From a virus (lineage: Duplodnaviria; Caudoviricetes), in IMG/VR virus record IMGVR_UViG_3300005546_000002, positions 1-64,000 of that record: a stretch of DNA of 64,000 nucleotides. The stretch is one strand, 5' to 3'. Positions 1 through 64,000 of the stretch are shown here, piece by piece (positions within the stretch are counted from its first letter, which is position 1; every line of letters begins with the position of its first letter). Below the pieces are notes generated by a model. It was not told the DNA's origin. It did no database searches and worked only from the letters and a program-made list of their open reading frames with translations. A program made the position numbers and the translations under genes.

Positions 1-648
1 TTTCTTCCGGTTGTTTTACTTCGTCTGCCAAGCCTTTACCCTCTCTGCTATCTACGCTTCCATCTCGCCGGGTTGGAGGCGTCTTCGCAGCCTCTGAAAC
101 TGATCGCAGATGCACCTGTTATCTGGCGCATACCAAACGCAGCCTACACAATGTCCAGCTGCCCACTTCGGGCAATCTGCCGTGTTCCTACAGTACATTC
201 GCCGTTTGCGCGTAAAGCTGATCGTTAGAGCGCCAAACAACGCGAGCCCGTATAGTAGGAATGAACGCCGGTTGAATACTTCGCCGCCCCGAATCACGTT
301 TGTTTCTCCTTGGCCCGCTATCTAGTTGGATGGTGGGCCGTTTTGTTAGGGTTCATCGGACAACTACTCCTTTCAGTTTTGGTGATGATAGTTCGCCGTG
401 AGGCATCAGACTCATTGCGGTATCTTCCAGTCCGTCGCCTACGATGACAGCTTTCATGCTCCATTCCCGCAAACACCCTAAGCCGCAGAAATGAAGTGAA
501 CCGTCTACTGTAGCCGCGCCCTGAATCAAGTCGCCAAATTCTTTTAGCTTCAGCCCTTGAGAAATTGTCTTGCGACATTTGTTGCAGCTATAAGATTCCC
601 GTTTACTCATTGTTTATCTCCACATCGGCGCTGAAAGAATGCGCCGGG

Positions 649-1530
649 TTAATCCTTCCCCTCATCGTGAGCCGGTTCGTCTGCCCTTGCTCTCAATTCT
701 CGATCCGCATCCCACCAGCCTGCACGCCATGCTTGAACATAAGCCCAACCCGACTGTTCAATAGACGGACACTCAGTGATCGTTGCATCGTGAACACACC
801 GCGCTTCGTAGCCATCATCAAATGCGCCTTTGTTGTGGCCCTGATAGCGATCCGTTCCTTCTACCGGAGCCTCAATCGGAAAGGCTGGCCGGGTAAACGG
901 TTCCCCAAGTGTTGCCGGAACAGGCTCGCCTACTATCGGTGCGGGCGTGTGAATCTCGTCATCGGCCGGAGCGAACGGAACGCCGATTTGGTGGGCAAGG
1001 TTTTGTTCAAGCTGCGTCTCCAGTTCCACAACCCGCTTCCGGTCGATTATGCCCTGCGCGATTGCGATTACGTCAACTGGGGAGTAGTTCTCAAAATGGC
1101 CAGCAATTCCAGATACTGCCTCCCGGCCTTCGTCAACGGGCTTCCAGTCCTTCCGTCCTTTCCATTCTGCCTCGCATAAAATCTCACAAGCTTGCTCAAC
1201 CGTCATAGCAGGCGAGTGCGATGCGAGGGCAGCTAGAAGACGCGCCGCCTCCTCGTATCGGGCACATCGGACTGCTACGCGAGCTGGCTCATACCTTTCG
1301 CCCTTGTATGTTGCTGAACCTAATAAACGCACGACAAACCTCTGCGCGTCATGATCATGTTGGTTATTCCGTAATCGGCGCAGGACTTCGTCTATCGTCA
1401 TCGGCGTACACTCGCCTTCGTGTTGATAATCCTTCTCGCATTCAGGACTGTTACATGCTCGCCGCGTACCGTCAGGTCCGGTGTCGAGTAGAACGGTTGC
1501 GATTGCTTCAGCTTCTTGTCGTTTTGTCAT
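649..1530 (-). CDS. Hypothetical protein with C-terminal ribosome-modulation-factor (Rmf)-like motif
   Basis: C-terminus AFDDGYEA...CP...QAWRAGWWDA follows the Rmf GY..CP..W..GW pattern; start moved to ATG 1530. Confidence 0.45.
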   Translation of the reverse strand: MTKRQEAEAIATVLLDTGPDGTRRACNSPECEKDYQHEGECTPMTIDEVLRRLRNNQHDHDAQRFVVRLLGSATYKGERYEPARVAVRCARYEEAARLLAALASHSPAMTVEQACEILCEAEWKGRKDWKPVDEGREAVSGIAGHFENYSPVDVIAIAQGIIDRKRVVELETQLEQNLAHQIGVPFAPADDEIHTPAPIVGEPVPATLGEPFTRPAFPIEAPVEGTDRYQGHNKGAFDDGYEARCVHDATITECPSIEQSGWAYVQAWRAGWWDADRELRARADEPAHDEGKD

Positions 1531-2041
1531 TGTCTCGCTCCTCGATCTCGCCCGGCGCACGGCATGGCTTTACGGCAATCTCATACCATCCGTCCCCAAA
1601 CGTCACCTTCTGCGATGCGCCCTTGGGTGCGTTATACATCATCAGATCAACGATCGCTTTTAGCGCTTCTGGTCCTTCCTCAACCGCCAGTGGCGGGAGA
1701 GATCAAATATCGTCCATTCCGCACCAACTACCCGCGATGTCGCCAGTAGTTTTGGGATACTCCGCAGTCGCACCCGCGCATATTGGTGAGCGCGTGTCGC
1801 AGTGCTGCCAGTTATGCTCGCGGCCCTTTTTGGTCTCAAGCCAACCGATCTGATGTACTTCATGCTTGCACTTGCTACAAATCACAATGCCCGAACTCAT
1901 CGACCTTGCTCCTTCTCGCCCTCGCCAATCAGCGCGAGGGCTTTGCGAACCGTTTCTACCTGATAGACCCATAATGGCGATGATCCGTCTTCATCTTCCG
2001 TGACCAGATCAGAGCGTTTCACATCAAGCCAAAGCGTGTTG

Positions 2042-2482
2042 TTATCGCGATGCAGATTGATGATCGATAGCGCTTCCGCCAGCACCGCCCGCCCCCCCGC
2101 TGAGGGATTCTAGGGCGGCGGCGACAGCCCCTACTCTCCTTTCAACGTCGTTGGCAATCGTCTCATGGACTTCCAGCCACAGACATCGACATGCCTTCCG
2201 CGCTTCCTCAATCAGCCCCGCTACGTCATCGGGTGGGGTTGGGGTAGCTCGGCGGTTCCGTTCTTGCTGTGCGGCGGACTTCGCAATTTCAACGCCATCG
2301 GTTTGAAGCCATTCATTAACTCGCCCCTCGGCTGCTTCAAATTCCCTGTTCTTTCGCACTTCCGCAATCAGCCGCAACGTGTAATCTGCCCACTGTGCTT
2401 GCGTGCCATCGGGTTCAGTATCCTTTGCTTGTGCGTACTGCTCGAAGCTGGCTATCTCGTCTTCGGTTAATCGCTCGCTCAT
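2042..2482 (-). CDS. Hypothetical phage protein
   Basis: 146-aa ORF with GAGGAG upstream, in the co-oriented gene run. Confidence 0.55.
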   Translation of the reverse strand: MSERLTEDEIASFEQYAQAKDTEPDGTQAQWADYTLRLIAEVRKNREFEAAEGRVNEWLQTDGVEIAKSAAQQERNRRATPTPPDDVAGLIEEARKACRCLWLEVHETIANDVERRVGAVAAALESLSGGAGGAGGSAIDHQSASR

Positions 2483-2641
2483 CTCATCGCTCCTCGCTCG
2501 TTCCCGCCGCTCTGTTTCACCGATGCGAAGTAACCGCCATAGCCGCGCTTGCGAACAGCACCGAGCCGATAACTATCAGAACAACAACAATCGGTATCAG
2601 AGGAATATATACCACCACAAGGAAAATTCTATATCCAATGC

Positions 2642-3706
2642 TCATCTTTCAGCCCCTTCCGTCACGTTGACGTGACTTTCGGAGGGGAACTGCCTAACGC
2701 GTAAATCCTTCTCCCATTCGTACCAGTTCCCGCCTTTTTTGTCTCCCAGCTTAATCGGCCATCGAGTACCGTTCTGACACTGGCATAAAGCGCTATTGAT
2801 ATCAACACAAGGGGTTCCGCAGATATCAACGGGCCGCGATCCCATCTGCTTCATGAAAAACGGGACGTTTGCCGCTCTGCATTGATCCCGCACATCACGA
2901 GCCCATTGAACATCAAACGGCCTTGCGCCCGGTCCTGATTCGCCGCCGCATACGATCCAGTCAAGACGGAATCGTTGCTGTCCTTTATTAAGCTCGTCTG
3001 TTTCATCTAATGCGGAGATCGTTTTGAAGGATTCCCCAGCAAGCGGAATCCGAATAGAAGTGAAATCGACGGGACCTAGCGCGGGCTCATAACTCACCCA
3101 ACTAATCGCCGCTGGCGTCTTCAACAGCCACGGGATTCGCTCGTCTGCGGTCTTCTGGTCTTCGCAGGAAACGCCAAGATGGACATGCTTTGGCGCACTA
3201 TAGGGCGGACGATGGCCCATCTCTACTCCGTACCCATGTTTTGCTACAAGCAACCTTGTCGCTAACGAATCTCTTTCTCCGAGAGCATCGCCAAGCCGCC
3301 GCTCACCCATGACGTACTCCGCCATATACCTCTGCATCCGCTCTGGCCTCTTCGTGAGCACCTGAAAGATATGCTGCGGACAGAGCGCCATCACCGCGAA
3401 TACCCTGTCGATGTCTTCGTCGCTTAGTGTTTCGTGAAAGAGATCACTCATCGAGTTGACAAAGATTCGACGCGACTTCTTCCAGTGAAGCGGCTCTTCC
3501 AGCTTGTCTTCAGCCAATCGCACGTCCCCGGTCCACACAGGCCCGTTGCTCGTCAGTCGCGTCAGACCTTCATACGCTTGGCCCTTGCCGCTGAAGCGAT
3601 GCGCCTGTCTCATAGCATAGCAGTTCGTACAGCCAGCCGAAACGAGCGAGCAGCCGCGTGTCGGATTCCACGTCGCGTCAGTCCATTCTATAGAACTCTG
3701 ATTCAC
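2642..3706 (-). CDS. Phage Gp37/Gp68 (DUF5131) family protein
   Basis: IEWTDATWNP, CSLVSAGCTNCYA, FVNSMSDLFHE, LTKRPER, DWIVCGGESG, PFFMKQ signature motifs. Confidence 0.92.
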   Translation of the reverse strand: MNQSSIEWTDATWNPTRGCSLVSAGCTNCYAMRQAHRFSGKGQAYEGLTRLTSNGPVWTGDVRLAEDKLEEPLHWKKSRRIFVNSMSDLFHETLSDEDIDRVFAVMALCPQHIFQVLTKRPERMQRYMAEYVMGERRLGDALGERDSLATRLLVAKHGYGVEMGHRPPYSAPKHVHLGVSCEDQKTADERIPWLLKTPAAISWVSYEPALGPVDFTSIRIPLAGESFKTISALDETDELNKGQQRFRLDWIVCGGESGPGARPFDVQWARDVRDQCRAANVPFFMKQMGSRPVDICGTPCVDINSALCQCQNGTRWPIKLGDKKGGNWYEWEKDLRVRQFPSESHVNVTEGAER

Positions 3707-3997
3707 TTCTCTCCGCCCTTCAGCAAAGCACTCAGTTCGGCTTGATACAAAACACAGAACTCGCCAACAGCCGCGTCCCCGTCAGGATGAATTACAGCAA
3801 CACAATTCATACCGCTCGGAATACACGACGACACGATGTTCATCCCCGTTACCACGGAAAACTCGCCGTTTATATCGCCCTCTATCGGGCAGAACGTAAA
3901 CAGCCTGTCCACGCATCCCATCGACGCGTCAATCACGCAATTAGTCCATTTCTGCTGCATAAAACTTCTCAGTCACGTCAACGTGACGAATCTCTCA

Positions 3998-4105
3998 GAT
4001 TTGCGTTTTAAGCGACTTTTTCGACCCAATCCATATCATGGTACCTTTTTGACCCCAAACGTGCCTTAAAACGCCTTAGAACGCCGGGAAAGGGCATTTT
4101 AGAAG
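3998..4105. repeat. Intergenic element of about 105 bp, copy A
   Basis: TTTGCGTTTTAAGCG ... GTGCCTTAAAACGCCTTAGAACGCC, shared with copies at 15101, 48116 and 58430. Confidence 0.8.
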
Positions 4106-4509
4106 CCTATGATAGGTTGTTTTCGGCTTTAGTCCGGTTTTAGACACCAAGAACCTCTTTCGCTTCGTTTAATCGGCTCGCCCAAGTAGCATGATGAACA
4201 CAAGCCGAGCAATGAACGTTGTGCCGAGAATGATGGCAAAGAACCGGAGGCGGAACCAACGTCGCCCATTCAGCGAGCATGGCGGTCGTGTGTTCAGGAT
4301 ACTCGTACTTATACTTAGACGGGTCCGATTTCATATAATCACGATTCCTGTAGTGCGCGCTAGCTGACTAAGAATCGCCGGAGTGATAGCAATCTCAGAT
4401 GTTTCTGCAAACTGACGTGCTAGCTCATGCGAAACCTCGCAACCGCAAAGCGCGCAGCGATACTTACAAGCGACAAGGTCATCAATCCAATTATGCTCAT
4501 GGTCGGGCA

Positions 4510-5553
4510 TTAACTTACCGCCCCGCTCTTTTGCGTGTCCTTCGACTTCTCGGCCTGCTGGATAGCGACGCTCGCCATAACCGCTTCTCTGATCTCTGCC
4601 TGCAACACGGCATCAGAATCCAGCGTCTCCCGTGCTTTCTCCCGGCCTTGCCCGAGTCGATTGCCTTTGTAGGAAAACCACGCGCCGCTCTTCTCTATGA
4701 TCTTATGCTCAACTGCGAGATCGAGAACCGACATCATACCGGAGATACCTTTGCCATAGATTAGTTCGAATATCGCTTCGCGGAATGGCGGTGCCACTTT
4801 ATTCTTGACGACCTTCAAACGGGTCTGGGCTCCGATAACTTGCTCGCCGTCCTTGACGCTTCCGATGCGCCGGATATCCATCCGAACCGAGGCGTAGAAC
4901 TTGAGCGCTCTCCCGCCCGTAGTCGTCTCGTTCGGTCCCCACTGAGAGCCGCCTATCGTTGATCGAATCTGGTTGATAAAAACAAGGCAAGTATTCGACC
5001 GGGCCACCACTGCTGTTAGCTTCCTGAGTGCCTGAGACATCAACCGCGCCTGCTTACCGGGCAAGCTGTCGCCCATCTCTCCGGCTAGTTCGTCCCGAGG
5101 CACGAGCGCAGCAACGGAGTCCACAATAATCAAGTCGGTCGCTCCGGTGCGGATAAGCGCTTCAGTAATTTCCAACGCCTCTTCACCACATCCCGGCTGC
5201 GCGATAAACAGGTCTTCGACCGATACTCCGAGATTCTTAGCGTATTGCGTATCGAGCGCATGTTCGGCGTCGATGTAAGCACAGGCTCCGGTAAGCGTGC
5301 GCTGCGCGATAGCTACCATGTGAAGAGCCAAGGACGACTTGCCCCCGCCCTCCGGTCCATACAGCTCCGTGATCCTTCCCTTTGGAATACCGCCGACCCC
5401 GAGAGCAAGGTCAATAGCCATACAGCCAGTCGAGATGACTTGGACTTCCAGCGGCTTAGTATTCAAGGTTGTCAGAGTACCCTTCCCGAACCGCTTATCC
5501 AAGCTCGCTATAGCCAAGTCCATTGCCCGCCGCTTGATAGGATCGAAGGTCAT
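4510..5553 (-). CDS. recA: Recombinase RecA
   Basis: Full-length RecA motifs: [74 protein letters not shown]. Confidence 0.97.
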
Positions 5554-5814
5554 AATTGCTTCATTTTCCCTTTCTTAGCGCGAATCAAATAGTTCGTTGA
5601 TGTCCTTATAATGAACGCCGTTGTATTCGCCGCCCGCTGGTTTCCCTTGCGCGTCAACGTGATGAACCCAGACTCCGCCGCCAGCGCCTCTAATGACCAT
5701 CGTATAGGGCGGCTCCATGATAATCGGTTCTTCGATTGGCGTAACGTTGCAAAAGAGATTGTCCACCCCCTCTTGAAGAACACTCATCTGTGATTTACCT
5801 TCTTGAAAAATTGC

Positions 5815-5850
5815 TGACGGCGAGTAACCCGTAAAAGAAACTCGCCGCCA
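5815..5850 (-). terminator. Probable intrinsic terminator
   Basis: Minus-strand stem TGGCGGCGAGT/ACTCGCCGTCA followed by a T-rich tract, downstream of the 5887 ORF. Confidence 0.55.
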
Positions 5851-5886
5851 GACTTTAAGCCACCAAGGAGAAACGAATCAAATCTT

Positions 5887-6489
5887 TTACGGCTGTTCTG
5901 TGACTTCGCTGTCTGTCGGAGCCCCGAACCCGACCGCGTCGCCTGTCGTGACGATAATCGCATCCGAAACCGAAACAGGCTTCACGCCCTCACCGAGATC
6001 GGCATCGGCTGTCAGCGTGACCACGGTCGGAACCGGCACGCCGCCCGCGTCCAGCGAACTCGGGTGATTCGCCGTAATCTTTGCCTTGAGAGGATTGCTC
6101 GTGTCCTGAACGACCGTCACCGCGTCGTCAGAAGCCTCCCACTTCTCGCTCCCCGCCTCAACGGAAGTCGTAGCGCCCCTCTTATCGAGCGGCTTGCCGT
6201 ACTCCCGCGTAAACTCCTGAGTATCCTTGATTGTCATCTTTGATATTTCCTTTCCTTCGATTGTTATGCCCGTATCGAGAAACACGATACGAACCTTGTG
6301 AAAGCCCGGTTCAACCAGAGGCCCCTCCAGCGCATCAACCGCGCGGTCAAACCCGTCGAGAAATCTACCGACTCTCTCGTCGGCTAGCTGATCTAGTCCA
6401 ACAACGGGAGAACGAAGCCTTTCGAGTGCTACAATCAATCGCTTCGCCAACTCCCGTTCGCTTGTACCTAGCTTATGAATCCATTCCAT
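5887..6489 (-). CDS. Hypothetical protein; C-terminal half beta-rich, possibly Ig-like (true start may be 6237)
   Basis: T/V/A-rich beta pattern after MTIKDTQ, which has GGAA upstream. Confidence 0.45.
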   Translation of the reverse strand: MEWIHKLGTSERELAKRLIVALERLRSPVVGLDQLADERVGRFLDGFDRAVDALEGPLVEPGFHKVRIVFLDTGITIEGKEISKMTIKDTQEFTREYGKPLDKRGATTSVEAGSEKWEASDDAVTVVQDTSNPLKAKITANHPSSLDAGGVPVPTVVTLTADADLGEGVKPVSVSDAIIVTTGDAVGFGAPTDSEVTEQP

Positions 6490-6759
6490 TCCACGTCTCC
6501 CGTCACGTCAACGTGACTTTTTAGTGCGCCAACACCGATTGAGCAAATCGATAACCGGGAATCGCCGCGACCTCATAACAGACAGGACAGCGCTCAATCC
6601 GCTTATATTCCGTCGTCATCATCTCAGTATACCATGTGGAAAAGCAGGCCGCGCAGCAGACATTTCCCGTCCAGAGGACTCCGTCCGCCGAACAATACTG
6701 CGTTTGCAGTAGAACTGTCTTGTCGATTTGATTCTCCGGTATCATCGCCAACCTGAACC

Positions 6760-6800
6760 ATTATACTCCATTCTTGTTTTCAAAGTCAAGAATTATTTTC
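6760..6800 (-). promoter_or_regulatory. Sigma70-type promoter, conserved phage family, leftward
   Basis: AAAATAATTC-TTGACT (6784-6789), 18 bp, TATAAT (6760-6765). Confidence 0.7.
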
Positions 6801-6849
6801 TTTCGTTACAACGGTTAGAAATCAAGCAAACTTTTCCCGCCGAGCTTTG

Positions 6850-6888
6850 AAAATAACTCTTGACATTCCAGCCCAAAGAACCGATAAT
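6850..6888 (+). promoter_or_regulatory. Sigma70-type promoter, rightward
   Basis: AAAATAACTC-TTGACA (6860-6865), 17 bp, GATAAT (6883-6888); ATG at 6895 suggests a leaderless mRNA. Confidence 0.8.
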
Positions 6889-6894
6889 ACAGCT

Positions 6895-7302
6895 ATGACA
6901 AAGACAGCAAACAAACCGGCGCTGAAGAAAGGCGACGTGGTTTACTGGGTTACCGTAGGCGATAATGAAGCCGGTGTAGCTGAATACTGGGTTCCCCAGG
7001 TCCGTATCGAGTCGTGGGGGAAGAGACAGGGAACGGCGGTATATACGAATGAAGAAAGATACGCCCTACGCCGCTTCTACACCGATAACGCGGTAATGTT
7101 GCGAACGAAAGAGGAAGTAGAAGCGTACTGCGCTGAGCGCGGCATCGCTCGCTCAGAGCAAACCAAGGCTCGCCTACTGGTTATCACGCAGGACTGGATA
7201 GAAGAGTATTCGTCCAAGGCCAAGCCGGAAATCGTCGCTAAAGCTCAACGCGAGCTAGAGGCAATAAAGCGTCCGGCGAGCTTTACTATAAAGTACACCT
7301 AA
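6895..7302 (+). CDS. Hypothetical early protein
   Basis: ORF directly after the promoter; start moved to ATG 6895. Confidence 0.7.
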   Translation: MTKTANKPALKKGDVVYWVTVGDNEAGVAEYWVPQVRIESWGKRQGTAVYTNEERYALRRFYTDNAVMLRTKEEVEAYCAERGIARSEQTKARLLVITQDWIEEYSSKAKPEIVAKAQRELEAIKRPASFTIKYT

Positions 7303-7335
7303 TCAGCCTTGACGACAAAAGGGAGGAACCAGAAG

Positions 7336-8292
7336 ATGAGAACAGACATTCACAGCCCAAAGAACTTTGATCCGGCGAACTACAATTATGTAGGCTCTTT
7401 CGACAACTTCCCGGCTCCCGGTTCTTTCGTGAGCGCCAAAGAACAGACCTCATACGACACCGCCTTTGGAACAGTCTTGGCGTTTACTTACGATCACGCC
7501 GACTACAAAGCCGCTCACGATCTCTTGGAGCGCGAGGGAGCCAAAATCCACTTCGATTCCAACAAGGGTACTTCGCAGTGTGATCATTGCGGCGCTCACA
7601 TTCGCTACGTTTCAATCTACCGTCATATCGACGGCGAAGTCGTAGCAGTAGGCGATACCTGCGCGGCTGATCGTTTTGGATGCGCAGACCGCCGAGCGTT
7701 CGACATTAAACGGCTCAAGGAACACGCCGCTAGCGCTCGCGAGTCTCAACGAGCATTCGGCGCTGCCTCAACCTTCATTCAGCAAGCAGCCCCGGAACTG
7801 GCCGAATGGATGTTAAACCCAATCGCGAGCGAAGTCGGTCCGATTTTTCTCGATATATCCCGGAAGCTGATTCGGTACGGCAAAATATCCGAGAGACAGG
7901 TTGACTTCTGCCGCAGACTTCTTCAGGAATATTACGAACGACAACGGAACGGCGGGAAGAGTGATCGCGAGCTACAGTTTGAGAAAGAGCGGGAAGCCGC
8001 AGAAGACTGTCCGACCGGGCGCATCGTTATCATCGGGACCGTTCTCAGCACCAAAGTACAGGAGAGCGATTTCGGCCCGACGCTGAAGATGGTCGTCAAA
8101 GATGATCGCGGCTTTCGCGTATACGTGACCGTCCCTTCAACCCTGAGCCCCGAGAGAGGCGATAAGGTTCGATTCACAGCGACGGTTGAACCGAGCAACG
8201 ACGATCCTAAGTTTGGGTTTGGCAAACGCCCGAGCAAGGCCACGATACTCAGCGAGGAAGTCGTTAACGCTCCGCAGTCTATAGCTTTCTAA
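7336..8292 (+). CDS. Hypothetical protein with CxxC motif and C-terminal OB-fold-like region
   Basis: SD GGGAGG upstream; CDHC...C; C-terminal GTVLSTK...FG...GDKVRFTATVE pattern. Confidence 0.6.
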   Translation: MRTDIHSPKNFDPANYNYVGSFDNFPAPGSFVSAKEQTSYDTAFGTVLAFTYDHADYKAAHDLLEREGAKIHFDSNKGTSQCDHCGAHIRYVSIYRHIDGEVVAVGDTCAADRFGCADRRAFDIKRLKEHAASARESQRAFGAASTFIQQAAPELAEWMLNPIASEVGPIFLDISRKLIRYGKISERQVDFCRRLLQEYYERQRNGGKSDRELQFEKEREAAEDCPTGRIVIIGTVLSTKVQESDFGPTLKMVVKDDRGFRVYVTVPSTLSPERGDKVRFTATVEPSNDDPKFGFGKRPSKATILSEEVVNAPQSIAF

Positions 8293-8324
8293 AAGTCACG
8301 TCAACGTGATTCGGGAGAACCAAG

Positions 8325-8648
8325 ATGCCACTCAAGAAGATCAAGACAATCACAGGACACGCGGCTTATTTTCGGTTCAACTGCGAACTTAGCGACGAGC
8401 CGGTTGGATACATCCCGCGACAGGCGGACATTCCTTCGCCTTACTCTTACAGCCCGGTTCATCCGGTCTGGTTATGGTCAAAGCCGAATAAGAATCCGTT
8501 TACGTTCGGCGAAGACTTCCGCGTTATCTGCGTTGAGACGCGACATTCCAGACATGAGATATTCGAAGTCCCGGCTGAGATGATCAAGGCGACCGAGGAA
8601 GAAATTATCAGTATCCCGGTTTACACCGAGACTCAGGAGAAGATATGA
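8325..8648 (+). CDS. Hypothetical protein
   Basis: SD GGGAG; stop overlaps next start (ATGA). Confidence 0.6.
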   Translation: MPLKKIKTITGHAAYFRFNCELSDEPVGYIPRQADIPSPYSYSPVHPVWLWSKPNKNPFTFGEDFRVICVETRHSRHEIFEVPAEMIKATEEEIISIPVYTETQEKI

Positions 8649-9313
8649 GCAGGGTAATCAATTTCTCGGATCGCAAGCTCGCGCTCGCAATAGAGCCGGA
8701 GCCCCGCGAGCCCTCGCCTTATACCAGCCGCAAAGCCTCTTGCGGCTCTTTTGTTATCAGCGGGTCTACCGAATTGTATACCCCGCCTGCGTATGTCGAA
8801 CTTGTCAGGGAAACGCTCGGAGGTATCGACCTTGACCCGGCGTCTCACCCGCTCCCCCAGTCTTGGATCAAGGCTGGAACTTTCTGGCAAGAGTCGGACA
8901 GCGGACATATGCGAGCTTGGTTCGGGCGCGTCTTCTGCAATCCGCCCTATGGAAAGAACGAAAGTAACGGGTCTGTTGCGGCTGCTTGGGCGAACAAGAT
9001 GCGCTTCGAATACGGCTCCGGCAATATCGAAAGCGGTATCCTTCTAGTCAACTCCGTTCCCGGCTACAACTGGTACGAAGACCTTTGGGTTAGATACCCG
9101 GTTTGCTGCGTCAAAGATCGAATATGCTTTATCAAACCGGACGGAACCCCGGCGTCCCGCGCAGTTCGCGGACAGACGTTCGTCTACTTCGGGCGAAATC
9201 CCCGCAAGTTCAAAGAGGTTTTCAGTCGCATCGGTCGGGTTATCCCGCCCCTGAGCCACGTTGACGTGACGAATCCTTTCGCTCCGAAGAGAAAAGGCAG
9301 GGGCAGCATATAG
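8645..9313 (+). CDS. Phage Dam-like DNA N6-adenine methyltransferase (paralog 1)
   Basis: YTP, IDLDPAS (SAM binding), FCNPPY (catalytic motif). Confidence 0.88.
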   Translation: MSRVINFSDRKLALAIEPEPREPSPYTSRKASCGSFVISGSTELYTPPAYVELVRETLGGIDLDPASHPLPQSWIKAGTFWQESDSGHMRAWFGRVFCNPPYGKNESNGSVAAAWANKMRFEYGSGNIESGILLVNSVPGYNWYEDLWVRYPVCCVKDRICFIKPDGTPASRAVRGQTFVYFGRNPRKFKEVFSRIGRVIPPLSHVDVTNPFAPKRKGRGSI

Positions 9314-9334
9314 AACTTTCCACCCTCTAGATAG

Positions 9335-9373
9335 AAAATAACTCTTGACATTCCTTTTACCTTCGACGATAAT
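9335..9373 (+). promoter_or_regulatory. Sigma70-type promoter
   Basis: AAAATAACTC-TTGACA (9345-9350), 17 bp, GATAAT (9368-9373). Confidence 0.8.
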
Positions 9374-9382
9374 AGCCTTACC

Positions 9383-9796
9383 ATGAAGCAAACGCCCAAA
9401 AGAGAAAGTCGCAACGTTAAGAACCAAGGAATGAACTGGATTAGGCCGGAGAAGCGCGTTGCCATCTATCTCCGCGACGGCCTAGCCTGTTCTTATTGCG
9501 ATCAGGGCGTGGAAGAGGGAGTCCGATTAACGCTCGATCATCTTACGGCCTACTCTCGTGGCGGGTCAAACGAGGCCACGAATCTCGTAACCTGCTGCTC
9601 GCGCTGCAATAGTTCTCGCGGGAATCGTCCGTGGAGACAGTTTGCAGCCTCAGTAGCGATTTACCTGAACCACGGCATCAAAGCCGAACAGATTATTCAG
9701 CATATCAGCCGAACCCGCAGGCGTGTTCTTGATTTGAACGCCGCCAAAGAGCTAATCGCTCTCCGAGGCGGGTTCAGCGCGGCATTAAACAAATGA
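9383..9796 (+). CDS. HNH endonuclease
   Basis: RDGLACSYC...LTLDHL...GGSN...NLVTCCSRCN. Confidence 0.9.
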   Translation: MKQTPKRESRNVKNQGMNWIRPEKRVAIYLRDGLACSYCDQGVEEGVRLTLDHLTAYSRGGSNEATNLVTCCSRCNSSRGNRPWRQFAASVAIYLNHGIKAEQIIQHISRTRRRVLDLNAAKELIALRGGFSAALNK

Positions 9797-10797
9797 ATCA
9801 AGCAGAAATCACACTCGAACTCAGCAAACTCGCGTCCGAACAGTTCAAGGACGACACTTTGAGCTATTTCGCTGAGAGCAATCAAGGCCGGTTCGGGAGC
9901 TTGAATCAACAACAGGCTCGGAGCCGGAAGTCTCGCAGACAGGAGCGCGAGATAGAATTGCTCGCGATCTTGCGGGAACGCGGGTTATCCTACGACCCGC
10001 CCGAGTTTGAAATTACCTTTGCAGTCCGGGCGACAAAAAGCGCAGTCGAGGTAAGCAGAGGCTGGAAGCAAGGATATACGGCTGTCCCGGTCAGCTCTGT
10101 TGTAGCCGAAGCTGGATTTCGGTTCGCTCTAATAACCGGAGACTGCCCTCACACAGTCAGAGGCTCTTCCTTTCAGGAAGCCTCCGATAGAGCTTTAGCA
10201 GAACACAGGGAGAAATGTTTATGAGCGCAATCTACGAAGACCCGGTTTACGACGAGTCGCTTCAAGTTGTCGAACCGGAACAGGAGAATGACAATGAAGA
10301 AAGAGAATAGCCCGGAACCTCCGCGTGTACCAGAAAGCAACGAGCGACGGTTCCATAAAACGAGGGACAAGCATAGCGGGTGCGTTATCAAGTACGTCAC
10401 AATCGACAACGAAGTATGCTATCGCATCATGGGTACGAGCCAGATTCGCCATAGCAAGCTCGCGAACTTTCTTCGCGCTTGGGAGCCCTCTAACTAATGC
10501 TCGCTCGCTACAAGAACAAAGACTACGTTCTGCTTCAGCGGCGCAAACGCGGCTCCGGCTCTCAGGTCCATCTTGGCTTTCTCGACGGTACTAAGGACTT
10601 CTGGGTGCAAGCCGAAAAGATATCGAAGAGTCAGTCGCGAAGAAGTCACGTTGACGTGACGAAATATACCGTGTTTTGCCGGGCCTGTCCCGAACGAGCA
10701 GAGCGAGTCTGCGAGTCCTGCCAGCGCCCGCTCTGTCAATCCGACTTCGATAATCACCGCTGTCCTCCGGCCTCGTAAAAAAATCTCAGCTAGAATG

Positions 10798-10836
10798 AAA
10801 ATAACTCTTGACATTTCTAGCTCTCGGACTCATAAT
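10798..10836 (+). promoter_or_regulatory. Sigma70-type promoter
   Basis: AAAATAACTC-TTGACA (10808-10813), 17 bp, CATAAT (10831-10836); SD AGGAGG before ATG 10865. Confidence 0.8.
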
Positions 10837-10864
10837 AGAGCCCGACGACGAAAAGGAGGGAACC

Positions 10865-11128
10865 ATGAAGAAATTTACTTGGAAGCCAGGCATCCGACAA
10901 TACGGAAGTGGTGAGATACTTTATGTCGGAAAATGGCCGGTCGGCTCGGTTAGCTATTCAGCTAATGTTCCTCGCGAAGACCCTAAGAAATACGTCGCTT
11001 GCTCCCGACTGCCGGGGCTAAAAAGCGATCTCGGGCATTTTGAAAAATTGCAGGACGCCAAGCTGAAAGTTGAAGCGGCTACAGCTTACTGGTTCACAAA
11101 AGCCGGGCAAGAGGAAGAGGTAAAGTGA
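10865..11128 (+). CDS. Hypothetical early protein
   Basis: Strong SD and promoter; start moved to ATG 10865. Confidence 0.65.
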   Translation: MKKFTWKPGIRQYGSGEILYVGKWPVGSVSYSANVPREDPKKYVACSRLPGLKSDLGHFEKLQDAKLKVEAATAYWFTKAGQEEEVK

Positions 11129-11318
11129 GCAGCAAAGCGCCTATCGTCAAGATTGTTAAGCGGAGCGCCCTCGCCTTCTTCGCCCGGCGAGGCGAACGCT
11201 TTTGGGTTTACCTGTCTTGCGGACACATGGAGAAAATGACTCGCACAGAAGCCCGAACAAAGAACGTAGCTTGCTGGGACTGTTATTATCATAAACCGAC
11301 TGTTTGGGAGGGGAAGAA

Positions 11319-12953
11319 ATGAATCTCAAGATTAAAGTACCGATACTCAAAGAGCTAGTAAAAACGCATAAGCGCCAGTTCATGGAAGACGCGCTGCGCT
11401 ACAAAGACGATTCTCGAACGCTAGAAATTGAAGCCGAGCGCTTTACGGATTCCGAGATAGATGCGCTACTGGACATAGCGCAGGAACACGGAGAAACGGC
11501 GCTAGCGAGACAGATTAAGACCTACATGCTGCTACTAGGCGACCCGAGCGGCACCAAGGTCACAAAGCTGGAAGCGCTCCAAACCGCTCTCAGACAGTTC
11601 ATAGGCGAGACGGAACATAAGTGGCTGTTTCGGGGATCATCCGAAGGGCAGATGCTTCCCTACTACGTTACCGACATCGCCTACGTTCCGGGTCAGCCAC
11701 ACTACCCCGCCCACGTCGTAGTTAATCTCGGCTCAGACTATCGAGGAGAAAAGAAGGAAGAGCGAATTCATTACTGGCGAGACGATCTCAAAGGCGGCAA
11801 GCTCGTATCCGACGTACTTAAACAGAAACAATATTTCCGCGAAACACCGGCGCTTGTTGACGCCTATCTTTGCGAGATGGACAAGTATTCTGAAATCTGC
11901 TCGCGGACCGGAGCTCAATTCCTTGCAACCGGATTCGCAACGATTTCAGATGGACGCTGGTGGAGCACGTCTTTACAGTCGATGGAGCGAGACGGGATTC
12001 CTACTCGCGTAGTTATGGACGATCAATTCGAACGAAAGCAAAGCCGAAGCAGCCGAAGCAGCCGGGAGAGTACGATTATTTCAGACCTCTATTGGACTAA
12101 GCGGCGCAACAAAGACGACGACGAAGATGAACAGGAATCAGGCGGAGTAGCGCTCCCCGTTCATCCCTTCCTTCAAGTCTACGACCTGCGCGAGTATCGC
12201 TACGTGGAAATTCACGTAACAAACCTAGCGTCTTATGTCTACGACGAGACAATAGGCGACAAGCTAGTACTCCCGAAACCGAAGCGAGACTTGATTGATA
12301 TCCTCGTTCGTTCTTCCGGCGAAGTCTTAGAAGACATTGTGCGCGGGAAAACGGGTGGAGTCATTGTGATAGCAACGGGCTCGCCCGGCACGGGCAAGAC
12401 CCTGTCAGCAGAAGTCTTCGCTGAAATTATTCATAAGCCGCTCTATACCGTCCAATGTTCTCAGTTAGGAACCAACCCGGACGCTCTGGAAAAGGAGCTT
12501 ACAGCCGTCCTCGAACGCGCAACTCGTTGGCAAGCCATCTTGCTGTTAGATGAAGCGGACGTGTACGTGAAGGCTCGCGGTAATAACATCAAGCAGAACG
12601 CAATCGTAGGCGTGTTTCTGCGCGTTCTCGAATACTACAGAGGCGTCTTGTTCATGACCAGCAATCGAGAGACAGAGATAGACGATGCGATTATGAGTCG
12701 GGCGACCGCTTGGATTAGATACGAGAAGCCGGAACCGGAAGAGCTGGTAAGAATATGGACGGTCCTCGCGGAGCAGTTTAATATAGTCCTTGCTCCTAAC
12801 CAAGTCGAAGAGCTTCTTACGATGTTCCCGAACATCTCCGGCAGGAATGTGAAGAACCTATTGAAGCTCGCCGGATTGTTAGCCCTCAACCAAGAACGGC
12901 TGGTTACGCCCGAACTAATTCAATACGTCAGCCAGTTCCAAGACCTAAGATAA
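11319..12953 (+). CDS. AAA+ ATPase
   Basis: Walker A GSPGTGKT, Walker B LLLDEAD, sensor/Arg-finger region MTSNR...DDAIMSR. Confidence 0.9.
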   Translation: MNLKIKVPILKELVKTHKRQFMEDALRYKDDSRTLEIEAERFTDSEIDALLDIAQEHGETALARQIKTYMLLLGDPSGTKVTKLEALQTALRQFIGETEHKWLFRGSSEGQMLPYYVTDIAYVPGQPHYPAHVVVNLGSDYRGEKKEERIHYWRDDLKGGKLVSDVLKQKQYFRETPALVDAYLCEMDKYSEICSRTGAQFLATGFATISDGRWWSTSLQSMERDGIPTRVVMDDQFERKQSRSSRSSRESTIISDLYWTKRRNKDDDEDEQESGGVALPVHPFLQVYDLREYRYVEIHVTNLASYVYDETIGDKLVLPKPKRDLIDILVRSSGEVLEDIVRGKTGGVIVIATGSPGTGKTLSAEVFAEIIHKPLYTVQCSQLGTNPDALEKELTAVLERATRWQAILLLDEADVYVKARGNNIKQNAIVGVFLRVLEYYRGVLFMTSNRETEIDDAIMSRATAWIRYEKPEPEELVRIWTVLAEQFNIVLAPNQVEELLTMFPNISGRNVKNLLKLAGLLALNQERLVTPELIQYVSQFQDLR

Positions 12954-12982
12954 GTCACGTTGACATTGACGGAGGAACAAAG

Positions 12983-13339
12983 ATGAAACCCGCACAAGAA
13001 ATCGGAGCCTCGCTAGTTATACTGGGGTTCTCTCTCCAAAGCAACACTGAGAAAGAGAACGGACGACTCAGCATCTTTCAACGCGGAACACAACGAGTCC
13101 TGCTAATCGAGGAAGGCGACCTATTCTCTGTCTTGGAAGTCGTCGGGACGATCAATGCCGGAACAGTTGAGGGCTCGAACTGTTTGGCGCTCAGGAAGGA
13201 ACTAAACCTACGATTCCACGATCACGTAAAAGCCTTCTGCAAAAAGTCCGGGAAGGTCGTTACACTAAGATCGGGCGAGCCCTGCCCGCGCTGTGAGATA
13301 ATTCCTGCCCTATCAGAGTCCGGCACCCTCTCACACTGA
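12983..13339 (+). CDS. Hypothetical protein
   Basis: SD GGAGG; last gene of the plus-strand island. Confidence 0.6.
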   Translation: MKPAQEIGASLVILGFSLQSNTEKENGRLSIFQRGTQRVLLIEEGDLFSVLEVVGTINAGTVEGSNCLALRKELNLRFHDHVKAFCKKSGKVVTLRSGEPCPRCEIIPALSESGTLSH

Positions 13340-13463
13340 AACTCCCGCTCTCGACAACGATCACAGCCGTAGCGCTGAATAAACGCGGCAAGCTCCGGGA
13401 CGTTGGTAAGCGTCGCCCCGGAGCATCGTGGACAGACTTGAAATATGAATTGAAACTCAGGCG

Positions 13464-14138
13464 TCATTCTTCACCAACAAGATCATCGAATAGGAACGAC
13501 TGACTGAGGCGTTTGATCGTTATATCCAGATACTCCGCACATACATCTATGCCGATGAACTTGCAGCCGTTCTTTCGGGCCATCTTGCCTACGGTTCCGC
13601 TGCCGCACATCGGGTCAAGGATTGTGTCACCGGGATTGCTCCAGCTTTTGATATCACCACGCGACTTTTTCTCCAAAAACCGTTTCTTTACCTGTCCGTG
13701 ATAGATAGTCCGTTCCTGAATTAGATTGATTGTTTTGGGCGCGCCCTTCGAAAAGATGAACATGAACTCAAATGCCGACACATAGCGCACCTTGGTTATT
13801 TGCGGGGTCGGATTAGTCTTATAATAGATCATCGTGTCGTGCAGATTGAACCCGCACGCATCTTTGAAGTACAAAGCCTGTCTAAAACTCGTCCCTGTCT
13901 CGCTTCCATCAACCGTCGCATCGCCCACAATCCAGACAACCACGCCGCCCGGTTTCGTCACGCGATAGAGTTCCTTTGCGATTGTTTCAAAGTCAAACTC
14001 ATAGCCTTGATAGCTTCTGAGGTTATCGTATGGAGGACTTGTTACAGTGAGATCGACTGGCTCAAGATACGGAAGGATTAACTCGGCTCGCCCATGATAG
14101 AGCGTTACCCGCTCGTCGCTGTAGTACGCCTCAGTCAT
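13464..14138 (-). CDS. Beta-class N4-C/N6-A DNA methyltransferase, possibly internally deleted
   Basis: TSPPY and DPMCGSGT present; the usual HPAxFP segment before SNPGD is absent. Confidence 0.8.
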   Translation of the reverse strand: MTEAYYSDERVTLYHGRAELILPYLEPVDLTVTSPPYDNLRSYQGYEFDFETIAKELYRVTKPGGVVVWIVGDATVDGSETGTSFRQALYFKDACGFNLHDTMIYYKTNPTPQITKVRYVSAFEFMFIFSKGAPKTINLIQERTIYHGQVKKRFLEKKSRGDIKSWSNPGDTILDPMCGSGTVGKMARKNGCKFIGIDVCAEYLDITIKRLSQSFLFDDLVGEE

Positions 14139-14771
14139 CTAGTCTTCGCCTCCAACAAGATTACTCATCAGATGCCCGCTTGTTTTAGCATACTCTACCG
14201 GATCACGATCTCCCTTGCTCGAATTACATGACTGACAGACCGCCCGCGTGTTGCGCTTACTATGCTCCCCGCCTCCGTTGTGCGCCTCTGAATGATCCCC
14301 CGTAGCGTAGTCGTCCGCGTTTGAGTCGAACAACTGAAGCCTCTTTGGACAATCCGCGCACTTACCCTTCTGACGAATGAACGCGGCCTCTACCCAAGCT
14401 CTCGGAATAGCCTTCCTCTTTTGCGGACTCGCCAGCACGTTCGACCCGGCCTTCATGAACCGTTTGATCGCAACTGATACGTTCGTTATCCCCTCGCCTT
14501 CGGCCCGTCGCTTCAAGAACGCAAACACATCCTCGTCGTCAATCTCCGTAACCAGCCCCGCCAATCCGACCGCTAGCTGATGCGCCATCCATTCAGCCTC
14601 CGACTTGTCGCTATAAGAGAGCCCGTTGATACCGAAGCTTTGAACGCCTACTTTGAGCCATACGCTAAACGGCTCCTGTTCCGTACCGCATCCAAGGTCT
14701 TCGCCTTTACCCAGTTCCCGGACCTGAGTAAAGTCGCGCTCGATCCGCTCTATCAATTCGTCTTTCGACAT
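14139..14771 (-). CDS. Protein with C-terminal HNH domain
   Basis: CADC...GDH...GG...N...CQSCNSSKG. Confidence 0.8.
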   Translation of the reverse strand: MSKDELIERIERDFTQVRELGKGEDLGCGTEQEPFSVWLKVGVQSFGINGLSYSDKSEAEWMAHQLAVGLAGLVTEIDDEDVFAFLKRRAEGEGITNVSVAIKRFMKAGSNVLASPQKRKAIPRAWVEAAFIRQKGKCADCPKRLQLFDSNADDYATGDHSEAHNGGGEHSKRNTRAVCQSCNSSKGDRDPVEYAKTSGHLMSNLVGGED

Positions 14772-15100
14772 TCGCTCAAGCCCCTTCAGTCGCTATCCGC
14801 TCAGGTTCTATCCTACAAACTCTCGCCCTCGATAAGTCCGATATATCAAAGTCTTTGAAGAAATGCTTAAGAGCATCACGAACCTGTTCAACGGTCGGCC
14901 AACCGGATTCTTCCGAGAAGCCGCATGATAACCAGCCCCGATTCATCATCTCCATAACCGGCATATCACCGAATGCCATGCGATAAGCTCTGAGCATCAG
15001 GCGGTCACTTGGAAGCTGCCTATAACCGCAGCTTGGACAAGGTTTCATCTACCTATCAGTCCTTATCAGAAATAGTTACGTTGACGTGGCTGAAACGCGA

Positions 15101-15204
15101 GATTTGCGTTTTAAGCGTCTTTTCCGTCATAATCCATACCTTACTATGCCTTGAGCTCCAAACGTGCCTTAAATCGCCCCGTAACGCCAGCAATCGCTAT
15201 TTCT
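15101..15204. repeat. Intergenic element of about 105 bp, copy B
   Basis: GATTTGCGTTTTAAGCG ... CCAAACGTGCCTTAAATCGCC ... AACGCCAGCAATCGCTATT. Confidence 0.8.
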
Positions 15205-15632
15205 ACGTCTCTTCTTTCTTACTCTTCCGCAATATCTGTACCACGGACTCAACAGCCGCGTTATATTCAACTTCCTCGATCCCGCCGCCGCCCGGTCCGA
15301 AAGCCCGCTGAAGAGCCTCCGATCCAATTACCCTACGAAGAGCGGCCATGTCCTTCGGATCGTCTATGCTCGCCGTAAAAATCGGCTTGGAGCGTCGAAC
15401 GGCTTCCTTTTCGTACTCTTCCTGACAGTACAGACAGCCCCGCCCTAGACACCACCGACAATCCCTGAATGCGCCGGAGCCTTGGACTGTCAAATCTGAA
15501 TCAGGCATGATGTAGCCCCCTACGGCTTACACTTGCAATGCGATTCGCACCGACCACAACCGCCCGCGCATTTGAACCGACAATCGCAATTCGCGATATC
15601 ATACTCAGCTCCACAACAAGCGCAAACACGAG

Positions 15633-16175
15633 TCACGTTGACGTGACTAACTGCTTGAGCTTGAGCTGGTTCAGCCTCTGTTCCGTTGGATTCTCGTTTG
15701 ACCATAGTTCGTGTTCGACAACCTTCTGTATATTCGCGATCTTTGTCCTGCGGCCCCGGATAAAACCCTCCGGCTGATTACTCTGTCGCTCGCGGAACCT
15801 CCGCTGCTGCTCGCCGGGCGATACCGTCAAGATCAGGCAGCGCACGTCCGCGCCAAGCTCCCTCGCCTGTCCGAGAAACGACGCTGTGAACAACCGATCT
15901 CCCTCGAATAAGATGCACCAGTCATCGCGGTTAGAGCGCCGCATCGCCTGTAGGAATTTGATAGTCTCCGGCTGAACGGCCATACTCAGCCGGTCGGTAC
16001 CGGGAAACCGACTGTCGTCGTACACCCCAAGAATTGCCAGCTTTAGACTCTCAAAGACCACGGCCCGAATGAGCCCGCTTCTAATCCTTCTCGATTCGCC
16101 AAGCTCCGCTATCAGCCCGCCGACCAACGTGCTTTTCCCGCTACCGGGCTCTCCGCCGATTGCGATTAAACGCAT
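15633..16175 (-). CDS. P-loop kinase, putative 5-hydroxymethyluracil-DNA kinase
   Basis: IAIGGEPGSGKST Walker A, GTDRLSMAVQP, ILFEGDRLF; last gene of the modification operon; its stop codon lies inside the palindromic repeat. Confidence 0.78.
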   Translation of the reverse strand: MRLIAIGGEPGSGKSTLVGGLIAELGESRRIRSGLIRAVVFESLKLAILGVYDDSRFPGTDRLSMAVQPETIKFLQAMRRSNRDDWCILFEGDRLFTASFLGQARELGADVRCLILTVSPGEQQRRFRERQSNQPEGFIRGRRTKIANIQKVVEHELWSNENPTEQRLNQLKLKQLVTST

Positions 16176-16720
16176 AATGTCCCGTATTTCTCGTAGCGCC
16201 TCATCGAATCCGTTGGGACGAATTCCGGCCTGTCCGTTGCCCATCTCTTTCGCAGAGCGTCGATAGAGGCAGCGCCCAGCATAGACTGGTCGAACACCCA
16301 TTCGTTTTCGGTCTGCGCGACTGCGCGGGCTCCCATCCAATCCCAAAACCCTAGCCCTTCCGGGTTATCCTTGCGACACTTAAATTTGAACCGTTCGGTC
16401 TTCAACGGGTACGCTTTGAGAAGCGCCGCCTCGATCAGATTCTGCGCGAGTCTCTGACCGCGATAAGCCGGATCGACTCCAATGTAGTAGCAGTTGAGAT
16501 ATCGCTTGTTAACGGTGAAGAAATGAAATCCGACTAGAGACTCTAAGCTCGCGCCGCTCTCGGAGACCCGCAGGGCTATCAGCGGGGGAAAGTCATCCCA
16601 GTTCTTCCATCTGCGCCACGTCGCCGCAATAACGTTATCCGACCAGAGCGGGAACGTCCGCGCCAATGCTTCTACCGCTTCCCGCTCGACCAACTGAGCT
16701 GTTCTGATTTCAGTTTTCAT
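16166..16720 (-). CDS. GNAT acetyltransferase
   Basis: Acetyl-CoA binding motif IGVDPAYRGQRLA and N...FW..MG; start overlaps the upstream stop. Confidence 0.85.
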   Translation of the reverse strand: MKTEIRTAQLVEREAVEALARTFPLWSDNVIAATWRRWKNWDDFPPLIALRVSESGASLESLVGFHFFTVNKRYLNCYYIGVDPAYRGQRLAQNLIEAALLKAYPLKTERFKFKCRKDNPEGLGFWDWMGARAVAQTENEWVFDQSMLGAASIDALRKRWATDRPEFVPTDSMRRYEKYGTLCV

Positions 16721-17508
16721 GTAATACCTTTCACGAACTCCAATGCTTGTATAGCCGCTAGTACGCACCCGTTCTTCGCCCCTCCGGTGCTAACCCACAA
16801 GTTCTTTCCGAAAGATTGCAGATACCCGCCCGGAGCAACGTAAGGGCGCATTCCGAAGTTCATCCGAACCGGATTCCGTAGCCCCTGAGTCGCCGCCCGC
16901 TGTAACGTCCTGTCGTTGTAGGCATCGACGTACCTGTGATGAAGTATCGCCGTGCCATCTCCGAACCAAGTTCGGCCATCGCGGGGAAACCAAGTACACT
17001 GCTTGTAAGGCGCGTAGGTTACAATACCCGCCCCCTGCTCCCCGTCGAACTCGAAAGAGGAACCGCACAGCGCTCTCACGGGGGGCATTCTGCGTCCAAC
17101 CAGAGCCCGCGACCACACGCCAGCGGCTATCAAAACAATACCCTCATATACATTCCCCGCCGCCGTCTGGATTCGACCGGGAGACGCCTTCTCTATCCGT
17201 TCTGTCTGCGCACGGTCCTCGCATAGTACCAATTTCGGGTCCAAGACAAATCCTCGCGTCTGAGACTTCGCTGTCTTGAACTCTAAGCTTCGTAGCCCAT
17301 ACAGCCGATCCAGCAACTCCAAACTCTTGTCCGCCCTTTCCCTACCAACGCTGCTCAACCATTCGTCTTTTATCACGCAACCAGCCGCCGACGAGCCGCT
17401 ATACTCCCTCCGGTCATCGAAGACACGAACGGAGAATCCGGCCTCTTCGCAAAGCTTGGCCGCGATAGACCCGAACAGCCCGGCTCCTACTATGAGGATT
17501 TCTTGCAC
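16717..17508 (-). CDS. FAD-dependent oxidoreductase (glycine oxidase/DAO-like)
   Basis: ILIVGAGLFGS Rossmann motif, SSAAG, LIAAGVWS, GMRP, TGGAKNG. Confidence 0.88.
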   Translation of the reverse strand: MQEILIVGAGLFGSIAAKLCEEAGFSVRVFDDRREYSGSSAAGCVIKDEWLSSVGRERADKSLELLDRLYGLRSLEFKTAKSQTRGFVLDPKLVLCEDRAQTERIEKASPGRIQTAAGNVYEGIVLIAAGVWSRALVGRRMPPVRALCGSSFEFDGEQGAGIVTYAPYKQCTWFPRDGRTWFGDGTAILHHRYVDAYNDRTLQRAATQGLRNPVRMNFGMRPYVAPGGYLQSFGKNLWVSTGGAKNGCVLAAIQALEFVKGIT

Positions 17509-18263
17509 ATCAACGCCCCTTGCAAACGGGTAGCCAATGGACCCCTACCCGTTAGGCCGTGAAATATCTCTTTCGTGTCCTTACCCACCGCATAATGACC
17601 GCGCCTATGCGACTTAAACTTGCAGAAGCACGTTTCTATCTCCTGAATGTTCAGCGCCCGGTCGTACCGTGGCGGAGCTTTGCGCGAACCAATCGCATGT
17701 AAGAGCAATTGCACTGTGTCGCTGAAACTCAGGCCGGGCCTACCCCATTCCCTTGCCGCGATCTTCGCCCCCTCCACCGGCTCTTCGTAGACCCCATCCA
17801 GACGACAATCAATAAAACTCACAGATCGAGCCAGCACGCGCTCCAACATATCAGCGACCTTAAAGGTAATCCACGGGCCGAACATGGGCCAAGCTCTGAC
17901 GCGGCTTGCAACTTGCGTAAACGTCCCGTCTCCCAGAGCCTCAATCGCGTTAGCTGCCGTCCCGTAGGTATGCTTGAACCACAGAATCGAATCTCTCGCC
18001 TGAGAAGTCCTGAAGTGTCTGCGCTCCGCCCCTCTAGGCCATTTATTATCGAACGCCCACAGAGCCGTATGAAAGAAGTCCGAAGACTCCGCAATCTGTG
18101 AAGCGACTCCGGCGTGATAAAACCAGAAATAGGCCAGTAGCCATCGGTTCAATAACTCGGGTTCGAGCCCGGCTCTCCATAGCATACAATATACAGGGTC
18201 AAGGTCTTCGGTGTTCAGTAAAGCCAGTGAGAAGGCTTCGATGTTAGGGAGCTGTTCTTTCAT
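17490..18263 (-). CDS. Amino acid:DNA transferase (aGPT-Pplase2 family, HhH-glycosylase-like fold)
   Basis: TEDLDPVY, RWLLAY, PRGAERRHFR, FGPWITFKVADMLERV, QEIETCFCKFKSH..GHY..GKD; start moved to ATG 18263. Confidence 0.82.
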   Translation of the reverse strand: MKEQLPNIEAFSLALLNTEDLDPVYCMLWRAGLEPELLNRWLLAYFWFYHAGVASQIAESSDFFHTALWAFDNKWPRGAERRHFRTSQARDSILWFKHTYGTAANAIEALGDGTFTQVASRVRAWPMFGPWITFKVADMLERVLARSVSFIDCRLDGVYEEPVEGAKIAAREWGRPGLSFSDTVQLLLHAIGSRKAPPRYDRALNIQEIETCFCKFKSHRRGHYAVGKDTKEIFHGLTGRGPLATRLQGALMCKKSS

Positions 18264-18288
18264 TGCGAGATCACGTTGACGTGACTTT

Positions 18289-19140
18289 TCAATAGGCGAA
18301 CAACGAGTCGCCCGCCTTGCGGCTCTTGGCCCGTTCCAGTTCCTCGCCAGCGGAACCGCATTGGAGCATCTTCTGACGATAGTAGAACACGACGCTGATT
18401 CGTTCGTAATCCGGGGAGCCAACGATCTTCGTATTACCATGCCACTCGTGGACATCCGCGAGCAACACGTCCCCGTGTCGCATATCGACCGCCACGCGGT
18501 ATTTAGGGATTACGAAATAGCCGCCCTCGTAGCGTCCCTTCTGAAGCACAGACATAACACCAAAGCCTTCCCGCAGGTCCCCGGCGTCCTGATGAACCGC
18601 AGTCTGCCAGTTTCGATTGATGGTCAGGGTAGTAAACGCTGTTTGAGGAATAACGAAATCCGGGTGCGTGGCATCGGCTCGCTTTTTTTGAACTCCGTAA
18701 CGCTCCGGCAGTTCGCTCGCAAACACTCCGTTGACCGCCCGGATATACTCTAGCGCCTGAGCCCACTTCTCGACCTCAGTCCCGGTGAAAGCCGTCTGGC
18801 GGCAATAGGGATAGCGAGTCGTTCTCTCGAAATACCCGGCTATCGCGCTCGGGGTCGGCGGAGCATAGATCGTATTGCTTACCCTACCGTCCTTACGCAA
18901 GACCCGAAATCTCGTACCGCTCTTAGAGGCTATTGGCCTGTTCTCTAACGCGCTCATCTCCTGTACGCGTTCTTTACCTCCCGCCATTCCCCGATTAGAA
19001 CCCGTGTACTTTGTTGGCAACTCTCTCAAGGATTCATACGCCTGCCCGCACAAGACAGGAGATACACATTTCTTACGGAATTTAACCAGCGGGCTCCCGT
19101 CCGGCTTGAACACGTCCGCAATTAGATGGACGACTTTCAT
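18289..19140 (-). CDS. TET/JBP-family 2OG-Fe(II) dioxygenase
   Basis: YCRQTAF, FTTLTINRNWQTAVHQD (HxD), ADVHEWHGNT (distal His), RISVVFYYR (2OG-binding Arg); start at 19140 overlaps the upstream stop (ATGA). Confidence 0.9.
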   Translation of the reverse strand: MKVVHLIADVFKPDGSPLVKFRKKCVSPVLCGQAYESLRELPTKYTGSNRGMAGGKERVQEMSALENRPIASKSGTRFRVLRKDGRVSNTIYAPPTPSAIAGYFERTTRYPYCRQTAFTGTEVEKWAQALEYIRAVNGVFASELPERYGVQKKRADATHPDFVIPQTAFTTLTINRNWQTAVHQDAGDLREGFGVMSVLQKGRYEGGYFVIPKYRVAVDMRHGDVLLADVHEWHGNTKIVGSPDYERISVVFYYRQKMLQCGSAGEELERAKSRKAGDSLFAY

Positions 19141-19859
19141 AGCCCTGCGACCGCCCGCTTGAGGCATTCAATCACAGTATCGGTAACGCTGGATTTCTCA
19201 TACGCTCTACCAAGCTTCTCAGCGTTAGATTGGAATTCTGGAAGCGTCTCGTTGGTCAAGAATAATTGAACCATTCGAATGTGACTAGCTGGCGGCTCGT
19301 CGGTCTGAGAGTCAGAGCCCGCCCCTCCGCTGTTATTAGCTGCTGTCGTTGCTGTTTGATCGTCTTGCGCGAGCGGGTCTTCGTTGTGGGCGAGAATTAG
19401 TGCTTTCAACGCCTCGTCCTCGAACGATACTGGTAGCGACTCCGGCTCCGTGAATATCTGATACAACCCCTCATCCCAAAGCCGCAACACGTCTTGAGCC
19501 AAGAATGAGCCGCCTCCGAGTGTAAGGTTGTTATGATCCACGGCGTAAGCTTTAGCCTCCGCCTCGCTAACAGCGTCCATCCCAATCAGCGTAGGCACCA
19601 GCCATTCCCCGTCTTCTACTACAATCCCCCTCGGAGCCTCCAAGCCGCGTTCCTTCATTAATCCAAGCGCCTCAGTTCTGCCGTTCCCCTCGGCAATCCC
19701 GATATTCTCATCAATAGCCACAGGATCACGGAATCCATAGCGCTGAATTGCTCGCGCCACCTGTTCGATATCGTGCCGCTTTGCGTTCTGCGCCCACCTA
19801 CTCTTAAGCAACTCGTTCAGCGGTCGGTATACCAGAAGAAGCTGCTGCCGATCTTCCAT
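19137..19859 (-). CDS. ParB N-terminal (ParB/Srx) domain protein
   Basis: NAKRHD..Q....I.RYGFRDPVAID...IAEGNGR (GxxR), A..DHN; acidic linker and small C-terminal domain. Confidence 0.8.
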   Translation of the reverse strand: MEDRQQLLLVYRPLNELLKSRWAQNAKRHDIEQVARAIQRYGFRDPVAIDENIGIAEGNGRTEALGLMKERGLEAPRGIVVEDGEWLVPTLIGMDAVSEAEAKAYAVDHNNLTLGGGSFLAQDVLRLWDEGLYQIFTEPESLPVSFEDEALKALILAHNEDPLAQDDQTATTAANNSGGAGSDSQTDEPPASHIRMVQLFLTNETLPEFQSNAEKLGRAYEKSSVTDTVIECLKRAVAGL

Positions 19860-20031
19860 TCGTTTGGCTCCTGTTCAACCTATCAAGCCTTACATCCAAG
19901 GCGTCGCGCAACGCATCGAGAATCGTCAGATACGGTAGATGCTCCGCCTCTTCTACTGTACCATCAACTCGCTCGATCCTAAGCGGCTGGCGATAATCAA
20001 GGGGAACTGTAATCGTTAACCTCTCGCTCAT
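19804..20031 (-). CDS. Small hypothetical protein
   Basis: Overlaps both neighbours in the operon. Confidence 0.5.
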   Translation of the reverse strand: MSERLTITVPLDYRQPLRIERVDGTVEEAEHLPYLTILDALRDALDVRLDRLNRSQTNGRSAAASSGIPTAERVA

Positions 20032-20291
20032 TTTGTTCGCGGCCTTCCTCGAACCGCAAACCGCTTTGAATCCTTCCTTCCGGTCGGTCTGCCCATGCGC
20101 GGTCTATTGTTCGGGTCTTTCAGTCTCTCTACCTGCGCCCGCAGGAATCTTGGGCGGGCATACCTTCCTTCCTTACCCACGTTCACCAACGAGCCATGCT
20201 TGCACAGATGATCGATATGCGCGGGCGTGCAGCCGATAATTCTCGCTGCTTCCGTCCGTGATACCGTAATCAAACTTGGATTCGTACTCAT
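20028..20291 (-). CDS. Excisionase/MerR-like HTH DNA-binding protein with GRP (AT-hook-like) tail
   Basis: VSRTEAARIIGCTPAHIDHLCKHGSL...RF....VE; MGRP and RGRPR tail. Confidence 0.75.
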   Translation of the reverse strand: MSTNPSLITVSRTEAARIIGCTPAHIDHLCKHGSLVNVGKEGRYARPRFLRAQVERLKDPNNRPRMGRPTGRKDSKRFAVRGRPRTK

Positions 20292-20310
20292 AAAGTCACG
20301 TTGACGTGAC

Positions 20311-20331
20311 GGGACGGCCCGAAGACCGCCC
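20311..20331 (-). terminator. UUCG-capped hairpin after the DUF932 gene
   Basis: Minus strand GGGCGGTC-TTCG-GGCCGTCCC; no clear U tract. Confidence 0.4.
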
Positions 20332-20342
20332 AGTCGCCAATC

Positions 20343-21512
20343 TCAGAAAGCTATCTTCATAAGCTTACCAGAGGCCCGGTCCAGTGCGTTCCGTTGATCC
20401 GCGTAAGCTGTTTCCTGCGACAACCGCGTGAGCCCGTTCACCATCCCGTAAACCGTTCTTGGGCTCCCATCGGTATCACAGTGTTGTTCAGCAAGCTCGT
20501 ATGCTTGCGTTACCCGGCGCTTGGACAACTCCGGGATTTTGGTTTTGACGACCATATCAATCACGGCCTCTTTGCTTGTTCCAAGCTGTTTCTTGCGGGC
20601 CGCGTTGATTTGATTCTGCTCTTCGGCGGCGCTCGCTATCGCATACTGCTTGAGCTTCGCCGGAGCCTCTTGCTCCATTACTCTCCGCACGTCGCCGGTA
20701 TGTCGAATCTTCACTTCCAGCAGATCAGTAACGCCCCAACAAATGTGGTTCCCGCATGTGTGCCGCATCTTAAATCCGGTAAACCACACCGAGCAATCAC
20801 CAACTTCCGACCCGCGCAAGAAGAATCCCCTGATCAACCCGCCCGGACTCCCGTCGTCGATCACGACATCCTCGTTGATCATGAACGCAAACATATCGTG
20901 ATCGCTGGCGTACAGCCCTGCCGGAGCAATCATATCCCCGACCTGAACGGACAACCCAAAGCTCGACCCTCTATCTCTCAACACATCCTCTTCGGTTGCT
21001 ACCCGCGTCCCCGGCTGATTCGCATGAGCCGGACGCGCAGGCGGAACCCTCCACCCCTGTTCATCCCGGAGTCGCATCAGAAACGTTATCATCTCGTGAT
21101 TCCAGACCCTCTGATAGACTTCCGTGGTCAGAGCCCGGAGAATCAACTGTCCGTTCTCATGGAACAACAGGTTAGCCCGGTGTCCGTCGCTACCCCGCTT
21201 CGCCAGTCCGTGATTCAAGTTCTGCGCGGCCAACGTTGTTGGTAACTCCCGGAGATAAGCAGCCGGAGCCTTTACTCGCTCGCTCAACTGCCCGAAAGCG
21301 TAATGAGTCAGCCGCGCCGGAATTCCTTCCCGACCGACCAACTGAATATCCTGTCCGACCGCTTCGACCCGAAGCGTCTGAAACGATACCTCTGCCTCGC
21401 GAGCCCGTTCAGCATAAGCAGCCGTCGCTGCATACATTTCTTCAAGACTCGCAAATCGCTCATCCGAGGGGCGAGTAGCCCACTGATGAGAAGCCTGATA
21501 TAGATTCACCAT
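20343..21512 (-). CDS. DUF932-family phage/plasmid protein
   Basis: WATRPSDERF, GLYASDHDMFAF, RGFF...SEVG, CGNH..WG, IRH, NGLTRLSQ; SD GAGGGAG before ATG 21512. Confidence 0.7.
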   Translation of the reverse strand: MVNLYQASHQWATRPSDERFASLEEMYAATAAYAERAREAEVSFQTLRVEAVGQDIQLVGREGIPARLTHYAFGQLSERVKAPAAYLRELPTTLAAQNLNHGLAKRGSDGHRANLLFHENGQLILRALTTEVYQRVWNHEMITFLMRLRDEQGWRVPPARPAHANQPGTRVATEEDVLRDRGSSFGLSVQVGDMIAPAGLYASDHDMFAFMINEDVVIDDGSPGGLIRGFFLRGSEVGDCSVWFTGFKMRHTCGNHICWGVTDLLEVKIRHTGDVRRVMEQEAPAKLKQYAIASAAEEQNQINAARKKQLGTSKEAVIDMVVKTKIPELSKRRVTQAYELAEQHCDTDGSPRTVYGMVNGLTRLSQETAYADQRNALDRASGKLMKIAF

Positions 21513-21524
21513 TGTCTTTTCTCC

Positions 21525-21710
21525 CTCGCGCCCACCGTGGCCGTAGCCTACTGTGGCGACTTGGTTCGAAAACCAGACGCATACAATCAGGAGCAGCGCA
21601 AAGCGTTGTGCTGATCGTCGTCTTTCGATACTTCTTGCGGACGGGCCGAGAATACTATCAGCCTCCGCATTCAAGCACTCTCGGCCCGCTGGACGGACTT
21701 TAGACCCCAT
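21525..21710 (-). ncRNA. Structured 5' leader or ncRNA candidate
   Basis: 15-bp stem 21642-21688 whose G-U pairs are valid only on the minus strand; UGGUU-UUCG-AACCA hairpin 21562-21575; GGC-UACG-GCC hairpin near 21540. Confidence 0.55.
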
Positions 21711-21716
21711 GCCTTT

Positions 21717-21756
21717 ATTATCGCTGAAACCGTTTCTAAAGTCAAGAATTTTTATT
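21717..21756 (-). promoter_or_regulatory. Sigma70-type promoter
   Basis: TTGACT (21740-21745), 17 bp, GATAAT (21717-21722); palindrome copy just upstream at 21761. Confidence 0.75.
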
Positions 21757-22062
21757 TACCGTCACGTTGACGTGACTTTTCCACGGTACGACCGGGCGGA
21801 CGCTTTTACGCGCCTCTTCGCTCCACTTCTCATCCTGCGCCTCGCGCACCCTCTCCAACTGATCCTCGTCCAAAGACTCTGAACCCTCTCCGGTTACGGA
21901 GCGGGCTTGATATACGATACCCAAGATATCCCCCGCGATCTTTCTGGCGACCGCAGTAACAGCCGCGTTATCAACGTCCGTAAGAGCCGGGAACTCTAGA
22001 AGAAGATTCTCCGCGAAGTTCTGTAGCTGTTTTAGTGCTTCGCCGTCTGTAAGCATAGTCAT
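21742..22062 (-). CDS. Hypothetical protein
   Basis: Coupled to the upstream gene; its 3' end contains the repeat (SHVNVT). Confidence 0.55.
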   Translation of the reverse strand: MTMLTDGEALKQLQNFAENLLLEFPALTDVDNAAVTAVARKIAGDILGIVYQARSVTGEGSESLDEDQLERVREAQDEKWSEEARKSVRPVVPWKSHVNVTVNKNS

Positions 22063-22607
22063 ACCTCTGACTCTACGCGACTCAAAACCGCCTTCAATGC
22101 AGCGCGACAGATTGCTAGCGGCATCGAGCCCTCCAAGTGTCCGCTACCAACAAAACAATCTTCAAGGTCATCTCGGGACGGCGGATGAACACCAAAACGG
22201 AATGCCGCGACCCTACCAGCGAAACTAGAAAACTCTGGCGTGTCCCAACAGCAAAAGCTGTAACCGTCTTTTCGCAACTTCTCTATTACCTGAAACGCAG
22301 CCACGATATCGGACGAGTAAGGCGGGACGTTACTCGGTTCCTTCCGACCACCATCGTATTCGTGAAAGGGGCCAACGGCATAAGCGGCAGGATAGGATGA
22401 TCCCGAATGACCGATAACGGGCTCGCCAAAGATTCCTTTCTTCTTTTCGTCGTAGTCATGACTATCAAGCGGAAACAGCCAAGCAGACCGATAGGGGTTT
22501 GCACTTGAGCTATCTGTTCGTGATAGCCATCGCCAACCCATCACCCGCTCCGCCACAAGCGCATCAAGCTCTCGACCAATTAGATTGTCCGGTTCTTCCT
22601 TTACCAT
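22059..22607 (-). CDS. Phage ABA-sandwich-domain (BC1872-like) protein
   Basis: GRELDALVAERVMGW...PPYSSDIVAAFQVIEKL...PLAICRAALKA. Confidence 0.75.
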   Translation of the reverse strand: MVKEEPDNLIGRELDALVAERVMGWRWLSRTDSSSANPYRSAWLFPLDSHDYDEKKKGIFGEPVIGHSGSSYPAAYAVGPFHEYDGGRKEPSNVPPYSSDIVAAFQVIEKLRKDGYSFCCWDTPEFSSFAGRVAAFRFGVHPPSRDDLEDCFVGSGHLEGSMPLAICRAALKAVLSRVESEV

Positions 22608-23257
22608 AAGTCAGTCACAGTCCTCGCTTCAGCTTCAACCCTCTCTGGGCAGTCAGCGGTAGTCAGATCGCACCATTTGCATTCCCCGGCGCTCGGTACC
22701 TTGCGGGCCGGAGTAGCCGCTGCCAGACGCTTGATCAGATCGACCGCTTGGGCGATAAACTCCGGGGTTACAGATGCGGTCGGAACATAAATACTCTTGC
22801 CGTTCGGATAATCCACCCACCCGTCAATCACCGCCCCTTTGAATCTCCCGACAGACAAAGGCAGTAACCAGATATAAATCTGAACCTGTACAATATCCAA
22901 GTCCTTTTGCGAACCTGTTTTCGCGTCTCGCACCGTGTAATACAGCTCCGCGTTCTGCCCAACAAGGTCCGGCTTGCCGCCCACCGTCGCGCTTCTCCCG
23001 TCGAACTGAAAGGCGTTCTGATCCTCGGTGTAAACAGCGAGTGCTCCATCGGCTTCCATTCGCGCTCTGATCTCGTTGACGAGCGCCGTATGCTTCGTCT
23101 TCCAGCTAGCGTTATCGAACGTCCGGGGCATCTTCTCGAACCCCTGATAATGCGCCGTAAACCAACGAGCCCATTCGCAGCTTTGATCACCCGACAACAA
23201 GCCGGTCAAATGCGTTACCCAAAGATAAGGAATATTGCGGGGATTCGCGCTCATCAA
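22601..23257 (-). CDS. PD-(D/E)XK nuclease, Cas4-like
   Basis: GKPDLV, DAKTG, QVQIY, C-terminal CKWC......C. Confidence 0.8.
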   Translation of the reverse strand: MMSANPRNIPYLWVTHLTGLLSGDQSCEWARWFTAHYQGFEKMPRTFDNASWKTKHTALVNEIRARMEADGALAVYTEDQNAFQFDGRSATVGGKPDLVGQNAELYYTVRDAKTGSQKDLDIVQVQIYIWLLPLSVGRFKGAVIDGWVDYPNGKSIYVPTASVTPEFIAQAVDLIKRLAAATPARKVPSAGECKWCDLTTADCPERVEAEARTVTDLW

Positions 23258-23946
23258 TCTATCCTCAACAGCGCTTCCATTTCATCGATTTCGGCTTGGG
23301 TTAGATTCGGGTTGGACATCAACTCTCCAATCCTTAGCCTATAAGACTCGTCTCGATTCTGCCAGTCTTCCAACAGCACCAGAGCCTCGCTCGGAGGACA
23401 GAAGTAGCCTTTGCCGCCGTACTTAATACAGCGCAGCATCCCGCTAATCGGACAAGCAACGTGCTTGATCCGCAACCGCTTCGCCTGTTCGTCTTTCAGG
23501 AAATCTATATCAACCAATACCTGCGAGCCGGTCAGGATAACCGCCCGGCTGATCGAGAAGTCAAACTGCGAAATAATCTCTAGCGGCTTGCCGCACAACA
23601 CGCTCGGCCTAATCAACTGAATCGAAGATATATCACGATAGAGCCCTTCCGCGTCTTCGTTTTTCAGCGTCAGACACATCGGGTTATTACGGACCTGCTT
23701 ATAGCCCGCCATCTGAAGCACCCCGAGCGTGTGATCAAATCCTGATTCGTGCTCAAAGAAGAAATCCAGATCGCTCGCCGGAACCGGCTTATCATTCGGC
23801 GACGCCACGTACCGCGCATACCCCCCGGCTATAGAAGCGCCATTCTGAGTTGCTAGCTCCGCTAGTACCGCGACGGCCTCATGCTCCCTGCGAACCTCTG
23901 TGATTGTAAATCCTTGGCTTTCTAGTTCCACTAACAGATAACTCAT
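23254..23946 (-). CDS. Pol-beta-superfamily nucleotidyltransferase
   Basis: IAGGYAR...SDLDFFF (GG..DxD), FDFSI. Confidence 0.75.
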   Translation of the reverse strand: MSYLLVELESQGFTITEVRREHEAVAVLAELATQNGASIAGGYARYVASPNDKPVPASDLDFFFEHESGFDHTLGVLQMAGYKQVRNNPMCLTLKNEDAEGLYRDISSIQLIRPSVLCGKPLEIISQFDFSISRAVILTGSQVLVDIDFLKDEQAKRLRIKHVACPISGMLRCIKYGGKGYFCPPSEALVLLEDWQNRDESYRLRIGELMSNPNLTQAEIDEMEALLRID

Positions 23947-23966
23947 AGCATGTCCCTTCAACCTAG

Positions 23967-25034
23967 TTACGTTGACGCGACTTCCGGTCCGATCTTTTCA
24001 ATCTTCAAGTAGAATTTCCCTTTCGGGTCTGTTCTCGTATAAGACGCCTTGATCTCTCGCCACTCGGCTTCCAGTTCGGGAGTCAACACCACGCTCGACT
24101 GCTTGCCCCACTTGCCCCTAACCAGATAGTTTCCAGCCAGCGCCATCTCAACGCCCCTCAGTCTCTTCTTCAAATCCGCGTCAAGCTTCTCGAACTCATC
24201 GAGCCCGCAGGCTTCCAGAATCGTTCGCAGCTCTCCGAATCGCTCGATATCCTGCAACGTCTGTTCGTCTTGGATTACCCCAACCTGTTCCTGCGAACCT
24301 ATCGGCGGGTTACAGACCGCACCGAAGAACGGACAACGGCGACATTCAGCGGGATCATCGTAAAAGTCCGGGATATCCCCGCCGTCTCGAACATAAGCAA
24401 CTGCTTCTTCTGACTGCTTCCAGAACGCCTCCGCTTTGTCTAGGTGCGTTTCTAGATCAACAGGCAGCGGTAACGGCAGGCCCGGTCGGTCGAGCAATAG
24501 AAAACCAAGAGGCTCCTTCATTCCAAGCATATACATCAACAACTGATATCCGCCTGAGCGAGTCCAGTAGCCATCTAACACGTCATCAAACGCGTGAATC
24601 TTCGCCGTCAACATCGGCGACCACGACTTTGCTTCAATCGGATAGGCATGTCCGTTGTGATCGCCTGAAAACCTGATCCGAGCATCGACCTTGCCGGACA
24701 CAACCTTGCGCCCGAGCCGATCCTTGAGCGTAAACGCCTCCTGCCCGCCTACTACCTCGAATTCCGGTTGTACCAATCGACCGACTCGCGCTAGGTCGGT
24801 CATCATATCCCGCTCTCGGTCCTTGCCGCGCTTGAACCGGGCCAGCGTATCAGAGTCAAACTCCGGTAATATAGCGGACTCTGTCATGTCGTAGACAAGC
24901 CGCCTCGTGCACGGCTTCCATTGACTTGCATAGATATAATCACGGTCTGTCGCCGAATGCCGGTCAAGAGCGACGTATTCAGCCCAGCCGTTAGTAATCA
25001 GATTCGCAATCTCTTCTTTAGTCATTTGAGGCAA
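23967..25034 (-). CDS. Cas4-like PD-(D/E)XK exonuclease
   Basis: YAS...PC.R, GKVDAR, IEAKS, YQLLMY, CRRCPFFGAVC. Confidence 0.8.
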   Translation of the reverse strand: MPQMTKEEIANLITNGWAEYVALDRHSATDRDYIYASQWKPCTRRLVYDMTESAILPEFDSDTLARFKRGKDRERDMMTDLARVGRLVQPEFEVVGGQEAFTLKDRLGRKVVSGKVDARIRFSGDHNGHAYPIEAKSWSPMLTAKIHAFDDVLDGYWTRSGGYQLLMYMLGMKEPLGFLLLDRPGLPLPLPVDLETHLDKAEAFWKQSEEAVAYVRDGGDIPDFYDDPAECRRCPFFGAVCNPPIGSQEQVGVIQDEQTLQDIERFGELRTILEACGLDEFEKLDADLKKRLRGVEMALAGNYLVRGKWGKQSSVVLTPELEAEWREIKASYTRTDPKGKFYLKIEKIGPEVAST

Positions 25035-25252
25035 GCCTTATGTCAGCAACCACGCAGGAGTAAACTTGATCGACTTTTTCACGGGAGGCCATGCGATAGA
25101 TCGGCCTAACGCTGAAATTGATGCCGTACACAACCATGCGCGTCTCATTGCTGAACTCAATCAACAACTCTCGAATCGTCTTTTCAAGGGCATCCTTCCT
25201 CGCGTTAATCTCTTCAATGTCCATATTTTTTGCTATCCCTAAAAGATGGGAA

Positions 25253-26059
25253 TTATATATTTAAGTGCTCCTGTTCATAGCTCTCAGTAGGTTGCAGGCA
25301 GTACGGGCCGCACTCAATATCGCCATCCGGTTCGCCGAAGTTACGAGCGAGGTCTAGCTCATCAAGGAATATGCGAATGCCATCAACGCGGACTAATCGA
25401 GCGCCAATCGCACGACTTTGGATACAGCGCCGTTTGAATACCTCTGGAAAGAATCGTGCGACCCGTTGCCAGTACGAAGGCGAACTCGCCTTCACGCAGC
25501 CCAGTCAGTTGTTGTGCTCAAAGCCGAGCGCATACATTTCCGGCCTCGGAATTCCCGCCTGGCGGAGAATGCGCGCACAGTCTGATTTGCGGATGAAGTT
25601 ATCCCGGAGAATCCATTCAAGCCGCAACTCCGGGTTGTTGTTTTGGAAATCGTTGAATCGTTTCGGCTCATCAGCAGTGAATCCGAAAATATGTATATCG
25701 TTAGAACGCTGGAAGAAATTCCGAGGCACCTTTTTCATTTCAACTGTACAGCGCGCCCCTTTGACTCCGATCATATATCGCGTGCGCTCAAAAACCTCAT
25801 CAACCGAATCGTATTCAGTCGAGCGAATGACGGTTATTGCCTTGCCTGTCCAGTTCTGCACGTCTCGAAAGAACCGTCTATTATCTGGGTGCTCCGTGTT
25901 CATTGTGTCGCAGTACACGAGTTCGGATTCCATCGGGTATTTCTGGACAGCTAAATATCCCGCGACCGCAGACGCTTCACCGCAGGAAAACCAAACAATC
26001 ACCCGTTGGTTTATCGGGTTCGCCTTACCTTCAAATCGCCAAGGTCTATCAGGGTTCAT
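25253..26059 (-). CDS. PAPS-reductase-family protein with in-frame UGA (codon 185); candidate selenoprotein, 268 aa
   Basis: VWFSCGEASA PP-loop-like motif, EHPDN.RF, ARCT..MKK; ORFs 25505..26059 and 25253..25495 are in the same frame and read GFEHNN-TGA-LGCVKASSPSYW. Confidence 0.75.
25476..25493 (-). promoter_or_regulatory. Bacterial SECIS-like hairpin
   Basis: GAAGGCG-AGUU-CGCCUUC starts 11 nt after the UGA (25505-25507); GU at loop positions 2-3. Confidence 0.55.
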
Positions 26060-26117
26060 CGTTTTTTGCCTTCTTACTCGACGGAGCAGTCAAGTATATA
26101 ATTCCCTAAAAGATAAG

Positions 26118-27473
26118 TCACATTGACGTGACGGTTAAACTTTCTTCGTCGGTAACACGCGAAACGATCATCTGAAATCCTTGGCGCTCCGCGACCGCTT
26201 TGAGCGTCTCTAGATGACCTGCGTCCAGTCGCTCTCCCCCATCCATTACCAGACATTGAAGCTCTCGCGGGCGCAACAGCGCTACCTCGACGGCTACGGA
26301 GAGAATTTGTTCTGCTGTGTTCACCGCGCCCAGAGGTATCCCGTCGATGTAGATTTTGCCTTCCGCGATCTCAAGCCCGCTGATAGGAATCTCCGAAGCC
26401 AGTTTCGCTTTCAACGTTTCGAGCCCGGCTAGAGCCCTCTCGCTTTCTTCTACCAACAAGGCAAGCCGCTCTGCTTCCGTTTGCAGCCCTTCAATTACCC
26501 GCTTCGTACCCTCTGCCCGGTTAATAGCCTCGCTCTGAGCCTTCAACTCGCCCTGCCTCGCAGACAGCGTTTCCAACTTCGGTCTGTGCTGCGAATCGAA
26601 TTCCTCCAATGCTGTTCTTGCCGTAGAGCGAGCCGCTTCGACAGCATCATCGCGCGTCATCAGCGCATCGAAGGTAAGCTGACCCGCCTGCTTCCTAAGC
26701 CTATCTATCTCAGCTTCCAGCTCGCTCACTATCGTAGCACAAGTTTTCTCGTAACGATTTTGAGCGCTCGTTACTTCCTCGCCTAGCATTGTATCTATGT
26801 CGATCTTAACTCTCGTCTTCGCAAGGTCTAATGCGGCCAGTTCCTCGTCAATCCGAGCAAGTTCCGGTCGCACGTCTTCCAGTTCGGGTAATCCGCTTGA
26901 AAGCTGCTCGATAGTAGTCCGCTTTGCTTTCAGGTCTCGGCTCTGATCCCTGCGGGCTCCGTAGTAGAACTTCCGTAGCCGCTCCAACACCGCGAGCCCG
27001 TGGCCGTTCAAAGACTCGCCCTTTGGAAGCTCTACACCAACCTGCTGTAACTCTTCCGCTCCGATCTTAACAGGCAGACTCTCCATGAGAATCTCGACCC
27101 GACGCGCCTCCGTCCCTTGAAGGAACTCTCCAATCGGATCATAGCTAACCAAATCAACCATCTCATCTATCACAGACTGGGGCGCTGATATTTTCCGACC
27201 CTTTTCGTCCTTCACGACCCGTTCCGACTTGCTCGGTTTCACCGTCAAGGTAACGGTCGCTCCGTCGTCCAACGTAGCCTTAACAGAACCGCTCTCCGCG
27301 CCTTTTCGGATCAATCCCGGATCGTGACCACCGCTCACCAGCGCTTGCAACCCAGCTATCACCGACGACTTCCCTTGCGCGTTCCGTCCGCTGATTACCG
27401 TAAACGTCCCCGGCTCGATAACCAGACTTTCGATGCCCCGGATATTCGATATCTCAATCTTTGTTATCTTCAT
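26118..27473 (-). CDS. SbcC/Rad50-like ABC ATPase with coiled coil
   Basis: MKITKIEISNIRGI...GRNAQGKSS, long coiled coil, LVMDGGERLD Walker B region; start moved to 27473. Confidence 0.85.
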   Translation of the reverse strand: MKITKIEISNIRGIESLVIEPGTFTVISGRNAQGKSSVIAGLQALVSGGHDPGLIRKGAESGSVKATLDDGATVTLTVKPSKSERVVKDEKGRKISAPQSVIDEMVDLVSYDPIGEFLQGTEARRVEILMESLPVKIGAEELQQVGVELPKGESLNGHGLAVLERLRKFYYGARRDQSRDLKAKRTTIEQLSSGLPELEDVRPELARIDEELAALDLAKTRVKIDIDTMLGEEVTSAQNRYEKTCATIVSELEAEIDRLRKQAGQLTFDALMTRDDAVEAARSTARTALEEFDSQHRPKLETLSARQGELKAQSEAINRAEGTKRVIEGLQTEAERLALLVEESERALAGLETLKAKLASEIPISGLEIAEGKIYIDGIPLGAVNTAEQILSVAVEVALLRPRELQCLVMDGGERLDAGHLETLKAVAERQGFQMIVSRVTDEESLTVTSM

Positions 27474-27475
27474 TA

Positions 27476-28213
27476 TTAGAACATCCCCGCTTCCGGCTTG
27501 TAACACGGAATCTGATTCGCCTTTCTCCAATAGAACTTTTCGTCCGCTCTCATTAACAACAGATGCGCCAGTACATCGTCTGTCGGCACCATCGCCCCCG
27601 CCCAAGAACCCTCGTAGTAGCCAATAGGATGCAGACAGAGAGCACATAAGAATCTTACTTGAGACTCTACTAGCTCTCGCTTACCCCAATCCCATGTTTT
27701 TCCGGTCATCGAGCAAGCCGCTGTCGGGCGGAGCCTGCGGAAAATGTAACAGACCCCACTATGCTTACTCGTCTCGATAAACATCCCGGTCAGGCAATAG
27801 GCTGCGAATAGATGCTCCGGGATCAGCCCTTGCAGCTTGTCCATCGCCCTAACCTCTGCGTCGAAATCCCACGTAGCCGCCGCTCGAAACGTGTCAAACA
27901 TCGAAGTCGCCGCTCGGTTCTCTCTAGGACCGATTGCAGCATGATACTGACCGTCCTTGTCCTGCACGGACCCGACATCCGCATGATACTTCGTGCTATA
28001 CCACGAATTCACAACCCGGTCTGATTGCGGCTCCAATTGCCTCTTGAATATATCAGCAAACGGATATCCCCGAGCTATCACCATGCTCATACCATCCACA
28101 GGAACCGGACAGCCCGCCCATTCTCCGCGCTGGAAAGCTGCGCGGTTCACCGCCTGCCGGAAGGCCGCGTTCTGCGCGGAAGTCTGTTTTGCTTTGTCCC
28201 GCTTCTGCTTCAA
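27476..28213 (-). CDS. Hypothetical phage protein
   Basis: 245-aa ORF tightly packed between neighbours. Confidence 0.65.
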   Translation of the reverse strand: MKQKRDKAKQTSAQNAAFRQAVNRAAFQRGEWAGCPVPVDGMSMVIARGYPFADIFKRQLEPQSDRVVNSWYSTKYHADVGSVQDKDGQYHAAIGPRENRAATSMFDTFRAAATWDFDAEVRAMDKLQGLIPEHLFAAYCLTGMFIETSKHSGVCYIFRRLRPTAACSMTGKTWDWGKRELVESQVRFLCALCLHPIGYYEGSWAGAMVPTDDVLAHLLLMRADEKFYWRKANQIPCYKPEAGMF

Positions 28214-28215
28214 CT

Positions 28216-28539
28216 TTAGCCTCCGGCGCTCCGGCCAACAGCCGTTACGCGGGCTTTATGCATCTTGACCCGCTTCTCGCGGACCTTAGACGTTCCCGGC
28301 TCGCCTTCTTCATCGTCGTCGTCGCCAAGGTCCGCGATGACATATTCAGACGTCGCTTCATCGAACGCTTTCGCTCGCTGAAACTTGCCGTCAGAGTCTT
28401 GAACGAGCAGGGCATATCCCCGACGAATCATGTCTTTGATGATTCGCTTGGCTCGTATCGCTTCGGCTGCGTCTTCTTTGTCGAATGTAATCTTCACGTC
28501 ACCAGCTCCCACGTTCAAGATTTCGAGACTTCCTCTCAT
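28216..28539 (-). CDS. Hypothetical protein
   Basis: Coupled ORF ending in RSAGG. Confidence 0.6.
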   Translation of the reverse strand: MRGSLEILNVGAGDVKITFDKEDAAEAIRAKRIIKDMIRRGYALLVQDSDGKFQRAKAFDEATSEYVIADLGDDDDEEGEPGTSKVREKRVKMHKARVTAVGRSAGG

Positions 28540-28925
28540 ACGTTTGCTCCGTAAGGAAAGCTTATATCGTCTTTCGGCTCCGTCACGTCAACGTGACTTT
28601 CTCGCTCAAGCTGTTCATCGCGCTCCCGCTCTTTGTCGCTTCTGGTATCAACTTCCTGTTTCCAGTGACAGGGGTCGCAGAGCAGTTCATAGCATTCGGG
28701 ATGGCGCTTGATATCGTAATAGCGCTGGGTCTGTCCCCGACCCCGACCCCTTAGTCCCGTAGGTGCGATATGCGCGAATTCCAGACCGTTCCGTTTCTTG
28801 CATGGAATTCTATCTCCATGACAGCCTTCTCGCTTACATTCGCAAAAGTCGCCGCGTTCTTTACGCAGGTCCGCGACTCGCTGATAGTAAATCCGAGGCT
28901 TCTTTGTTTTCTCCGAGCGCTTCAA
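28536..28925 (-). CDS. HNH-like zinc-binding protein
   Basis: CEC...LEFAHI...LLCDPCH. Confidence 0.6.
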   Translation of the reverse strand: MKRSEKTKKPRIYYQRVADLRKERGDFCECKREGCHGDRIPCKKRNGLEFAHIAPTGLRGRGRGQTQRYYDIKRHPECYELLCDPCHWKQEVDTRSDKERERDEQLERESHVDVTEPKDDISFPYGANV

Positions 28926-28933
28926 AGAAGCCT

Positions 28934-30430
28934 CTACCCGAGCGAGTTTAGTTTCGTAGCCAACGCCGAGATATACTTAGCGGCCCGCTCGTTAGACAGC
29001 GACTCCGGCGTAATCCCATCTTCGGGGAATTGCTCGAACAGATGATCGTACAGGTCTTTGTCGGTTTGTCCCTTGCTCTTCAACTTGGCTCTTAGCTGCT
29101 CTACGGTCATCCGTTTAGCCTTCTCACATTTCCACCCGCTGTCGTCCTTCTCTTCTTCCTTCGCTCCCGGAGCGCCAGTATCGTTATCCTTCTTGACCTT
29201 GTTTAACCACGCCTGATGCTTGACAGTTCCGCCACAATCCTCTCGTTTCTTTTTGCATCCAAAGAACGCATCATACTGCTTTTGCTCATCGTTGCGACCG
29301 GGGATAAACTTCATCTCACCACCGCACTTCGGGCACTTCGGATACTGACTAACCGGAATACCGGCGTCCTTAGTCGTTACGTCTGCGCCAGCAGGAGTCC
29401 GGTCGTAGCCGCGTCCCTTGTTGCACTTCTCGACATTCAGGCCGCATCGAATCAGTTCCTCAACAGGGACATTACCGAGCCCGGACAGCGTTCTCAGCGC
29501 CGTACCATCCAGATTCGCCCGCGCCGCCTTGCGAATATAGTATTCCAATCGAGCGCCCTTAGCTCCGTTGTTTTTGAAGAACGGATCATCGGAAGACCGA
29601 ATACCTTCCAGCGCCTCCTGGTCTTCTCCGGTGAACCCGCATTTCGCGTCCCCGGATATAACGTAAGCAAAGCTCCCGTCATCCGCAACGATCTTCTCGA
29701 ACTTGCTCAGGTTGAATACCGTAATCCCCCATAGTTTCGCAATGCGCTCGCATCCCGAATCTTGAAGGTAAGCCATCTCCTGTCCGGTGTCCCGGTTCTG
29801 AAAGAGAAGCCAGTCGGTCGGGAACGTTTGCTGAATTGAGGCCATACGTAGCTGACTAAGCAAGCTGATTCGCGTGGCAAGGATCGCTTGGGCTTGCTCC
29901 GGGATCATCGACAGGCCGTCAACGCTTCCGCCCAGTCGCGGGCTCCGCAATGCCATTCGCTGATCCGCGCTCAGTCCTATTTCTCCGTCAACTCTTTCCG
30001 GCTCCGCTGGTTTTGCAGGAATAGAAAACTCCGCGTCTGTTACATCTTCAGCCTCTGCTGCCGCCTGGGCGGTCTTAAACGGATTCATCGGAGCAGCCGG
30101 ATCAAGGATACCCGACCACGGCGCAAGTGCTTGCCCTAACGGAATCTGAGTATGCCCGTTCTCTCCCTCTTCATAGCAGTTCCCGTCTTCGTCTAGCAAC
30201 AGATACTCATGTCTCGGGTCTTCGAAAAGAAAGAGCGGCTTGCCCTCGGAATCGTTAAAGGCTTTCAAAAAGACGAACTGCGTTAGCAACACCGGGTCTT
30301 TAACGACCTCCGCTAGTACGTCAGTTATCGGATCAAAACTGCCAGCTTCCGTAGCCGCAGCGGACTCAAACAGCGGGCTAACCGATTCTTCGACTTTCTC
30401 TTCTGGTTTTTGTTTTGTGGTTTTAGCCAT
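28934..30430 (-). CDS. Putative recombination/annealing protein with topoisomerase-type zinc ribbon
   Basis: CPKCGGEM...FFGC......C; position at the head of the nuclease/SbcC block (function inferred). Confidence 0.5.
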   Translation of the reverse strand: MAKTTKQKPEEKVEESVSPLFESAAATEAGSFDPITDVLAEVVKDPVLLTQFVFLKAFNDSEGKPLFLFEDPRHEYLLLDEDGNCYEEGENGHTQIPLGQALAPWSGILDPAAPMNPFKTAQAAAEAEDVTDAEFSIPAKPAEPERVDGEIGLSADQRMALRSPRLGGSVDGLSMIPEQAQAILATRISLLSQLRMASIQQTFPTDWLLFQNRDTGQEMAYLQDSGCERIAKLWGITVFNLSKFEKIVADDGSFAYVISGDAKCGFTGEDQEALEGIRSSDDPFFKNNGAKGARLEYYIRKAARANLDGTALRTLSGLGNVPVEELIRCGLNVEKCNKGRGYDRTPAGADVTTKDAGIPVSQYPKCPKCGGEMKFIPGRNDEQKQYDAFFGCKKKREDCGGTVKHQAWLNKVKKDNDTGAPGAKEEEKDDSGWKCEKAKRMTVEQLRAKLKSKGQTDKDLYDHLFEQFPEDGITPESLSNERAAKYISALATKLNSLG

Positions 30431-30475
30431 AAAGTCACGTCAACGTGATTCTCCCTTTCGTCAAAGTCTATAGGT

Positions 30476-30515
30476 ATTATACCCGATAACCCTTTCATTT
30501 GTCAAGAGTTATTTT
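30476..30515 (-). promoter_or_regulatory. Sigma70-type promoter
   Basis: AAAATAACTC-TTGACA (30500-30505), 18 bp, TATAAT (30476-30481). Confidence 0.75.
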
Positions 30516-31085
30516 CCCAGCAGCGAGCCGGAGCTTTCCCCAAGCGGCGATCAAAGCTGCGTCGGGTAATCCCGTGTGATTAACGATACTCCGAGCTGTA
30601 GCCGTCCATTCGACTCCCGGCCATAGCCTATTGCAGATAATCAGCGCCTTATCCTTGCTGTCGATATCGGCGTCCTTCGGTAATCCTTGGAACATAACTG
30701 CCTGCCAAGACCGCGCCGCTACCGGCGTGTAATCGATCTTGAGCCCGACAAGAATACCCCGGATCAGCCCGTGGTTAATACTTGTCGTCTGAGTAGCTAT
30801 CACGCTCTGCCCCGGCCTAGACTGTACCGTCTCGATAAACACATGCGCAGGACGGTAGCTTTCGAAGAAACTCCTGATAGCCGGTTCGTTCAAGTAGGTA
30901 CGAAATCCAAAACCCTTCTTTCCCCTTCTCGCTTTTACTCGAACGCGAACTACAGGCATGACCAGCTTAATCGGAGTCGATTCTCCGAGCAGTACGATAC
31001 CGCCGTTCAGCCCGTTATCGACCCCTCCTATCAGTCCTTCAACCACAACAGGAGCCGCTTTGAATAGTTCGCTCTGTTCAGCCAT
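30495..31085 (-). CDS. RuvC-like Holliday junction resolvase
   Basis: GGVDNGLNGGI, VFIETV, V....WQ, PDAALIA (acidic RNase H-fold residues). Confidence 0.82.
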   Translation of the reverse strand: MAEQSELFKAAPVVVEGLIGGVDNGLNGGIVLLGESTPIKLVMPVVRVRVKARRGKKGFGFRTYLNEPAIRSFFESYRPAHVFIETVQSRPGQSVIATQTTSINHGLIRGILVGLKIDYTPVAARSWQAVMFQGLPKDADIDSKDKALIICNRLWPGVEWTATARSIVNHTGLPDAALIAAWGKLRLAAGKITLDK

Positions 31086-31530
31086 CGCGTTCCCCAAAGT
31101 AGACGTTCGTTAACTGGCGATCACCGGAGGCAACGAACCACTTACCACCATTCTCGTACAACGTCAAATCCTCAACCTTACCAAACTGATTCGATAGCCC
31201 AACCATATCTACGATCATCGCATGGCTCTTCTCTGAATGCGCTCTAACGGCCCTTCCGACCTGTTGATAGTAGACCGCCAGCGACATCGAAGGACGGGCT
31301 AGAACAACGTTCGCCAGTTCCGGGTAATCAAATCCAATACTATTACCTACGACGGCAACCTTTCCGTTTCTGCGTATAATAACATACCCAGTGCTAGACG
31401 TTACGCACCAAACTCTTTCTGATTGCCAGACTAATTCAAGCTGAAATCTTTCTCGTAATAGAAGCTTCTTGGTTGCTTTCCTCCAAGCAAAACTATACTG
31501 CTGTAACCAGCGAGGCTGCCTTGAAGCCAT
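31078..31530 (-). CDS. Intein C-terminal fragment (aa 1-63) fused to SF2 helicase C-terminal portion
   Basis: VWCVTSSTGYVIIRRNGKVAVVGN/S intein end; then SIGFDYP...VLARPSMS..YYQQVGRAVR (helicase motifs V-VI); own SD AAGGGA and ATG. Confidence 0.8.
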   Translation of the reverse strand: MASRQPRWLQQYSFAWRKATKKLLLRERFQLELVWQSERVWCVTSSTGYVIIRRNGKVAVVGNSIGFDYPELANVVLARPSMSLAVYYQQVGRAVRAHSEKSHAMIVDMVGLSNQFGKVEDLTLYENGGKWFVASGDRQLTNVYFGERDG

Positions 31531-31537
31531 GTTTCCC

Positions 31538-32911
31538 TTACTCCCCTTCCGGCGCGTCGTTCATAAACAACGAGCGGTCGTCTTCCAAGTTCTCAAACCG
31601 ATCTTCGGATTTGATATAGACCAAACCGAATTGCCCCGGAGGTCCGTTGCGCTGTTTGGCAACAAACGCCTTTGTGATATTCTCTTCGCCTCTCTTTGGT
31701 TTCCTGTCTCGCCAGAGGAAAACAACTACGTCCGCATGCCTCTCAACATCCGCCGATTCTGCCAAGTCCGGTAATCGAGGACGCTGGTCGCTCGAAGAAC
31801 GAGTCTCCGGCGCTCTACTTAGCTGATGCAATAGCACCATTGAGATATCAAGTTCGCGCGCAAGCTCTTTTAACTGCCAAGCGTTCTCTCCTATAGCATC
31901 GCGCTTATCAGTAAAACCAGAAGGGAATCGAAACAGCGTAAGATAGTCAGCGAACGCTACATCTAACCCGTATTTCATTTTATGCCGACGACACATTGCT
32001 CGGAATTCAGCTACACCAATCCCCGGCTTGTCGCACATCGCGTAACGCATGCCCCACTGATCGAACGAGCGAAGCGCTCCGTAAACCGCCCCTTGATCGT
32101 ACTGACCACTTCGCATCCGAAACGTATCAACCGGCCCTTCTTTTCCAAGATTTTTAGCGGCCAATCGCTTCCCCGGAGCCTCGCCACACCATATTATCAG
32201 ATTCTCCTTCCCGCGCTTCGCGATATTATGCGCCATATTAGTCATCAAAGTTGTTTTTCCTATAGAGACGCGAGCAGCAATCACAGTCAATTCTTGCCGT
32301 TGCAATCCCAACGTGCGCCCGTCGAACCCGTAGTAACCCGTTGCTATTCCGGTGATCCGATCTCCGCTGTCCCGCGCAAGATTCGCCTCATATATTGCTT
32401 CTTCTGCGTAATGCAAGAGCGGCTTGGGCTCCGCTAGATCGGGCTCCGTCATCGCCAAGCTGCTCATCCTTGCCTCTGCCTTACTTCCCAACTCAGGATC
32501 GTCCGGGTCTTCAAAGTTCTCAGCTATAATCTGGTTCGCCGCCGTAATCCTCTTCCGGGCCTGCGACCGCCGCTTGATTACCTTACAATACGGCTCAATA
32601 AAATCCGTGGCCGGAACTCCGTCTATTAACTTAGAGATGTACGTCGCACCGCCAATTTGCTCAAACTCCCCGCGCTTACGCAACTCGTCCTCAAGCGACG
32701 TTAACTCAATAGGAATCCCATGCTCGAATAACCATATCGACGCGTCGTAAATCCGGCGATGAGAGTCAAGAAAGAAGTCGTCTCGCGCAAGCAGCGCCTT
32801 AGCCTCTTCGCAGACCTCGTTTCGAAGCAACAGCGCTCCTAGTACCGCCCGCTCCATATCAGGCGCAGCGGGCAAACCTTTGTCAAAAAAGGGATCATCG
32901 CTATGCGCCAT
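31538..32911 (-). CDS. dnaB: Replicative DNA helicase DnaB
   Basis: ERAVLGALL N-domain, ITGIATGY, IAARVSIGKT, DYL, LKELAREL, QLSR, RPRLPDLAESADVERHAD, KQRNGP. Confidence 0.95.
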   Translation of the reverse strand: MAHSDDPFFDKGLPAAPDMERAVLGALLLRNEVCEEAKALLARDDFFLDSHRRIYDASIWLFEHGIPIELTSLEDELRKRGEFEQIGGATYISKLIDGVPATDFIEPYCKVIKRRSQARKRITAANQIIAENFEDPDDPELGSKAEARMSSLAMTEPDLAEPKPLLHYAEEAIYEANLARDSGDRITGIATGYYGFDGRTLGLQRQELTVIAARVSIGKTTLMTNMAHNIAKRGKENLIIWCGEAPGKRLAAKNLGKEGPVDTFRMRSGQYDQGAVYGALRSFDQWGMRYAMCDKPGIGVAEFRAMCRRHKMKYGLDVAFADYLTLFRFPSGFTDKRDAIGENAWQLKELARELDISMVLLHQLSRAPETRSSSDQRPRLPDLAESADVERHADVVVFLWRDRKPKRGEENITKAFVAKQRNGPPGQFGLVYIKSEDRFENLEDDRSLFMNDAPEGE

Positions 32912-33509
32912 TATTCCGCCCTCTTATCTCAGAGAAGATATCCGAATATTGCTCAGCCCCTTCATTTCCGGTGCTCAGGCTTTGCCTCTCTCTCTTTGCT
33001 CTCCGCGCCGTTTCCATAAATCGTTCCACGTGGGCCGCGTCCCTACAGATCAGCTCTATATCGTCTTGGTGGTTATTCTGCGCCCAAGGATCAAGCGAGG
33101 CTCCGAGGCTCGCCAGCTTCAGGTCTTCTACTGACCGTCCCGCTCGTATCAACTGCCTGCCAATCGCGTTCGCTCGCTTCTTATCCAACTGAGCGCCCGG
33201 ATGCTTGCAGACATCCTTCCAGTATTCAAATACCTCTTTGATATCCGAAGACCCGTTGCTGGAAGCTCGTGACTCAAGAGCGTCCAGGTCAACCTTCAAG
33301 AGCGGGTCGTGAAATAGATTATCAGCGACAGGAGTCACGTTGACGCGACTTTCGAACAGAGGAAGGAGCGCCGTTGCTATGTCTTCTTGTTTGACCTGAA
33401 ACTTCTGAATACAGTCGCAGCAAGCCCCGGAGAAGAAGCAATCTAACTGCGCTTCTGATTCCACGTCCCATTGACGACGACAGATAACGCAGGTAAAGAC
33501 GTGGTTCAT
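32901..33509 (-). CDS. Putative replication initiator/helicase-loader-type protein
   Basis: IKEVFEYWK...LDKKR...I helical domain typical of phage replication proteins; directly upstream of dnaB. Confidence 0.5.
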   Translation of the reverse strand: MNHVFTCVICRRQWDVESEAQLDCFFSGACCDCIQKFQVKQEDIATALLPLFESRVNVTPVADNLFHDPLLKVDLDALESRASSNGSSDIKEVFEYWKDVCKHPGAQLDKKRANAIGRQLIRAGRSVEDLKLASLGASLDPWAQNNHQDDIELICRDAAHVERFMETARRAKRERQSLSTGNEGAEQYSDIFSEIRGRNNGA

Positions 33510-33784
33510 TTCTTTGGTCCGAAGTCTTTTTCTGAGTAAGTATCTGGCGCGTCGAGTGGTATTCCCAAGATGCGCCGCACTTCCGGGGTGTCGGTGAACG
33601 CAAACTTCGGCGGGCAAATTGAACGGCTAATTAGATTAGCCTGTAGTACGCCCTCTGCTTCGTCGCTTCGGTCAGTCACCTGCATCCACATGCGTTCCCG
33701 TGTGATGCGAATACCTCTCGGTCCTATCGCTGGCTCGATCTTTGTTCCATCATAATCTTTATCGACCATCGGTTTCTCCAAAAT

Positions 33785-34000
33785 CAAAAAGACTCGAAAG
33801 CGCTTTCTTCGGGCGTGCTAGCACGGCGTTTGACGACGATAGGGAGATTACCGACTTGTAGTGGGAACCAAGGCAGGTAACTCTCCGTGCATCGCGACGC
33901 CCGAAGAAAACAATTTCAAGTCTCTTCCCACTCAAGCTCTTTTGGGCTCCCTTCCCCGTTTCAAACGAATCACGCTGAGTCGTCAAGTCTAAACGTGATG
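33785..34000 (-). ncRNA. Highly structured RNA leader/attenuator candidate upstream of the replication genes
   Basis: Perfect 13-bp IR 33804-33816/33897-33909 with nested stems, two possible pseudoknot pairings and a U tract at the 3' end; promoter-like TTGACT (34031-34036) and TAGAAT (34007-34012). Confidence 0.6.
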
Positions 34001-34538
34001 GAAAAGATTCTACTCTGAAACAACAAGTAAAGTCAAGTCAAGGATGAATTCCTTGGCTCCATTGACGCCGCAATTCGTCTTCATGATCTCCGGTTTCATG
34101 TTCGGCCCGGATACAGCGGGTCTGAGAAATGCTTAGAGCGTTACACAGCTTAATGCCATACACGCTCTCAGAGAATCTCCGAAACGATTCGAGCGAGCAT
34201 TCCCAGCGTCCTATAGGCAAGCCGGTTTGCGTGTCGATTACGTTATCTACCGGCGCTCGAAAGACCTGCTTGGACTGAACGTAATAAACCAGCCCGTCTT
34301 TTTCCGTGATCACGCCGTACACCGGCCCGCTGCTCATGCAACCTCCAACCGAACCGGAGTTATCCGAGTATGGAGCGGAAAGGACTCGGCATGCGCCCGA
34401 ACAGCCTTCTCGCCCTCGTGAAACGAACTACGGTCGCCTTCGCATTGCTCACAGTGAACCGCATTCGCTTCCGATTGTTTGCATTCAACGAAGATTGCTT
34501 TGCTCATATCTTTCTCCCTTTCTTTGTCGTCAAGAGAG

Positions 34539-34578
34539 AGTATAGCCGAACCCAGTTAGGATGTCAAGAATTATTTTT
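34539..34578 (-). promoter_or_regulatory. Sigma70-type promoter
   Basis: AAAATAATTC-TTGACA (34562-34567), 17 bp, TATACT (34539-34544); perfect palindrome copy at 34583. Confidence 0.78.
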
Positions 34579-34817
34579 CACCGTCACGTTAACGTGACTT
34601 TCCCGCGACTGTGGGGATTAGAAGAGGTTAGGCGGTTCGAGTTTTGCAAGTCTTGTTCAGAGATATGCAGGAAGCCTTTGGGAAGGCAGCCCGAACCGCC
34701 TTTGGATTATGCTCTTGACCGGACGCATGATCCGACCTGAAAATTATACCTGACTCGCCGTCCGAACGCAAGGTAATTTTTAGGCTTGACCTAACCCGCT
34801 TACTCGGGTATAGTTAC

Positions 34818-35200
34818 CGCCGTTCAGAGGTATCGTGGGAAGAATCAACAAACAACCACATAGCAACGAACCACGGCGAACGGCGTAGCGCCTATCGGTA
34901 CCCGTGCGGTCTCTTTTCAATCTGCGCGCCCCTCAGTTACTCGCGCAACGTGCGTTGGCTAGAGCTTGCGCCAATAAACTCAGATGCAGCCGCGAAATCG
35001 AATAATAGCGGGAAACACGGATATGCCACCGCGCTGCTGTTGCGTAGCGGTCTGAGCCTGCTTCATCGAAGCGCACGATAAACATTCGGGCCGGTCGCAA
35101 TCGGGCTCCGCGATCAAGCCGTATCGGTGACAAGGCGAACGTCAAAACCGGGCCGACAGAACTCGGGTTGTTACGGTAGAGCTACTGGCTAGCTCTCCGT
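34818..35200 (+). ncRNA. Structured ncRNA candidate of about 380 nt
   Basis: TTGACC-17-TATAGT promoter (34786-34814), multiple nested stems, terminal hairpin 35173-35200, no convincing ORF. Confidence 0.5.
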
Positions 35201-35248
35201 CTGCCAAGCCTCTTGAATCTGGGTTGCTACCCTGATAAGCTCTCGCGA

Positions 35249-35698
35249 ATGGAAGCCTACCGAATATGGAACGGATCGGACGGAGCCGCTACAACCGAAT
35301 TCTATAACCGACTCAAGCAACGCGGTCCAGCCGGAGAAATAGCCGTCGCCCTCTTCCGGGCGAATAAGAACTCCGCTCGGGCTAAGGTCTACCGGGGCGG
35401 AATCCGGGGCAAGGGCTCCTATAGGAGTATGGCCTACGAGCGCAAGGACTGGTCCTTAGAGCAACTTTGTATAGCCCTTGAGCAACACTCTGGGATTCTA
35501 GGTATCATCTGGGGATGGAGCTTAGATACGTCTCAGCCGATCCATAATCAGGTTCTCTATCTTGATATCCCGGATATCGGACAAGTCAGCTTCCATACAA
35601 AGACCCGGCTGCGCGGGCCTGAGTATCCCGGACGGTGGGACGGAACTCGATTGAGCACCGAACGTATTTGTCGGCTTTGTGAAATCACGTTGACGTGA
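35249..35698 (+). CDS. Hypothetical phage protein
   Basis: GQVSFH...YPGRWDG motif; stop codon supplied by the repeat at 35684. Confidence 0.65.
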   Translation: MEAYRIWNGSDGAATTEFYNRLKQRGPAGEIAVALFRANKNSARAKVYRGGIRGKGSYRSMAYERKDWSLEQLCIALEQHSGILGIIWGWSLDTSQPIHNQVLYLDIPDIGQVSFHTKTRLRGPEYPGRWDGTRLSTERICRLCEITLT

Positions 35699-35954
35699 CT
35701 TTCTTCGCTCCAATCTTTTCCTTGTAGATAAACTCCACGCATGGCGGACCCGTTCTGTAGACCACCCGGTCCTTCTTCTCGTTCAGGTATCGCACCTTCT
35801 TACCCGTTCGTTCGATCTTACCCTGTCGCGCTAGGGCGGCAAGGTAACGTCCGATATTGTACTGAGAAATGCCAGTAGCCGCTACAACGTCTATCACTGT
35901 GCAGCCCGAGCCGAACTCTTTCACCGCCTGTAGCACTCGTTTAATCTCCGACAT
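35685..35954 (-). CDS. Winged-helix DNA-binding protein
   Basis: TVIDVVAATGIS...IGRYLAALARQGKIER; SD AGGAG. Confidence 0.75.
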   Translation of the reverse strand: MSEIKRVLQAVKEFGSGCTVIDVVAATGISQYNIGRYLAALARQGKIERTGKKVRYLNEKKDRVVYRTGPPCVEFIYKEKIGAKKVTST

Positions 35955-35964
35955 AATCTCTCCT

Positions 35965-35999
35965 AAAGAAAAAGGCCCGGACTCCGCTGAGCCCGAGCC
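35965..35999 (-). terminator. Intrinsic terminator
   Basis: GGCTCGGGCTC-AGCG-GAGTCCGGGCC followed by TTTTTCTTT. Confidence 0.8.
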
Positions 36000-36027
36000 G
36001 CGAACATCAGTCTGTTTTTGTTAGGAC

Positions 36028-37605
36028 TCAGCTCTTTTTGGCCTTCTTGCCTTTCTTGGAGCCTTTCTTTGCGTTCTTTGCTGCCCCGCCGCCTTTGGTC
36101 GGCTTCGGGTGAGCCACGATACCGCGCTCCGCGTTGTCTTCCTGCTCCGACTTGTCCGCCTTTTCGAGCAACGCCTGTGCTTCCTGTTCCAGAACAGCCG
36201 CTCTCTCAAGGTCTTCCGGCGTGTTGCCCTCGCGCAGCACATTCGCCGAACGAAGTTTGTTTGCCGCCTGCGCTCTCCATTCCTTGCGATCTTCCTTGTT
36301 CTTGTCGTACTTCTTCTTGTTCGTCTGAGCCAGTTCGGCCTTCCACGCATTCACGTCCTCGCGAATCGACTTTGCCGACGCCCCCTCGTGAATCGCCTTC
36401 TGGAACTGTTCGCGATCCTCCGCCGAGATACCCTCTAGCACCGTCTCGATGTCCGCGAGGCGCTTTTCATTGTCGCGCAGTGTCTTACCCGCTGCTCGAA
36501 TCTCAGCCTTGATATCCGACAGTTTCTTCGGGGTCTCGCCGTCCAGCATCGCCAAGAACTTATTGCGATCTTCCGGCTTGACGATCTTCTGAGTGTTGAG
36601 AGCCTCCTGCACTGCCGTTCGATTGCCCTCTTTCTTCAAGAAAGCGTCGGCCTCTGCCTTTACATCCTTGATCGACACGCCAGAAGCGACTTTCTCTCGG
36701 AACCGATCTCGATGATCTTCGGGAATGGTCTCAAGCAGCTTATCCAACGCATCCGCCGCCGCCTGAACCTCTTTGTACTTCTTGACCGCACCCTTGATCC
36801 CGGCTATCGGGACGCCCTGAGCGAACAATTCCGCAAACTGCGCTTGATCCGCTGGCGGAACATCGCCCATCAGCGTCTTGAACGCATCTTTCCGCTCGCG
36901 CTCCGCCTTCTGCGCAGCATACTTCGGCTGCGTGTAGCACTTCAGAGCCTCATCGAATTGAGCGACGGCTTCTTTCTTCGCAGCGGGCACATAATCCTTG
37001 ATCGCCTCTTTCGGCTCCGGGGCTCGGAACGAAAAAGAAAAGTGAAACGCGGGCTGCTTTTCTTCCGGCACGCCCGGCGCAGCGGCCTCGCCTGTCTTTG
37101 CAATCTCAGACAGATACGTTTTCTTTGCCGTCTTGAATTCGGCGACGGTCAGCGGTCTGCGCTCGCCGTTTGTCCCAATCGTACCCTCTGCAGCCATCGC
37201 GAGCAACGCTGCCTGATCTTTCGGCTGATCCTTCAGGTTCGCTACCTCGTAATGGATGTCAAAGGCGATTTCGGGATTCCAAAGGTCTTTCGGAACGTTG
37301 TCCACGACATACAGGACGTTCTTCAACCGCTGGAACTTCATCCCGAAAATGTCGTAGACCTGAGAAGCCATCTCACCGACTTTTAGCTCCGAAGCCCGGA
37401 CGAACGTCCCGATCACGAACGGACGGGACTTGTCAATGAACTCGTACCCCTTTGCGATCCGTTCGCCTTCCTGTTTCACCAAATCCGGGGTAAGCTCGAC
37501 ACCTTCGTCAAACTCATACCCCTTATCGGTGATGCTCCCAAACTGCAATCTGTATTCGCTCGGTGCCAGCGCGTGCGAGCCCCGAGTCGTTATAGCCTGC
37601 GTCAT
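36028..37605 (-). CDS. Large DNA-binding protein candidate: LmbU-like HTH region, four helical repeats, Lys-rich tail
   Basis: FVIG...G....Q.....G...QRLKN..YV...VP...IAFDIHYEVA.L pattern; repeats of about 46-50 aa; KKGSKKGKKAKKS end. Confidence 0.6.
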   Translation of the reverse strand: MTQAITTRGSHALAPSEYRLQFGSITDKGYEFDEGVELTPDLVKQEGERIAKGYEFIDKSRPFVIGTFVRASELKVGEMASQVYDIFGMKFQRLKNVLYVVDNVPKDLWNPEIAFDIHYEVANLKDQPKDQAALLAMAAEGTIGTNGERRPLTVAEFKTAKKTYLSEIAKTGEAAAPGVPEEKQPAFHFSFSFRAPEPKEAIKDYVPAAKKEAVAQFDEALKCYTQPKYAAQKAERERKDAFKTLMGDVPPADQAQFAELFAQGVPIAGIKGAVKKYKEVQAAADALDKLLETIPEDHRDRFREKVASGVSIKDVKAEADAFLKKEGNRTAVQEALNTQKIVKPEDRNKFLAMLDGETPKKLSDIKAEIRAAGKTLRDNEKRLADIETVLEGISAEDREQFQKAIHEGASAKSIREDVNAWKAELAQTNKKKYDKNKEDRKEWRAQAANKLRSANVLREGNTPEDLERAAVLEQEAQALLEKADKSEQEDNAERGIVAHPKPTKGGGAAKNAKKGSKKGKKAKKS

Positions 37606-37635
37606 GAGTAATCTCCCTATCTTCCAGCAATCACG

Positions 37636-38061
37636 TCAACGTGACTCTGTACTTTTCGATCCGTATCTTAATCGGGTCATCAATCGAACTCCGTCAAGAT
37701 GCGGGCATTGTTGTTTGATGGAGAACTTCGGACACTGACAACTGCTTAGGTCCTCTGGAATCTCGTACCATTCTCCACCCGATCCCAGAACCCGCCAACC
37801 GTTTTCCGTCTTCTCCGTGCGAAGCAACCGCACGAGAATCCCTAGCGGGCTCTCTGTTTTCAAATACTCGCATAAGGTTTTGTAATTCGCTTCCTCTGAT
37901 GCGGCCAACCGATGTTGTCGCTCTGCGTCTTTTGTATTATCGACCTTGATCTTATGTTTTGATTCGTTCTCTAAAAATTCGGCCAGCAACAAGTCAAGCA
38001 ATCCCCGCTGGCGCTCCGAGTGTTTTACAAGCTGCTGGATTCTGTTTTCGACCTTGCTCAT
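37636..38061 (-). CDS. SWIM zinc-finger protein
   Basis: CQCP.......CPH. Confidence 0.7.
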   Translation of the reverse strand: MSKVENRIQQLVKHSERQRGLLDLLLAEFLENESKHKIKVDNTKDAERQHRLAASEEANYKTLCEYLKTESPLGILVRLLRTEKTENGWRVLGSGGEWYEIPEDLSSCQCPKFSIKQQCPHLDGVRLMTRLRYGSKSTESR

Positions 38062-38306
38062 CTAACCCTCTTCTTCTTACGCGGTAGGTCCTTTGGAGCA
38101 ATTCTGTCGAACTCTCTCAGCGCCGACTCTCGTAGCGGCTCGGAGAGTCGGGCGGCTCCCAGCGCTCGGTCAAACTTTCCTCGGAGCAGGCTGAGATGTA
38201 TCCGGCTTGAAGCCCTGCGAGCCTGACTTAACAACGACCGAACGTTATGACTTGTAGTTGTAAGCATTTAGCTTTCCTTCTCCCCTTTTGTCGTTCAACA
38301 GAACCG

Positions 38307-38345
38307 AGTATCGTTGATTTCAATTTTAATGTCAAGAATTATTTT
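38307..38345 (-). promoter_or_regulatory. Sigma70-type promoter
   Basis: AAAATAATTC-TTGACA (38330-38335), 17 bp, GATACT (38307-38312); palindrome abuts at 38346. Confidence 0.78.
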
Positions 38346-38421
38346 GTCACGTTGACGTGACTTTTGACCCGGATTTCCGGTAACTTGTCAAAGAAAAAGA
38401 ATTACAGGCGGAAAATTATTT

Positions 38422-39021
38422 TTAGGAGGGAGGGAGATCGGGCAGTACGATTCTGCCAATCTTGCTAAATATCTGAACGAATTTCGCCGGGTCCGCGCCG
38501 AAATATACGAACGTCTGTCCGCGCTTCGCCTGTCCGCCAACGGTCCCATCGTGCTTGATAAACTTGATTCGATCCCGCGCAAGACAGACCGGATATCTGA
38601 CCCAGAGGTTCTCATACCACCTATAGCCATGAGTCGAGTTAATCAGCAAGATGCCCTGCTTGAAGTGTCCAGCCTCGTATTCAGCGGCCATCTTTTGCGA
38701 CCATAGAGCCTGATTGCTTCCCGCCTCCGACTTACCATAGGGCGGATTGCAGAAGACGGTTGCTCGAAGATTCCAGCTCGCCTCTAGCCCTTTCTGCGAA
38801 TAGTAGCTTTGGGCTTTAATCCATTCTTGAGGCGCTCTATCGCTCGCAGGATCAAGGCCGATCTCGCCCAGAACCTCTCGCACCATCTCGATTATATACG
38901 GAGGCGTGTACCATGACTGCGATTCATGGCTCGTAAGGACAGACATCGGCTGGCCCATTACAGGCCGCTCCAACGCAGCTAGCAGCTCGATGTTCTTCTG
39001 TATCTGCGCTCGGTTTTCCAT
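38422..39021 (-). CDS. Phage Dam-like DNA N6-adenine methyltransferase (paralog 2)
   Basis: WYTP, LDPAS, FCNPPY; start moved to ATG 39021. Confidence 0.88.
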   Translation of the reverse strand: MENRAQIQKNIELLAALERPVMGQPMSVLTSHESQSWYTPPYIIEMVREVLGEIGLDPASDRAPQEWIKAQSYYSQKGLEASWNLRATVFCNPPYGKSEAGSNQALWSQKMAAEYEAGHFKQGILLINSTHGYRWYENLWVRYPVCLARDRIKFIKHDGTVGGQAKRGQTFVYFGADPAKFVQIFSKIGRIVLPDLPPS

Positions 39022-40149
39022 CACGCTATCGATTCTGCAAGTAGGTCGGCGAGTAGGTCGGCGAGCTTGCCAATTACCTTGGCAGCGCATGAAAAACAAA
39101 GCGGGACAGGGCCAATTTCTACGCATACGGGCTGACCGCAGGGTAACGACTCTCTTTCCAAGCCGGGACAGGTTACGTCGATGAACTCAGAAGGCGAAAG
39201 AGAGATATTGCCCGTTGAATGATGCACGGATACCGGCTCTGTGGCGATACGTCTAAAAGCATCTTCCCATCGCTGCGTTTTACTCATTTCGATCACGCAA
39301 AATACGCTCTCGCGTTCCCTTCTTCCCGGAGCCGTTTGAACTCTGTTTCCGACTCTATCCATTGCTCTAGAGTGCCCTGTAATGACGTTTTAAGCGCGTT
39401 TAAGCGCTTTTCCAGCCATTCCCTAGTACATGCCTTGCCTTGTTCGAGAAAACGGGCTGTAGCGCAGAATTCCACGAAGTCGGCTCTAATTCGCTCGCGA
39501 GCCTCTTCCGAGGTTACAAGCCAACAGGGGATCACCGTGTTCTTCTTCGCCGCTTCTTCTCTGGCGAGGCTGAACGCTGCCATGTTTAGCAACGTAAATT
39601 CCGCCCGTTCTTCGTCGGTTAAACCCGTCATTGTCCGTCCTTTGTTTTCAGAAGTCGCTCGATGCTTCGCGTGAACGCTGATTCAGTATAAACCTCTTGA
39701 GGCCTATTAGGGAACCGGGCGCATATCAGCTCTTCCTCGCCGTCATGATACGTGCATTCCTTCTCCCATGCTTCCTCTAATAAGTCCTGCGATTGAGAAG
39801 ACAACGGTTCAAGCTGCTCAACGTCTATTACAAGACAACAGACGCTGTATTGTTCTGCAAATTCAACTCTCATTTTCCCCTCTTTTCTGTTCCCGCTTTA
39901 TCCTACCATTCCCCAGAATCGTCGTCGCGTTGCGACAACGACGGGAGCTTGCGTAGCGAATGCCGGACTACACCCGAGCTAAACCTTTGCTGGCGCTCTA
40001 TCCGCGCTTGTTTTTCAATACACTTTTTGCATGAAGGATCGGCGATAAAGTAACGTTCATCGAACGCGCTTACCTCGCGTTCTAAGCCGTTCGCCAGCTT
40101 GAGAGTTTTCTTATGCTGGCCGCATGTATGCCTCAGCTTGTTATACTCG

Positions 40150-42048
40150 TTATCGTCCATTTCTGTTCCCCGCCCACCATTCCTCGCATTCGAGAAGATA
40201 CGGAGCCCATCTCAGATAGTCCGCTCTCGTTCGAGGGTCGGCAAAAAACTGCTTGAAGTCGCCGGGCGCGTAAGCATTAACGTGCAAGAGCGCAGTCTTT
40301 GGCACAGCAATACTACAAGCAATAGCGTCGTCACCCTCCACCATTGAATAGCGGTTGTTTAATCGCTCTCGCTTCCATTTGTAGAAGCAGCGCCCGCCCG
40401 TAGCCTTCACTACCGTAGCCAGCGTCCCCGGACCCGGATTACCATAAGGCCGATGCCGAGTCACGTCAACGTGATGCCGAATCCGCCAGTTATTATGACA
40501 CCATCTATTGTACCGCTCCGCCTCAACTTGCTCCCAGTAAACCTCTTGACCGACCGTGACAGAGCCTGCCTTGATCGACCTGTTCAGTTCCTCGCGGTAA
40601 GCTTCAAAGTCCGGCGCATCCCCGGCAACCAGAGCCCGCGACTGATCGTAAATCAGTTCAACCGCCTGAGCAAACCCTTCATTGCTCCATAGCTGCCAAG
40701 GCGGGTGAGGATGAAATACCGGCGAACGATCCAACAACCCTTGGAGAACTAGCACCAGTCGGTTATGCTCGTCAATCTGGTCCTTGACGTGTTCGGATAT
40801 GTCGTCGTAATAGACGCTCTCCGGCGACCAGAAAATATACTTGTCGTGACTACCGAAATAATGCGGCTCCCAGCCACGTTTCTTTTTAGGCGTCCGCTTC
40901 CACTCTGCTAGTTCTTCTTCGTACCTCTTCCGCGCCTTCCGCTCGTCATCGAAGATTTGCAGATGCTCGCCCTCGCTGATCAATTTGTCCACCCTACCAC
41001 CAAACATCTTGGCGTACACTCCGCTACCAAGCTCCGAGCGCTCGATATCAGGGAACAGCTTAGAGCCGAACTCTATGCCCGTGCTTAAGCGAAATACCTG
41101 TTCGCCGTTTCTGATATACAGAAAGGTCAGCTCATCGGCTTCCGAGGCGAAGAGGATGTTAATGAAATCGCGGAACGTAACGCCCTCTCGGTGCTTCTCG
41201 TTTCTCCGAACCTGAAAGGCAAGGACACATCGCGGGAAGGGCAGTAATCGCTCTAGATTCTCGGGTTCTATAACCCATTTATCGAACGCTTGAATATCCT
41301 TGAACGTCATACCGCCCGTTCGGTACTCGGCTAAACACTCTTCGTCCATATAGGCCCGCCGCTGGAAGAGCCTTACGCGCTCGCCAATCGGGGCTGGTTC
41401 GCCCTCTTTGACTTGCTCGACCTGCTCTATCAGACCGGCGTACAGTTCCACATGAAACACCCGCGCTTTGATTACCTTAATCGCCGGTTGAAGCTCCGCC
41501 AGCGCCCCCTCCATAGCCAATATCGGCGCTTGAAGCCATGCGGCCATCGCCTCGTTATGTCTCTTGATCCTATCGAACAACTCTGGCAAGGTCTTCTCTT
41601 TGGCGAGAATCAACGCCTCTTTGTACTCATTTACGGGCTGAGAGCCGCTACGAATCGCTAGCGCCTGCGTCTCGCTCCCGTCGCTTAAGCTCTGTCTCGG
41701 GCTGATCGCTAGGCTGCGCGTAATCTCCTGAACCTCCGCCATTAACGCTCGGGCTTTCCCGCGATGCTTTTCTACCTTACGCGCTATATACTCTTCCGCG
41801 TCCGGCGCAGCCTTACAGACCTGATAGAATTTATTGAAATGAACCCTTGTAGTATAAACTCCGCCGTAGGTCTCAGCCGGTCCGTCGAATTCCGCGTAGT
41901 TAGACCCTAGATGGACTATGCAGCCTAACCACGGCTTCTTGTCGTCGTGCTCCTGAATCCAGAACCACTGACCAACCATCAGCTCGCCGTCTTCGTTCTC
42001 TATGGTCGGCAAGACCCTCCGGCTTAACTGGGAATTCGTTTCACTCAT
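40150..42048 (-). CDS. Large hypothetical phage protein
   Basis: 632-aa ORF with coiled-coil segment; repeat copies upstream (42053) and internal (40460). Confidence 0.75.
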   Translation of the reverse strand: MSETNSQLSRRVLPTIENEDGELMVGQWFWIQEHDDKKPWLGCIVHLGSNYAEFDGPAETYGGVYTTRVHFNKFYQVCKAAPDAEEYIARKVEKHRGKARALMAEVQEITRSLAISPRQSLSDGSETQALAIRSGSQPVNEYKEALILAKEKTLPELFDRIKRHNEAMAAWLQAPILAMEGALAELQPAIKVIKARVFHVELYAGLIEQVEQVKEGEPAPIGERVRLFQRRAYMDEECLAEYRTGGMTFKDIQAFDKWVIEPENLERLLPFPRCVLAFQVRRNEKHREGVTFRDFINILFASEADELTFLYIRNGEQVFRLSTGIEFGSKLFPDIERSELGSGVYAKMFGGRVDKLISEGEHLQIFDDERKARKRYEEELAEWKRTPKKKRGWEPHYFGSHDKYIFWSPESVYYDDISEHVKDQIDEHNRLVLVLQGLLDRSPVFHPHPPWQLWSNEGFAQAVELIYDQSRALVAGDAPDFEAYREELNRSIKAGSVTVGQEVYWEQVEAERYNRWCHNNWRIRHHVDVTRHRPYGNPGPGTLATVVKATGGRCFYKWKRERLNNRYSMVEGDDAIACSIAVPKTALLHVNAYAPGDFKQFFADPRTRADYLRWAPYLLECEEWWAGNRNGR

Positions 42049-42171
42049 GATAATCACGTCAACGTGACTTCTCAAACTTCCGGCTCCATACCACAAGGAT
42101 AACCGCCAAGACGACTAGCCCTAGCGCCTTCGCAGCGCTGAGAATCAGGCTCGCAAGCTCTAGATCAATCC

Positions 42172-42666
42172 TCATGGCTCCATCACCCAAAGCAGCGTAG
42201 GCCACGCCTCGTAGATATCCATCTGACAGTAGCGACCCTGCTTGATCTTCTCGATGCTCTCGCGGTAGCTTGCCAGTTCCGGCCAGCGAGCTAGTTGGTC
42301 CTTAGTGGCGTTGCGGATTCGGGCCGGAGCGCCCTTGACGTTCGTATCCCACGAGCGGTAGTTCGGGCCGTTCAGTTCTTTCGCCGTCTTGTAGATTTCC
42401 GCTCTGGCAGGATTATCGGAGTCGTCCGGGGCGGTCGCCTTCAGGACATATCGCACACCGTCGATCCTTGCCGTCCGTTGTGGTCGAACTCCGTCAGGCG
42501 AACGCATACATCCATGGTTCGTTCCTCCACAGGAACATCTACAAACGTCCTCTCTCGCTTCCCAGCATGCCTCGGAACAGGTCGTTTCTGTTAGGTAGGC
42601 CAATAGCGAAGCCATAGAGACTCCGTTTGCGATTTGTTTTTGAATTGGATTTAGCTTTGTCGTCAT
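42172..42666 (-). CDS. Cys-rich hypothetical protein, probably leaderless
   Basis: CSEACW....VCRCSCGG.NHG; ATG 7 nt after the -10 box. Confidence 0.7.
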   Translation of the reverse strand: MTTKLNPIQKQIANGVSMASLLAYLTETTCSEACWEAREDVCRCSCGGTNHGCMRSPDGVRPQRTARIDGVRYVLKATAPDDSDNPARAEIYKTAKELNGPNYRSWDTNVKGAPARIRNATKDQLARWPELASYRESIEKIKQGRYCQMDIYEAWPTLLWVMEP

Positions 42667-42672
42667 AATCGT

Positions 42673-42710
42673 ATTATCGGTTATCCTAGATAGAATGTCA
42701 AGAGTTATTA
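42673..42710 (-). promoter_or_regulatory. Sigma70-type promoter
   Basis: AATAACTC-TTGACA (42696-42701), 17 bp, GATAAT (42673-42678). Confidence 0.8.
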
Positions 42711-44036
42711 TCTAACAACCTTATAAACCTTTGCGCCCGGCGCTTTGATCGGCTTCGACGGATCACCTTTCCAGTAAGGGAGAATCAGAATCCGCTTGTG
42801 CGTGTTCTCGCTTGGGTACCACTGTTCCCTGTAATGCATGCCAACCAGCCATTGAAAGTTCCACTCCACCGGCTGACGCGGTTCTCCGCCCTTTCCCGCC
42901 TCTTCTTGCGCCTTGAGATACAACCGCCTCAAGTACACGGTGCTGATCTTCGGAATGCTTTGCTTTGCGCGCTCGGCCTGTCTTCGGATATGACGGGCTG
43001 GCGGAGTATCGGCCACTTTAATGACGGGCTGGCGCATAAACTCGTTCAGCGCCCAAGCCTCTATCATCGTCACCGACCGCACCGTAGATTCCGCCATCAG
43101 CCTGCCAGATTCCGCGTACTCTTCTAACTCAGGTCGTTTTAGTGCGAAAGTCGTCCATTCAACACGAGGCTCCGGCGACTCCGGTACCTCCACTACTATT
43201 AGTCGGGCAATTGCGCCTAGCCATTTATTTTCCGGCGCGCCCTTTGCGCTTGTATACATTTTTACCGGAAACATAAGCATCGCGCGCATCTTACAGTTAA
43301 AGTAATCCTGATGCCCCGTTTCTATCTCCTGTATCTTCCCAATAGTAGGGATAAGACAAGGCAGCGGTTTATCAATAACCCAGAACTGCGGCTCCGGTAT
43401 CTTCTCAAGTGCCTCGTCCCAGGTAATAGCGTCTTCCTGAAACGCCGGAGCGGTCGATGCCGCGGCTTGCCAAAGGTCTTGATGCCAGAGGGTTACTTGA
43501 ATCTGATTCTGCGTATACGCTTCCACCGCCTTCATCATACATCCTTGCTGCACCGATTCCATTAACTCGGTATGACCCTCCAACTCCGGGGAGTAAGGAC
43601 CGTATCTTACTAGCGCTGTAGATTTCAGATTGTAAAATAGCTTGTGATAGAATTCCAGCGCGTCCGTGACTCCCCATTTCCGCTCTTTACCGAAAGCGTA
43701 GTACACAGCCGTACCACTCCTGCTCGCCGCCCCTTGGTTCACAGCAACGAATCCAGCCCAGTGTTTTAAGGGAATAGCAAGCCAGATGTCTCGATGATTC
43801 GCTAAGACCGGATGCGGTATGATTAACTCCCGAATTCCCAACGCCGTACAATACTCAAAGTAGATAGACAGGAGAACTATGTTTTCCTTTCCATCCTCAA
43901 CATCACCAATCTGTGCGTAGTTATAGCCAACTGGATTCGCCTTCGCCAGCTCCAAGAACTCGCCAATCAGATGACCGTAGCTCGTACCCGCAGCGGCTTC
44001 CAAGAATCCCTCCGTGTTGTATAGTCGGATAAACAT
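42708..44036 (-). CDS. Hypothetical phage protein
   Basis: C-terminal WLV..H.R.QWYPS....I.I.PYWKG motif; start moved to ATG 44036. Confidence 0.7.
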   Translation of the reverse strand: MFIRLYNTEGFLEAAAGTSYGHLIGEFLELAKANPVGYNYAQIGDVEDGKENIVLLSIYFEYCTALGIRELIIPHPVLANHRDIWLAIPLKHWAGFVAVNQGAASRSGTAVYYAFGKERKWGVTDALEFYHKLFYNLKSTALVRYGPYSPELEGHTELMESVQQGCMMKAVEAYTQNQIQVTLWHQDLWQAAASTAPAFQEDAITWDEALEKIPEPQFWVIDKPLPCLIPTIGKIQEIETGHQDYFNCKMRAMLMFPVKMYTSAKGAPENKWLGAIARLIVVEVPESPEPRVEWTTFALKRPELEEYAESGRLMAESTVRSVTMIEAWALNEFMRQPVIKVADTPPARHIRRQAERAKQSIPKISTVYLRRLYLKAQEEAGKGGEPRQPVEWNFQWLVGMHYREQWYPSENTHKRILILPYWKGDPSKPIKAPGAKVYKVVR

Positions 44037-44046
44037 AAAAGTCACG

Positions 44047-44322
44047 TCAACGTGATTTGTAGACCAGATTCCCGCAGCGAAAACTAAGAATGTTCTCAAG
44101 GCGGATAATGCGATACCCCCGCTGCTCGACATCGAAGACGACTATCAGCCCCTTGCTCTTGGGGTCAAAGCGCAGTCCCTTCCCGGTTATGTAGCGCCCG
44201 ACTCCCGTTCTCGCCACCATCTCCCTGATAGACCCGTCCTGTTTTCTAAACCGTACAGAGAAGAACCGACCATTAGTCGCCTCGATCAAGGTTCGTAACC
44301 GCTCCGCTCTACTTGGGCGCAT
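44047..44322 (-). CDS. SH3/WYL-like beta-barrel protein
   Basis: FSVRFRKQDGSIREM...VFDVE..GYR.I.LENI. Confidence 0.7.
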   Translation of the reverse strand: MRPSRAERLRTLIEATNGRFFSVRFRKQDGSIREMVARTGVGRYITGKGLRFDPKSKGLIVVFDVEQRGYRIIRLENILSFRCGNLVYKSR

Positions 44323-47300
44323 CGCAGAGAGTCGGGCTCTAACCGCTACACAGACCTTGCATTGACACTCCCACCATTTGCGACGATGTAGGTCGGCTGT
44401 CTGATGCGCCCGCGCTCGTTACAACGACTCCATCATTGTAAACCGTCGACGTCGCATTTGCTTTCAACGCCAGGTCGAAAACCTTGTCTAATAGCAGCTT
44501 GATTTCTTGTTCTGGATTCATTGCACCATCAACCTTTCGACTCTACCACTCCACCTAACCCTAACCACCCTGCAACCATGCTTCCCCAGTTCAACCTTGA
44601 ACTGCCCCAAGGTCAGCCGCTCAGGAAAGCAAAGCTCCCGGTTACAGGATAGACAGTAGAGCCAGATCATTGATTGCCTTCGGCTCTCAACCGAACAACC
44701 ATGCCAAACCGCTTTCGCCATGATTGCAACCTAAGCACATCCTCAATGTGATCTAACGCTCTTGCTTTCTGAATCTTAGTCATCAAGCGAGCTTTGCGCT
44801 TTCTATCCAGTCGGCGTTGTTGATAGCGATAAGAATTCATTGATTGCCTTTGGCTTTGGCGACTGCATTAGCAAGCAGCTCTATAGCTTCATTCGTGCTG
44901 AAGCTATCTTCATCGTCTAACACACCGCCGTTAAGTTCTCTGAGACGAATCCGATCCGCATCAATGCAGGCTATAGCCTTGATACATGCGTCCAGCATCT
45001 CAGGAGCAGCGGCTATCAGGTTTGCGTTTGCTTTTGCGGGCTTCTCAACGCCGGTTATATATGCCTCAGCTACTAACACCCCGCCGTCAGCGTCGGAAAT
45101 TACGCCGTAGCTGTTCTCATCTGCGCGGCGCCCTGTTCCCTCAATTACACGCCACGGCCCCGCTGTATGCCTCGCCTTGTTCTCTTGCTCACTTGCTTTG
45201 CTCATCTCGTCCCTCGCTTTTCTAATGGCTGCGTTACGGAAAGTCATAGTTTCTCTTTTGCCATGAAACCACAGAGACGTGGTCAACTACGGAGAACATC
45301 TCTATCTCCAACTCATGCACAATGCGGTCAATGTCGTCTTCGCCGAGATCGTCGGCGACTGTCACTTCAACCCGCATAAGAAATTTCACTTTCTTCATCC
45401 TCCTTAGATCGTCCAACCGAGCCGCCAATAAAGCTGTTCAACTTGATCGCAAAGGCGATCCCGCTGGCGCTTGCCTCGAATTTTCTCGTCGTTAGTGTTG
45501 ATGATCAGCCCATTGATTTCGTCAAGCTCGACTCCTTCCAGTCTCTCAGAATCGACCAGCGCGAGACGGACTGGTGGAATTTCGCCTATCGTGACGGCAG
45601 TAATTAGCACCTTCATGGTATTCATTCTCCTTGTGTCAGCTTCCGCTCCAAGTCTTTAGTAGACAAGCGCGTCCCGCAGAACGGACAGAAATAGACCCGG
45701 ATGATAGTATTTGCGGAATCATACCAGAGATACCATCCCGGTCCTTGCCATTGATTATAACCGGCTCCGATTACGAGTCTGTAGTGCAGCGCGATCTCTT
45801 CGGTTACGTACCAAATACCCATCGGATCGTCGCCCTTGATATCCTTAAATGCCTCGCAACACAACTCGCGCGGAGCAATCTCTTCTTCGCCGTTATCGTG
45901 TTCCGTCTTTACGCTCATTCTTTAACCTCACATCAGTTTCTCGAACTCTATCCGGGTCTGCTCCAAGTTCCAGCCTTTCTCGGACGCCTTGAAGCCAAAC
46001 TCGACTGCCATCCAAAGATTCGGATCGATCTCGCGGCTTTCTTCTCCTAGCACTCGATCTATCCGACTGCGCTCGACCAGTCGGGCTCGTATGGGCATCG
46101 ACCCGGATTTCTCTTCTTCGCTGTTTAGCGCCCGGACTCGCCGTTCGGCCTCTTCTTTTTCCCTGTTCCCGTAGTAGCCATCCGGCAAGTCGTACCAAGA
46201 CTCATGTTGCAACTGCTGGTATTGAATTACGTAGGATACTTCCCTGCTCATTACCCGTACCTCCGTTCCCCGTCAATCTCCGTACTCAAAGTGTGTTATC
46301 ACGCGAGGCTCGCCTTCGGCAGAAACGCCGTCGAGTCGTACAACGGCTCCTACAGGATAACTCGCCAAGAAGCCGATGTCTTGCTGCGGTAAAGCTTTGA
46401 GGACTTCCAACGCTTGTTCTGCGCTGTCCGCTGCTACAATAGCGATTATCCCCCCGCTAAAGCTTGCATCGCCGTGTGCCTGATATACGTTCATACCCAT
46501 ACCTCCGTCCCTGTCAAACACAGGATCGAATACGCCAAGCTCTTCTCTCGGTCGTTCATCTGCTTCCAGATACCTTGCGACCGCTCTTGAAGAACAGGAT
46601 CAAGACTCCGATGCGCTCCGCATAGAGCCCTGAGATAGTTCGTTACCTTGATTGCGAATTCTAGTTCCATTATTCTATCCTCCCCGGCTCTCGCTCGTGT
46701 TCGCATCGCTGAATCTCGCAGGCCAGTGGTTTCTCGCTTCCGCATAAACTACAAAGCAAGGATACCCCATGCGGGCTAATCAAGCAGCTTCCAACACAGC
46801 GATGCGTCTCGGTGTCTTCGCCCTCATAACTGCAATGCGCTATGCGAACCATCTCAAGCAACGCGTCGTCTATCACTAGCGGAGCATTAAGCTGAACCTG
46901 TTTGGGCATTACGACCTCTCCAAGTATTCGCGCTCTTCCTCCGCGACCGCATTAGCTAACTCGACCAGCGCGGCCTGTACTTCCGCCGCGTTATCTTCGT
47001 TCCAAGACAAACCCGCAGCTTCATAGGCCGACTTGAAATAGTGCGTCAATGTACCGCGCCGCTTGTTTCTTTTGCTCTGTGAATAGACTCATTGCGCCTT
47101 CTCTCCTTCGCGACGTTCAGCGTCGGCAATCGCGACCCTGACCATCCCCCATGCTTCGTGCTCGTCATCCCCCAGACAATCGGGCCCATGAACCGCGCTC
47201 GTCGGCTGATTCATTCGCTGAAATACTGTATCGACCGCTTTGAGCGCTGCGAGTGATTTATCGTAAGAATTGACCGCAGTAACTATCAGCCGCGCTCTGA

Positions 47301-47714
47301 GCTTTGTTTGTTCTTCCGTTTCCGCATAGACAATGACCGGCGCATTGGTATCCGTCGTGACGTGCTGATAGAACCCCTTACTCGGCCAATTGTCTTTTGG
47401 CTCGCCCTGAAGTGCCCATGCCTGCTCAGTTTCCTTGTTCATAACGCCCTCTCGCCGACTCGCGCTCAAACACCGGAGCGCTGTCTTGATCCGTGTATTC
47501 CGAGACGTACAACACATGCGCGTTCTGCCGCGCATACCTCATACACTCGCGCTCGGGAGCAACCATCAGCCGTACACCGGCCCCGTCGATCGCGCAATAC
47601 TCGGAATTCGGCTCGTCTTCGCCGTAACGTTCCGGGTGCGTAGCTCTCTCGTCGCTTTCCTGATCTTGCATCGCTAATACCCCAGTTGGATCGAAGTCGA
47701 GATACGTGTCCATG

Positions 47715-47981
47715 TTACTCTCCTCCTTTCTCAACAGGATACCAACGCCGCGCAACGACGTGGGCTTCGTAGCGGACTGGGCCAAATGCCGCTTCGCGTC
47801 CAAGGTACTCTTCAAAGCGAATCAAGCCTTTGTGAGCCAAGCCGAATAGCCGGTCGCGAAGGGTTGTCTCGTAACCGCTGTGGTGTCCAAGAGACTCGGC
47901 TATTTCGTGAGTGGAACTTCCAGGAAGGCTTTGGACGGCCTTCAGAGCCTCGTTTTGGTTCTGGGTTAGTTTGCGTGTCAT
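47715..47981 (-). CDS. Winged-helix protein
   Basis: LT..Q...L.......STHEIAESLG...RL..LA.KGLI. Confidence 0.65.
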   Translation of the reverse strand: MTRKLTQNQNEALKAVQSLPGSSTHEIAESLGHHSGYETTLRDRLFGLAHKGLIRFEEYLGREAAFGPVRYEAHVVARRWYPVEKGGE

Positions 47982-48017
47982 TTTCGTTTCTCCCTTTTTC
48001 TCTCGTCGTCAAGAGGG

Positions 48018-48056
48018 AGTTTAGTTGATCTCAAAATGAATGTCAAGAGTTATTAT
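48018..48056 (-). promoter_or_regulatory. Sigma70-type promoter
   Basis: AATAACTC-TTGACA (48041-48046), 17 bp, TAAACT (48018-48023). Confidence 0.75.
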
Positions 48057-48115
48057 TCCAATCCGTAAGTTTTTTTTCAGACAGGGGGGCCAACCACGAG
48101 AACCGCTGTTACCGC

Positions 48116-48219
48116 TTTGCGTTTTAAGCGAACTTTGGGAGCCAGAACATAGCAAAACATAGGTCAATACCGAAACTACGCTTAAATCGCCTTAAAACGC
48201 CAGCAATCGCTATTCTAGG
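48116..48219. repeat. Intergenic element of about 105 bp, copy C
   Basis: TTTGCGTTTTAAGCG ... CTTAAATCGCCTTAAAACGCCAGCAATCGCTATT. Confidence 0.8.
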
Positions 48220-48920
48220 GCTATTATCTAAGTCCAACTCTGCGTATCATCTTGACGAATCCACAACATTGACGATAAGGCAGAGCCCAAGACAGTCGCT
48301 CGGCAAGCGGAAGCGGAATACCCCAAGCCGCTAGTTCGTCTCTCGCTCGGAGCCGTACCAAGACAAGGCCCGGTATCCTCCAAGAGAGCGCCTTCATAGC
48401 AGCGCTAGCAGCGCGGAGCTTATCAAGCGCCGACCTTAACTCGCCGAATTGTGACTTATTCATTAAACCGGACCGCCGCTTGATCTTTCATGTCTCCTAA
48501 CCCGCGCTTCAATAAGCTTCTGCTCAACTGCTGCTTCGTAGGCTCCCTGCTCTGACGCATACCCTCTTCCAGTCAGACTCGTCGCACCAGTGGAAAGAAT
48601 GTAGAAGTGCCACCGACCGAGTAGACACCGAGTCTGAAACCCTAACTCAATATACTCGGTGCCTCTATAAGACATGCGCTTATCCCATTCGACTTCCACT
48701 GGATCGCGAGTCTCGCCAACGATCCGATCCTCAAAGAACGCTGGAAGCTCCGGGGCCGTGACAAACTTCTTACAATCGCACCGCTGCCATCTGAAATGAT
48801 ACCCGGCCTCTCCGCAGCGCCATCGCAGGAGCTTGTCTAGTAGCCTATCCAGACTCCGAGCCGGGATCAACCTGAACACGAACATGGTTATTGCGATAGT
48901 TAGAAGAACAACGCTGAATC

Positions 48921-49688
48921 TCATATCATACCTTCCCAAAGTTTTACGCTTGCCTCTGCCTGTTCAAGCTCCCTCGCTTTTACCTCTCTCATCTTTTGTG
49001 CTGCCGCGAGCTTGTGCTGTGTCCATCTCTTTTTGTACTCAGGATCAAGCTCGATCTGATACTTGACCGCAGCCTCTATGACCCAATCCAGAGAACGAGC
49101 GTGCGACATAGCCTTTTCGATTACCTTCTCGCGAATAATCTCTAACGCTTCCTCCGCAGAAGTCGCCGGATATACCTCAGTATCGTAGCCGCTCCCGTCG
49201 CGATACTGATTCAGCTTCCAATTTAGATTACCCTTGCTGTCCCCAAACAGGGACAGTAGTTTGATCCCATCAGCGCCGCCCTCTGCTCGCTCCACCACAG
49301 TAGCTACCTCCGGTACTCTATTGTAACGGAAAACCGCGTAGTGCGTTATCTTCCCGTCCAAAAACTGTTCGAGCCGCTCAAGCTGCGGGAACTTCCGGCA
49401 CTTCTCAAAGAACGCGGCTTCGTGGCGTTGGAAATTTGATATCTGCGCCGACATCTCCGCTTCGCGTGCTCTTAGCCGGTCGATCTCCTGTAGGATATCC
49501 TGTATCTCAGCCTCATACTGTTCGGTCGGAGGCTCGTCGTATACCCGATCAACGATCATCGGATGCCGGGCATCTAAGATATCATCGTCTTCTTCGTCTT
49601 TGTAGCCGTTGACATAGGCAACAATCGGCCTTCCGTCGTTCGCGGTCCCGATTACCCCCACCGCTCTACCGTCCTCTAGATATTTCAT
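48921..49688 (-). CDS. Hypothetical coiled-coil phage protein
   Basis: 255-aa ORF with KLLSLFG..KG.L.W..NQY.DGSG motif and SD AAGGAG. Confidence 0.7.
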   Translation of the reverse strand: MKYLEDGRAVGVIGTANDGRPIVAYVNGYKDEEDDDILDARHPMIVDRVYDEPPTEQYEAEIQDILQEIDRLRAREAEMSAQISNFQRHEAAFFEKCRKFPQLERLEQFLDGKITHYAVFRYNRVPEVATVVERAEGGADGIKLLSLFGDSKGNLNWKLNQYRDGSGYDTEVYPATSAEEALEIIREKVIEKAMSHARSLDWVIEAAVKYQIELDPEYKKRWTQHKLAAAQKMREVKARELEQAEASVKLWEGMI

Positions 49689-49910
49689 ATCGCTCCTTCT
49701 CTTTCAAACTCCACAAGCTCAACTTCCCGTCCGTCCATTCGAGCTTCTTCAGCCGTTCCAGCTTTGTCTGCCCGTTGTAGGTAGTAACCGTAACGCTCTG
49801 ACCGGGCCGGAGGTTTTGCAGGTCCGTCCAGCATCCCCAAGACCCGTCGCTGAGCCGTTTGTATGTACAACTCGCTTCTGCATTCATGCGCATCCCTGCA
49901 TGTCGGTTAC

Positions 49911-50819
49911 TCAAATCTCGGCCTCCTGAGTCACGTTGACGTGACTTTCTAGCGAGTCGATTAGCGCCCGGTTAGCAGCCATCCGTTCTCCGTTCTCTGT
50001 TCGGCATCTTCCTCCGAGTCCGTATAGCCTCATGTTCAACCTCGCCATCTGTACCGCCGTATGATTGATATCGACCCCGTAGAATTCAACCCAGTGGATA
50101 TCTATCAGCCAACGAGGTATCTGACTCGCAGCCGCTAGAAGTAACACGCCGGAGCCGCAACAAGGATCGCAGATTCGGAAAGGTTCGATCTTGTCGCGCA
50201 TCAACGGCCAGATGAAGCGAACGAATTGCGAGAGCGGAGCTTCTTCAAGGTCCGGTACCCCGGCTATCATCCCGAGACTCAGCACCAACGCTTGAAGAAC
50301 CGGATCAGCTTCTATGATAGGCTTCGAACGCCTTGAGAACTCCTGCGCGATATCTCCGAGCGACATCTGAGCCATCATCAAAGCGATAGGCTGCGGGGTA
50401 TAAAACTGGTCCTTATTCCAACGAGAGCCTTCCAGTAGGCTCATATAGATCGCCCCGAGAATATCAGGATAGCTTTCATCGACGGAACAAAGCAGGAGCG
50501 CAAAGGCTTCAGCGAACGACCTATAGCAATGAGAGCTTATCTTGTCCAGTTTCGCCTCGCGCCAGCGCCTCATCGAGTCCTCATCAGAGACGAACTCTTG
50601 ACGTTTGACGAAGCCCGGAAGGTCGTCCAAACAGAGATTACAGACATCAAGCCAGAGCCGAAATACGTCAAGAGTAGAGCGGCTATTATCAGCGCGTTCG
50701 AGCAGCTTTAAGATCGCCCGCGAATAGTCGGTAGGCGGTCCGGCTTTGACCGGCGCTTCAGCCGCCTCAATCTCCGCTATCAGCGCTTTGTTTCTCTTGA
50801 TTGCTTCGCTGTTATCCAT
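49911..50819 (-). CDS. Type I HsdM-like methyltransferase fold lacking the NPPY/F motif
   Basis: DILG..YM, QFYTP, DPCCGSG, YGVDIN...MARLN; ends before any catalytic motif IV. Confidence 0.7.
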   Translation of the reverse strand: MDNSEAIKRNKALIAEIEAAEAPVKAGPPTDYSRAILKLLERADNSRSTLDVFRLWLDVCNLCLDDLPGFVKRQEFVSDEDSMRRWREAKLDKISSHCYRSFAEAFALLLCSVDESYPDILGAIYMSLLEGSRWNKDQFYTPQPIALMMAQMSLGDIAQEFSRRSKPIIEADPVLQALVLSLGMIAGVPDLEEAPLSQFVRFIWPLMRDKIEPFRICDPCCGSGVLLLAAASQIPRWLIDIHWVEFYGVDINHTAVQMARLNMRLYGLGGRCRTENGERMAANRALIDSLESHVNVTQEAEI

Positions 50820-51232
50820 TACCATAGCTCCCGCAATATACGATCCGCCCAGATAACGATAGCCCGCGCTTCTGCGCATTGAGCCTTTGGTGTATCAGCC
50901 CGACATGCTAAGTCCATATTCGCGCTTCTGATCCTCTGAGCCTGATCTTGAATAGCAGAGGTCCGCGAAATATAGTTAGCCGACTTCCGCGACGGAGAGA
51001 GCGGATGACATTCACTGTGGTAGTTCCCCTGCCTGTGAGTAAAATCCATCGAAGCAATCCAGTCCCCAGTAGGCAGTTGAAGAACGTAGATAGCCGCCTT
51101 CGCTTTTCGACTTTCATAGACAAGCCGCTCGACTGCGGGGTGATCATGAGAATAAACGCCATGCTCATTCGGCTCCGGCTCAATCTGAGACAACAGAGCC
51201 TTGTTCCTTGCTATCGCCTCTTTGTTATTCAT
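50819..51232 (-). CDS. Hypothetical protein
   Basis: Coupled to both neighbours; shares an N-terminal leader with the MTase-like proteins. Confidence 0.65.
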   Translation of the reverse strand: MNNKEAIARNKALLSQIEPEPNEHGVYSHDHPAVERLVYESRKAKAAIYVLQLPTGDWIASMDFTHRQGNYHSECHPLSPSRKSANYISRTSAIQDQAQRIRSANMDLACRADTPKAQCAEARAIVIWADRILRELW

Positions 51233-51755
51233 ACATCCTCGCCAAAATGAGCAGTTCTTCGCTGTTCGTAACTAAGAAGATCAAGGTCGGCCTCGGGGTG
51301 ACCACAGTCACAAACGCAATACACGATCTCAGTACAAGCACATTCTTCATGTCCCGGCTTGGTTTGGGAGAACGAAAGAGGACATTCAGAATGTCGATCA
51401 AGATACTCACATTCGATAGAAACCCAATCCTCGCCGTTCGCTCTCTCGTTGCCTGTCATGCCAGAATCCATAGCGTTAATTTCCACAAGACAGCTAGGAA
51501 TACTCCGACCGTCCCGGCGATAACAAGATAGACAAGCACGTACAATCCAAAGCCGAACCACTTCGGCCATTCTACCGCTGACTTCTTAGGTTTATTTTCT
51601 TGCTCCATTTATTTCTCCGCCTAGATTAGCTCATCAAGCATTAAATCGAGCACGCGCCAATATTCCTGCTCACAACCGTCATGAGCACAATGCTCCGACT
51701 TGCAGTTGCATTGCTTGCTGTCCGGGCGCTTTTGATCTTGTTCCATCGTAACCCT

Positions 51756-51885
51756 ATCTTACCTGATTGAATTCTGAATGTCAAGAGTTATTTTCAGGTT
51801 GTAATAAAGCCCGTCACGTTGACGTGACTTTCTTTTCCCTTAGATAGAAAATAACTCTTGACATTCTATTTCTATCGGCTATAAT
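51756..51885. promoter_or_regulatory. Divergent sigma70-type promoter pair with a palindrome between them
   Basis: Leftward TTGACA (51779-51784)-17-TAAGAT; rightward TTGACA (51858-51863)-16-TATAAT; repeat at 51813-51828. Confidence 0.8.
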
Positions 51886-51913
51886 AGAGGATGACGAATG
51901 AAGGGAGAACGAA

Positions 51914-52165
51914 ATGGATCAAAAAAGAGTCAGCCCAAAAGACAGACGATTTGCCGTTATCGCGCTTGGGGTGCAAATAGGCAAGTCGGGGCGTAAGGAT
52001 ACTTCTCTCTGTCTCGAAGAGATTGCAAGCGAAGCGATCGCTACAAAATCAACTTTACTTATTCACAGTGTCCTTACTGCGGTCGGCGAACAGGCATGGA
52101 AAAAATTCGTTAGTGACGTAGAAGAAGTCGCTCAGCGACACCGGAGGCTCGTAGATGCCAAATAA
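51914..52165 (+). CDS. Hypothetical protein
   Basis: SD GGGAG after the promoter. Confidence 0.65.
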   Translation: MDQKRVSPKDRRFAVIALGVQIGKSGRKDTSLCLEEIASEAIATKSTLLIHSVLTAVGEQAWKKFVSDVEEVAQRHRRLVDAK

Positions 52166-53642
52166 TCAAAAACTACCAACCTTTGAAGTAGACAAGCAAG
52201 GGCTCGCCAAGATACTTGAGCGCCGGGGCAAGGCGTTCGTTATCACCGAGCTATGGCAGAACGCGGTTGACGAAGATAACGTTACGCGGATTGTTATAGA
52301 CCTGAAGCGCATCGGTAAATACCATGCACAGCTTTCGGTTGCCGATGATGCCCCATTAGGATTCACGGACCTCAAACATGCTTATACGCTGTTCGCCGAG
52401 TCCTACAAGAAAGGCAACGCGCTCAAGCGCGGTCGATTCGATCTTGGAGAGAAGCTAGTTATCGCGCTCTGCAACTACGCCCATATAATCACAACGAAAG
52501 GAACGGTCGTGTTCGAAAACGGCGGACGCAGACACTCCGCTGTGACGACAGACGGCGGAACCGAATTCGTGGGCAGGCTCCCGATGACCGAAGAGGAATA
52601 CGAGGCTTGCTGTCGGGAGATCAGACGACTGATCGTTCCGATGAACGTCACTACGATCTTCAACGGCGAAGAGCTTACACGGCGCGTCTGCCTCGCGTCC
52701 TTTCCAGCCCGGTTGCTGACCGAGATCGCAGACGAAAGCGGGGTCCTGCGACGAACGCCCAGAGACACGACGGTCGAACTCTATCTACCGCGTCCGAGCG
52801 AGAAGGCGACTATCTACGAGATGGGCGTTCCGATTGTCGAAAGCGGAGATCAGTACCACGTAAACATCCTACAGCGAGTCCCGCTGAATATGGATCGAGA
52901 CAACGTTACGCCGGGCTATCTACGGGACATCCGGGCGCTCGCGCTCAACAACGCCTCAGACTTCATGACAGCCGAAGAGATCAAAGCGCCTTGGGTTGAT
53001 GACGCGCTGGAAGACGACCTGACCGAAACGGAGGCGCTCAAAACCGTGGTCACGAAGCGCTACGGAGAAGACGCCGTAGTCTACGACCTGTCCGACCCCG
53101 AAGCGAACAAGATCGCCGTATCACAAGGCCGACAGGTAATCCACGGCGGATCGTTCAGCCGAACCGCGTGGAGTAAAATCAGAGAAACAGAAGTCGTTAG
53201 ACCAGCCGGGAAGGTAACCCCTAGCGCAAAGGCATGGTCAGGGGAAGGACAGGCAGACGCGGAGCCGTTCACAGACTGGATTCCAGAAGAGAAATGGACG
53301 ACCGGGATGCAGGAGATAGCAAGACTCGGGCGCTATCTCGGTCAAGCTCTGTTCAAGATAGACATCGCGGTTCAGTTCTGTTCGAGCGTCGATATGCTCG
53401 CTTCAGCGGCCTACGGAAACCGCTGTTTGTCGTTCAACAAGCTCCGTCTTGGAGGCGACTGGTTTGAGCAAGACCCGTTAAGCGAACCCGTTCTTGCGCT
53501 GCTGATCCACGAGCTTGCGCACGAACTAAGCCATGACCACCTAAGCAAAGAGTATCATCACGCACTTTGCAGTCTCGGGGCTCGTATTGCGGGCCTCGCC
53601 CTTGATAGACGACTGTTACAAGCCATGAAAGGACACTTATGA
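52155..53642 (+). CDS. GHKL (HATPase_c-like) ATPase with C-terminal HExxH motif
   Basis: ELWQNAVDE (N box), VADD..GF, RGRFDLGEK, GT; LLIHELAH at the C-terminus. Confidence 0.8.
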   Translation: MPNNQKLPTFEVDKQGLAKILERRGKAFVITELWQNAVDEDNVTRIVIDLKRIGKYHAQLSVADDAPLGFTDLKHAYTLFAESYKKGNALKRGRFDLGEKLVIALCNYAHIITTKGTVVFENGGRRHSAVTTDGGTEFVGRLPMTEEEYEACCREIRRLIVPMNVTTIFNGEELTRRVCLASFPARLLTEIADESGVLRRTPRDTTVELYLPRPSEKATIYEMGVPIVESGDQYHVNILQRVPLNMDRDNVTPGYLRDIRALALNNASDFMTAEEIKAPWVDDALEDDLTETEALKTVVTKRYGEDAVVYDLSDPEANKIAVSQGRQVIHGGSFSRTAWSKIRETEVVRPAGKVTPSAKAWSGEGQADAEPFTDWIPEEKWTTGMQEIARLGRYLGQALFKIDIAVQFCSSVDMLASAAYGNRCLSFNKLRLGGDWFEQDPLSEPVLALLIHELAHELSHDHLSKEYHHALCSLGARIAGLALDRRLLQAMKGHL

Positions 53643-53651
53643 GACTCATAA

Positions 53652-53687
53652 AAGAACAGGACGGCTATTGCGGGCCGTCCTGTTCTT
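53652..53687. terminator. Bidirectional terminator between convergent units
   Basis: Perfect 14-bp IR AAGAACAGGACGGC/GCCGTCCTGTTCTT. Confidence 0.85.
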
Positions 53688-53710
53688 CAAAAGTCGCGTT
53701 GACGTGATTC

Positions 53711-54292
53711 TCAGCAAAGCGCCCCGTCGCCTATCTCCCTGTCCTTGATCCCTGCAACGTAGGTCGCCCCGTAGTTTCCGATCTCCCACCGGGCAAGATC
53801 GCCTACTCTGCGAAGCCAGTTTAGTTCGGGAGTAGCGTTCCCTCGACTTACAGCGGCTACGCAGAGCGTTATCGCACCCTCACGACCGGGCTCCATCATC
53901 CCACAAGCAAACTTCTGATAGAACGGGACGTAGAACGGAGCCGGAACCAAAGTAATTCTTATCTGGTCGGGACGTATGCGCAACAGCCCCGGGTACCTCG
54001 TAGTGCAGGGGGGCCAACGAGTATCGTGAATCACATGATACGCCTCATCAAGCCACGTCGCCAGCTTATCAGGGAACTCGTTGTAATACCGAATGAACTC
54101 GCTGCGAACATACTCAGGCACGCCCTCTTCTGTCATCCACCTAAGCGCCCGGTTCAGCCGCTTCTCAATCCGCTTCTGCTTGCGCGGACGTTCGTCAAAT
54201 CCATGCGCCTGATAATGAATCCCGAGCGGCGTCTGTTTCCAGAGCGCCGCTTCATCGGGATCGCCAAACAATGCGAAGATCGGATTGTCCAT
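53711..54292 (-). CDS. Hypothetical protein
   Basis: Last gene of the late operon. Confidence 0.6.
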   Translation of the reverse strand: MDNPIFALFGDPDEAALWKQTPLGIHYQAHGFDERPRKQKRIEKRLNRALRWMTEEGVPEYVRSEFIRYYNEFPDKLATWLDEAYHVIHDTRWPPCTTRYPGLLRIRPDQIRITLVPAPFYVPFYQKFACGMMEPGREGAITLCVAAVSRGNATPELNWLRRVGDLARWEIGNYGATYVAGIKDREIGDGALC

Positions 54293-54293
54293 A

Positions 54294-54767
54294 CTACATT
54301 CCGTGATCGCGCCGCCACTGTTTTAGTTCTTTTCCGCTGAGTCCGGCAGGCGGTTCTTCCGGCTGAGAAGCAGCGGGGGCATCAGCGGACGGCGTACCCT
54401 GTTGACCTGATTCGCTCCCGCCCGGTTCTTGTGATCCGGCGTCCTGAAACTCCGCCTTGCCGCGCTGGTCATCAGAAGCCCGTTTCTGATTCTCTAGAAC
54501 CCGATGGAATCGCTGATCGATCTCATACAGGTTCGTCCCCGCTGGGGCCTCGATATAGAATAGCGCCCCGTCGCGGAAGTTACTCGCCGTCCACGAATCC
54601 CCGTTATCATCTGGCACTTTGACAAACCCCGTTCGCCTTATCCAGACCGGGGCTTCGCTACTCTCTGGACCGGCCTCCAGATAGGAGCCCCGGTCGAAAC
54701 TTCCGTCAGGTTGAACCGGACTCGCCGGTGCTAATATGCACAATCCATTCTGATATGTCCAAAACAT
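54294..54767 (-). CDS. Hypothetical protein
   Basis: SD GAGGAG. Confidence 0.6.
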   Translation of the reverse strand: MFWTYQNGLCILAPASPVQPDGSFDRGSYLEAGPESSEAPVWIRRTGFVKVPDDNGDSWTASNFRDGALFYIEAPAGTNLYEIDQRFHRVLENQKRASDDQRGKAEFQDAGSQEPGGSESGQQGTPSADAPAASQPEEPPAGLSGKELKQWRRDHGM

Positions 54768-54780
54768 AGATTCTCTCCTC

Positions 54781-55284
54781 TCAGTTTTTTAGTGAATACC
54801 CTACCGCTACGCCTATCATCAGCACGAGCGGTACTCCGATGCTCGCGATCTTCTTCCAAAACCCAGCCCGAGCCTGCCAGATCGCAATCTGCTTCTTAGC
54901 GTCATCGAGACTCGCCTGATAGCTCTTCAACTCCTTCTCGGAAATCGTCTCAATCTTATCGCCCGCTGCGTTAGCCGCCTTCAGCGCCGTGATAGTCCGC
55001 TCCTGAGCCGTTATCTGAGCATCCAGCGCCGCAATCAACTCTTTCCCTTGCGCATCGAGCTTTTGCAGAGCCGCTACCTTCGCTGTCAGGTAGTCAAGCT
55101 CTTCGCCTTGTCGCAGGCAATTCTCCAATAGCAGCCGGGTCTGTCGGGCTGTCCTGTCATCTTGGGCAGGGAGGGTACCCGCGAGCAGCGAGCTTGCGGC
55201 ATAACTCTGCGCGAAGCTCAGCATCAGACAAACTACTACCAGCCGCTTCAGCCTCTTGTTTACGCTTTGCATGTTCGGCTTCAA
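54781..55284 (-). CDS. Spanin-like coiled-coil membrane protein
   Basis: Signal-peptide-like N-terminus, coiled coil, C-terminal TM; overlaps the upstream gene by 128 nt. Confidence 0.5.
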   Translation of the reverse strand: MKPNMQSVNKRLKRLVVVCLMLSFAQSYAASSLLAGTLPAQDDRTARQTRLLLENCLRQGEELDYLTAKVAALQKLDAQGKELIAALDAQITAQERTITALKAANAAGDKIETISEKELKSYQASLDDAKKQIAIWQARAGFWKKIASIGVPLVLMIGVAVGYSLKN

Positions 55285-55609
55285 TCCTTTCCAGTTCTTT
55301 AACGGTCTGCGCTTTGTCGCCTCTCTTCGACTCGGCTACCTGTTTGAACGTATCAGCTCTCGCGTTAGCGTCTGCTGCGTCTAGCAAAGCCTTCTGTTTC
55401 TCGCTCTGTAGTTGCTGTTTCTCGGTTTCAAGTTGCGCTCGTTCGGCCTCTCGTTCTGTCTCCCGCTTCTGATACGCCGCGTCCTTGAAGTGATTCACCA
55501 TCCCGATAGTCCCGCCGATCAGTAGGGCGACAATTACCAGAGCGCCGACAGCAACCCCCACCTTGACCAGTATCGAACTCGATCTCCAACCCTCAACGAG
55601 ATTTCGCAT
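55157..55609 (-). CDS. Rz-like (i-spanin-like) protein
   Basis: N-terminal TM plus coiled coil, immediately after the endolysin. Confidence 0.6.
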   Translation of the reverse strand: MRNLVEGWRSSSILVKVGVAVGALVIVALLIGGTIGMVNHFKDAAYQKRETEREAERAQLETEKQQLQSEKQKALLDAADANARADTFKQVAESKRGDKAQTVKELERIEAEHAKRKQEAEAAGSSLSDAELRAELCRKLAARGYPPCPR

Positions 55610-55617
55610 CGTCTCTC

Positions 55618-56547
55618 CTATTTCTTCGCAGCAAATTTTACATCGAGCTTGCTCGGGTCGGACGCAATCTGCGCTTCGATCTGCTTTTCTTTGTGCTGAT
55701 TATGATAGATAAACCACCATGTGATAAATCCTAAGACCAATAACACCGTAGCGAACAGCATCACCGGCCAAGCCTTCTCTAAGAACCCGCCTATTGCTGC
55801 GAAGACTCCGCCGCTTATCCCTCCGGTTGCCAGTTTGTTTCCGACGCTACTCAACCCCGTACTGGCAATCTCTTTGACCTTCTCATTGCCCGTAATGCTA
55901 GTAACCAACGACGAATGCTGTTCCGTTGTAGCGACCGCCTGCGCAACCGGAGCTTCTGGAACCTCGGCTACATCCCCATTAGCGATCATATCGGATTCCA
56001 ACGAGTCAGTAAGCGCCTCTTCGAACTTCTCCGCGTACCCGGCTATCAACGCCGCCTTATCCATCGCGTTGATAATCTTCCTCGCATGAAGATAATCGGC
56101 TTTCCCGTCGCTGATATAATCACCGAGCTTCTTGCCCGTAAACAGCCCTTCGCGCATCCCCATAGACAATACCTGATAAGCGATGTCCGGCTTCATCGCC
56201 ATATCAGGAGAATGCACAAGATCAATCCCCGTCAGGTCAGCAAACTTCTTGTAGTTCTTCTTCCATGTGAGCTGGACAAAGCCCCGGCCATAATATACCT
56301 GCCCCGTCTCCGGGTCCTTCTTACCATAAGCCTTACCCCGACCTCTGCCGTATTCCGCTATCGGCTCGTATGTCCCGGCTGTTTCATGCTTGCAAGTTGC
56401 CAGTGCATAAGCGATCCATCGAAGATCGGTCATCTCGCTATCCGATTCAACTGCGTCCATTAGAGCGGTCAGCGCATCGACCTGTCGCTGAGATAGCTTT
56501 CCGAGTCTCCTTACCCCGTCGAATAGTTTGTCGCGATCAAACTTCAT
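55618..56547 (-). CDS. GH19-type endolysin with C-terminal hydrophobic helices
   Basis: AYALAT..HET, YYGRGFVQLTWKKNY, ARKIIN..D; C-terminal TM segment. Confidence 0.88.
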   Translation of the reverse strand: MKFDRDKLFDGVRRLGKLSQRQVDALTALMDAVESDSEMTDLRWIAYALATCKHETAGTYEPIAEYGRGRGKAYGKKDPETGQVYYGRGFVQLTWKKNYKKFADLTGIDLVHSPDMAMKPDIAYQVLSMGMREGLFTGKKLGDYISDGKADYLHARKIINAMDKAALIAGYAEKFEEALTDSLESDMIANGDVAEVPEAPVAQAVATTEQHSSLVTSITGNEKVKEIASTGLSSVGNKLATGGISGGVFAAIGGFLEKAWPVMLFATVLLVLGFITWWFIYHNQHKEKQIEAQIASDPSKLDVKFAAKK

Positions 56548-56586
56548 TTATTTATTTATTCTCCACAAAAGTCACGTTGACGCGAC

Positions 56587-57207
56587 TTAGGGTTTTATCG
56601 ATCTATAGAGCGTATAGAGCCCCACTAGCGTGAGAAGTATCCAGCTAATCATCTCGCGAGCAGAAAGAGCGCCCTGCTTCTGTCCCGATGTGTTAGACAG
56701 CGCGGCGGCCACGCTCGATTGCTCTCTGCGTAGCGCCTTCAACTCAGATACCATTTCAGCCATCATCGGTGACTCGACCGTTGCTTTGCCCCGGCCCTCA
56801 GACAATGACAGCTCCACTGCCGATAACCGTTTGTTGACCTCTGCCATAGAATTCGCGAGCGATGTTTGTGCCGCCCCTGCTGTCGTTGCCACCTGCGCCC
56901 GAAGCGTCTCCGCTGTAGTCGTCGCTGTCGCCGCGATCTTGTTTACATCTTCGCGGTCTACCCGGCGAATCGAGTCAATGCGCTGTGATTCCTTCTTGCT
57001 GAGCTTCGCTTGCGCGCGCGCAAAATCATCAATTCTACTCGACAGCGCATCGATTTTGGATCCAAAGAACTGTTCTGACGCAAGGCGCAAATCATCTTGG
57101 CGTTTATTCGCGGCCTCTGTAAGGGCGATGACGTTCGCAGTTGGATCGATCACGGGACCGCCCCAAGCGTCTACGCCTTGACCGCTCTGCTTTCTCCGCT
57201 TCGCCAT
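56587..57207 (-). CDS. Coiled-coil protein with C-terminal TM (lysis region)
   Basis: Heptad pattern; terminal WILLTLVGLY. Confidence 0.6.
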   Translation of the reverse strand: MAKRRKQSGQGVDAWGGPVIDPTANVIALTEAANKRQDDLRLASEQFFGSKIDALSSRIDDFARAQAKLSKKESQRIDSIRRVDREDVNKIAATATTTAETLRAQVATTAGAAQTSLANSMAEVNKRLSAVELSLSEGRGKATVESPMMAEMVSELKALRREQSSVAAALSNTSGQKQGALSAREMISWILLTLVGLYTLYRSIKP

Positions 57208-57515
57208 TCACATCGGCTCCTGATTCGTTACAACTTCGTGTCGAGCCACTTTCTGCGCTTGTCGTTCAGTGCGCGCTGGCGCTTGATGCAATCTTCCATC
57301 GCGGCGTCAAGATCAGCACAGATCGCTTCCTGTTCGGCAAGGTGAAATTGACCGTCTTCCTTTATCAACGTGTTACCCTTGAGATGCCCGCCGCCTAGTT
57401 CTATGACTTCCTTGCCTAACTCCGCTGCAACTTCAAAAGCGCTAAGCATAGAGTAGGCGTCGGCATTGAAGTTAGAGTCGTTCAGCCGAATCTTGTTGAT
57501 TACCTGGGGAGACAT

Positions 57516-58061
57516 TTACTCTGTTCCTTTCGGAAGCGGCGGCAGTTTCCAACCTCTATCCGCTAGCTTCTCACGTGTTGTTTGTAGCCAGACTTCATAC
57601 TCTCGTAATCGGAGTTCCAGCTTGTCATGCTCCGTTTGAAGTCTAATCCTGTCCTCTTTTTCCTGAAGCTCGATGCGAGCCACGTCCTTTTGCGTTTGGC
57701 CTAATTCGCCAGCCTTGCCGCCAAGCATCACGCCGGACGATGTAAGAAAATTCGCTCCCGTACCTAGTAGCGTGACCATCGCGAAGATTGCCATAAGCCA
57801 CGTTACACGGCGGTTCGTCGAGCCGTTGCCATTCTCCGCTTTCGGCTGCGTAGCCTGTATTTCTAGCGTCCGAAAGCAGGATGTTTGCGCCAGCGCCAAG
57901 TTGTGAAGTATCTCGCGCGTCGAGAACTCATCTTCGGAAACTTGCTGGGTCTGACGTGCCATGTTGTTTTCGTTACGTTCGTCGCTCGTACAAGGTTCGG
58001 TTACGCTGATAGGTGCGTCACTCAGTCTTCTACTTCCATACGGACTTGCTACCGTCGCCAT
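57516..58061 (-). CDS. Membrane protein, holin/antiholin-like candidate (start may be 57962)
   Basis: Single TM WLMAIFAMVTLLG plus coiled coil, in the lysis region. Confidence 0.45.
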   Translation of the reverse strand: MATVASPYGSRRLSDAPISVTEPCTSDERNENNMARQTQQVSEDEFSTREILHNLALAQTSCFRTLEIQATQPKAENGNGSTNRRVTWLMAIFAMVTLLGTGANFLTSSGVMLGGKAGELGQTQKDVARIELQEKEDRIRLQTEHDKLELRLREYEVWLQTTREKLADRGWKLPPLPKGTE

Positions 58062-58429
58062 TGATCATCCCTGTCTATCCCAGAACTTTAGGTTTTTCCA
58101 GAGGCGCGTGTGAGGGCTTATCACCCTTTCTTCTTTAACGATCCCGCTCGTGCTTACCGGCTCGAATCATAGCAAGAACTTCTTAATAGCTTCTTTCTCT
58201 AGATACTCAGCCCGCGCTTTATCAATCGACTCCTGCGTTGGCGGATAGCCGGGAATGAACGCGCTAGTCTGAACCAACTCGCGTTGCTTCTTTGCGATCT
58301 GCTGCATAGTATCAAGTTTCATCTCTTCACCTTAATCCGCGTAGTTAGTTTTGCAAAGCCTACAATTCATTTACCTTGAATGCTACTATAATCACACTCG
58401 TTGCGCAAGCCTAAAATCGCAGTATTTAC

Positions 58430-58539
58430 CGCCCCTAGAATACCCCGTAATCGCGTTCTAAGGCGTTTTAAGGCACTTTCGGGACTTAGGCCAAGGCTTT
58501 ACCTGCGTGCGGCTCCGAAAGTGCCTAAAATCGCGTTTT
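58430..58539. repeat. Intergenic element of about 105 bp, copy D (inverted)
   Basis: 58453-58476 is the exact reverse complement of 4061-4084. Confidence 0.8.
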
Positions 58540-58555
58540 ATCACGTCAACGTGAC

Positions 58556-58948
58556 TTATACTCGCTGGCCGGAGGCGAAGAAGTCTCGCAGACCATGCGG
58601 CTCCGCTACTTCGACCGCGTATCTCCAACAAGCGTCTACGATATTCTGTCCGTCTCCGCTGTGAGCCGCTGCTGCTAGGTATTCTTGATAGAAACTCCCC
58701 GGCACACTAATAATCTTTGGAGCCAAGCCGGGAACCCGAATAGCCGTCTTGAGCAGCAATTGCTCGTCTTCCGGCAAAGCGGTCTCTTCTTCCGTTAGCT
58801 GCTGGCGGCGCAATCTCTCGTTCAAGAACGGCCAGAACTCCAACCGGGCTCGCTCGTGAAACACCTGCAACTCGACTACCGCGAGCATCCAGTAAACGCC
58901 TTCGATAACGATCCCGCTATATAACGTATGATCTCGTTCGACCGCCAT
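58556..58948 (-). CDS. Hypothetical protein after the tail genes (tail-assembly-like)
   Basis: SD AAGGGG; position after the tail genes. Confidence 0.5.
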   Translation of the reverse strand: MAVERDHTLYSGIVIEGVYWMLAVVELQVFHERARLEFWPFLNERLRRQQLTEEETALPEDEQLLLKTAIRVPGLAPKIISVPGSFYQEYLAAAAHSGDGQNIVDACWRYAVEVAEPHGLRDFFASGQRV

Positions 58949-58979
58949 GAATTCCCCTTCTAGTCGTCGCTTACCTGCA

Positions 58980-59747
58980 TTATAGCACCGCGTCGTACAA
59001 CGTTAGATTAGCGGAGGCGTCCGAGTAACAGACCGTGATATTCTGAATGTAGACGGTCCCGCTTGATTGCTGTTTGATCTGCAAGTACAGAATATCCCCC
59101 CAATCGCAGGGCGAAGTCATATCGATAGACTTAGTAGCTGAAAACGTAGGATAGGTTGCTGTGTTTTCCGTTGCTGAGCTCCCAACTACTACCACAGTCC
59201 CGTTCCTTAGCTTTCGAACAACCTGCACTTCTGCGATACCTGCGCTCCGCGATAACTCGCACTTGATCCGATACTTCCCCGGCCTCGTAACCTGAAACGG
59301 ATTCGAGACATCCACGAAGCTCGTACTCGCCGTAGAGAACTCCGCTGGGCGACTAAGTATCTGGGTGTTGCCGGGCTCCACGGGCCGGAAGCCCATGAAG
59401 TAATCTGAGTCCGTGACATGCGAAGATAGGTCTACAAACTTCCCGGCTATCCATCGATTCCCGCCCCTATCAACTACAAGCGATACCGGATCGGAAGCTG
59501 CGGGAGCAGCATAGCGATGCCCATATTGCTGTATCAACCTGTGCGTCTTCGTCCCTACAGCCGCAGCGCTCTCCCACGGCTGCTGAACAGTTGGATTACC
59601 AGACCCGGACCACGCAGCCGGAATCTTCGCTTTCCAGACCCCAAAGATATCCAGCCCGCTCTTTTTCTGAGCGATGTCCAGTATGCGACCGAAGAGGCCG
59701 AACACCGAACTCTTGACCGGCACATTTGGTAAGTTAGGTTGTGACAT
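58980..59747 (-). CDS. Putative tail-tip/receptor-binding protein
   Basis: S/T/V-rich beta C-terminal domain; coupled to the tail genes. Confidence 0.5.
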   Translation of the reverse strand: MSQPNLPNVPVKSSVFGLFGRILDIAQKKSGLDIFGVWKAKIPAAWSGSGNPTVQQPWESAAAVGTKTHRLIQQYGHRYAAPAASDPVSLVVDRGGNRWIAGKFVDLSSHVTDSDYFMGFRPVEPGNTQILSRPAEFSTASTSFVDVSNPFQVTRPGKYRIKCELSRSAGIAEVQVVRKLRNGTVVVVGSSATENTATYPTFSATKSIDMTSPCDWGDILYLQIKQQSSGTVYIQNITVCYSDASANLTLYDAVL

Positions 59748-61611
59748 CTACCACGCTCAAAAACTGATGCTCCATCAACTCGGGGCCGAACCTTAATGTC
59801 CATTCATCTTCAACAAAGTCCGCATCAATCCCAAGTCCGGGGATTACCAATCGCAGCTTATCCCTGCTTTCATGTATCGGCCTCGGCAACGTCTTGACCC
59901 TCAGCCGCTGCGCCCATCGCGCCGTCTCGTCAGAAACTATTTGCTGTCCGATAGCACCCGCAGTCGTATTATCCGGGGCGTCAGTTTGAACCAATACCGG
60001 CTTCGTCGGGAGAAAGACCGTACTGGTCGCGCTCCGTGCCTTGTCGTTCGTGACTATCGCTTGCACATCAGCAACATCCGGGTTGCCGTTAAACACGATT
60101 GCTTGATTAACTACCTTTCGCTGCTCTATCGCTAGCGTCGTATCATCAGCCGCGCTAATCACGCTCGTCTCATCGGCTACCAACGTCTCTACTACAGCGC
60201 GGTTGATATCCAATACCTGTTGCTCGATAACCGCCGAACCAAAGCCCGTGAATCGTATCGGACGATAGTTAATCGCATTAAGCAGATAATTTATCGCATC
60301 GAGCGCCGGAGAGCCTACCTCGAAATCAATATCCGCTGAGGCCGTCAATGTCGTAGTCTGAACAGACCAAGCTACCGTATCGAACCCGGCAAGCCTCGCT
60401 ATCGCCAATACTCCTTTTGAAGTCGAGGTATCAGATGTTAAGAAGTTCCCGCCCGACTGCAAGGTAATTCTCGATCCTAGCTTATAATCAGCGAGCGCTC
60501 GCGCTTGATCTTGCATGGTCAACACGTCGGTTATCCCAGTCGTCGTATACTGGCGATCTAGCGTAGGTAACAACGCGGTTATTTGCGGCCATTCCGCATA
60601 CCCGCTACCGTCCGTTCCCGCTGTCGGCATCCTTACCCCATACCAGATTCTTATCCGGTCCCCTCTGTCCCTGTCGGTTAGAATCTCGTTCCGCTGATTC
60701 GCTCCCGCCTGAAATTCATCACGAATCGCTTTCGGACTCGGTACTCGGCTTAACATCCCGATCTCGTCTATCGAGCCCGGAAAATAATCACCACCCTGAT
60801 CCCTGCCAATCTCTATTGCGAGATTTGAGAAGTTCAACGTCTTCGATACAACGCTCTTATACACCCGTTTGGCATCGACGTACATCAACACCGCGCTCCC
60901 GTCGTAAATTCCTATTACATGATGAGCCTTCCCATCATTCACCGCAACGTCGCTTGTGTATATAATAGGAGTCGAAGGCGCGTCGGTAAAATAAAGCACC
61001 ATCTCTAGCTTACCAGTAGTACTTACTCGAAACTGAAACACGCTCTGGCTCGTAAAGTTCTCTCGGCTGATAATAACCTTACTCGCCGCCGCCGCCGAAG
61101 TCAGCGAAACCCAAGCGGACAAAAACAAGGTAGATACATCCATCCAAGCCGCATCCGCGATGCTTAGATACCCGCTCGATCCGTCAAGTATGATCGAGTT
61201 ATTCGCCGTATCCCCGGGCACCAGCGAACCCGCTCCGTAGGTAATTCCACTGTGGGTCGTAAAGGTTCGACCGTTGCCGGTCAAATCAACAAAGTTTCCA
61301 CTCGTCTCGCCTAACCGCAGATGGAAGAGTCGATTCTGCGCCAAGATAGTGTCAGCGAAGCTCCGTAGTGGCGCTGGATGCTGGGTATCACGAAGCGTTT
61401 CCAGGAATCGCACTTGAGCCCCGCCCTGAATTGGCTGATCTTCTCTGTGAGATACGCTTCCGTCAGACATCAGCCCGATCAAATCGTATAGCTTTACGAG
61501 ATCGCTATCCAGCAACTCGGCTCGAACACGGATCAGCAACGGCATATCTAGCCCCTGTAGAGCCCGATCTACCGCCGCCACCGTGTACCCGTTTACCGAT
61601 TTACTTAACAT
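59734..61611 (-). CDS. Minor tail protein with inserted LamG/concanavalin-A-like domain
   Basis: RLGETSG...DG...SAWV...DGKAHHVIGIYDGS..MYVD...FPGSIDEI; baseplate-hub-like C-terminus. Confidence 0.75.
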   Translation of the reverse strand: MLSKSVNGYTVAAVDRALQGLDMPLLIRVRAELLDSDLVKLYDLIGLMSDGSVSHREDQPIQGGAQVRFLETLRDTQHPAPLRSFADTILAQNRLFHLRLGETSGNFVDLTGNGRTFTTHSGITYGAGSLVPGDTANNSIILDGSSGYLSIADAAWMDVSTLFLSAWVSLTSAAAASKVIISRENFTSQSVFQFRVSTTGKLEMVLYFTDAPSTPIIYTSDVAVNDGKAHHVIGIYDGSAVLMYVDAKRVYKSVVSKTLNFSNLAIEIGRDQGGDYFPGSIDEIGMLSRVPSPKAIRDEFQAGANQRNEILTDRDRGDRIRIWYGVRMPTAGTDGSGYAEWPQITALLPTLDRQYTTTGITDVLTMQDQARALADYKLGSRITLQSGGNFLTSDTSTSKGVLAIARLAGFDTVAWSVQTTTLTASADIDFEVGSPALDAINYLLNAINYRPIRFTGFGSAVIEQQVLDINRAVVETLVADETSVISAADDTTLAIEQRKVVNQAIVFNGNPDVADVQAIVTNDKARSATSTVFLPTKPVLVQTDAPDNTTAGAIGQQIVSDETARWAQRLRVKTLPRPIHESRDKLRLVIPGLGIDADFVEDEWTLRFGPELMEHQFLSVVDVTT

Positions 61612-61628
61612 AGTCACGTCAACGTGAC

Positions 61629-62306
61629 TTACGCCACGCTCTCCCTGAAGTCCAGTACCTGAAACCCTAAGACGGTCACAGCCGCAGCCCCTCCGTAGTT
61701 TTCATCAACCGGCTGAATTCTCCCAAACCACTTATTACCCAGCCCGGTACGTAGACAGCAATACAGCCGAGAAAGAAACATTGATCGAATAGTCTCCCTG
61801 TCCGCGCTCCCAAACGGGACTACTATTGGTATCTGTACGCCTAGCTCTTCAATACCGGACAAGCCAACAACTGGAGCTAGCGCGTTGCCCAATACTCGCG
61901 CGAGCGATGCTAGTCCATAATCACGAGCATGAGCACCCGTCTCTGCGAGCTTCGCGGACAACACTGCGTTTTGAACCGGATCGTACTTAGTAACAGAGTG
62001 TAGCCACGCGCTCACCAGATGTACGGACCCATTCGCTGTCGCGCTCGCAGCCGTGTTCCCACTCGCGTCCACAGCTACCATCTGATAAGTATATGGAACG
62101 TCCGAGGCCACCGCGAAATCATCGTATATCGCGCCAGCGGTACTCCAAGCTATCGGATCAGCGATCTTAACCGCCAACCCGCCGTATTCACCAATCGCAG
62201 ACCTGTACAGCCGATTATGATCTCCGGTCCCCGAGTTATGATACGCGATGCGTAGTTTCGAAGCCGACGTTGCGGTTATGCTGTCTATTACCGGAGAAGA
62301 TGGCAT
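61629..62306 (-). CDS. Tail protein (FN3-like plus distal-tail-like), paralog of the C-terminus of the upstream gene
   Basis: YDDFAVASDVPYTYQMVAVDASGN; CCLRTGLGNKWFGRI. Confidence 0.65.
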   Translation of the reverse strand: MPSSPVIDSITATSASKLRIAYHNSGTGDHNRLYRSAIGEYGGLAVKIADPIAWSTAGAIYDDFAVASDVPYTYQMVAVDASGNTAASATANGSVHLVSAWLHSVTKYDPVQNAVLSAKLAETGAHARDYGLASLARVLGNALAPVVGLSGIEELGVQIPIVVPFGSADRETIRSMFLSRLYCCLRTGLGNKWFGRIQPVDENYGGAAAVTVLGFQVLDFRESVA

Positions 62307-63998
62307 CTACAATCCCTCGCTGTATCTCGTCTGTTCGACCTCGAAAGTGACGATATGCAATTCATGGTCGTCAACAACCTTTGGTCTGCTCATCCGCCCG
62401 AAGATTCGATTACCGAGATTGTCTCTCGCGCAGCAGACATTCCCGCTCTGAGCCCGCCAGATAATAAACAGGTCGGTCAGCGTAGACTCCTGCGCGAACG
62501 GTATCGCCACAGAGACGGCCATTCGCTCCCATACGGCCTGCCCGTAGACGATAACCGGAGCCGATCTGCCAATCATCTGAAAGACCCCGGCTGCTTCATT
62601 ATAACCATGAGTCGCCGAATCGGCTAGACTCAGGAGACTAACCGGATTCCCCAGCGCATTGCTACTCGCGTTACTCCTATGGACCGCATGAACCGCAAGG
62701 TTATCTAATGTCAATACCTGCGCGCTCGAATCAGCTCCGTCAGTAAACAGCCCGGCGCTGTTATATGCGCGTGGGAAATATACGTACTGGACGCCTGATT
62801 TAACGTTATAGTCAGCAAAGCTCCCGTCTTCAAGTATCAGCCGACCAACTCTCAACGCCAGTGCCTTCGCTTGACCGCTTATCCGCCGCCATACCTCATT
62901 GTAGCTTACACTGTCGCTATTGGTAATCCGCGTCAAGATATGCAACAAGCCTAGAGAATAGAGAGCAGTCGGGGTCGCCGGACCGGTATAAGCGGGGGTA
63001 AACGTCTCGCTGTCTTCCGTGCTCCATAAGCCATACGAATTCTTAACACTGAGATAAAGCGTAACAGCGATTCCGTTCGCAAACGAATAAGGAGATTCAA
63101 CGAACGACAAAACCGACCCGGCTACCTCTTCCGAATTATACGCCTCAACGCCGCCGATAACCACGCGCATACGGCGGGCAACGAACGCATCAGCGGCGGT
63201 AAAGGTAATCGTAGGCTGTGGATTTGACGGCGGGCTCCCCGCGAGCGGAGCCGTGATATTTGGCGCAGCCGGAAGAGCAGCGACAATAAATGCCCGCGCA
63301 GCCGAGTAAGCGGACTCCAACGATACCCCTCTAGTCTTAACCTTCAGATATACAGTCGTACCCACCGCCAGCGCTGAAAAGTCAATTGACGTGCCTTGAA
63401 CAGCCGTCGATGTCGGCCCGACTGTCGTAGGACTCGTAAAAGCAATGTCCGTTGCCCATTGGAGGGTAAACTGAGTTTGGGGATTACCCGATCCCCCTTG
63501 ATGCGCCCAAGCAATCGGAACAACAACCGCTTTGTTATACGCGACTCCCGCTGCGGGCAGGCTAATAACTGGCGGACCCGGAGTAGTTTCCGCGATGATA
63601 GCAAACGTCGTATCGCTTGTATCATAATCAGCACTATACAACGTTCCATCGAAAGCACGAACACGAATCAGATTTCCAGAACCTACAACGTTCGGCACCG
63701 TCCAAGCCTTGGATGTTACACCGGCGCTACTCAATCCTATGGTAGTCCACGTCCCACCATTATTCGTGCTATAACTGTATTCATACTGCAACGCGCTTTG
63801 AGCGACAGTCGGACTCGCCGCTGCCGTACAGTCGAGGGTAACGGAGGCTCCTACTACTAGGCTTTGCCCCCCATTCGGGTACACCACAGTCGAAATCGTT
63901 GGCCCCGGATACTGCTTGATCCCAAAAATGATATTCGCGTAAAGCCCGCTGATCCCAGTAAACGAGTTAGACCGAATGCCCGTACTACCGCTGTTCAG
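62307..63998 (-). CDS. Virion tail protein with Ig/FN3-like repeats (5' partial)
   Basis: Frame is open to the window edge; YSTNNGGTWTTI...IRVRAFDG FN3-like motifs. Confidence 0.75.
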   Translation of the reverse strand: MNSGSTGIRSNSFTGISGLYANIIFGIKQYPGPTISTVVYPNGGQSLVVGASVTLDCTAAASPTVAQSALQYEYSYSTNNGGTWTTIGLSSAGVTSKAWTVPNVVGSGNLIRVRAFDGTLYSADYDTSDTTFAIIAETTPGPPVISLPAAGVAYNKAVVVPIAWAHQGGSGNPQTQFTLQWATDIAFTSPTTVGPTSTAVQGTSIDFSALAVGTTVYLKVKTRGVSLESAYSAARAFIVAALPAAPNITAPLAGSPPSNPQPTITFTAADAFVARRMRVVIGGVEAYNSEEVAGSVLSFVESPYSFANGIAVTLYLSVKNSYGLWSTEDSETFTPAYTGPATPTALYSLGLLHILTRITNSDSVSYNEVWRRISGQAKALALRVGRLILEDGSFADYNVKSGVQYVYFPRAYNSAGLFTDGADSSAQVLTLDNLAVHAVHRSNASSNALGNPVSLLSLADSATHGYNEAAGVFQMIGRSAPVIVYGQAVWERMAVSVAIPFAQESTLTDLFIIWRAQSGNVCCARDNLGNRIFGRMSRPKVVDDHELHIVTFEVEQTRYSEGL

Positions 63999-64000
63999 GA

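Follow-up and report, generated by a model that had tools for sequence, protein, structure and literature searches.

Short repeats have been described in mycobacteriophages, as the stoperators of Cluster A and as the 17-bp repeats of Cluster O, in which the direction of the centre bears no relation to that of transcription (PMC4351075). Another family of short elements, the REPs, is defined by the 5' tags GTAG or CGTC (PMC3733652). ParB-like proteins are known from phages that modify thymine: the activators described for phage thymine dioxygenases are ParBs without a DNA-binding domain, and they need no special sites to activate the enzyme on E. coli, lambda and phiX174 DNA. The activated dioxygenase has a preference at the trinucleotide level only (NTR), although site-selective, 'epigenetic-like' T oxidation was raised as a possibility (PMC13229309). 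Here we analysed a window of 64,000 nucleotides (bases 1-64000 of a 95,866-bp IMG/VR virus record) from a soil phage with a siphovirus genome.

An evenly spaced palindrome array

The 16-base palindrome GTCACGT-YR-ACGTGAC occurs exactly 13 times in the window and in none of 100 dinucleotide shuffles. At up to three mismatches we found 29 copies (2661-2676 the first, 61613-61628 the last), compared with a mean of 0.81 and a maximum of 3 in shuffles, and the full 95,866-bp genome has 46 near-identical copies. The earlier note had counted 30 in the window. This number is recovered with a half-decayed copy at 12954-12969 (GTCACGTTGACATTGA, four mismatches), directly 3' of the stop of 11304-12953, which is probably its thirtieth; adding it reproduces the gaps of 0.56-3.1 kb and the single one of 5.9 kb (44041 to 49930). 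Across the whole genome, degenerate copies with 4-5 mismatches are not in excess (43 versus 58-81 in shuffles) and isolated half-sites are almost missing (1 and 3). A family of 46 near-perfect members, with no degenerate tail and hardly any lone half-sites, is consistent with a dimer site that is strongly selected. As double-stranded DNA the copies are one sequence. On the sense strand the central dinucleotide is CA in 25, TG in 19 and TA in 2 (n = 46), at random relative to transcription, so that the reported 'both orientations' apply to this dinucleotide only, TG and CA being the same double-stranded sequence from opposite strands.

Copies occur about every 2 kb, and the coefficient of variation (CV) of the gaps is 0.56 in the genome and 0.52 in the window. 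Uniform placement gave a CV of 0.98, with values as low as observed in 0 of 20,000 simulations, and random choice among 130 gene junctions gave 0.94 (P ~1e-4). The evenness is kept when only the 42 copies with at most one mismatch are used (CV 0.58). The array is genome-wide, under selection and spaced far more evenly than chance, which bears out the first impression of a more-than-random regularity.

Cellular genomes hold only scattered single copies of the word, which excludes an ordinary host repeat. In relatives at 50-60% protein identity the word is kept 16/16, and in both genomes the portal ATG has a copy 19 nt ahead of it, across a spacer that is wholly different. Copy positions are only partly conserved between relatives; a copy is kept, for example, in the relative L119 after the homologue of gene 23967-25034. 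More distant relatives have another palindrome, CCATAACGTTATGG, as expected if protein and site evolve together.

Copies have also been gained by insertion. The copy at 33334-33349 (one mismatch) is an 18-nt in-frame insertion of six codons in gene 32901-33617, and the homologue in the relative L073 has a six-residue gap exactly there. It is nevertheless improbable that the family is a selfish or neutral REP/MITE-like mini-palindrome that spread by insertion and survived where it was least harmful. Such an origin would account for the insertion, for the nine copies that give upstream genes stops or C-terminal tails, for the partial conservation of positions and, if the spread was recent, for the all-or-none family. 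However, the copies are spaced far more evenly than if junctions were used at random, and relatives with proteins diverged by 40-50% have the identical word, including at the orthologous position with the diverged spacer. Among the proteins scanned we saw neither a RAYT nor an IS200-type gene, and the phage copies lack the GTAG and CGTC tags by which REPs are defined (PMC3733652).

Gene context of the copies

Copies at gene junctions, adjoining promoters and within open reading frames were all found, as the earlier note had described, and most sit between the stop of one gene and the start of the next. At most junction sites the upstream stop lies just before or inside the copy, and nine copies supply it through their own triplet (a central TGA, or a terminal TGA or TAA). 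The terminal TGA of the exact copy at 15632-15647 is the stop of a P-loop kinase gene (15633-16346); the copies at 23966-23981 (two mismatches), 26117-26132 and 35684-35699 (one mismatch each) give the stops of 23967-25034, 26118-27647 and a winged-helix gene (35685-35954), and the central TGA of 37630-37645 (one mismatch) stops 37636-38061. Two exact copies lie in last codons, 2661-2676 in a DUF5131 gene (2642-3706), 15 nt upstream of ATG 2645, and 49930-49945 in an N6-MTase gene (49911-50879), and the copy at 9255-9270 (one mismatch) lies in the C-terminal tail of a Dam-like gene (8645-9313). The copy at 58540-58555 (one mismatch) abuts the stop of 58556-58948.

A gene start follows within 0-26 nt in 22 of the 46 copies, compared with 3.5 expected. 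For 13 of the 46 the first candidate start codon is 0-6 nt downstream, and about ten of these starts, including those of tail, tape-measure and modification genes, have no Shine–Dalgarno (SD) sequence. Such SD-less starts stand 1 nt behind the exact copy at 61613-61628 (ATG 61611 of a 625-aa tail protein; the copy is abutted by the TAA of 61629-62306), 3 nt behind the exact copy at 20295-20310 (ATG 20291 of a helix–turn–helix (HTH) protein), 4 nt behind those at 42053-42068 and 44041-44056 (one mismatch each; ATG 42048 and 44036) and 6 nt behind 18270-18285 (one mismatch), between the Tet/JBP stop and the ADDT start. Elsewhere the spacing is wider, the copy-to-start distance ranging from 0 to more than 50 nt: 11 nt from the exact copy at 3972-3987 to ATG 3960 (85 aa), 12 nt with GGGAGA from the exact copy at 6502-6517 (TAA 6 nt upstream) to ATG 6489, 14 nt with an SD from 8295-8310 (one mismatch) to ATG 8325, 23 nt from 56571-56586 (one mismatch; TAA 3 nt upstream) to ATG 56547, 26 nt from 15075-15090 (two mismatches) to ATG 15048 and 42 nt from the exact copy at 28582-28597 to ATG 28539. 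The exact copy at 10645-10660 has no clear junction. The frequency of starts 0-26 nt downstream, together with the SD-less starts, speaks for a role in how the downstream cistron is expressed.

The copies also have a strand-specific 5' flank, RAAA, that is co-oriented with transcription. On the mRNA-sense strand, A occupies positions -1, -2 and -3 in 41, 33 and 30 of the 46 copies, and positions +2 and +3 are at background. The co-orientation includes three of three copies in the + strand gene block, where 8295-8310 lies 5 nt behind the TAA of 7309-8292 and has an AAAA flank in the + sense. At 3972-3987 a separate repeat, CGCTTAAAACGCAAATCT, stands in place of AAA, and the copy at 40460-40475 (one mismatch), deep in a 632-aa open reading frame (40150-42048), has no A flank. 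Neither this flank, nor the stop/start link, nor the SD-less starts behind a hairpin had been remarked on in the earlier note, and together they keep an RNA-level role alive.

That role we consider rather unlikely, at appreciably less than an even chance. The copies would be hairpins in polycistronic mRNA, with a 6-9 bp stem, a UYRA tetraloop and an A-rich single-stranded 5' flank, that mark cistron boundaries. They could shield message segments from exonucleases; they could be cut or bound by a sequence-specific factor, with Cas6/Csy4-like processing giving near-leaderless downstream messages; or they could fold an upstream stop or SD up against the AUG that follows, much as in T4 genes 25 and 38, which have split ribosome-binding sites. 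Besides the directional flank, the stops and the SD-less starts, this is consistent with the 5' untranslated region at 30434-30449 (one mismatch), which runs promoter, GGGAGA, palindrome, TTT, ATG 30430, with a promoter-type repeat at ~30500. At three promoters the ATG is 6 nt after the -10, which implies that the host translates leaderless messages. Hairpin folding is predicted at -7 to -11 kcal/mol, and all 27 substitutions in the copies are transitions that keep a G-U pair on one strand. In the relatives G001 and G002 the other palindrome likewise lies just before an RBS and ATG, and behind the capsid gene it forms the tip of a longer stem, the arms of which are not the same in these two genomes. 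However, loop orientation is random, compensatory double changes are absent among the copies, and sequence identity is strict, relatives included; changes compatible with G-U pairing show no significant preference for the sense strand (17 versus 10, P 0.25). No endoribonuclease was recognised, and the in-gene copies at 33334 and 40460 would do harm if RNA were cut there, or stalled. By itself a hairpin role does not predict spacing more even than junctions allow, and one site, at 51813, is transcribed from neither flanking promoter.

This exact copy (51813-51828) stands midway between two divergent promoters, with 28 nt to one -35 and 29 nt to the other. Promoters of the phage form a family of their own (TTGACA, 17 bp, GATAAT) with ~13 near-identical members; in 6 or 7 of these, a copy precedes the -35 by 10-74 nt. 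Among such upstream copies are the exact ones at 38346-38361 (10 nt), 21761-21776 (15 nt, a leaderless promoter) and 34583-34598 (TTAA centre, 15 nt) and the copy 9255-9270 (74 nt, promoter 9345). With this family and canonical long-stem terminators present in the genome, it is scarcely credible that the copies are themselves ordinary promoters or intrinsic terminators. Sense-direction TTTT does follow a few (44041, 56571 and 53693-53708, the last with two mismatches and situated between the stop of 53711-54292 and a canonical bidirectional terminator), and on the antisense strand every copy is a hairpin followed by UUUY, but most lack a sense-direction T run, and their distance to the start varies.

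The genome-wide, mostly intergenic layout, with a flank co-oriented with transcription, recalls the Cluster A stoperators (PMC4351075), and L5-like silencing had been suggested. Sites bound genome-wide by a temperate-phage immunity repressor that blocks elongating RNA polymerase are, however, very unlikely here. Stoperators are asymmetric, unlike the symmetric core of the phage site; a scan of ~70 proteins yielded no integrase, partition pair, CI-like repressor or other immunity repressor; and the record ends in direct terminal repeats of 70 bp (IMG/VR class), with no sign of a prophage.

Candidate reader proteins

A modification operon at 15633-19859 encodes a Tet/JBP dioxygenase, a ParB-like activator, a kinase and an amino acid:DNA transferase. 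The ParB-like protein (19137-19859, minus strand), whose gene is coupled to that of the Tet/JBP-type dioxygenase (18289-19167, minus strand; PF12851, E 4e-24), consists of an NBD and a C-terminal domain (CTD) and has no DNA-binding domain. This is the architecture of the published thymine dioxygenase activators (PMC13229309), and the protein is probably the activator of the adjacent T-dioxygenase. Because such activators work without special sites, it is unlikely to read the palindrome, the part for which the earlier note had put it forward as a 'ParB-N' protein.

We also consider it quite improbable, and slightly more so than a REP-like origin, that the copies address the thymine-hypermodification machinery to phage DNA, as self-marking nucleation sites for a ParB-type protein. 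The operon is real, with its coupled ParB-like and dioxygenase genes and three copies in or around it; the phage also has a stand-alone ParB-type HTH protein, so that three ParB modules are split over two proteins, and site-selective oxidation is among the possibilities raised in PMC13229309. However, the known activators have no need of special sites, and three copies in 4.7 kb is the genome-wide density.

A better candidate reader, ahead of the 19137 protein, is a 525-aa protein (36028-37605, minus strand) with a ParB/KorB/Noc-type HTH fold modelled at residues 60-177, four helical repeats, a Lys-rich tail and the highest coding score in the genome; the copy at 37630 lies 24 nt upstream of its ATG. 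With VIA-align, the model matches the Caulobacter ParB DNA-binding domain on parS (6s6h) at Z 8.3 and Spo0J at 7.6, a moderate match, since helical models can score a Z of 8 by chance alone. DNA-binding domains of ParB, Spo0J, SopB, KorB and VirB (Z 8.3 to 5.3) make up 7 of the top 12 matches to residues 60-177. Atlas and Foldseek leads agree with a ParB-type HTH, and 3 of 10 sequence homologues have sub-threshold HTH_ParB matches; the protein itself has no Pfam match. It lacks a CTPase domain, so KorB-like sliding is not to be assumed. Alternative readers, both on the minus strand, are an 87-aa HTH protein (20028-20291) with, by eye, two GRP (AT-hook-like) motifs in an Arg-rich tail, and only a weak PHROG match, and an 89-aa FaeA/MarR-like winged-helix protein (35685-35954).

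With this modelled HTH, a docking lattice like parS or the KorB operators is a reasonable reading, and the earlier proposal of a protein-binding-site organisation is supported by the even spacing, by the non-host origin of the array and by the ParB/KorB/Noc-type fold. It is not supported in its choice of the 19137 protein, and the word is not parS: the dyad axis is elsewhere, Pfam ParB_N or HTH_ParB has no match in the genome and no ParA was seen.

Comparison with known systems

We tentatively favour, at a little below an even chance, the reading of the copies as candidate sites in a docking lattice for a dimeric DNA-binding protein of the phage. A phage-made, sequence-specific dimer, perhaps the highly expressed (as it seems) 36028-37605 protein with its ParB-type HTH fold, helical repeats and basic tail, would dock on the copies in double-stranded DNA, and no part of the genome would then be more than about 1-1.5 kb from bound protein. 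New copies would be gained as insertions of ~18-20 bp and persist chiefly where a short gap separates a stop codon from the RBS that follows, which would make them look 'start-associated'. We note that the element is asymmetric, with A at -1 to -3, a flank that a symmetric dimer does not need.

The job of such a lattice would be whole-genome regulation or organisation rather than plasmid-type partition, a role comparable to what KorB does at its OB operators or Noc at its binding sites. Among published cases the 17-bp repeats of Cluster O mycobacteriophages come closest, and with these the palindrome shares a centre oriented at random relative to transcription (PMC4351075). The Corndog repeats, by our computation, are randomly spaced (CV 0.94), in contrast to the even array of this phage (CV 0.56).

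Genome setting

The virus record is 95,866 bp long, with ends that repeat over 70 bp (IMG/VR), and the window is its first 64 kb. The phage is a siphovirus and apparently lytic. Terminase, portal, major capsid, tape-measure (1,721 amino acids) and tail genes lie on the minus strand together with nearly all others, the plus-strand exceptions being two gene blocks (6847–12953 and 51914–53642). Gene calls come from our own heuristic, and single start sites may be off. The genome also carries a bacterial-type RecA gene (4510–5553; PF00154, E 1e-113) and four DNA methyltransferase-like genes, namely two Dam-like, one N6/N4 and one N6_Mtase (8645–9313, 13464–14138, 38422–39126 and 49911–50879).

An evenly spaced palindrome

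The window holds 13 exact copies of the 16-bp palindrome GTCACGT-YR-ACGTGAC and 29 copies with at most three mismatches (0 and 0.81, respectively, in shuffles), and the whole genome holds 46. The 30 copies claimed in an earlier note, with their gaps, are recovered when a four-mismatch half-copy at 12954 joins the 29. The family is all-or-none: degenerate copies at four or five mismatches do not exceed the shuffled frequency, and hardly any half-sites stand alone. Every one of the 27 substitutions relative to the consensus is a transition.

Across the genome, gaps between copies average 2,083 bp with a coefficient of variation (CV) of 0.56. Uniform placement gives a CV of 0.98, and none of 20,000 simulations was as low as observed, which bears out the earlier claim of a distribution more even than random. 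Nor can gene layout account for the evenness, because 46 sites drawn at random from the 130 gene junctions have a CV of 0.94 (P ~1e-4). Of the two largest gaps, one corresponds to the tape-measure gene, bounded by a copy on either side, and the other to a stretch of small genes at 44–50 kb. Such statistically even spacing implies that each palindrome serves a limited stretch of DNA.

Position relative to genes and promoters

Read in the sense of transcription, the centre of the palindrome is CA in 25 copies, TG in 19 and TA in 2, a random orientation; TG and CA centres are one duplex, as each is the other strand's reading. On the 5′ side in the mRNA sense, A occupies positions −1, −2 and −3 in 41, 33 and 30 of the 46 copies, and the three copies within the plus-strand block have this flank in the plus orientation. 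On the 3′ side, +1 is T (28/46) or G (14/46). Positions +2 and +3 are at background, also (by eye) where no start codon follows, which rules out a longer symmetric AAA...TTT palindrome. We likewise reject an intrinsic terminator, which would be a G+C-rich stem with a U tract after it in the sense direction: in the palindrome copies T is frequent at +1 but not at +2 and +3, and canonical terminators stand elsewhere in the genome. One of these, a long-stem bidirectional terminator between convergent genes (53640–53692), directly follows a palindrome copy; the phage therefore need not rely on the palindrome to terminate transcription.

Most copies at gene junctions have the stop codon of the upstream gene just before or within the palindrome, and in nine the palindrome's own triplet (central TGA, or terminal TGA or TAA) is that stop. 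The first candidate start codon lies 0–26 nt downstream in 29 of the 46 copies, and a called gene start lies in the same range in 22 (3.5 expected). About ten genes without a Shine–Dalgarno sequence begin 0–6 nt behind a palindrome, including those for the 625- and 739-amino-acid tail proteins and an amino acid:DNA transferase; the tape-measure ATG, likewise lacking a Shine–Dalgarno sequence, is 11 nt behind its copy. A few copies are intragenic, among them 40460 and 33334. The latter (33334–33349, within gene 32901–33617) forms, with its flank, a six-codon in-frame insertion in the FESRVN region relative to the homologue in the related contig L073; palindrome copies are therefore gained by insertion. 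At 30430–30500 the order is promoter, GGGAGA, palindrome, TTT and ATG, so that a hairpin separates the Shine–Dalgarno sequence from the AUG, an arrangement reminiscent of T4 genes 25 and 38, whose ribosome-binding sites are split.

A second repeat family comprises about 13 near-identical sigma-70-type promoters (AAAATAAYTC, TTGACA, 17 bp, GATAAT). In the window they occur at 6860, 9345, 10808 and 51858 on the plus strand and at 6789, 21745, 30500, 34567, 38335, 42701, 48040 and 51780 on the minus strand; another minus-strand member is at genome position 90371. At three of them (6860, 21745 and 42701) an ATG follows the −10 element by exactly 6 nt, and their messages are therefore leaderless. 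The palindrome is not itself a promoter, given its variable distance to start codons and the presence of this separate family. It lies 10–74 nt upstream of the −35 element at six or seven promoters, and the rest of the 46 copies are promoter-distant. Copy 51813 occupies the midpoint of a divergent pair of promoters, with 28 and 29 nt separating it from their −35 elements, and is transcribed from neither. Four copies of a third small repeat, CGCTTAAAACGCAAATCT, are present (approximately 3990–4010, 15095–15115, 39380–39400 and 48110–48130), two of them directly 5′ of palindrome copies 3972 and 15075.

The palindrome might act as a hairpin in mRNA, a reading that we consider unlikely but worth weighing. 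It would fit an A flank oriented with transcription, the order of stop, element and start, the placement of starts that lack a Shine–Dalgarno sequence immediately after a stable hairpin (folding energy −7 to −11 kcal/mol) and a host that translates leaderless messages. However, there is no significant bias towards changes that would preserve a G–U pair on the sense strand (17 versus 10).

Distribution of the word among relatives

Only one further record in IMG/VR has multiple copies, L009, and it represents the same phage (99.9% identity). At 3869–3947 it has about 79 extra bases relative to positions ~19115–19119 of this genome, near the overlap between the genes for a ParB-like protein and a dioxygenase; the stretch may reflect either an indel between variants or an error of assembly. 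The identical word recurs in four short soil-metagenome contigs (L045, L073, L107 and L119) with proteins 50–60% identical to those encoded here. L107 and this genome both have a copy exactly 19 nt upstream of the portal ATG, with completely different spacers; other copy positions differ between this genome and its relatives.

Two relatives recognized by their capsid gene (48% identity; 61–65% G+C), G001 and G002, lack this word altogether; their dispersed palindrome is another one, CCATAACGTTATGG, with 5 copies in 26.6 kb (G001) and 8 in 60.5 kb (G002), placed just ahead of ribosome-binding sites and ATG codons. After the capsid gene it forms the tip of a longer stem, the arms of which differ between G001 and G002.

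The earlier note had allowed for an abundant host repeat. In the genomes of 185,579 species (596 Gb), the matches listed are single copies in unrelated taxa, approximately the chance expectation for a 16-mer in that much sequence, and we reject a host repeat. Among cultured phages, the genome had no nucleotide match.

A candidate reader of the palindrome

The strongest codon signal in the genome belongs to a 525-amino-acid protein encoded at 36028–37605 on the minus strand, 24 nt behind a palindrome. It has four helical repeats and a lysine-rich tail. In a model of residues 1–200 (pLDDT 86), only a β-hairpin and a long helix precede a helix–turn–helix (HTH) domain. This model matches the DNA-binding domains of the ParB family, with Z scores of 8.3 for Caulobacter ParB on parS, 7.6 for Spo0J, 6.5 for SopB on DNA, 6.4 for KorB and 5.3 for both VirB and P1 ParB. 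Leads from Foldseek and Atlas agree with a ParB-type fold, and HTH_ParB matches below threshold in 3 of 10 sequence homologues. The modelled residues lack the CTP-dependent clamp of the ParB N-terminal domain.

Pfam gave no match for this protein and did not reproduce the 'LmbU-like' label previously attached to it; the Pfam families ParB_N and HTH_ParB have no matches anywhere in the genome. Searches of solved structures, by sequence for this protein and the ParB-like protein encoded at 19137–19859 (−) and by profile, returned nothing useful, and viral contigs searched for both added nothing new. Cultured phages offered no protein match to the 525-amino-acid protein, and no homologue of it is encoded in G001 or G002, both of which are partial. 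The fold match is moderate; we regard this protein as a better candidate reader of the palindrome than the ParB-like protein. Small HTH proteins at 20028 and 35685 are alternative candidates.

Our tentative preference, held with slightly less than even confidence, is that the palindromes form a lattice of docking sites on double-stranded DNA for a dimeric protein. We favour it because the word is kept in strict identity without compensatory variation, its centre is randomly oriented, copy 51813 is not transcribed, other copies lie inside genes and the sites are evenly spaced along the DNA. It is also favoured because the word switches by lineage and a ParB-type HTH candidate is encoded. Docking on DNA and a role in RNA need not be mutually exclusive.

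A ParB-like protein in a predicted hypermodification operon

The protein encoded at 19137–19859 matches the PHROG 'ParB-like partition protein' (E 1e-12), and its top Foldseek matches are PadC, ParB, Noc and KorB (probability 0.9–1.0). It consists of the nucleotide-binding and C-terminal domains only, without a DNA-binding domain, and its gene overlaps that of a Tet/JBP dioxygenase. Both belong to a minus-strand operon (15633–19859) with genes for an amino acid:DNA transferase (PF18724), an FAD oxidoreductase, a GNAT protein and a P-loop kinase. The predicted function of this operon is post-replicative thymine hypermodification, and it matches the ParB-dependent thymine dioxygenase class described in a 2026 paper (PMC13229309).

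In that study such 5mYOX-associated ParBs, which have no DNA-binding domain, activate phage thymine dioxygenases and work on Escherichia coli and lambda DNA, with no cognate DNA site reported (PMC13229309). The protein encoded here resembles them in its two domains, its lack of a DNA-binding domain and its position beside a thymine dioxygenase gene, a likeness that concerns this neighbouring protein and not the palindromes. Given its domain content and that of its class, it is unlikely to be the reader; the earlier note had listed it, as 'ParB-N', among proteins to test for binding.

A bolder scheme, which we think very improbable, is a split ParB, in which the HTH protein (36028–37605) and the ParB-like protein (19137–19859) would together nucleate thymine hypermodification at palindromes. 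The former would dock on the evenly spaced sites and recruit or load the latter together with its thymine dioxygenase, so that post-replicative hypermodification would be nucleated at intervals of approximately 2 kb and restricted to the phage's own DNA. If true, the lattice would be an address system for self-marking rather than a regulator.

Comparison with known systems

The parS consensus is of the TGTTNCACGTGAAACA type, with few, clustered copies. The palindrome shares TCACGT with it, as the earlier note observed, but its dyad axis lies elsewhere and its 46 copies are dispersed, so that it does not qualify as a parS site. A one-protein ParB (nucleotide-binding, HTH and C-terminal domains) is absent, the nucleotide-binding and C-terminal domains and the HTH fold being encoded by separate genes, and no ParA ATPase was seen among ~70 proteins scanned with Pfam or PHROGs. 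As regards REP/RAYT, the palindromes carry no 5′ GTAG or CGTC tag, and no RAYT was seen among the ORFs scanned.

The start-associated sequences (SAS) of Cluster K mycobacteriophages are asymmetric, contain a Shine–Dalgarno sequence and precede many start codons by a few bases. Like SAS (mentioned in PMC4351075), the palindrome is a repeated word close upstream of many starts; unlike them, it has no Shine–Dalgarno sequence, it stands anywhere between 0 and more than 50 nt from the start, and only ~60% of copies have a candidate start codon within 26 nt. Cluster A stoperators, 13 bp long and asymmetric, are where the immunity repressor of these temperate phages binds (PMC4351075). They share with the palindromes dozens of sites in short intergenic gaps throughout the genome and an asymmetric feature co-oriented with transcription, but here the core is palindromic and only 3–4 nt of flank are oriented. 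The silencing of this kind suggested earlier does not fit the symmetric core. The proteins scanned yielded no lysogeny genes (integrase or immunity repressor), and many small ORFs had no match.

Among published cases the nearest is the 17-bp dyad repeat TGTTCGGNNNCCGAACA of Cluster O mycobacteriophages such as Corndog, with more than 30 copies; its function is not known, and its authors predict a dimeric DNA-binding protein (PMC4351075). The two systems have in common inverted arms of 7 bp, a near-invariant word in more than 30 copies across a siphovirus genome, centres oriented randomly to transcription, copies both between and inside genes, and ParB-like domain proteins in Corndog and this phage alike. 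The word here is unrelated, with a spacer of 2 nt instead of 3 and a strand-specific A flank. The 37 Corndog copies that we measured are randomly spaced (CV 0.94, against 0.56 here), and Cluster O repeats are not closely linked to start codons (PMC4351075), whereas here the linkage to stops and starts is tight. What is new in this genome is therefore the evenness of the spacing and the association with cistron boundaries.

KorB with its OB sites on plasmid RK2 offers, by analogy, the closest working model of a ParB-type HTH that reads a dispersed palindrome; from those sites KorB reaches promoters up to 1.5 kb away (PMC11790492), a distance close to half the spacing of the palindromes. As with KorB/OB and Noc, one palindrome occurs at many dispersed sites, both promoter-proximal and promoter-distal; those sites are read by ParB-family HTH domains, and the modelled fold of the candidate reader matches the DNA-binding domains of KorB, ParB and Noc. 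Unlike KorB, the candidate lacks a CTPase domain and has no known KorA-like partner, and the replicon is a phage.

Dispersed palindromes were thus already known in Cluster O mycobacteriophages, with neither function nor reader known. To these the present genome adds even spacing, a specific ParB/KorB-type protein as candidate reader, suited to a direct binding test, and sharp positional rules (stop, element, start; starts without a Shine–Dalgarno sequence; an oriented flank) that would let an experiment separate a role in DNA from one in RNA.

Follow-up and report, generated by a model that had tools for sequence, protein, structure and literature searches.

A candidate ParB-dependent, dioxygenase-initiated thymine hypermodification cassette with a deletion in its dioxygenase gene

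Results

The operon at positions 15633-19859 (minus strand) of the window, the 64,000-nucleotide stretch of phage DNA analysed here, probably encodes a ParB-dependent, dioxygenase-started pathway for post-replicative thymine hypermodification, in which a front end like that reported by O'Toole et al. (2026, PMC13229309) is joined to a back end of the type found in Pseudomonas phage PaMx11. This reading is built on demonstrated homology, the retention of catalytic residues, the order and coupling of the genes, and the missing nucleotide-level route. The concept of such a pathway has already been published, and the mechanism is hence not new: the prediction was made by Lee et al. (2021, PMC8989533), who described virome contigs with a TET/JBP gene replacing the dUMP hydroxymethylase, and conversion of thymine to 5hmU by ParB-dependent phage thymine dioxygenases has been shown experimentally (O'Toole et al. 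2026, PMC13229309). The allele-specific feature here is an 84-bp deletion in the dioxygenase gene.

A six-gene operon in a complete phage genome

The source genome is that of a complete uncultured phage (95,866 bp, direct terminal repeats, 100% complete). The six translationally coupled ORFs lie in the 5'-to-3' order ParB-like protein, TET/JBP-family 5-methylpyrimidine dioxygenase, amino acid:DNA transferase (AADT), flavin lyase, GNAT acetyltransferase and P-loop kinase, and neighbouring genes overlap by ATGA or another short stretch or are separated by 25 nt. All of them are present where the original prediction had placed them, and each has a domain or family match. Gene starts were revised from homology and the junctions. 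The ParB-like gene (19137-19859, 240 aa), with an AGGAG 9 nt upstream of its ATG, is followed by the dioxygenase gene (18289-19140, 283 aa), the start of which was revised to 19140, where its ATGA overlaps the ParB stop. The AADT gene (17490-18263, 257 aa) was assigned a start at 18263 and is followed by the FAD-dependent lyase gene (16717-17508, 263 aa). The GNAT gene (16166-16720, 184 aa) now begins at 16720, its ATGA overlapping the stop of the FAD gene, and the kinase gene (15633-16175, 180 aa) begins at 16175, with a 10-nt overlap with the GNAT gene. The 14-bp near-palindrome TCACGTYRACGTGA (18271-18284) takes up most of the 25 nt that separate the dioxygenase stop from the AADT start; it is one copy of a genome-wide repeat that occurs 27 times in the window versus 0.01 copies expected.

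The dioxygenase and its ParB-like partner

The dioxygenase matches Tet_JBP in Pfam (PF12851, E 4e-24) and PHROG 24024 (E 1e-65). Its HxD...H...R residues (H183, D185, H231/H234 and R247) are intact, as originally proposed, and align with positions that are invariant throughout the family. An AF2 model of the intact 311-aa allele (pLDDT 95.9) returned NgTET1, CcTet and human TET2 as its top Foldseek matches, indicating a TET fold. Beyond the conserved Cys the protein carries a C-terminal extension, which among 5mYOXs has been reported for the ParB-dependent ones alone (O'Toole et al. 2026, PMC13229309). Its predicted activity is the oxidation of DNA thymine to 5hmU.

The ParB-N label given earlier to the first gene is backed by PHROG 620 ('ParB-like partition protein', E 9.5e-13) and by structural matches of marginal significance, but a Pfam search of the protein gave zero matches, even at E 1. 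The protein consists of an N-terminal ParB/Srx-type domain (approximately residues 1-118), a disordered linker (160-189) and a small helical C-terminal domain (190-240), and the family alignment shows the motifs NxKxHD, GNGRxEAL and DHNN. Its AF2 model has a mean pLDDT of 73.5 with a high-confidence N-domain, and the best Foldseek matches (PadC, M. xanthus ParB, pNOB8 ParB-N and Noc) are all of the ParB/Srx fold but marginal, with E-values of 4e-3 to 3e-2. Of 90 related loci in IMG/VR, 87 have a ParB gene ahead of the dioxygenase gene. In the characterised subclass, the dioxygenase requires ParB as its activator when acting on dsDNA (O'Toole et al. 2026, PMC13229309), and the ParB-like protein here is likewise predicted to be a dioxygenase activator, not a mere bystander.

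The genome lacks a recognisable nucleotide-level route to 5hmU

Searches of the whole 95,866-bp genome found no thymidylate-synthase-like gene (PF00303), ThyX (PF02511) or C5-MTase (PF00145), no dCMP deaminase or HD protein, and no DNA polymerase (PolA, PolB or PolIII-alpha). As a positive control, the Tet_JBP search of the same genome recovered the dioxygenase. Similarly, tblastn with PaMx11 gp51 (the hydroxymethylase), gp50 and gp52 gave nothing significant in the genome. The reported absence of a thymidylate-synthase-like gene and a C5-MTase from the operon and the window therefore holds and extends to the complete genome, the remainder of which also yielded neither a dUMP hydroxymethylase nor a C5-MTase. 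A thymidylate-synthase homologue was likewise found in 0 of the 90 related loci. On the other hand, the premise that phage TETs are usually paired with a C5-MTase is out of date, as O'Toole et al. (2026, PMC13229309) found such a gene in just 6% of the pathways they mined. In their treatment of virome contigs, Lee et al. (2021) reasoned that with no hydroxymethylase and no 5mC source, thymine would be oxidised in situ as the entry step; the same reasoning is applied here.

Two other origins for the modified base were weighed against these absences. It is very improbable that an unrecognised phage enzyme makes 5hmU as a nucleotide and that the dioxygenase has another role. Many ORFs of the genome are without a family match, but besides the missing thymidylate-synthase-like, ThyX, dCMP deaminase and HD genes, the genome yielded no phage DNA polymerase that could be suited to 5hmdUTP. 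Moreover, gp50, the hydroxymethylase and the HD protein, which occur together in almost all of approximately 60 flavin-lyase loci of the nucleotide-level type, are all absent here. We find it scarcely credible that the dioxygenase acts on 5mC that the host or some unrecognised enzyme installs, such that the cassette modifies cytosine rather than thymine. According to O'Toole et al. (2026, PMC13229309), phage clade A and B TET/JBP enzymes act on 5mC, and 5mYOX97 and 5mYOX176 oxidise 5mC to some extent in vitro. However, the complete genome is without a C5-MTase, the downstream enzymes are homologous to enzymes of the uracil ring and keep the O4-metal ligands, and the ParB partner and C-terminal extension are traits of the thymine-dioxygenase subclass.

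Tailoring enzymes of the PaMx11 type

Turning to the favored reading of thymine as the substrate, the AADT matches ADDT in Pfam (PF18724, E 6e-12) and PaMx11 gp46 glycinyltransferase (PDB 8z2m, E 9e-43), to which it is 38% identical; its nearest cultured homologues are in PaMx11/Ab18 and M6-type phages. Counterparts of gp46 Asp24, Tyr47, Tyr51, Glu92, Trp146 and Lys150 are kept, as are those of Glu243, Thr244, Cys247, Lys261, Asp262 and Glu265. The enzyme is predicted to swap the phosphate of 5-phosphomethyl-dU for the amino group of glycine, with the glycine specificity inferred from the nearest homologues. The flavin lyase matches DAO and NAD_binding_8 in Pfam and, over its full length, the gp47 'flavin-dependent lyase' (PDB 8z2o/8z79, E 3e-34). 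It keeps GxGxxG and counterparts of gp47 Trp51, Tyr180, Gln182, Arg242, Tyr244 and Lys268, and is without the gp47 DNA-contact residues Phe52, Lys202 and Arg210. The Glu/Thr pair of gp46 holds a metal bound to uracil O4, and Arg242 of gp47 is the proposed binder of the glycine carboxylate (Wen et al. 2024); all catalytic and substrate-binding residues named in that study are kept in the AADT and the lyase. The lyase is predicted to split N-alpha-glycinylthymidine into 5-aminomethyl-dU and glyoxylate.

The remaining two enzymes are more distant from their PaMx11 counterparts. The GNAT matches Acetyltransf_1 (E 6.5e-6), shares PHROG 1249 with PaMx11 gp48 and, like gp48, is located between the lyase and the kinase. 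Its BLASTP similarity to gp48 is weak, a profile comparison with the gp48 family by hhalign gave 97% probability (E 8e-11), and tblastn against cultured phages returned no match. It is predicted to N-acetylate 5-aminomethyl-dU. The kinase scores above the cut-off for AAA_33 (29.9 bits) and under it for Ploopntkinase3 (24.8 bits, cut-off 27). It shares PHROG 800 with the PaMx11 5-HMUDK gp49, aligns with the gp49 family profile to profile (98.2% probability, E 2.7e-14, 124 columns), and is 38% identical to kinases in ParB-TET-GATase-GNAT-AADT-kinase cassettes, making it a putative 5-hmdU DNA kinase.

As envisaged, all steps would take place on polymerised phage DNA. The dioxygenase and its cognate ParB-like activator would form 5hmU by hydroxylating the 5-methyl group of some thymines, selected in a sequence-dependent manner, and the P-loop kinase would convert this 5hmU to 5-phosphomethyl-dU. 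The Cys of the gp46-like transferase would then attack C6, with expulsion of phosphate and joining of glycine through its amino group. The gp47-like flavoenzyme would oxidise the N-C-alpha bond, releasing glyoxylate and leaving 5-aminomethyl-dU, and the GNAT would acetylate this amine to yield 5-acetylaminomethyl-dU. All of the individual reactions are inferred, as are the use of glycine and the acceptor of the acetyl group. The gp46-gp49 chemistry itself has been reconstituted to 5-AcNmdU, with reported masses of 315 u for N-alpha-GlyT, 257 u for 5-NmdU and 299 u for 5-AcNmdU (Lee et al. 2021, PMC8989533). The original prediction had laid out this same series, from oxidation of thymine on DNA through phosphorylation, glycinylation, cleavage and acetylation, and its mechanism is well supported by the gp46/gp47 homology, the retained catalytic residues, the gene order and the genome-wide absences, polymerase genes included.

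An active pathway with a different final base, arising from the addition of another amino acid or an amine or from use of another acyl group or acceptor by the GNAT, is unlikely. Known substrates of AADT family enzymes are glycine, serine, putrescine and glutamate (Lee et al. 2021, PMC8989533, Table 1), the similarity to gp46 is modest, the GNAT is highly divergent from gp48, and some related ParB-TET-AADT-FAD-kinase cassettes have no GNAT at all. Nevertheless, both nearest characterised AADT homologues (PaMx11 gp46 and M6 gp51) use glycine, the glycine-contacting Asp24, Trp146 and Lys150 are among the kept residues, and a gp47-type lyase with the carboxylate-binding Arg directly follows the AADT. 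In addition, oxidative N-C-alpha cleavage would yield 5-aminomethyl-dU whatever the N-alpha-linked amino acid.

A deletion in the dioxygenase gene

Relative to the intact 311-aa allele, the dioxygenase in this genome has an in-frame 84-bp deletion (junction between 19120 and 19119) that removes 28 conserved N-terminal residues, approximately residues 8-35. This loss was overlooked in the original prediction. The deleted segment contains the motif L.G..LD....D.L...ED, kept by every aligned homologue including the shortest, and comprises one helix and one strand modelled at pLDDT 98 in the intact allele. Besides the full-length genome, a contig of 95,937 bp carries the deletion allele, and the intact allele was seen only on two contigs of approximately 1 kb. 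In a near-identical contig, L003, this gene is instead frameshifted by 2 bp just past the HxD motif. L003 and this genome differ by three events in 6,066 shared bases, with both indels within the dioxygenase gene. Because of the lost motif, the frameshifted contig and the intact alleles elsewhere, dioxygenase activity in this genome is uncertain, and as a result of the deletion the pathway here may run at a reduced level or be off. An N-terminally truncated homologue, 5mYOX118, showed no activity, although its truncation is larger than the one here (O'Toole et al. 2026, PMC13229309).

In the extreme case, the deletion would kill the dioxygenase, leaving no 5hmU and no downstream substrate, so that unmodified thymine is packaged from a cassette that is switched off or decaying. 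We consider this possible but somewhat doubtful. The nature of the deleted segment, the longer contigs that carry the deletion, the independent frameshift in L003 and the concentration of indels in this one gene all point toward it. However, the deletion is in frame and leaves the catalytic residues, variable insert and C-terminal extension untouched, the other five genes are intact and 99-100% identical between the two haplotypes, and the 2 extra bp in L003 may have arisen from faulty assembly or sequencing. A switched-off cassette is compatible with the pathway design and concerns its state in this genome.

Comparison with known systems

The front end resembles 5mYOX clade C1 clusters (for example 5mYOX176/ParB176; PMC13229309), a likeness judged by shared features. 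Shared are a directly upstream, translationally coupled ParB-like gene, the dioxygenase C-terminal extension, no C5-MTase, and a P-loop kinase and AADT downstream. The ParB also has the same build, an N-terminal nucleotide-binding-type domain plus a C-terminal domain with no recognisable HTH. Unlike the clade C1 enzymes, the dioxygenase here is without the 28 N-terminal residues. The tailoring genes also differ from the commoner dioxygenase-type set, GATase-(GNAT)-AADT-kinase (31 of the 90 related loci), in that they comprise a PaMx11-type flavin lyase (8 of 90) and GNAT. Among cultured phages, the dioxygenase has its nearest relative (46% identity) in Pelagibacter phage HTVC112P (gp17-gp19), where a ParB-dioxygenase pair has the N-terminal motif of the intact allele, the C-terminal extension and a similar ParB C-terminal domain. 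Its pair precedes an FkbM-type methyltransferase instead of transferase, lyase, GNAT and kinase genes, and therefore has different chemistry. HTVC112P gp18 is annotated in GenBank as a DnaJ/SNF2-type protein.

PaMx11 makes 5hmU pre-replicatively with the thymidylate-synthase-like dUMP hydroxymethylase gp51, alongside gp50 and an HD protein. These genes are absent here, and ParB and the dioxygenase are found instead, at the opposite end of the cassette; in Lee et al. (2021, PMC8989533; Fig. 2, sequences 22-25), TET_JBP also replaces the hydroxymethylase in virome contigs, adjacent to genes for T-hypermodification. The GNAT and kinase are remote from gp48 and gp49, with the kinase nearer to those of dioxygenase-type cassettes. 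The AADT-FAD-acetyltransferase-kinase order is nonetheless that of gp46 (AADT/PUGT), gp47 (flavin lyase/NGTO), gp48 (acetyltransferase) and gp49 (5-hmdU DNA kinase) (Lee et al. 2021; Wen et al. 2024), the AADT and lyase are clearly homologous to gp46 and gp47 and retain the catalytic residues, and the predicted product, 5-acetylaminomethyl-dU, is the same.

Gene content of the operon and its genome setting

G000, the complete genome that begins with the window, is 95,866 bp long with direct terminal repeats and a completeness rated at 100%; the window is its first 64 kb. Pfam and PHROG searches bore out the six minus-strand reading frames originally predicted at 15633-19859 and assigned each to a family. 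The first encodes a ParB-like protein (PHROG 620, E 9.5e-13; no Pfam match even at E 1) and is followed by genes for a TET/JBP dioxygenase (PF12851, E 4e-24, above the cut-off), an amino acid:DNA transferase (AADT; PF18724, E 6e-12) and, all three from the Pfam search, a DAO-type flavoenzyme, a GNAT and a P-loop kinase (AAA_33 above the cut-off, Ploopntkinase3 just below it). Homology to relatives and the junction sequences shift four of the gene starts downstream relative to the longest ORFs. The ParB-like gene adjoins the dioxygenase gene through an ATGA overlap, and the next junctions are a 25-nt spacer (dioxygenase/AADT), a 19-nt overlap (AADT/flavoenzyme), a second ATGA overlap (flavoenzyme/GNAT) and a 10-nt overlap (GNAT/kinase). 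Joined in this way, the six genes form a single translationally coupled operon. At the nucleotide level (blastn) it has no match in cultured phages. About 0.9 kb downstream of the kinase gene, also on the minus strand, an HNH endonuclease gene (14139-14771) abuts a gene for an N6/N4 DNA methyltransferase (13464-14138); both of these gene types are listed among the frequent neighbors of genes for the phage TET/JBP 5-methylpyrimidine dioxygenases (5mYOX) (O'Toole et al., PMC13229309).

Source of 5-hydroxymethyluracil

The original prediction that neither a thymidylate-synthase-like gene nor a C5-cytosine methyltransferase (C5-MTase) is present extends from the window to the whole genome. Six-frame HMM searches of the complete genome, an approach that recovers the dioxygenase in G000 as a positive control, found no thymidylate-synthase-like gene (PF00303) or ThyX, no C5-MTase (PF00145), no dCMP deaminase or HD protein (PF01966) and no DNA polymerase of family A, B or C. 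Searching the genome by tblastn with PaMx11 gp50, gp51 and gp52 gave nothing significant, none of the kinds of nucleotide-metabolism genes searched for were found in G000, and the window carries no tRNA. Many large ORFs of G000 have no Pfam match. A DnaB-type helicase is encoded at 31538-32911, and the phage therefore probably replicates with the polymerase of its host and from the ordinary dTTP pool. The accompanying premise that phage TET enzymes usually pair with a C5-MTase did not survive comparison with the literature, where a C5-MTase occurs in just 6% of mined pathways (O'Toole et al. 2026, PMC13229309).

The dioxygenase and its ParB-like partner

As originally proposed, the catalytic HxD..H..R signature is intact: the iron ligands of the HxD...H motif (H183, D185 and H231/H234) and the 2-oxoglutarate-binding arginine (R247) are invariant in the family alignment. 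Searching the PDB by sequence gave no match, and relatives were found by fold alone. An AF2 model of the intact allele (pLDDT 95.9, pTM 0.92) has NgTET1, CcTet and human TET2 as its best Foldseek matches in the PDB (E 1e-12 to 1e-13), so that the predicted fold is the TET/JBP jelly-roll. After the invariant last Cys, both the alignment and the model place a 22-residue helical extension. An extension past the last conserved Cys has been reported solely for the ParB-dependent 5mYOX subclass (O'Toole et al., PMC13229309), with which the comparison here is through that published description and not a direct alignment to 5mYOX176. The same study showed T oxidation by phage enzymes of clades C1/C2. 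One subclass of them requires its ParB to act on dsDNA and is associated with kinases, AADTs and GATases. By analogy, the dioxygenase is predicted to oxidize T to 5hmU on dsDNA with stimulation by its ParB. Public labels misassign phage TET/JBP dioxygenases as "SNF2 DNA repair protein", "DnaJ chaperone" or "queuine tRNA-ribosyltransferase" (for example MN698246, gp18 of Pelagibacter phage HTVC112P).

In the ParB-dependent T-dioxygenase systems (5mYOX clade C1), the ParB combines an N-terminal nucleotide-binding domain with a C-terminal domain in which no DNA-binding HTH is evident. In the AF2 model of the ParB-like protein, a confidently predicted N-terminal domain is joined through a disordered linker to a small C-domain made of helices. 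The top structural matches of the model are all of the ParB/Srx fold, at marginal E-values. These matches, the PHROG 620 assignment and the occurrence of a ParB gene directly before the dioxygenase in 87 of 90 related loci support its place as the cognate neighbor of the dioxygenase. The C-terminal domain (window 19140-19307, residues ~185-240) reads as a strand followed by two helices and is 38% identical to HTVC112P gp17 over 61 residues. A Pfam search over the whole protein, this domain included, returned no domain, and structure comparison gave weak matches to CopG/RHH_1 clusters (TM ~0.6 on 45-50 residues). More distant relatives of this ParB family end instead in a CxxC...GHxF zinc-ribbon-like tail.

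A repeated near-palindrome around the operon

The 14-bp near-palindrome TCACGTYRACGTGA is present in 27 copies in the window (between 2662 and 61627), where 0.01 copies are expected, and in about 36 across the whole genome; each copy can be assigned an orientation from its center (TG or CA). Three of them flank or interrupt the operon: one upstream of it (20296-20309), one filling the dioxygenase/AADT spacer (18271-18284) and one overlapping the kinase stop codon (15633-15646). A further copy (21762-21775) immediately precedes a promoter-like site at 21745-21717. The ParB activator might load at these phage-specific sites through its RHH-like C-domain, so that oxidation and hypermodification would be confined to phage DNA. 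If true, such addressing would give a post-replicative pathway a means of distinguishing self from host, and we regard it as very improbable. The idea that a repeated palindrome generally accompanies ParB-dioxygenase phages was rejected: no 12-mer or palindrome is over-represented in complete HTVC112P or in five partial relatives. With no comparable repeat in those phages, a general ParB-palindrome link is therefore unsupported.

Natural alleles of the dioxygenase

A near-identical 6,066-bp IMG/VR contig, L003, differs from the window by only three events. First, 84 bp near the 5' end of the dioxygenase gene (L003 2115-2198) are missing from the window at the junction 19120/19119. Second, L003 carries a 2-bp insertion (2744-2745; window ~18575) that breaks the frame just past the HxD motif. 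Third, residue 70 of the kinase is Glu in the window, which is the family consensus, and Gly in L003. Those 84 bp code for 28 residues that include the motif L.G..LD....D.L...ED. The window allele has lost them in frame, and every aligned homologue, down to the shortest ones, retains the motif. The model of the intact allele shows the segment as a helix plus a strand, at pLDDT 98. The dioxygenase of G000 thus is without the full conserved N-terminal region expected of ParB-dependent T-dioxygenases. The 283-residue deletion allele is found on two contigs, the longest of 95,937 bp, the intact 311-residue allele (protein entries P0001 and P0278) on two ~1 kb contigs from different sources, and the frameshifted form as two halves in the protein collection.

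Both indels that tell these otherwise identical haplotypes apart lie in the dioxygenase gene, the gene for the first step of the pathway. They may reflect relaxed or reversed selection on modification, and the three alleles may record selection that switches modification off where hosts carry modification-dependent nucleases; in part, the indels may also be assembly error. The design of the pathway is sound, though in G000, where the dioxygenase has lost a conserved motif, the pathway may be weakened or inactive. The natural allelic series offers a ready-made structure-function test of that N-terminal motif.

Related loci and published precedent

A profile of the dioxygenase recovered 90 loci from IMG/VR, and the genes near the dioxygenase were scored in each. 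Besides the ParB gene, a kinase was present in 48 of the 90, an AADT in 46, a GATase in 31, a GNAT in 15 and a gp47-type lyase in 8; a thymidylate-synthase homologue was near the dioxygenase in none. The eight lyase loci led us to reject the notion that the combination of dioxygenase and lyase is unique to this phage. Five of the eight (L140, L150, L151, L154 and L159) are tight ParB-TET-AADT-FAD-kinase cassettes, and L102 and L105 have the genes in another order. In the five, the lyase and kinase genes are too close together for a GNAT gene to lie between them, and such GNAT-less cassettes would be expected to stop at 5-aminomethyl-dU. The commonest relatives (31/90; L005-L011, L108, L114, L121, L122 and L127 among them) have the arrangement ParB-TET-GATase-(GNAT)-AADT-kinase, in which ammonia from the GATase could be passed to the transferase, followed by the GNAT, as a shorter route to the same acetylaminomethyl-uracil. 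The operon itself looks like a mosaic: its ParB, dioxygenase and kinase are similar to their counterparts in the GATase-containing type, and its transferase and lyase are nearer to the PaMx11 type than to the transferase of the GATase cassettes. The closest cultured relative is the gp17/gp18 pair of HTVC112P (46% identity for the dioxygenase), where an FkbM methyltransferase follows instead.

From the side of the flavin lyase, a single-protein scan of IMG/VR returned the near-identical L003 alone, and a profile scan returned ~60 loci with the lyase. Nearly all of these belong to the hydroxymethylase type, and nearly all carry gp50, hydroxymethylase and HD protein together. One hydroxymethylase-type locus, L014 (1-3760, compared with window 16729-21368), has, like the window, a DUF932 gene a short way upstream of the genes for its transferase and lyase. 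The two DUF932 genes are 30-49% identical by tblastx and may mark a shared ancestral locus that differs solely in the module supplying 5hmU.

The mechanistic concept behind the operon is already published (Lee et al. 2021; O'Toole et al. 2026). Lee et al. (PMC8989533) described virome contigs without a hydroxymethylase in which TET_JBP lies beside thymidine hypermodification genes and drew the same inference, and the announcement of a Rhodococcus phage uses the same terms in annotating a ParB-TET-AADT-kinase system. None of Lee et al. 2021, Wen et al. 2024 and O'Toole et al. 2026 reports reconstituting the whole route from T to a completed hypermodified base. The cassette adds an example and leaves the field's overall picture unchanged.

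Tailoring enzymes and the predicted product

The transferase and flavoenzyme match solved enzymes of Pseudomonas phage PaMx11. The transferase matches the gp46 glycinyltransferase (PDB 8z2m, E 9e-43) and, among the residues named by Wen et al. 2024, keeps the counterparts of Asp24, Tyr47, Tyr51, Glu92, Trp146, Lys150, Glu243 and Thr244 as well as the nucleophile Cys247, Lys261, Asp262 and Glu265 (gp46 numbering), a set that takes in the metal and glycine ligands. By homology it is predicted to use glycine. The flavoenzyme matches the flavin-dependent lyase gp47 over its full length (PDB 8z2o, E 3e-34) and keeps the counterparts of the pocket residues Trp51, Tyr180, Gln182, Arg242, Tyr244 and Lys268; three gp47 contacts to the DNA backbone, Phe52, Lys202 and Arg210, are missing. 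BLASTP shows the kinase to be a distant relative of gp49 and the GNAT of gp48, yet each shares a PHROG with its counterpart (800 for the kinase, 1249 for the GNAT). The kinase-type profile aligns with the gp49 family at 98.2% probability (hhalign, E 2.7e-14). The GNAT reaches 97% against the gp48 family profile, a match at the level of the fold; its similarity to gp48 itself is no greater than any two GNATs would be expected to show, and its position between lyase and kinase is the same as that of gp48. In cultured phages the GNAT has no tblastn match. The 5-hmdU DNA kinase family (PHROG 800; PaMx11 gp49, NC_028770) is mislabeled in public records as "terminase small subunit" or "adenylate kinase".

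In the chain reconstituted by Lee et al. 2021 (PMC8989533), the kinase yields 5-phosphomethyl-dU, gp46 N-alpha-glycinylthymidine (315 u), gp47 5-aminomethyl-dU (257 u) and gp48 5-acetylaminomethyl-dU (299 u). Reasoning from these homologues for both order and chemistry, we propose that ParB-assisted oxidation would first convert a subset of thymines to 5hmU, and that phosphorylation, glycinylation, oxidative cleavage and acetylation would follow, all on the polymer. The predicted end product is 5-acetylaminomethyl-dU, which can be checked by mass. Most dioxygenase-started cassettes have unknown products; a product can be predicted here because two downstream enzymes are close to solved, characterized proteins, making this cassette a well-defined test case. 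Hypermodification of ordinary T after replication would need no change in the nucleotide pool and no special polymerase, which allows such cassettes to pass from phage to phage as self-contained anti-restriction modules.

Comparison with the PaMx11 pathway

The PaMx11 genes run in the order gp46 transferase, gp47 lyase, gp48 acetyltransferase, gp49 kinase, gp50, the hydroxymethylase gp51 and an HD protein, and the first four enzyme types recur in the window operon in the same order. The two systems differ in how 5hmU is supplied. PaMx11 makes it before replication through a thymidylate-synthase-like dUMP hydroxymethylase together with gp50 and the HD protein, whereas the present genome is without all three. 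In its predicted function the locus resembles the post-replicative half of the PaMx11 pathway, and it is not a member of the whole system.

What the first reader, a model, noticed from the sequence alone, without database searches (positions are those of the whole stretch)
25253..26059. Candidate phage selenoprotein: UGA at a CxxC cysteine with a SECIS-like hairpin
Seen: two annotated ORFs are one reading frame interrupted by a single TGA (25505-25507), reading GFEHNN-U-LGCVK. A perfect 7-bp stem GAAGGCG-AGUU-CGCCUUC begins exactly 11 nt downstream, with G at loop position 2 followed by U. Established: phage PAPS-reductase-like proteins of this type carry NNCxGCVK; bacterial SECIS elements lie just 3' of the UGA (11 nt in E. 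coli fdhF) with a G early in the apical loop. TGA is a normal stop elsewhere in this window, so this is not global recoding. Inference: a UxxC selenoprotein decoded by host SelB/tRNA-Sec, possibly with Sec as a metal or Fe-S ligand. A plain TGC-to-TGA nonsense mutation remains possible.
Basis: partly seen in the sequence, partly recalled or inferred. Interest (0 to 1): 0.88.

Follow-up and report, generated by a model that had tools for sequence, protein, structure and literature searches.

The report
Probable selenocysteine codon in phage enzyme
A gene of an uncultured 96-kb phage has a UGA "stop" where all its relatives have a cysteine, followed by an RNA hairpin with the same spacing and loop letters as real bacterial selenocysteine signals, so it is probably read as selenocysteine by the host, though a simple knockout mutation is not excluded.

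Summary
A minus-strand gene (26059..25253) of the phage PAPS-reductase-like family (phrog_424; solved relative PptA, PDB 21fy) is one frame broken only by TGA at 25507..25505. The TGA sits at the first Cys of the invariant NNCxGCVK motif. The 83 codons after it are intact and as conserved as those before it.

Eleven nt after the UGA lies a 7 bp stem (8 with a U-G pair) with loop AGUU. G and U fall at nt 23 and 24, the register of E. coli fdhF and of formate dehydrogenase SECIS elements I extracted from Acidobacteriota genomes.

Chance gives such a hairpin about 3e-4 to 2e-3 of the time. None of 165 Cys-encoding homologue genes has one. It is the only one among the phage's 3,133 TGA triplets under the strict test.

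Against selenocysteine:
- No other family member has TGA at this column in any collection I could scan.
- The host is unknown.
- Read support could not be checked.
- The E. coli bulged U17 is absent.

Verdict: selenocysteine recoding about 0.68, recent nonsense mutation about 0.24.

This scan reported a UGA at a conserved Cys of this family before on other DNA (e1-5683415). I could confirm only one other member, with TGA at the second Cys (L295) and no canonical hairpin.

The parts
25253..26059 (-). Whole PptA-like / PAPS-reductase-fold PP-loop gene: 268 codons including the in-frame TGA, ending in TAA at 25255..25253.
   Evidence: The translation is one frame with a single internal stop. phrog_424 matches residues 16-257 across the TGA, E 2e-43. 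A profile of the family matches PDB 21fy_C 'PptA' at E 4e-73. The AF2 model (pLDDT 84) matches APS/PAPS reductases, TtuA and LarE.
25505..25507 (-). In-frame UGA (codon 185) at the first Cys of the invariant CxxC motif (NNCxGCVK); proposed Sec codon.
   Evidence: Searches show the codon. The column is Cys in 18 of 18 aligned homologues and TGC or TGT in 165 distinct homologue genes. Only 2 of 103 possible single-base nonsense paths in this gene hit the CxxC.
25494..25504 (-). 11-nt spacer between the UGA and the stem (nt 4-14, counting the U of UGA as nt 1).
   Evidence: The spacer has the same length in E. coli fdhF and in Acidobacteriota FdhA SECIS elements L302, L303 and L305.
25476..25493 (-). 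SECIS-like hairpin: 5' arm nt 15-21 (25493..25487), loop AGUU nt 22-25 (25486..25483, with G23 at 25485 and U24 at 25484), 3' arm nt 26-32 (25482..25476). A U14-G33 wobble pair extends it to 25475..25494.
   Evidence: Folded. It is unique in the window. Its geometry equals that of real FdhA SECIS elements, and the null rates are 3e-4 to 2e-3. None of 165 Cys homologues has it. It is not a terminator-like site.
25256..25504 (-). 83 codons downstream of the UGA, carrying Cys188, the SPxYW and QSR motifs and the C-terminal ECGPYC.
   Evidence: The frame is open. Every residue that is invariant in alignment A1 is kept. Mean identity to homologues is 0.70 downstream against 0.66 upstream.
26093..26132 (-). 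Upstream signals: one copy of the genome-wide palindrome (terminator-like, 26132..26117) and a sigma-70-like promoter (26121..26093) in front of the gene.
   Evidence: Consensus scan only. These are weak matches, and their number is no higher than in shuffled sequence.

Best explanation
The gene encodes a full-length PptA-like enzyme of the PAPS-reductase fold (a PP-loop ATP pyrophosphatase). Codon 185 is UGA, at the first Cys of the CxxC motif, and is read as selenocysteine. The proposed mechanism is the ordinary bacterial one, borrowed from the host. The in-ORF hairpin at nt 15-32 after the UGA acts as a SECIS. It presents G23 and U24 in a 4-nt loop, 11 nt from the UGA, to host SelB carrying Sec-tRNA(Sec), which then outcompetes RF2 at the weak UGA-C stop. 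The product would be a UxxC protein. When selenium or SelB is lacking, a 184-residue truncated product is made instead.

Shown: the UGA lies at an invariant Cys; the downstream frame is intact and conserved; the hairpin has the geometry of real fdhF-type SECIS elements, and Cys homologues lack it.

Inferred: SelB actually decodes the UGA; the host has the Sec trait; the affected Cys belongs to an APS-reductase-like Fe-S or redox site.
For: 1. Position. The TGA replaces a Cys that is invariant in the family. A random nonsense change would hit the CxxC in 2 of 103 paths and any Cys in 9 of 103.

2. Downstream frame. It is open for 83 codons, keeps all invariant residues, and is no more diverged than the upstream part. 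phrog_424 and PptA align across the TGA.

3. Hairpin geometry. The window has an 11-nt spacer, a stem from nt 15, and loop A22-G23-U24-U25. E. coli fdhF has an 11-nt spacer with G23 and U24 in the loop (sequence verified; features from PMC8659212). Six Sec-FdhA genes from Acidobacteriota have an 11-12 nt spacer, a 5-8 bp stem and loop AGU(U/C)U or GGUCU.

4. Specificity, strict register test. Stems of 7 bp or more occur in 3.7e-4 of 300,000 synonymous resamples and in 1 of 22,400 in-frame codons. Stems of 6 bp or more occur at 0 of 260 Cys codons, and this is the only one among all 3,133 TGA triplets of the phage.

5. Specificity, broader test. I calibrated a looser criterion on 29 real Acidobacteriota SECIS elements (FdhA and SelD); 24 of 29 pass at 5 bp and 7 of 29 at 8 bp. 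The window scores 8 bp. Null rates at 8 bp are 2.9e-4 for synonymous resamples and 6 of 22,400 for in-frame codons. No Cys homologue of 165 reaches 5 bp.

6. It passes all four constraints of the published bSECIS model (PMC13188914).

7. The truncated 184-aa product is recorded from JGI/IMG, ENA and Logan on 3 contigs, so the TGA is not peculiar to a single assembly.

8. The nearest genome-borne homologue (57%) lies in an Acidobacteriota MAG that has SelB and a Sec-containing SelD. SelB is above cut-off in 160 of 201 sampled genomes of that phylum.
Against: No second sequence with TGA at this column was found:
- 0 real hits in IMG/VR, where three patterns gave only chance hits.
- 0 in JGI metagenomes with the strict motif.
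- 0 in 401 Acidobacteriota genomes.
- Among the best 120 short family proteins, only the window's own ends before Cys1.

The three closest relatives (82, 77 and 74% identical) encode Cys. Their DNA could not be fetched, so whether they already carry the hairpin is unknown.

The host is unknown. The phage encodes no tRNA-Sec, SelD or any tRNA.

The bulged U17 that E. coli SelB needs is absent; nt 17 is a paired A. No Rfam family matches, even at E 10.

The loose bSECIS model is passed by 14 of 45 Cys homologues, so that model alone proves little.

By likeness to APS reductase the residue would be an Fe-S ligand. I know of no natural Sec in that role, and an advantage is not obvious.

I fixed my register test after seeing the match with FdhA. 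The broader criterion B was meant to offset this.
Confidence: 0.68

Rival explanations
1. Recent nonsense mutation. A TGC or TGT to TGA change has inactivated an accessory phage gene in the sampled lineage. It is too recent for the downstream part to have decayed, and the hairpin is a coincidence of codon choice.
For: The TGA is private to this genome in all collections scanned. All roughly 3,500 homologous proteins seen are Cys forms or unrelated fragments. The change is a single base. Other broken forms of the family exist, namely frameshifts and truncations (P0131, P0144, P0157). GC-rich homologues often fold into some hairpin in this stretch (14 of 45 pass the loose model). In a scan of some 250,000 windows a few coincidences are expected.
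Against: Two independent coincidences are needed: hitting the CxxC (2 of 103 paths) and having an fdhF-register hairpin (3e-4 to 2e-3). Together that is about 1e-5 to 1e-4. The hairpin needs several non-preferred codons (Ser AGU 12%, Pro CCU 17%). It is absent from 165 Cys homologues. No other defect is present in the gene.
Confidence: 0.24
2. Leaky stop without selenocysteine. The weak UGA-C context, possibly helped by the hairpin, allows low-level readthrough by a near-cognate tRNA (Trp or Cys). This would give a set ratio of a 184-aa product and a full-length product.
For: UGA followed by C is the weakest termination context in E. coli (established knowledge, from memory). The frame stays open. 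Structures downstream of a stop can stimulate readthrough in viruses (general theme of PMC8310308, abstract seen).
Against: Trp at an invariant Cys of a CxxC site should inactivate the protein. Nothing in the family suggests that a 184-aa form is used, because other short forms are fragments or frameshifts. The hairpin's register and its G23/U24 are specific to SelB-type elements.
Confidence: 0.05
3. Sequencing or assembly error, or a minority variant fixed by the assembler. The real phage would have a Cys codon.
Against: The same 184-aa truncated product is on record from three sources, including Logan, which assembles runs on its own. Consensus substitution errors are rare in deep short-read assemblies (general knowledge). 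An error would not create the matching hairpin.
Confidence: 0.03

Closest known systems
Bacterial selenoprotein genes with an in-ORF SECIS read by SelB (prototype E. coli fdhF codon 140; also the FdhA and SelD genes of Acidobacteriota extracted here)
   Same: An in-frame UGA lies where homologues have Cys. The hairpin sits inside the coding sequence, with an 11-nt spacer, a stem starting at nt 15, and G23 and U24 in a small apical loop. UGA is followed by C. The element meets all four constraints of the published bSECIS model.
   Different: The gene is phage-encoded, in a protein family with no published Sec member that I could find (the 2026 review PMC13188914 mentions neither phage nor PAPS). 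There is no bulged U17. Only a single sequence is known. Host and decoding are untested.
PptA (PDB 21fy chain C) and phrog_424, the phage 'PAPS reductase' family
   Same: Full-length sequence match (E 4e-73 for the family profile against PptA; 2e-43 to phrog_424). Same length, same NNCxGCVK motif and same C-terminal CxxxC.
   Different: Every other member examined has Cys at codon 185. The Pfam model PF01507 does not reach significance on this sequence. I found no paper on the function of PptA.
Assimilatory APS reductase (CysH, e.g. PDB 2goy), a [4Fe-4S] enzyme with Cys-Cys...CxxC ligands and a C-terminal ECGLH catalytic Cys
   Same: Best structural matches of the model. The family has an analogous CxxC, a GARCTxExKK segment that resembles the CCxxRKVxP segment, and an ECG motif on a flexible C-terminal tail (motif comparison from memory).
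   Different: Sequence identity is only 11-16%. Cluster binding by this family is not shown. Sec as an Fe-S ligand has no natural precedent that I know of.
Earlier report of this scan, e1-5683415 (groundwater phage, same enzyme family, UGA at a conserved Cys in at least five lineages)
   Same: Same protein family, and the same idea of UGA at a conserved Cys plus a hairpin.
   Different: It concerns other DNA, and I could not see its sequences. My own scans found one further member with TGA (L295). That TGA is at the second Cys, and its hairpin lies about 38 nt away and does not fit the fdhF register.

Membership tests
Bacterial selenoprotein gene with in-ORF SECIS | In-frame UGA aligned with Cys in homologues | tested here: met
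   codon 185 is TGA; 165 homologue genes have TGC or TGT.
Bacterial selenoprotein gene with in-ORF SECIS | Reading frame open and conserved after the UGA | tested here: met
   83 codons, all invariant residues kept, identity 0.70 downstream against 0.66 upstream.
Bacterial selenoprotein gene with in-ORF SECIS | Hairpin meeting the bSECIS consensus (loop 3-9 nt, stem 4-16 bp, G in the first two loop positions, 16-37 nt from the UGA, MFE at most -7.5 kcal/mol) | tested here: met
   Model taken from PMC13188914. The window has loop AGUU, 18 nt from the UGA, -13.2 kcal/mol. The criterion is weak: 14 of 45 Cys homologues also pass.
Bacterial selenoprotein gene with in-ORF SECIS | fdhF-type geometry: upper stem-loop 11 nt from the UGA, with G23 and U24 in the apical loop | tested here: met
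   Null rates are 3e-4 to 2e-3. It is the only such TGA among 3,133 in the phage.
Bacterial selenoprotein gene with in-ORF SECIS | Bulged U17 (SelB contact in E. coli) | tested here: not met
   Nt 17 is A, paired with U30. Acidobacteriota FdhA elements have U17 in a U-G pair rather than a bulge, so the feature may be specific to E. coli.
Bacterial selenoprotein gene with in-ORF SECIS | Hairpin absent from Cys-encoding homologues | tested here: met
   0 of 165 in this register.
Bacterial selenoprotein gene with in-ORF SECIS | Independent lineages with UGA at the same column (Sec/Cys pairs) | tested here: not met
   No real hit. One member has TGA at the neighbouring Cys188 (L295).
Bacterial selenoprotein gene with in-ORF SECIS | Host carries selA, selB, selC and selD | not testable with these tools
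Indirect evidence: the nearest genome-borne homologue lies in an Acidobacteriota MAG with SelB and Sec-SelD, and SelB is present in 160 of 201 sampled genomes of the phylum.
Bacterial selenoprotein gene with in-ORF SECIS | Selenium actually incorporated (75Se label, mass spectrometry) | not testable with these tools
   Needs an experiment.
Rfam SECIS families | Match to a curated covariance model | tested here: not met
   No match in 25380-25560 at E up to 10, and none in the window at gathering score. To my knowledge the Rfam bacterial SECIS models are lineage-specific.
PptA-like / phrog_424 PAPS-reductase-fold PP-loop enzymes | Full-length sequence match to the family | tested here: met
   phrog_424 E 2e-43 over residues 16-257. 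PptA 21fy_C E 4e-73 with the family profile.
PptA-like / phrog_424 PAPS-reductase-fold PP-loop enzymes | PAPS/APS-reductase (adenine nucleotide alpha-hydrolase) fold | tested here: met
   AF2 model with pLDDT 84 and pTM 0.80. Foldseek top hits are APS/PAPS reductases, TtuA and LarE.
PptA-like / phrog_424 PAPS-reductase-fold PP-loop enzymes | Conserved Cys set (C104, C185, C188, C250, C254) | tested here: inconclusive
   Four of the five are present as Cys. C185 is the TGA.
Pfam PF01507 (PAPS_reduct) | Score above the gathering threshold | tested here: not met
   0 Pfam families at E 0.01, although some close relatives carry a precomputed PF01507 hit.

The most novel reading that the evidence does not exclude
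A tailed phage encodes its own selenoprotein and relies on the host's SelB system to make it. The selenocysteine replaces a Cys that, by likeness to APS reductase, ligates a [4Fe-4S] cluster or forms the redox or persulfide site of a PP-loop sulfur-transfer or nucleic-acid-modifying enzyme. That would be a natural Se-ligated Fe-S or selenol site in a family never linked to selenium. It would also make expression of a phage gene depend on the host's selenium status.
Probability: 0.3. Interest if true: 0.9.

Novelty: new variant of a known kind. Interest (0 to 1): 0.74.

Why it matters
The papers I could search describe no phage-encoded selenoprotein (the 2026 review of prokaryotic selenoproteomes mentions neither phages nor this enzyme family). 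If this reading is right:
- Phages of Sec-using hosts can recruit the host's recoding machinery.
- Gene callers systematically split such genes into two 'hypothetical' ORFs.
- A widespread phage enzyme of unknown role would gain a handle for study, because a Sec/Cys pair usually marks the chemically active residue.
- Full-length expression would depend on selenium supply and on a SelB-bearing host, which would be a new kind of host-range or conditional-expression constraint.

If it is only a nonsense mutation, the finding is an ordinary pseudogene.

Tried and rejected
- Global TGA recoding: rejected. TGA is the commonest stop of long frames, no suppressor or any other tRNA is encoded, and no other family spans a TGA in the window.
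- Split annotations in cultured phages (P8625, 1M3-16, P2559Y, Y3) looked like more TGA cases but are only overlapping neighbour genes. The unannotated JUN5 homologue is intact.
- Pattern hits L136-L138, L299, L300 and 37 of the 38 hits are chance matches in closed frames.
- A search for C-terminal ORFs starting just after the TGA found only 4 fragments, all starting upstream with the Cys intact.
- Synteny with homologue loci, to find related phages or a host: none. blastn against phage records: no match.
- MuF, which earlier notes of this scan report as a candidate Sec protein in other phages: absent from this phage.
- Hairpin as a terminator or as a copy of the genome-wide palindrome: no.
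- Rfam: nothing.
- Papers on PptA or on the function of phage PAPS-reductase-like proteins: none found.
So read support, the DNA of the three closest relatives, and kin genomes could not be examined.
- My initial odds were about 10% for Sec. They rose only after my own comparison with real SECIS elements.

Full report
**The object.** The window is the first 64 kb of a single 95,866-bp contig with direct terminal repeats, estimated 100% complete by CheckV. It has 53.5% G+C and encodes no tRNA or tmRNA. Earlier notes of this scan describe it as an uncultured tailed phage with a thymine-hypermodification operon and a genome-wide palindrome.

The finding lies on the minus strand. An ORF starts at 26059 and stops at TGA 25507..25505. 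The same frame then continues for 83 codons to TAA at 25255..25253. Read through, the product has 268 residues. phrog_424 ('phosphoadenosine phosphosulfate reductase') matches residues 16-257, that is, across the TGA, at E 2e-43. A profile of 19 family members matches a solved chain named PptA (PDB 21fy_C) at E 4e-73 over its whole length. Pfam and NCBIfam give nothing significant on the sequence itself. An AlphaFold model (pLDDT 84) resembles APS/PAPS reductases, TtuA and LarE most closely, which is the PP-loop ATP-pyrophosphatase fold.

**The column.** About 3,560 proteins match at E of 1e-10 or better. Of the best 120, all are 241-277 residues apart from one 456-residue protein and the window's own 184-residue piece. 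In an alignment of the window with 18 relatives (57-81% identity), residue 185 is an invariant Cys in NNCxGCVK. Cys188, Cys250 and Cys254 are also invariant. At the DNA level, 165 distinct homologue genes have TGC or TGT there. The part after the TGA is as conserved as the part before it, with mean identity 0.70 against 0.66; the homologue-to-homologue baseline is 0.66 against 0.65. So this is one gene with one stop, and nothing else is wrong with it.

**Is the TGA seen elsewhere? No.** Back-translated patterns with TGA at this column gave no real hit. The strict motif found 0 in IMG/VR and 0 in 241 million metagenome records. There were 0 hits in 401 Acidobacteriota genomes. A profile search restricted to short proteins showed that only the window's own product ends just before Cys1. 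The same 184-residue product is on record from JGI/IMG, ENA and Logan, on 3 contigs. That argues against an error of a single assembler, but not for independent samples. I could not lay reads or fetch contigs.

**One other member with TGA.** One other family member does have TGA in the CxxC. IMG/VR contig L295 encodes a full-length phrog_424 protein (32% identical to the window's, E 1e-34) with TGA at the second Cys and an otherwise open frame. Its strong hairpin starts about 29 nt after the UGA, with the loop near nt 38-44, and it does not fit the fdhF register. An earlier report of this scan on other DNA (e1-5683415) claims at least five lineages of this family with UGA at a conserved Cys. 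I could not inspect those sequences.

**The hairpin, loose test.** The published bacterial SECIS model asks for a loop of 3-9 nt, a stem of 4-16 bp, G in the first two loop positions, 16-37 nt from the UGA, and MFE of -7.5 kcal/mol or lower (PMC13188914). The window passes: loop AGUU at 18 nt, -13.2 kcal/mol. But 14 of 45 Cys homologues also pass, and 4 are at least as stable. On its own this model therefore says little here.

**The hairpin, compared with real SECIS elements.** The nearest genome-borne homologue (57%) lies on a 128-kb contig of an Acidobacteriota MAG, and the nearest cultured phage infects Tunturiibacter (51%). I therefore extracted real SECIS elements from that phylum. SelB is above its curated cut-off in 160 of 201 sampled genomes. 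The FdhA genes recovered with one internal TGA read UGA, then an 11-12 nt spacer, then a 5-8 bp stem with loop AGU(U/C)U or GGUCU. Counting the U of UGA as nt 1, those with the 11-nt spacer show A22-G23-U24. The window reads UGA, 11 nt, a stem at nt 15-21, then A22-G23-U24-U25. E. coli fdhF has the same 11-nt spacer and G23/U24. I verified the sequence in 5,419 genomes. PMC8659212 states that the upper stem-loop spans nt 15-31, lies 11 nt from the UGA, and has U17, G23 and U24 as the key bases. The window lacks the bulged U17. The Acidobacteriota elements have U17 in a U-G pair, not a bulge.

**How often by chance?**

Strict test (G23 and U24 inside a 3-6 nt loop closed by a contiguous stem with at most one G-U pair):

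| Set tested | Result |
|---|---|
| Window | 8 bp |
| Six FdhA SECIS elements | 5-8 bp |
| 300,000 synonymous resamples of the 19 downstream codons (phage codon usage) | 7 bp or more: 3.7e-4; 8 bp or more: 1.4e-4 |
| 22,400 in-frame codons of the phage's long ORFs | 7 bp or more: 1 |
| 260 Cys codons | 6 bp or more: 0 |
| 3,133 TGA triplets on both strands | 6 bp or more: only this one |
| 165 Cys homologues | none above 3 bp |

I fixed that register after seeing the match, so I also used a broader criterion B: loop starting 16-20 nt after the codon and matching ^.?G[GU]. I calibrated it on 29 real elements. These included SelD, which is itself a TGA-containing selenoprotein in about 31 of 34 sampled genomes. 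Results are:

| Set tested | Result |
|---|---|
| 29 real SECIS elements | 5 bp or more: 24; 8 bp or more: 7 |
| Window | 8 bp |
| Synonymous resamples | 8 bp or more: 2.9e-4; 6 bp or more: 2e-3 |
| In-frame codons | 8 bp or more: 6 of 22,400 |
| Cys homologues | 5 bp or more: 0 of 165 |

The likelihood ratio from the hairpin is therefore a few hundred. The position adds a factor of 11 to 50, because 9 of 103 nonsense paths hit a Cys and 2 of 103 hit the CxxC.

**Weighing.** The nonsense reading needs a joint coincidence of about 1e-5 to 1e-4. In a very large scan that is not impossible, so the prior matters. Arguments against Sec are that the TGA is a singleton, the host is unknown, there is no U17, there is no Rfam match, and the residue probably has a structural or ligand role. 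Arguments for Sec are the exact register, the use of rare codons to build the stem (Ser AGU 12%, Pro CCU 17%), the intact and conserved tail, the absence of the hairpin from all Cys homologues with DNA to hand, and a candidate host phylum in which the Sec trait is the rule. The singleton status is less damaging than it looks. The phage has no close relative in any collection, and its gene's nearest relative is only 82% identical. I put Sec recoding at about 0.68, a recent nonsense mutation at 0.24, non-Sec readthrough at 0.05, and sequence error at 0.03.

**What the residue does.** This part is inference. Five Cys are conserved across the wider family: C104, C185, C188, C250 and C254. The arrangement recalls assimilatory APS reductase, with its CxxC cluster ligands and a catalytic Cys in an ECG motif on a flexible C-terminal tail. 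The tail is of low confidence in the model, and the fold matches that enzyme. If the analogy holds, Sec185 would ligate an Fe-S cluster. Alternatively the CxxC is a redox or persulfide motif, which is the usual place for Sec.

**Unpublished genomes.** The tallies include the unpublished genomes G025, G050 and G153. Without them the SelB tally is 157 of 198. None of the SECIS elements I analysed comes from them.

Noticed in passing
L295:3308-4039 (minus strand; IMGVR_UViG_3300025439_000041): A distant member of the same family (32% identical, phrog_424 E 4e-43) has its only in-frame stop, TGA, at the second Cys of the CxxC (L295 3509-3511). The frame is otherwise open to the usual DCGxxC end. 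A 10-bp hairpin starts about 29 nt downstream, outside the fdhF register. It could be a second Sec form with another SECIS class, or a pseudogene.
   Followed up: partly
P0151 (172 aa, ENA, contig 1,195 nt): A family protein from the MIIAWFSCG subgroup ends at ...NNNNCIA, exactly before the second Cys of the CxxC. I could not tell whether a stop codon or a contig edge ends it.
   Followed up: no
Loci L313-L341 and L301-L309 (Acidobacteriota genomes): In the sampled Acidobacteriota, SelB is above cut-off in 160 of 201 genomes. SelD itself carries one in-frame TGA in about 31 of 34, and FdhA carries one wherever a full-length gene was found. SelD SECIS loops are GGA, GGC or GGU, 16-20 nt after the UGA. 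FdhA loops are AGU(U/C)U at nt 22-26.
   Followed up: partly
window 23967-27647: The gene sits between an SbcC/SMC-like ATPase (27647..26118, phrog_1499) and, after a 68-codon ORF (25224..25018), a Cas4-domain exonuclease with a CxxC...C pattern (25034..23967, phrog_1990).
   Followed up: partly
window 25371-26126 (+): A 251-codon open frame antisense to the gene gives tblastn hits in 144 homologue loci. It is a shadow of the conserved gene on the other strand and is not evidence of a second gene.
   Followed up: partly
L342:577-1335 (Xanthomonas phage JUN5, OK913679.1): An intact 252-residue family member with Cys at both CxxC positions is not annotated in the GenBank record.
   Followed up: yes
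P0165, P0166, P0168 (Bacteroides fragilis and gut metagenomes; P0165 on 131 contigs): A 201-204 residue variant of the family keeps the N-terminal PP-loop part but has an unrelated C-terminus without the CxxC. It is a stable, widespread form rather than a fragment.
   Followed up: no
window 26117-26132: A copy of the phage's genome-wide palindrome (GTCACGTCAATGTGAC) supplies the TGA stop of the upstream gene. It scores as a terminator-like site directly before a promoter-like site for the PptA-like gene.
   Followed up: no
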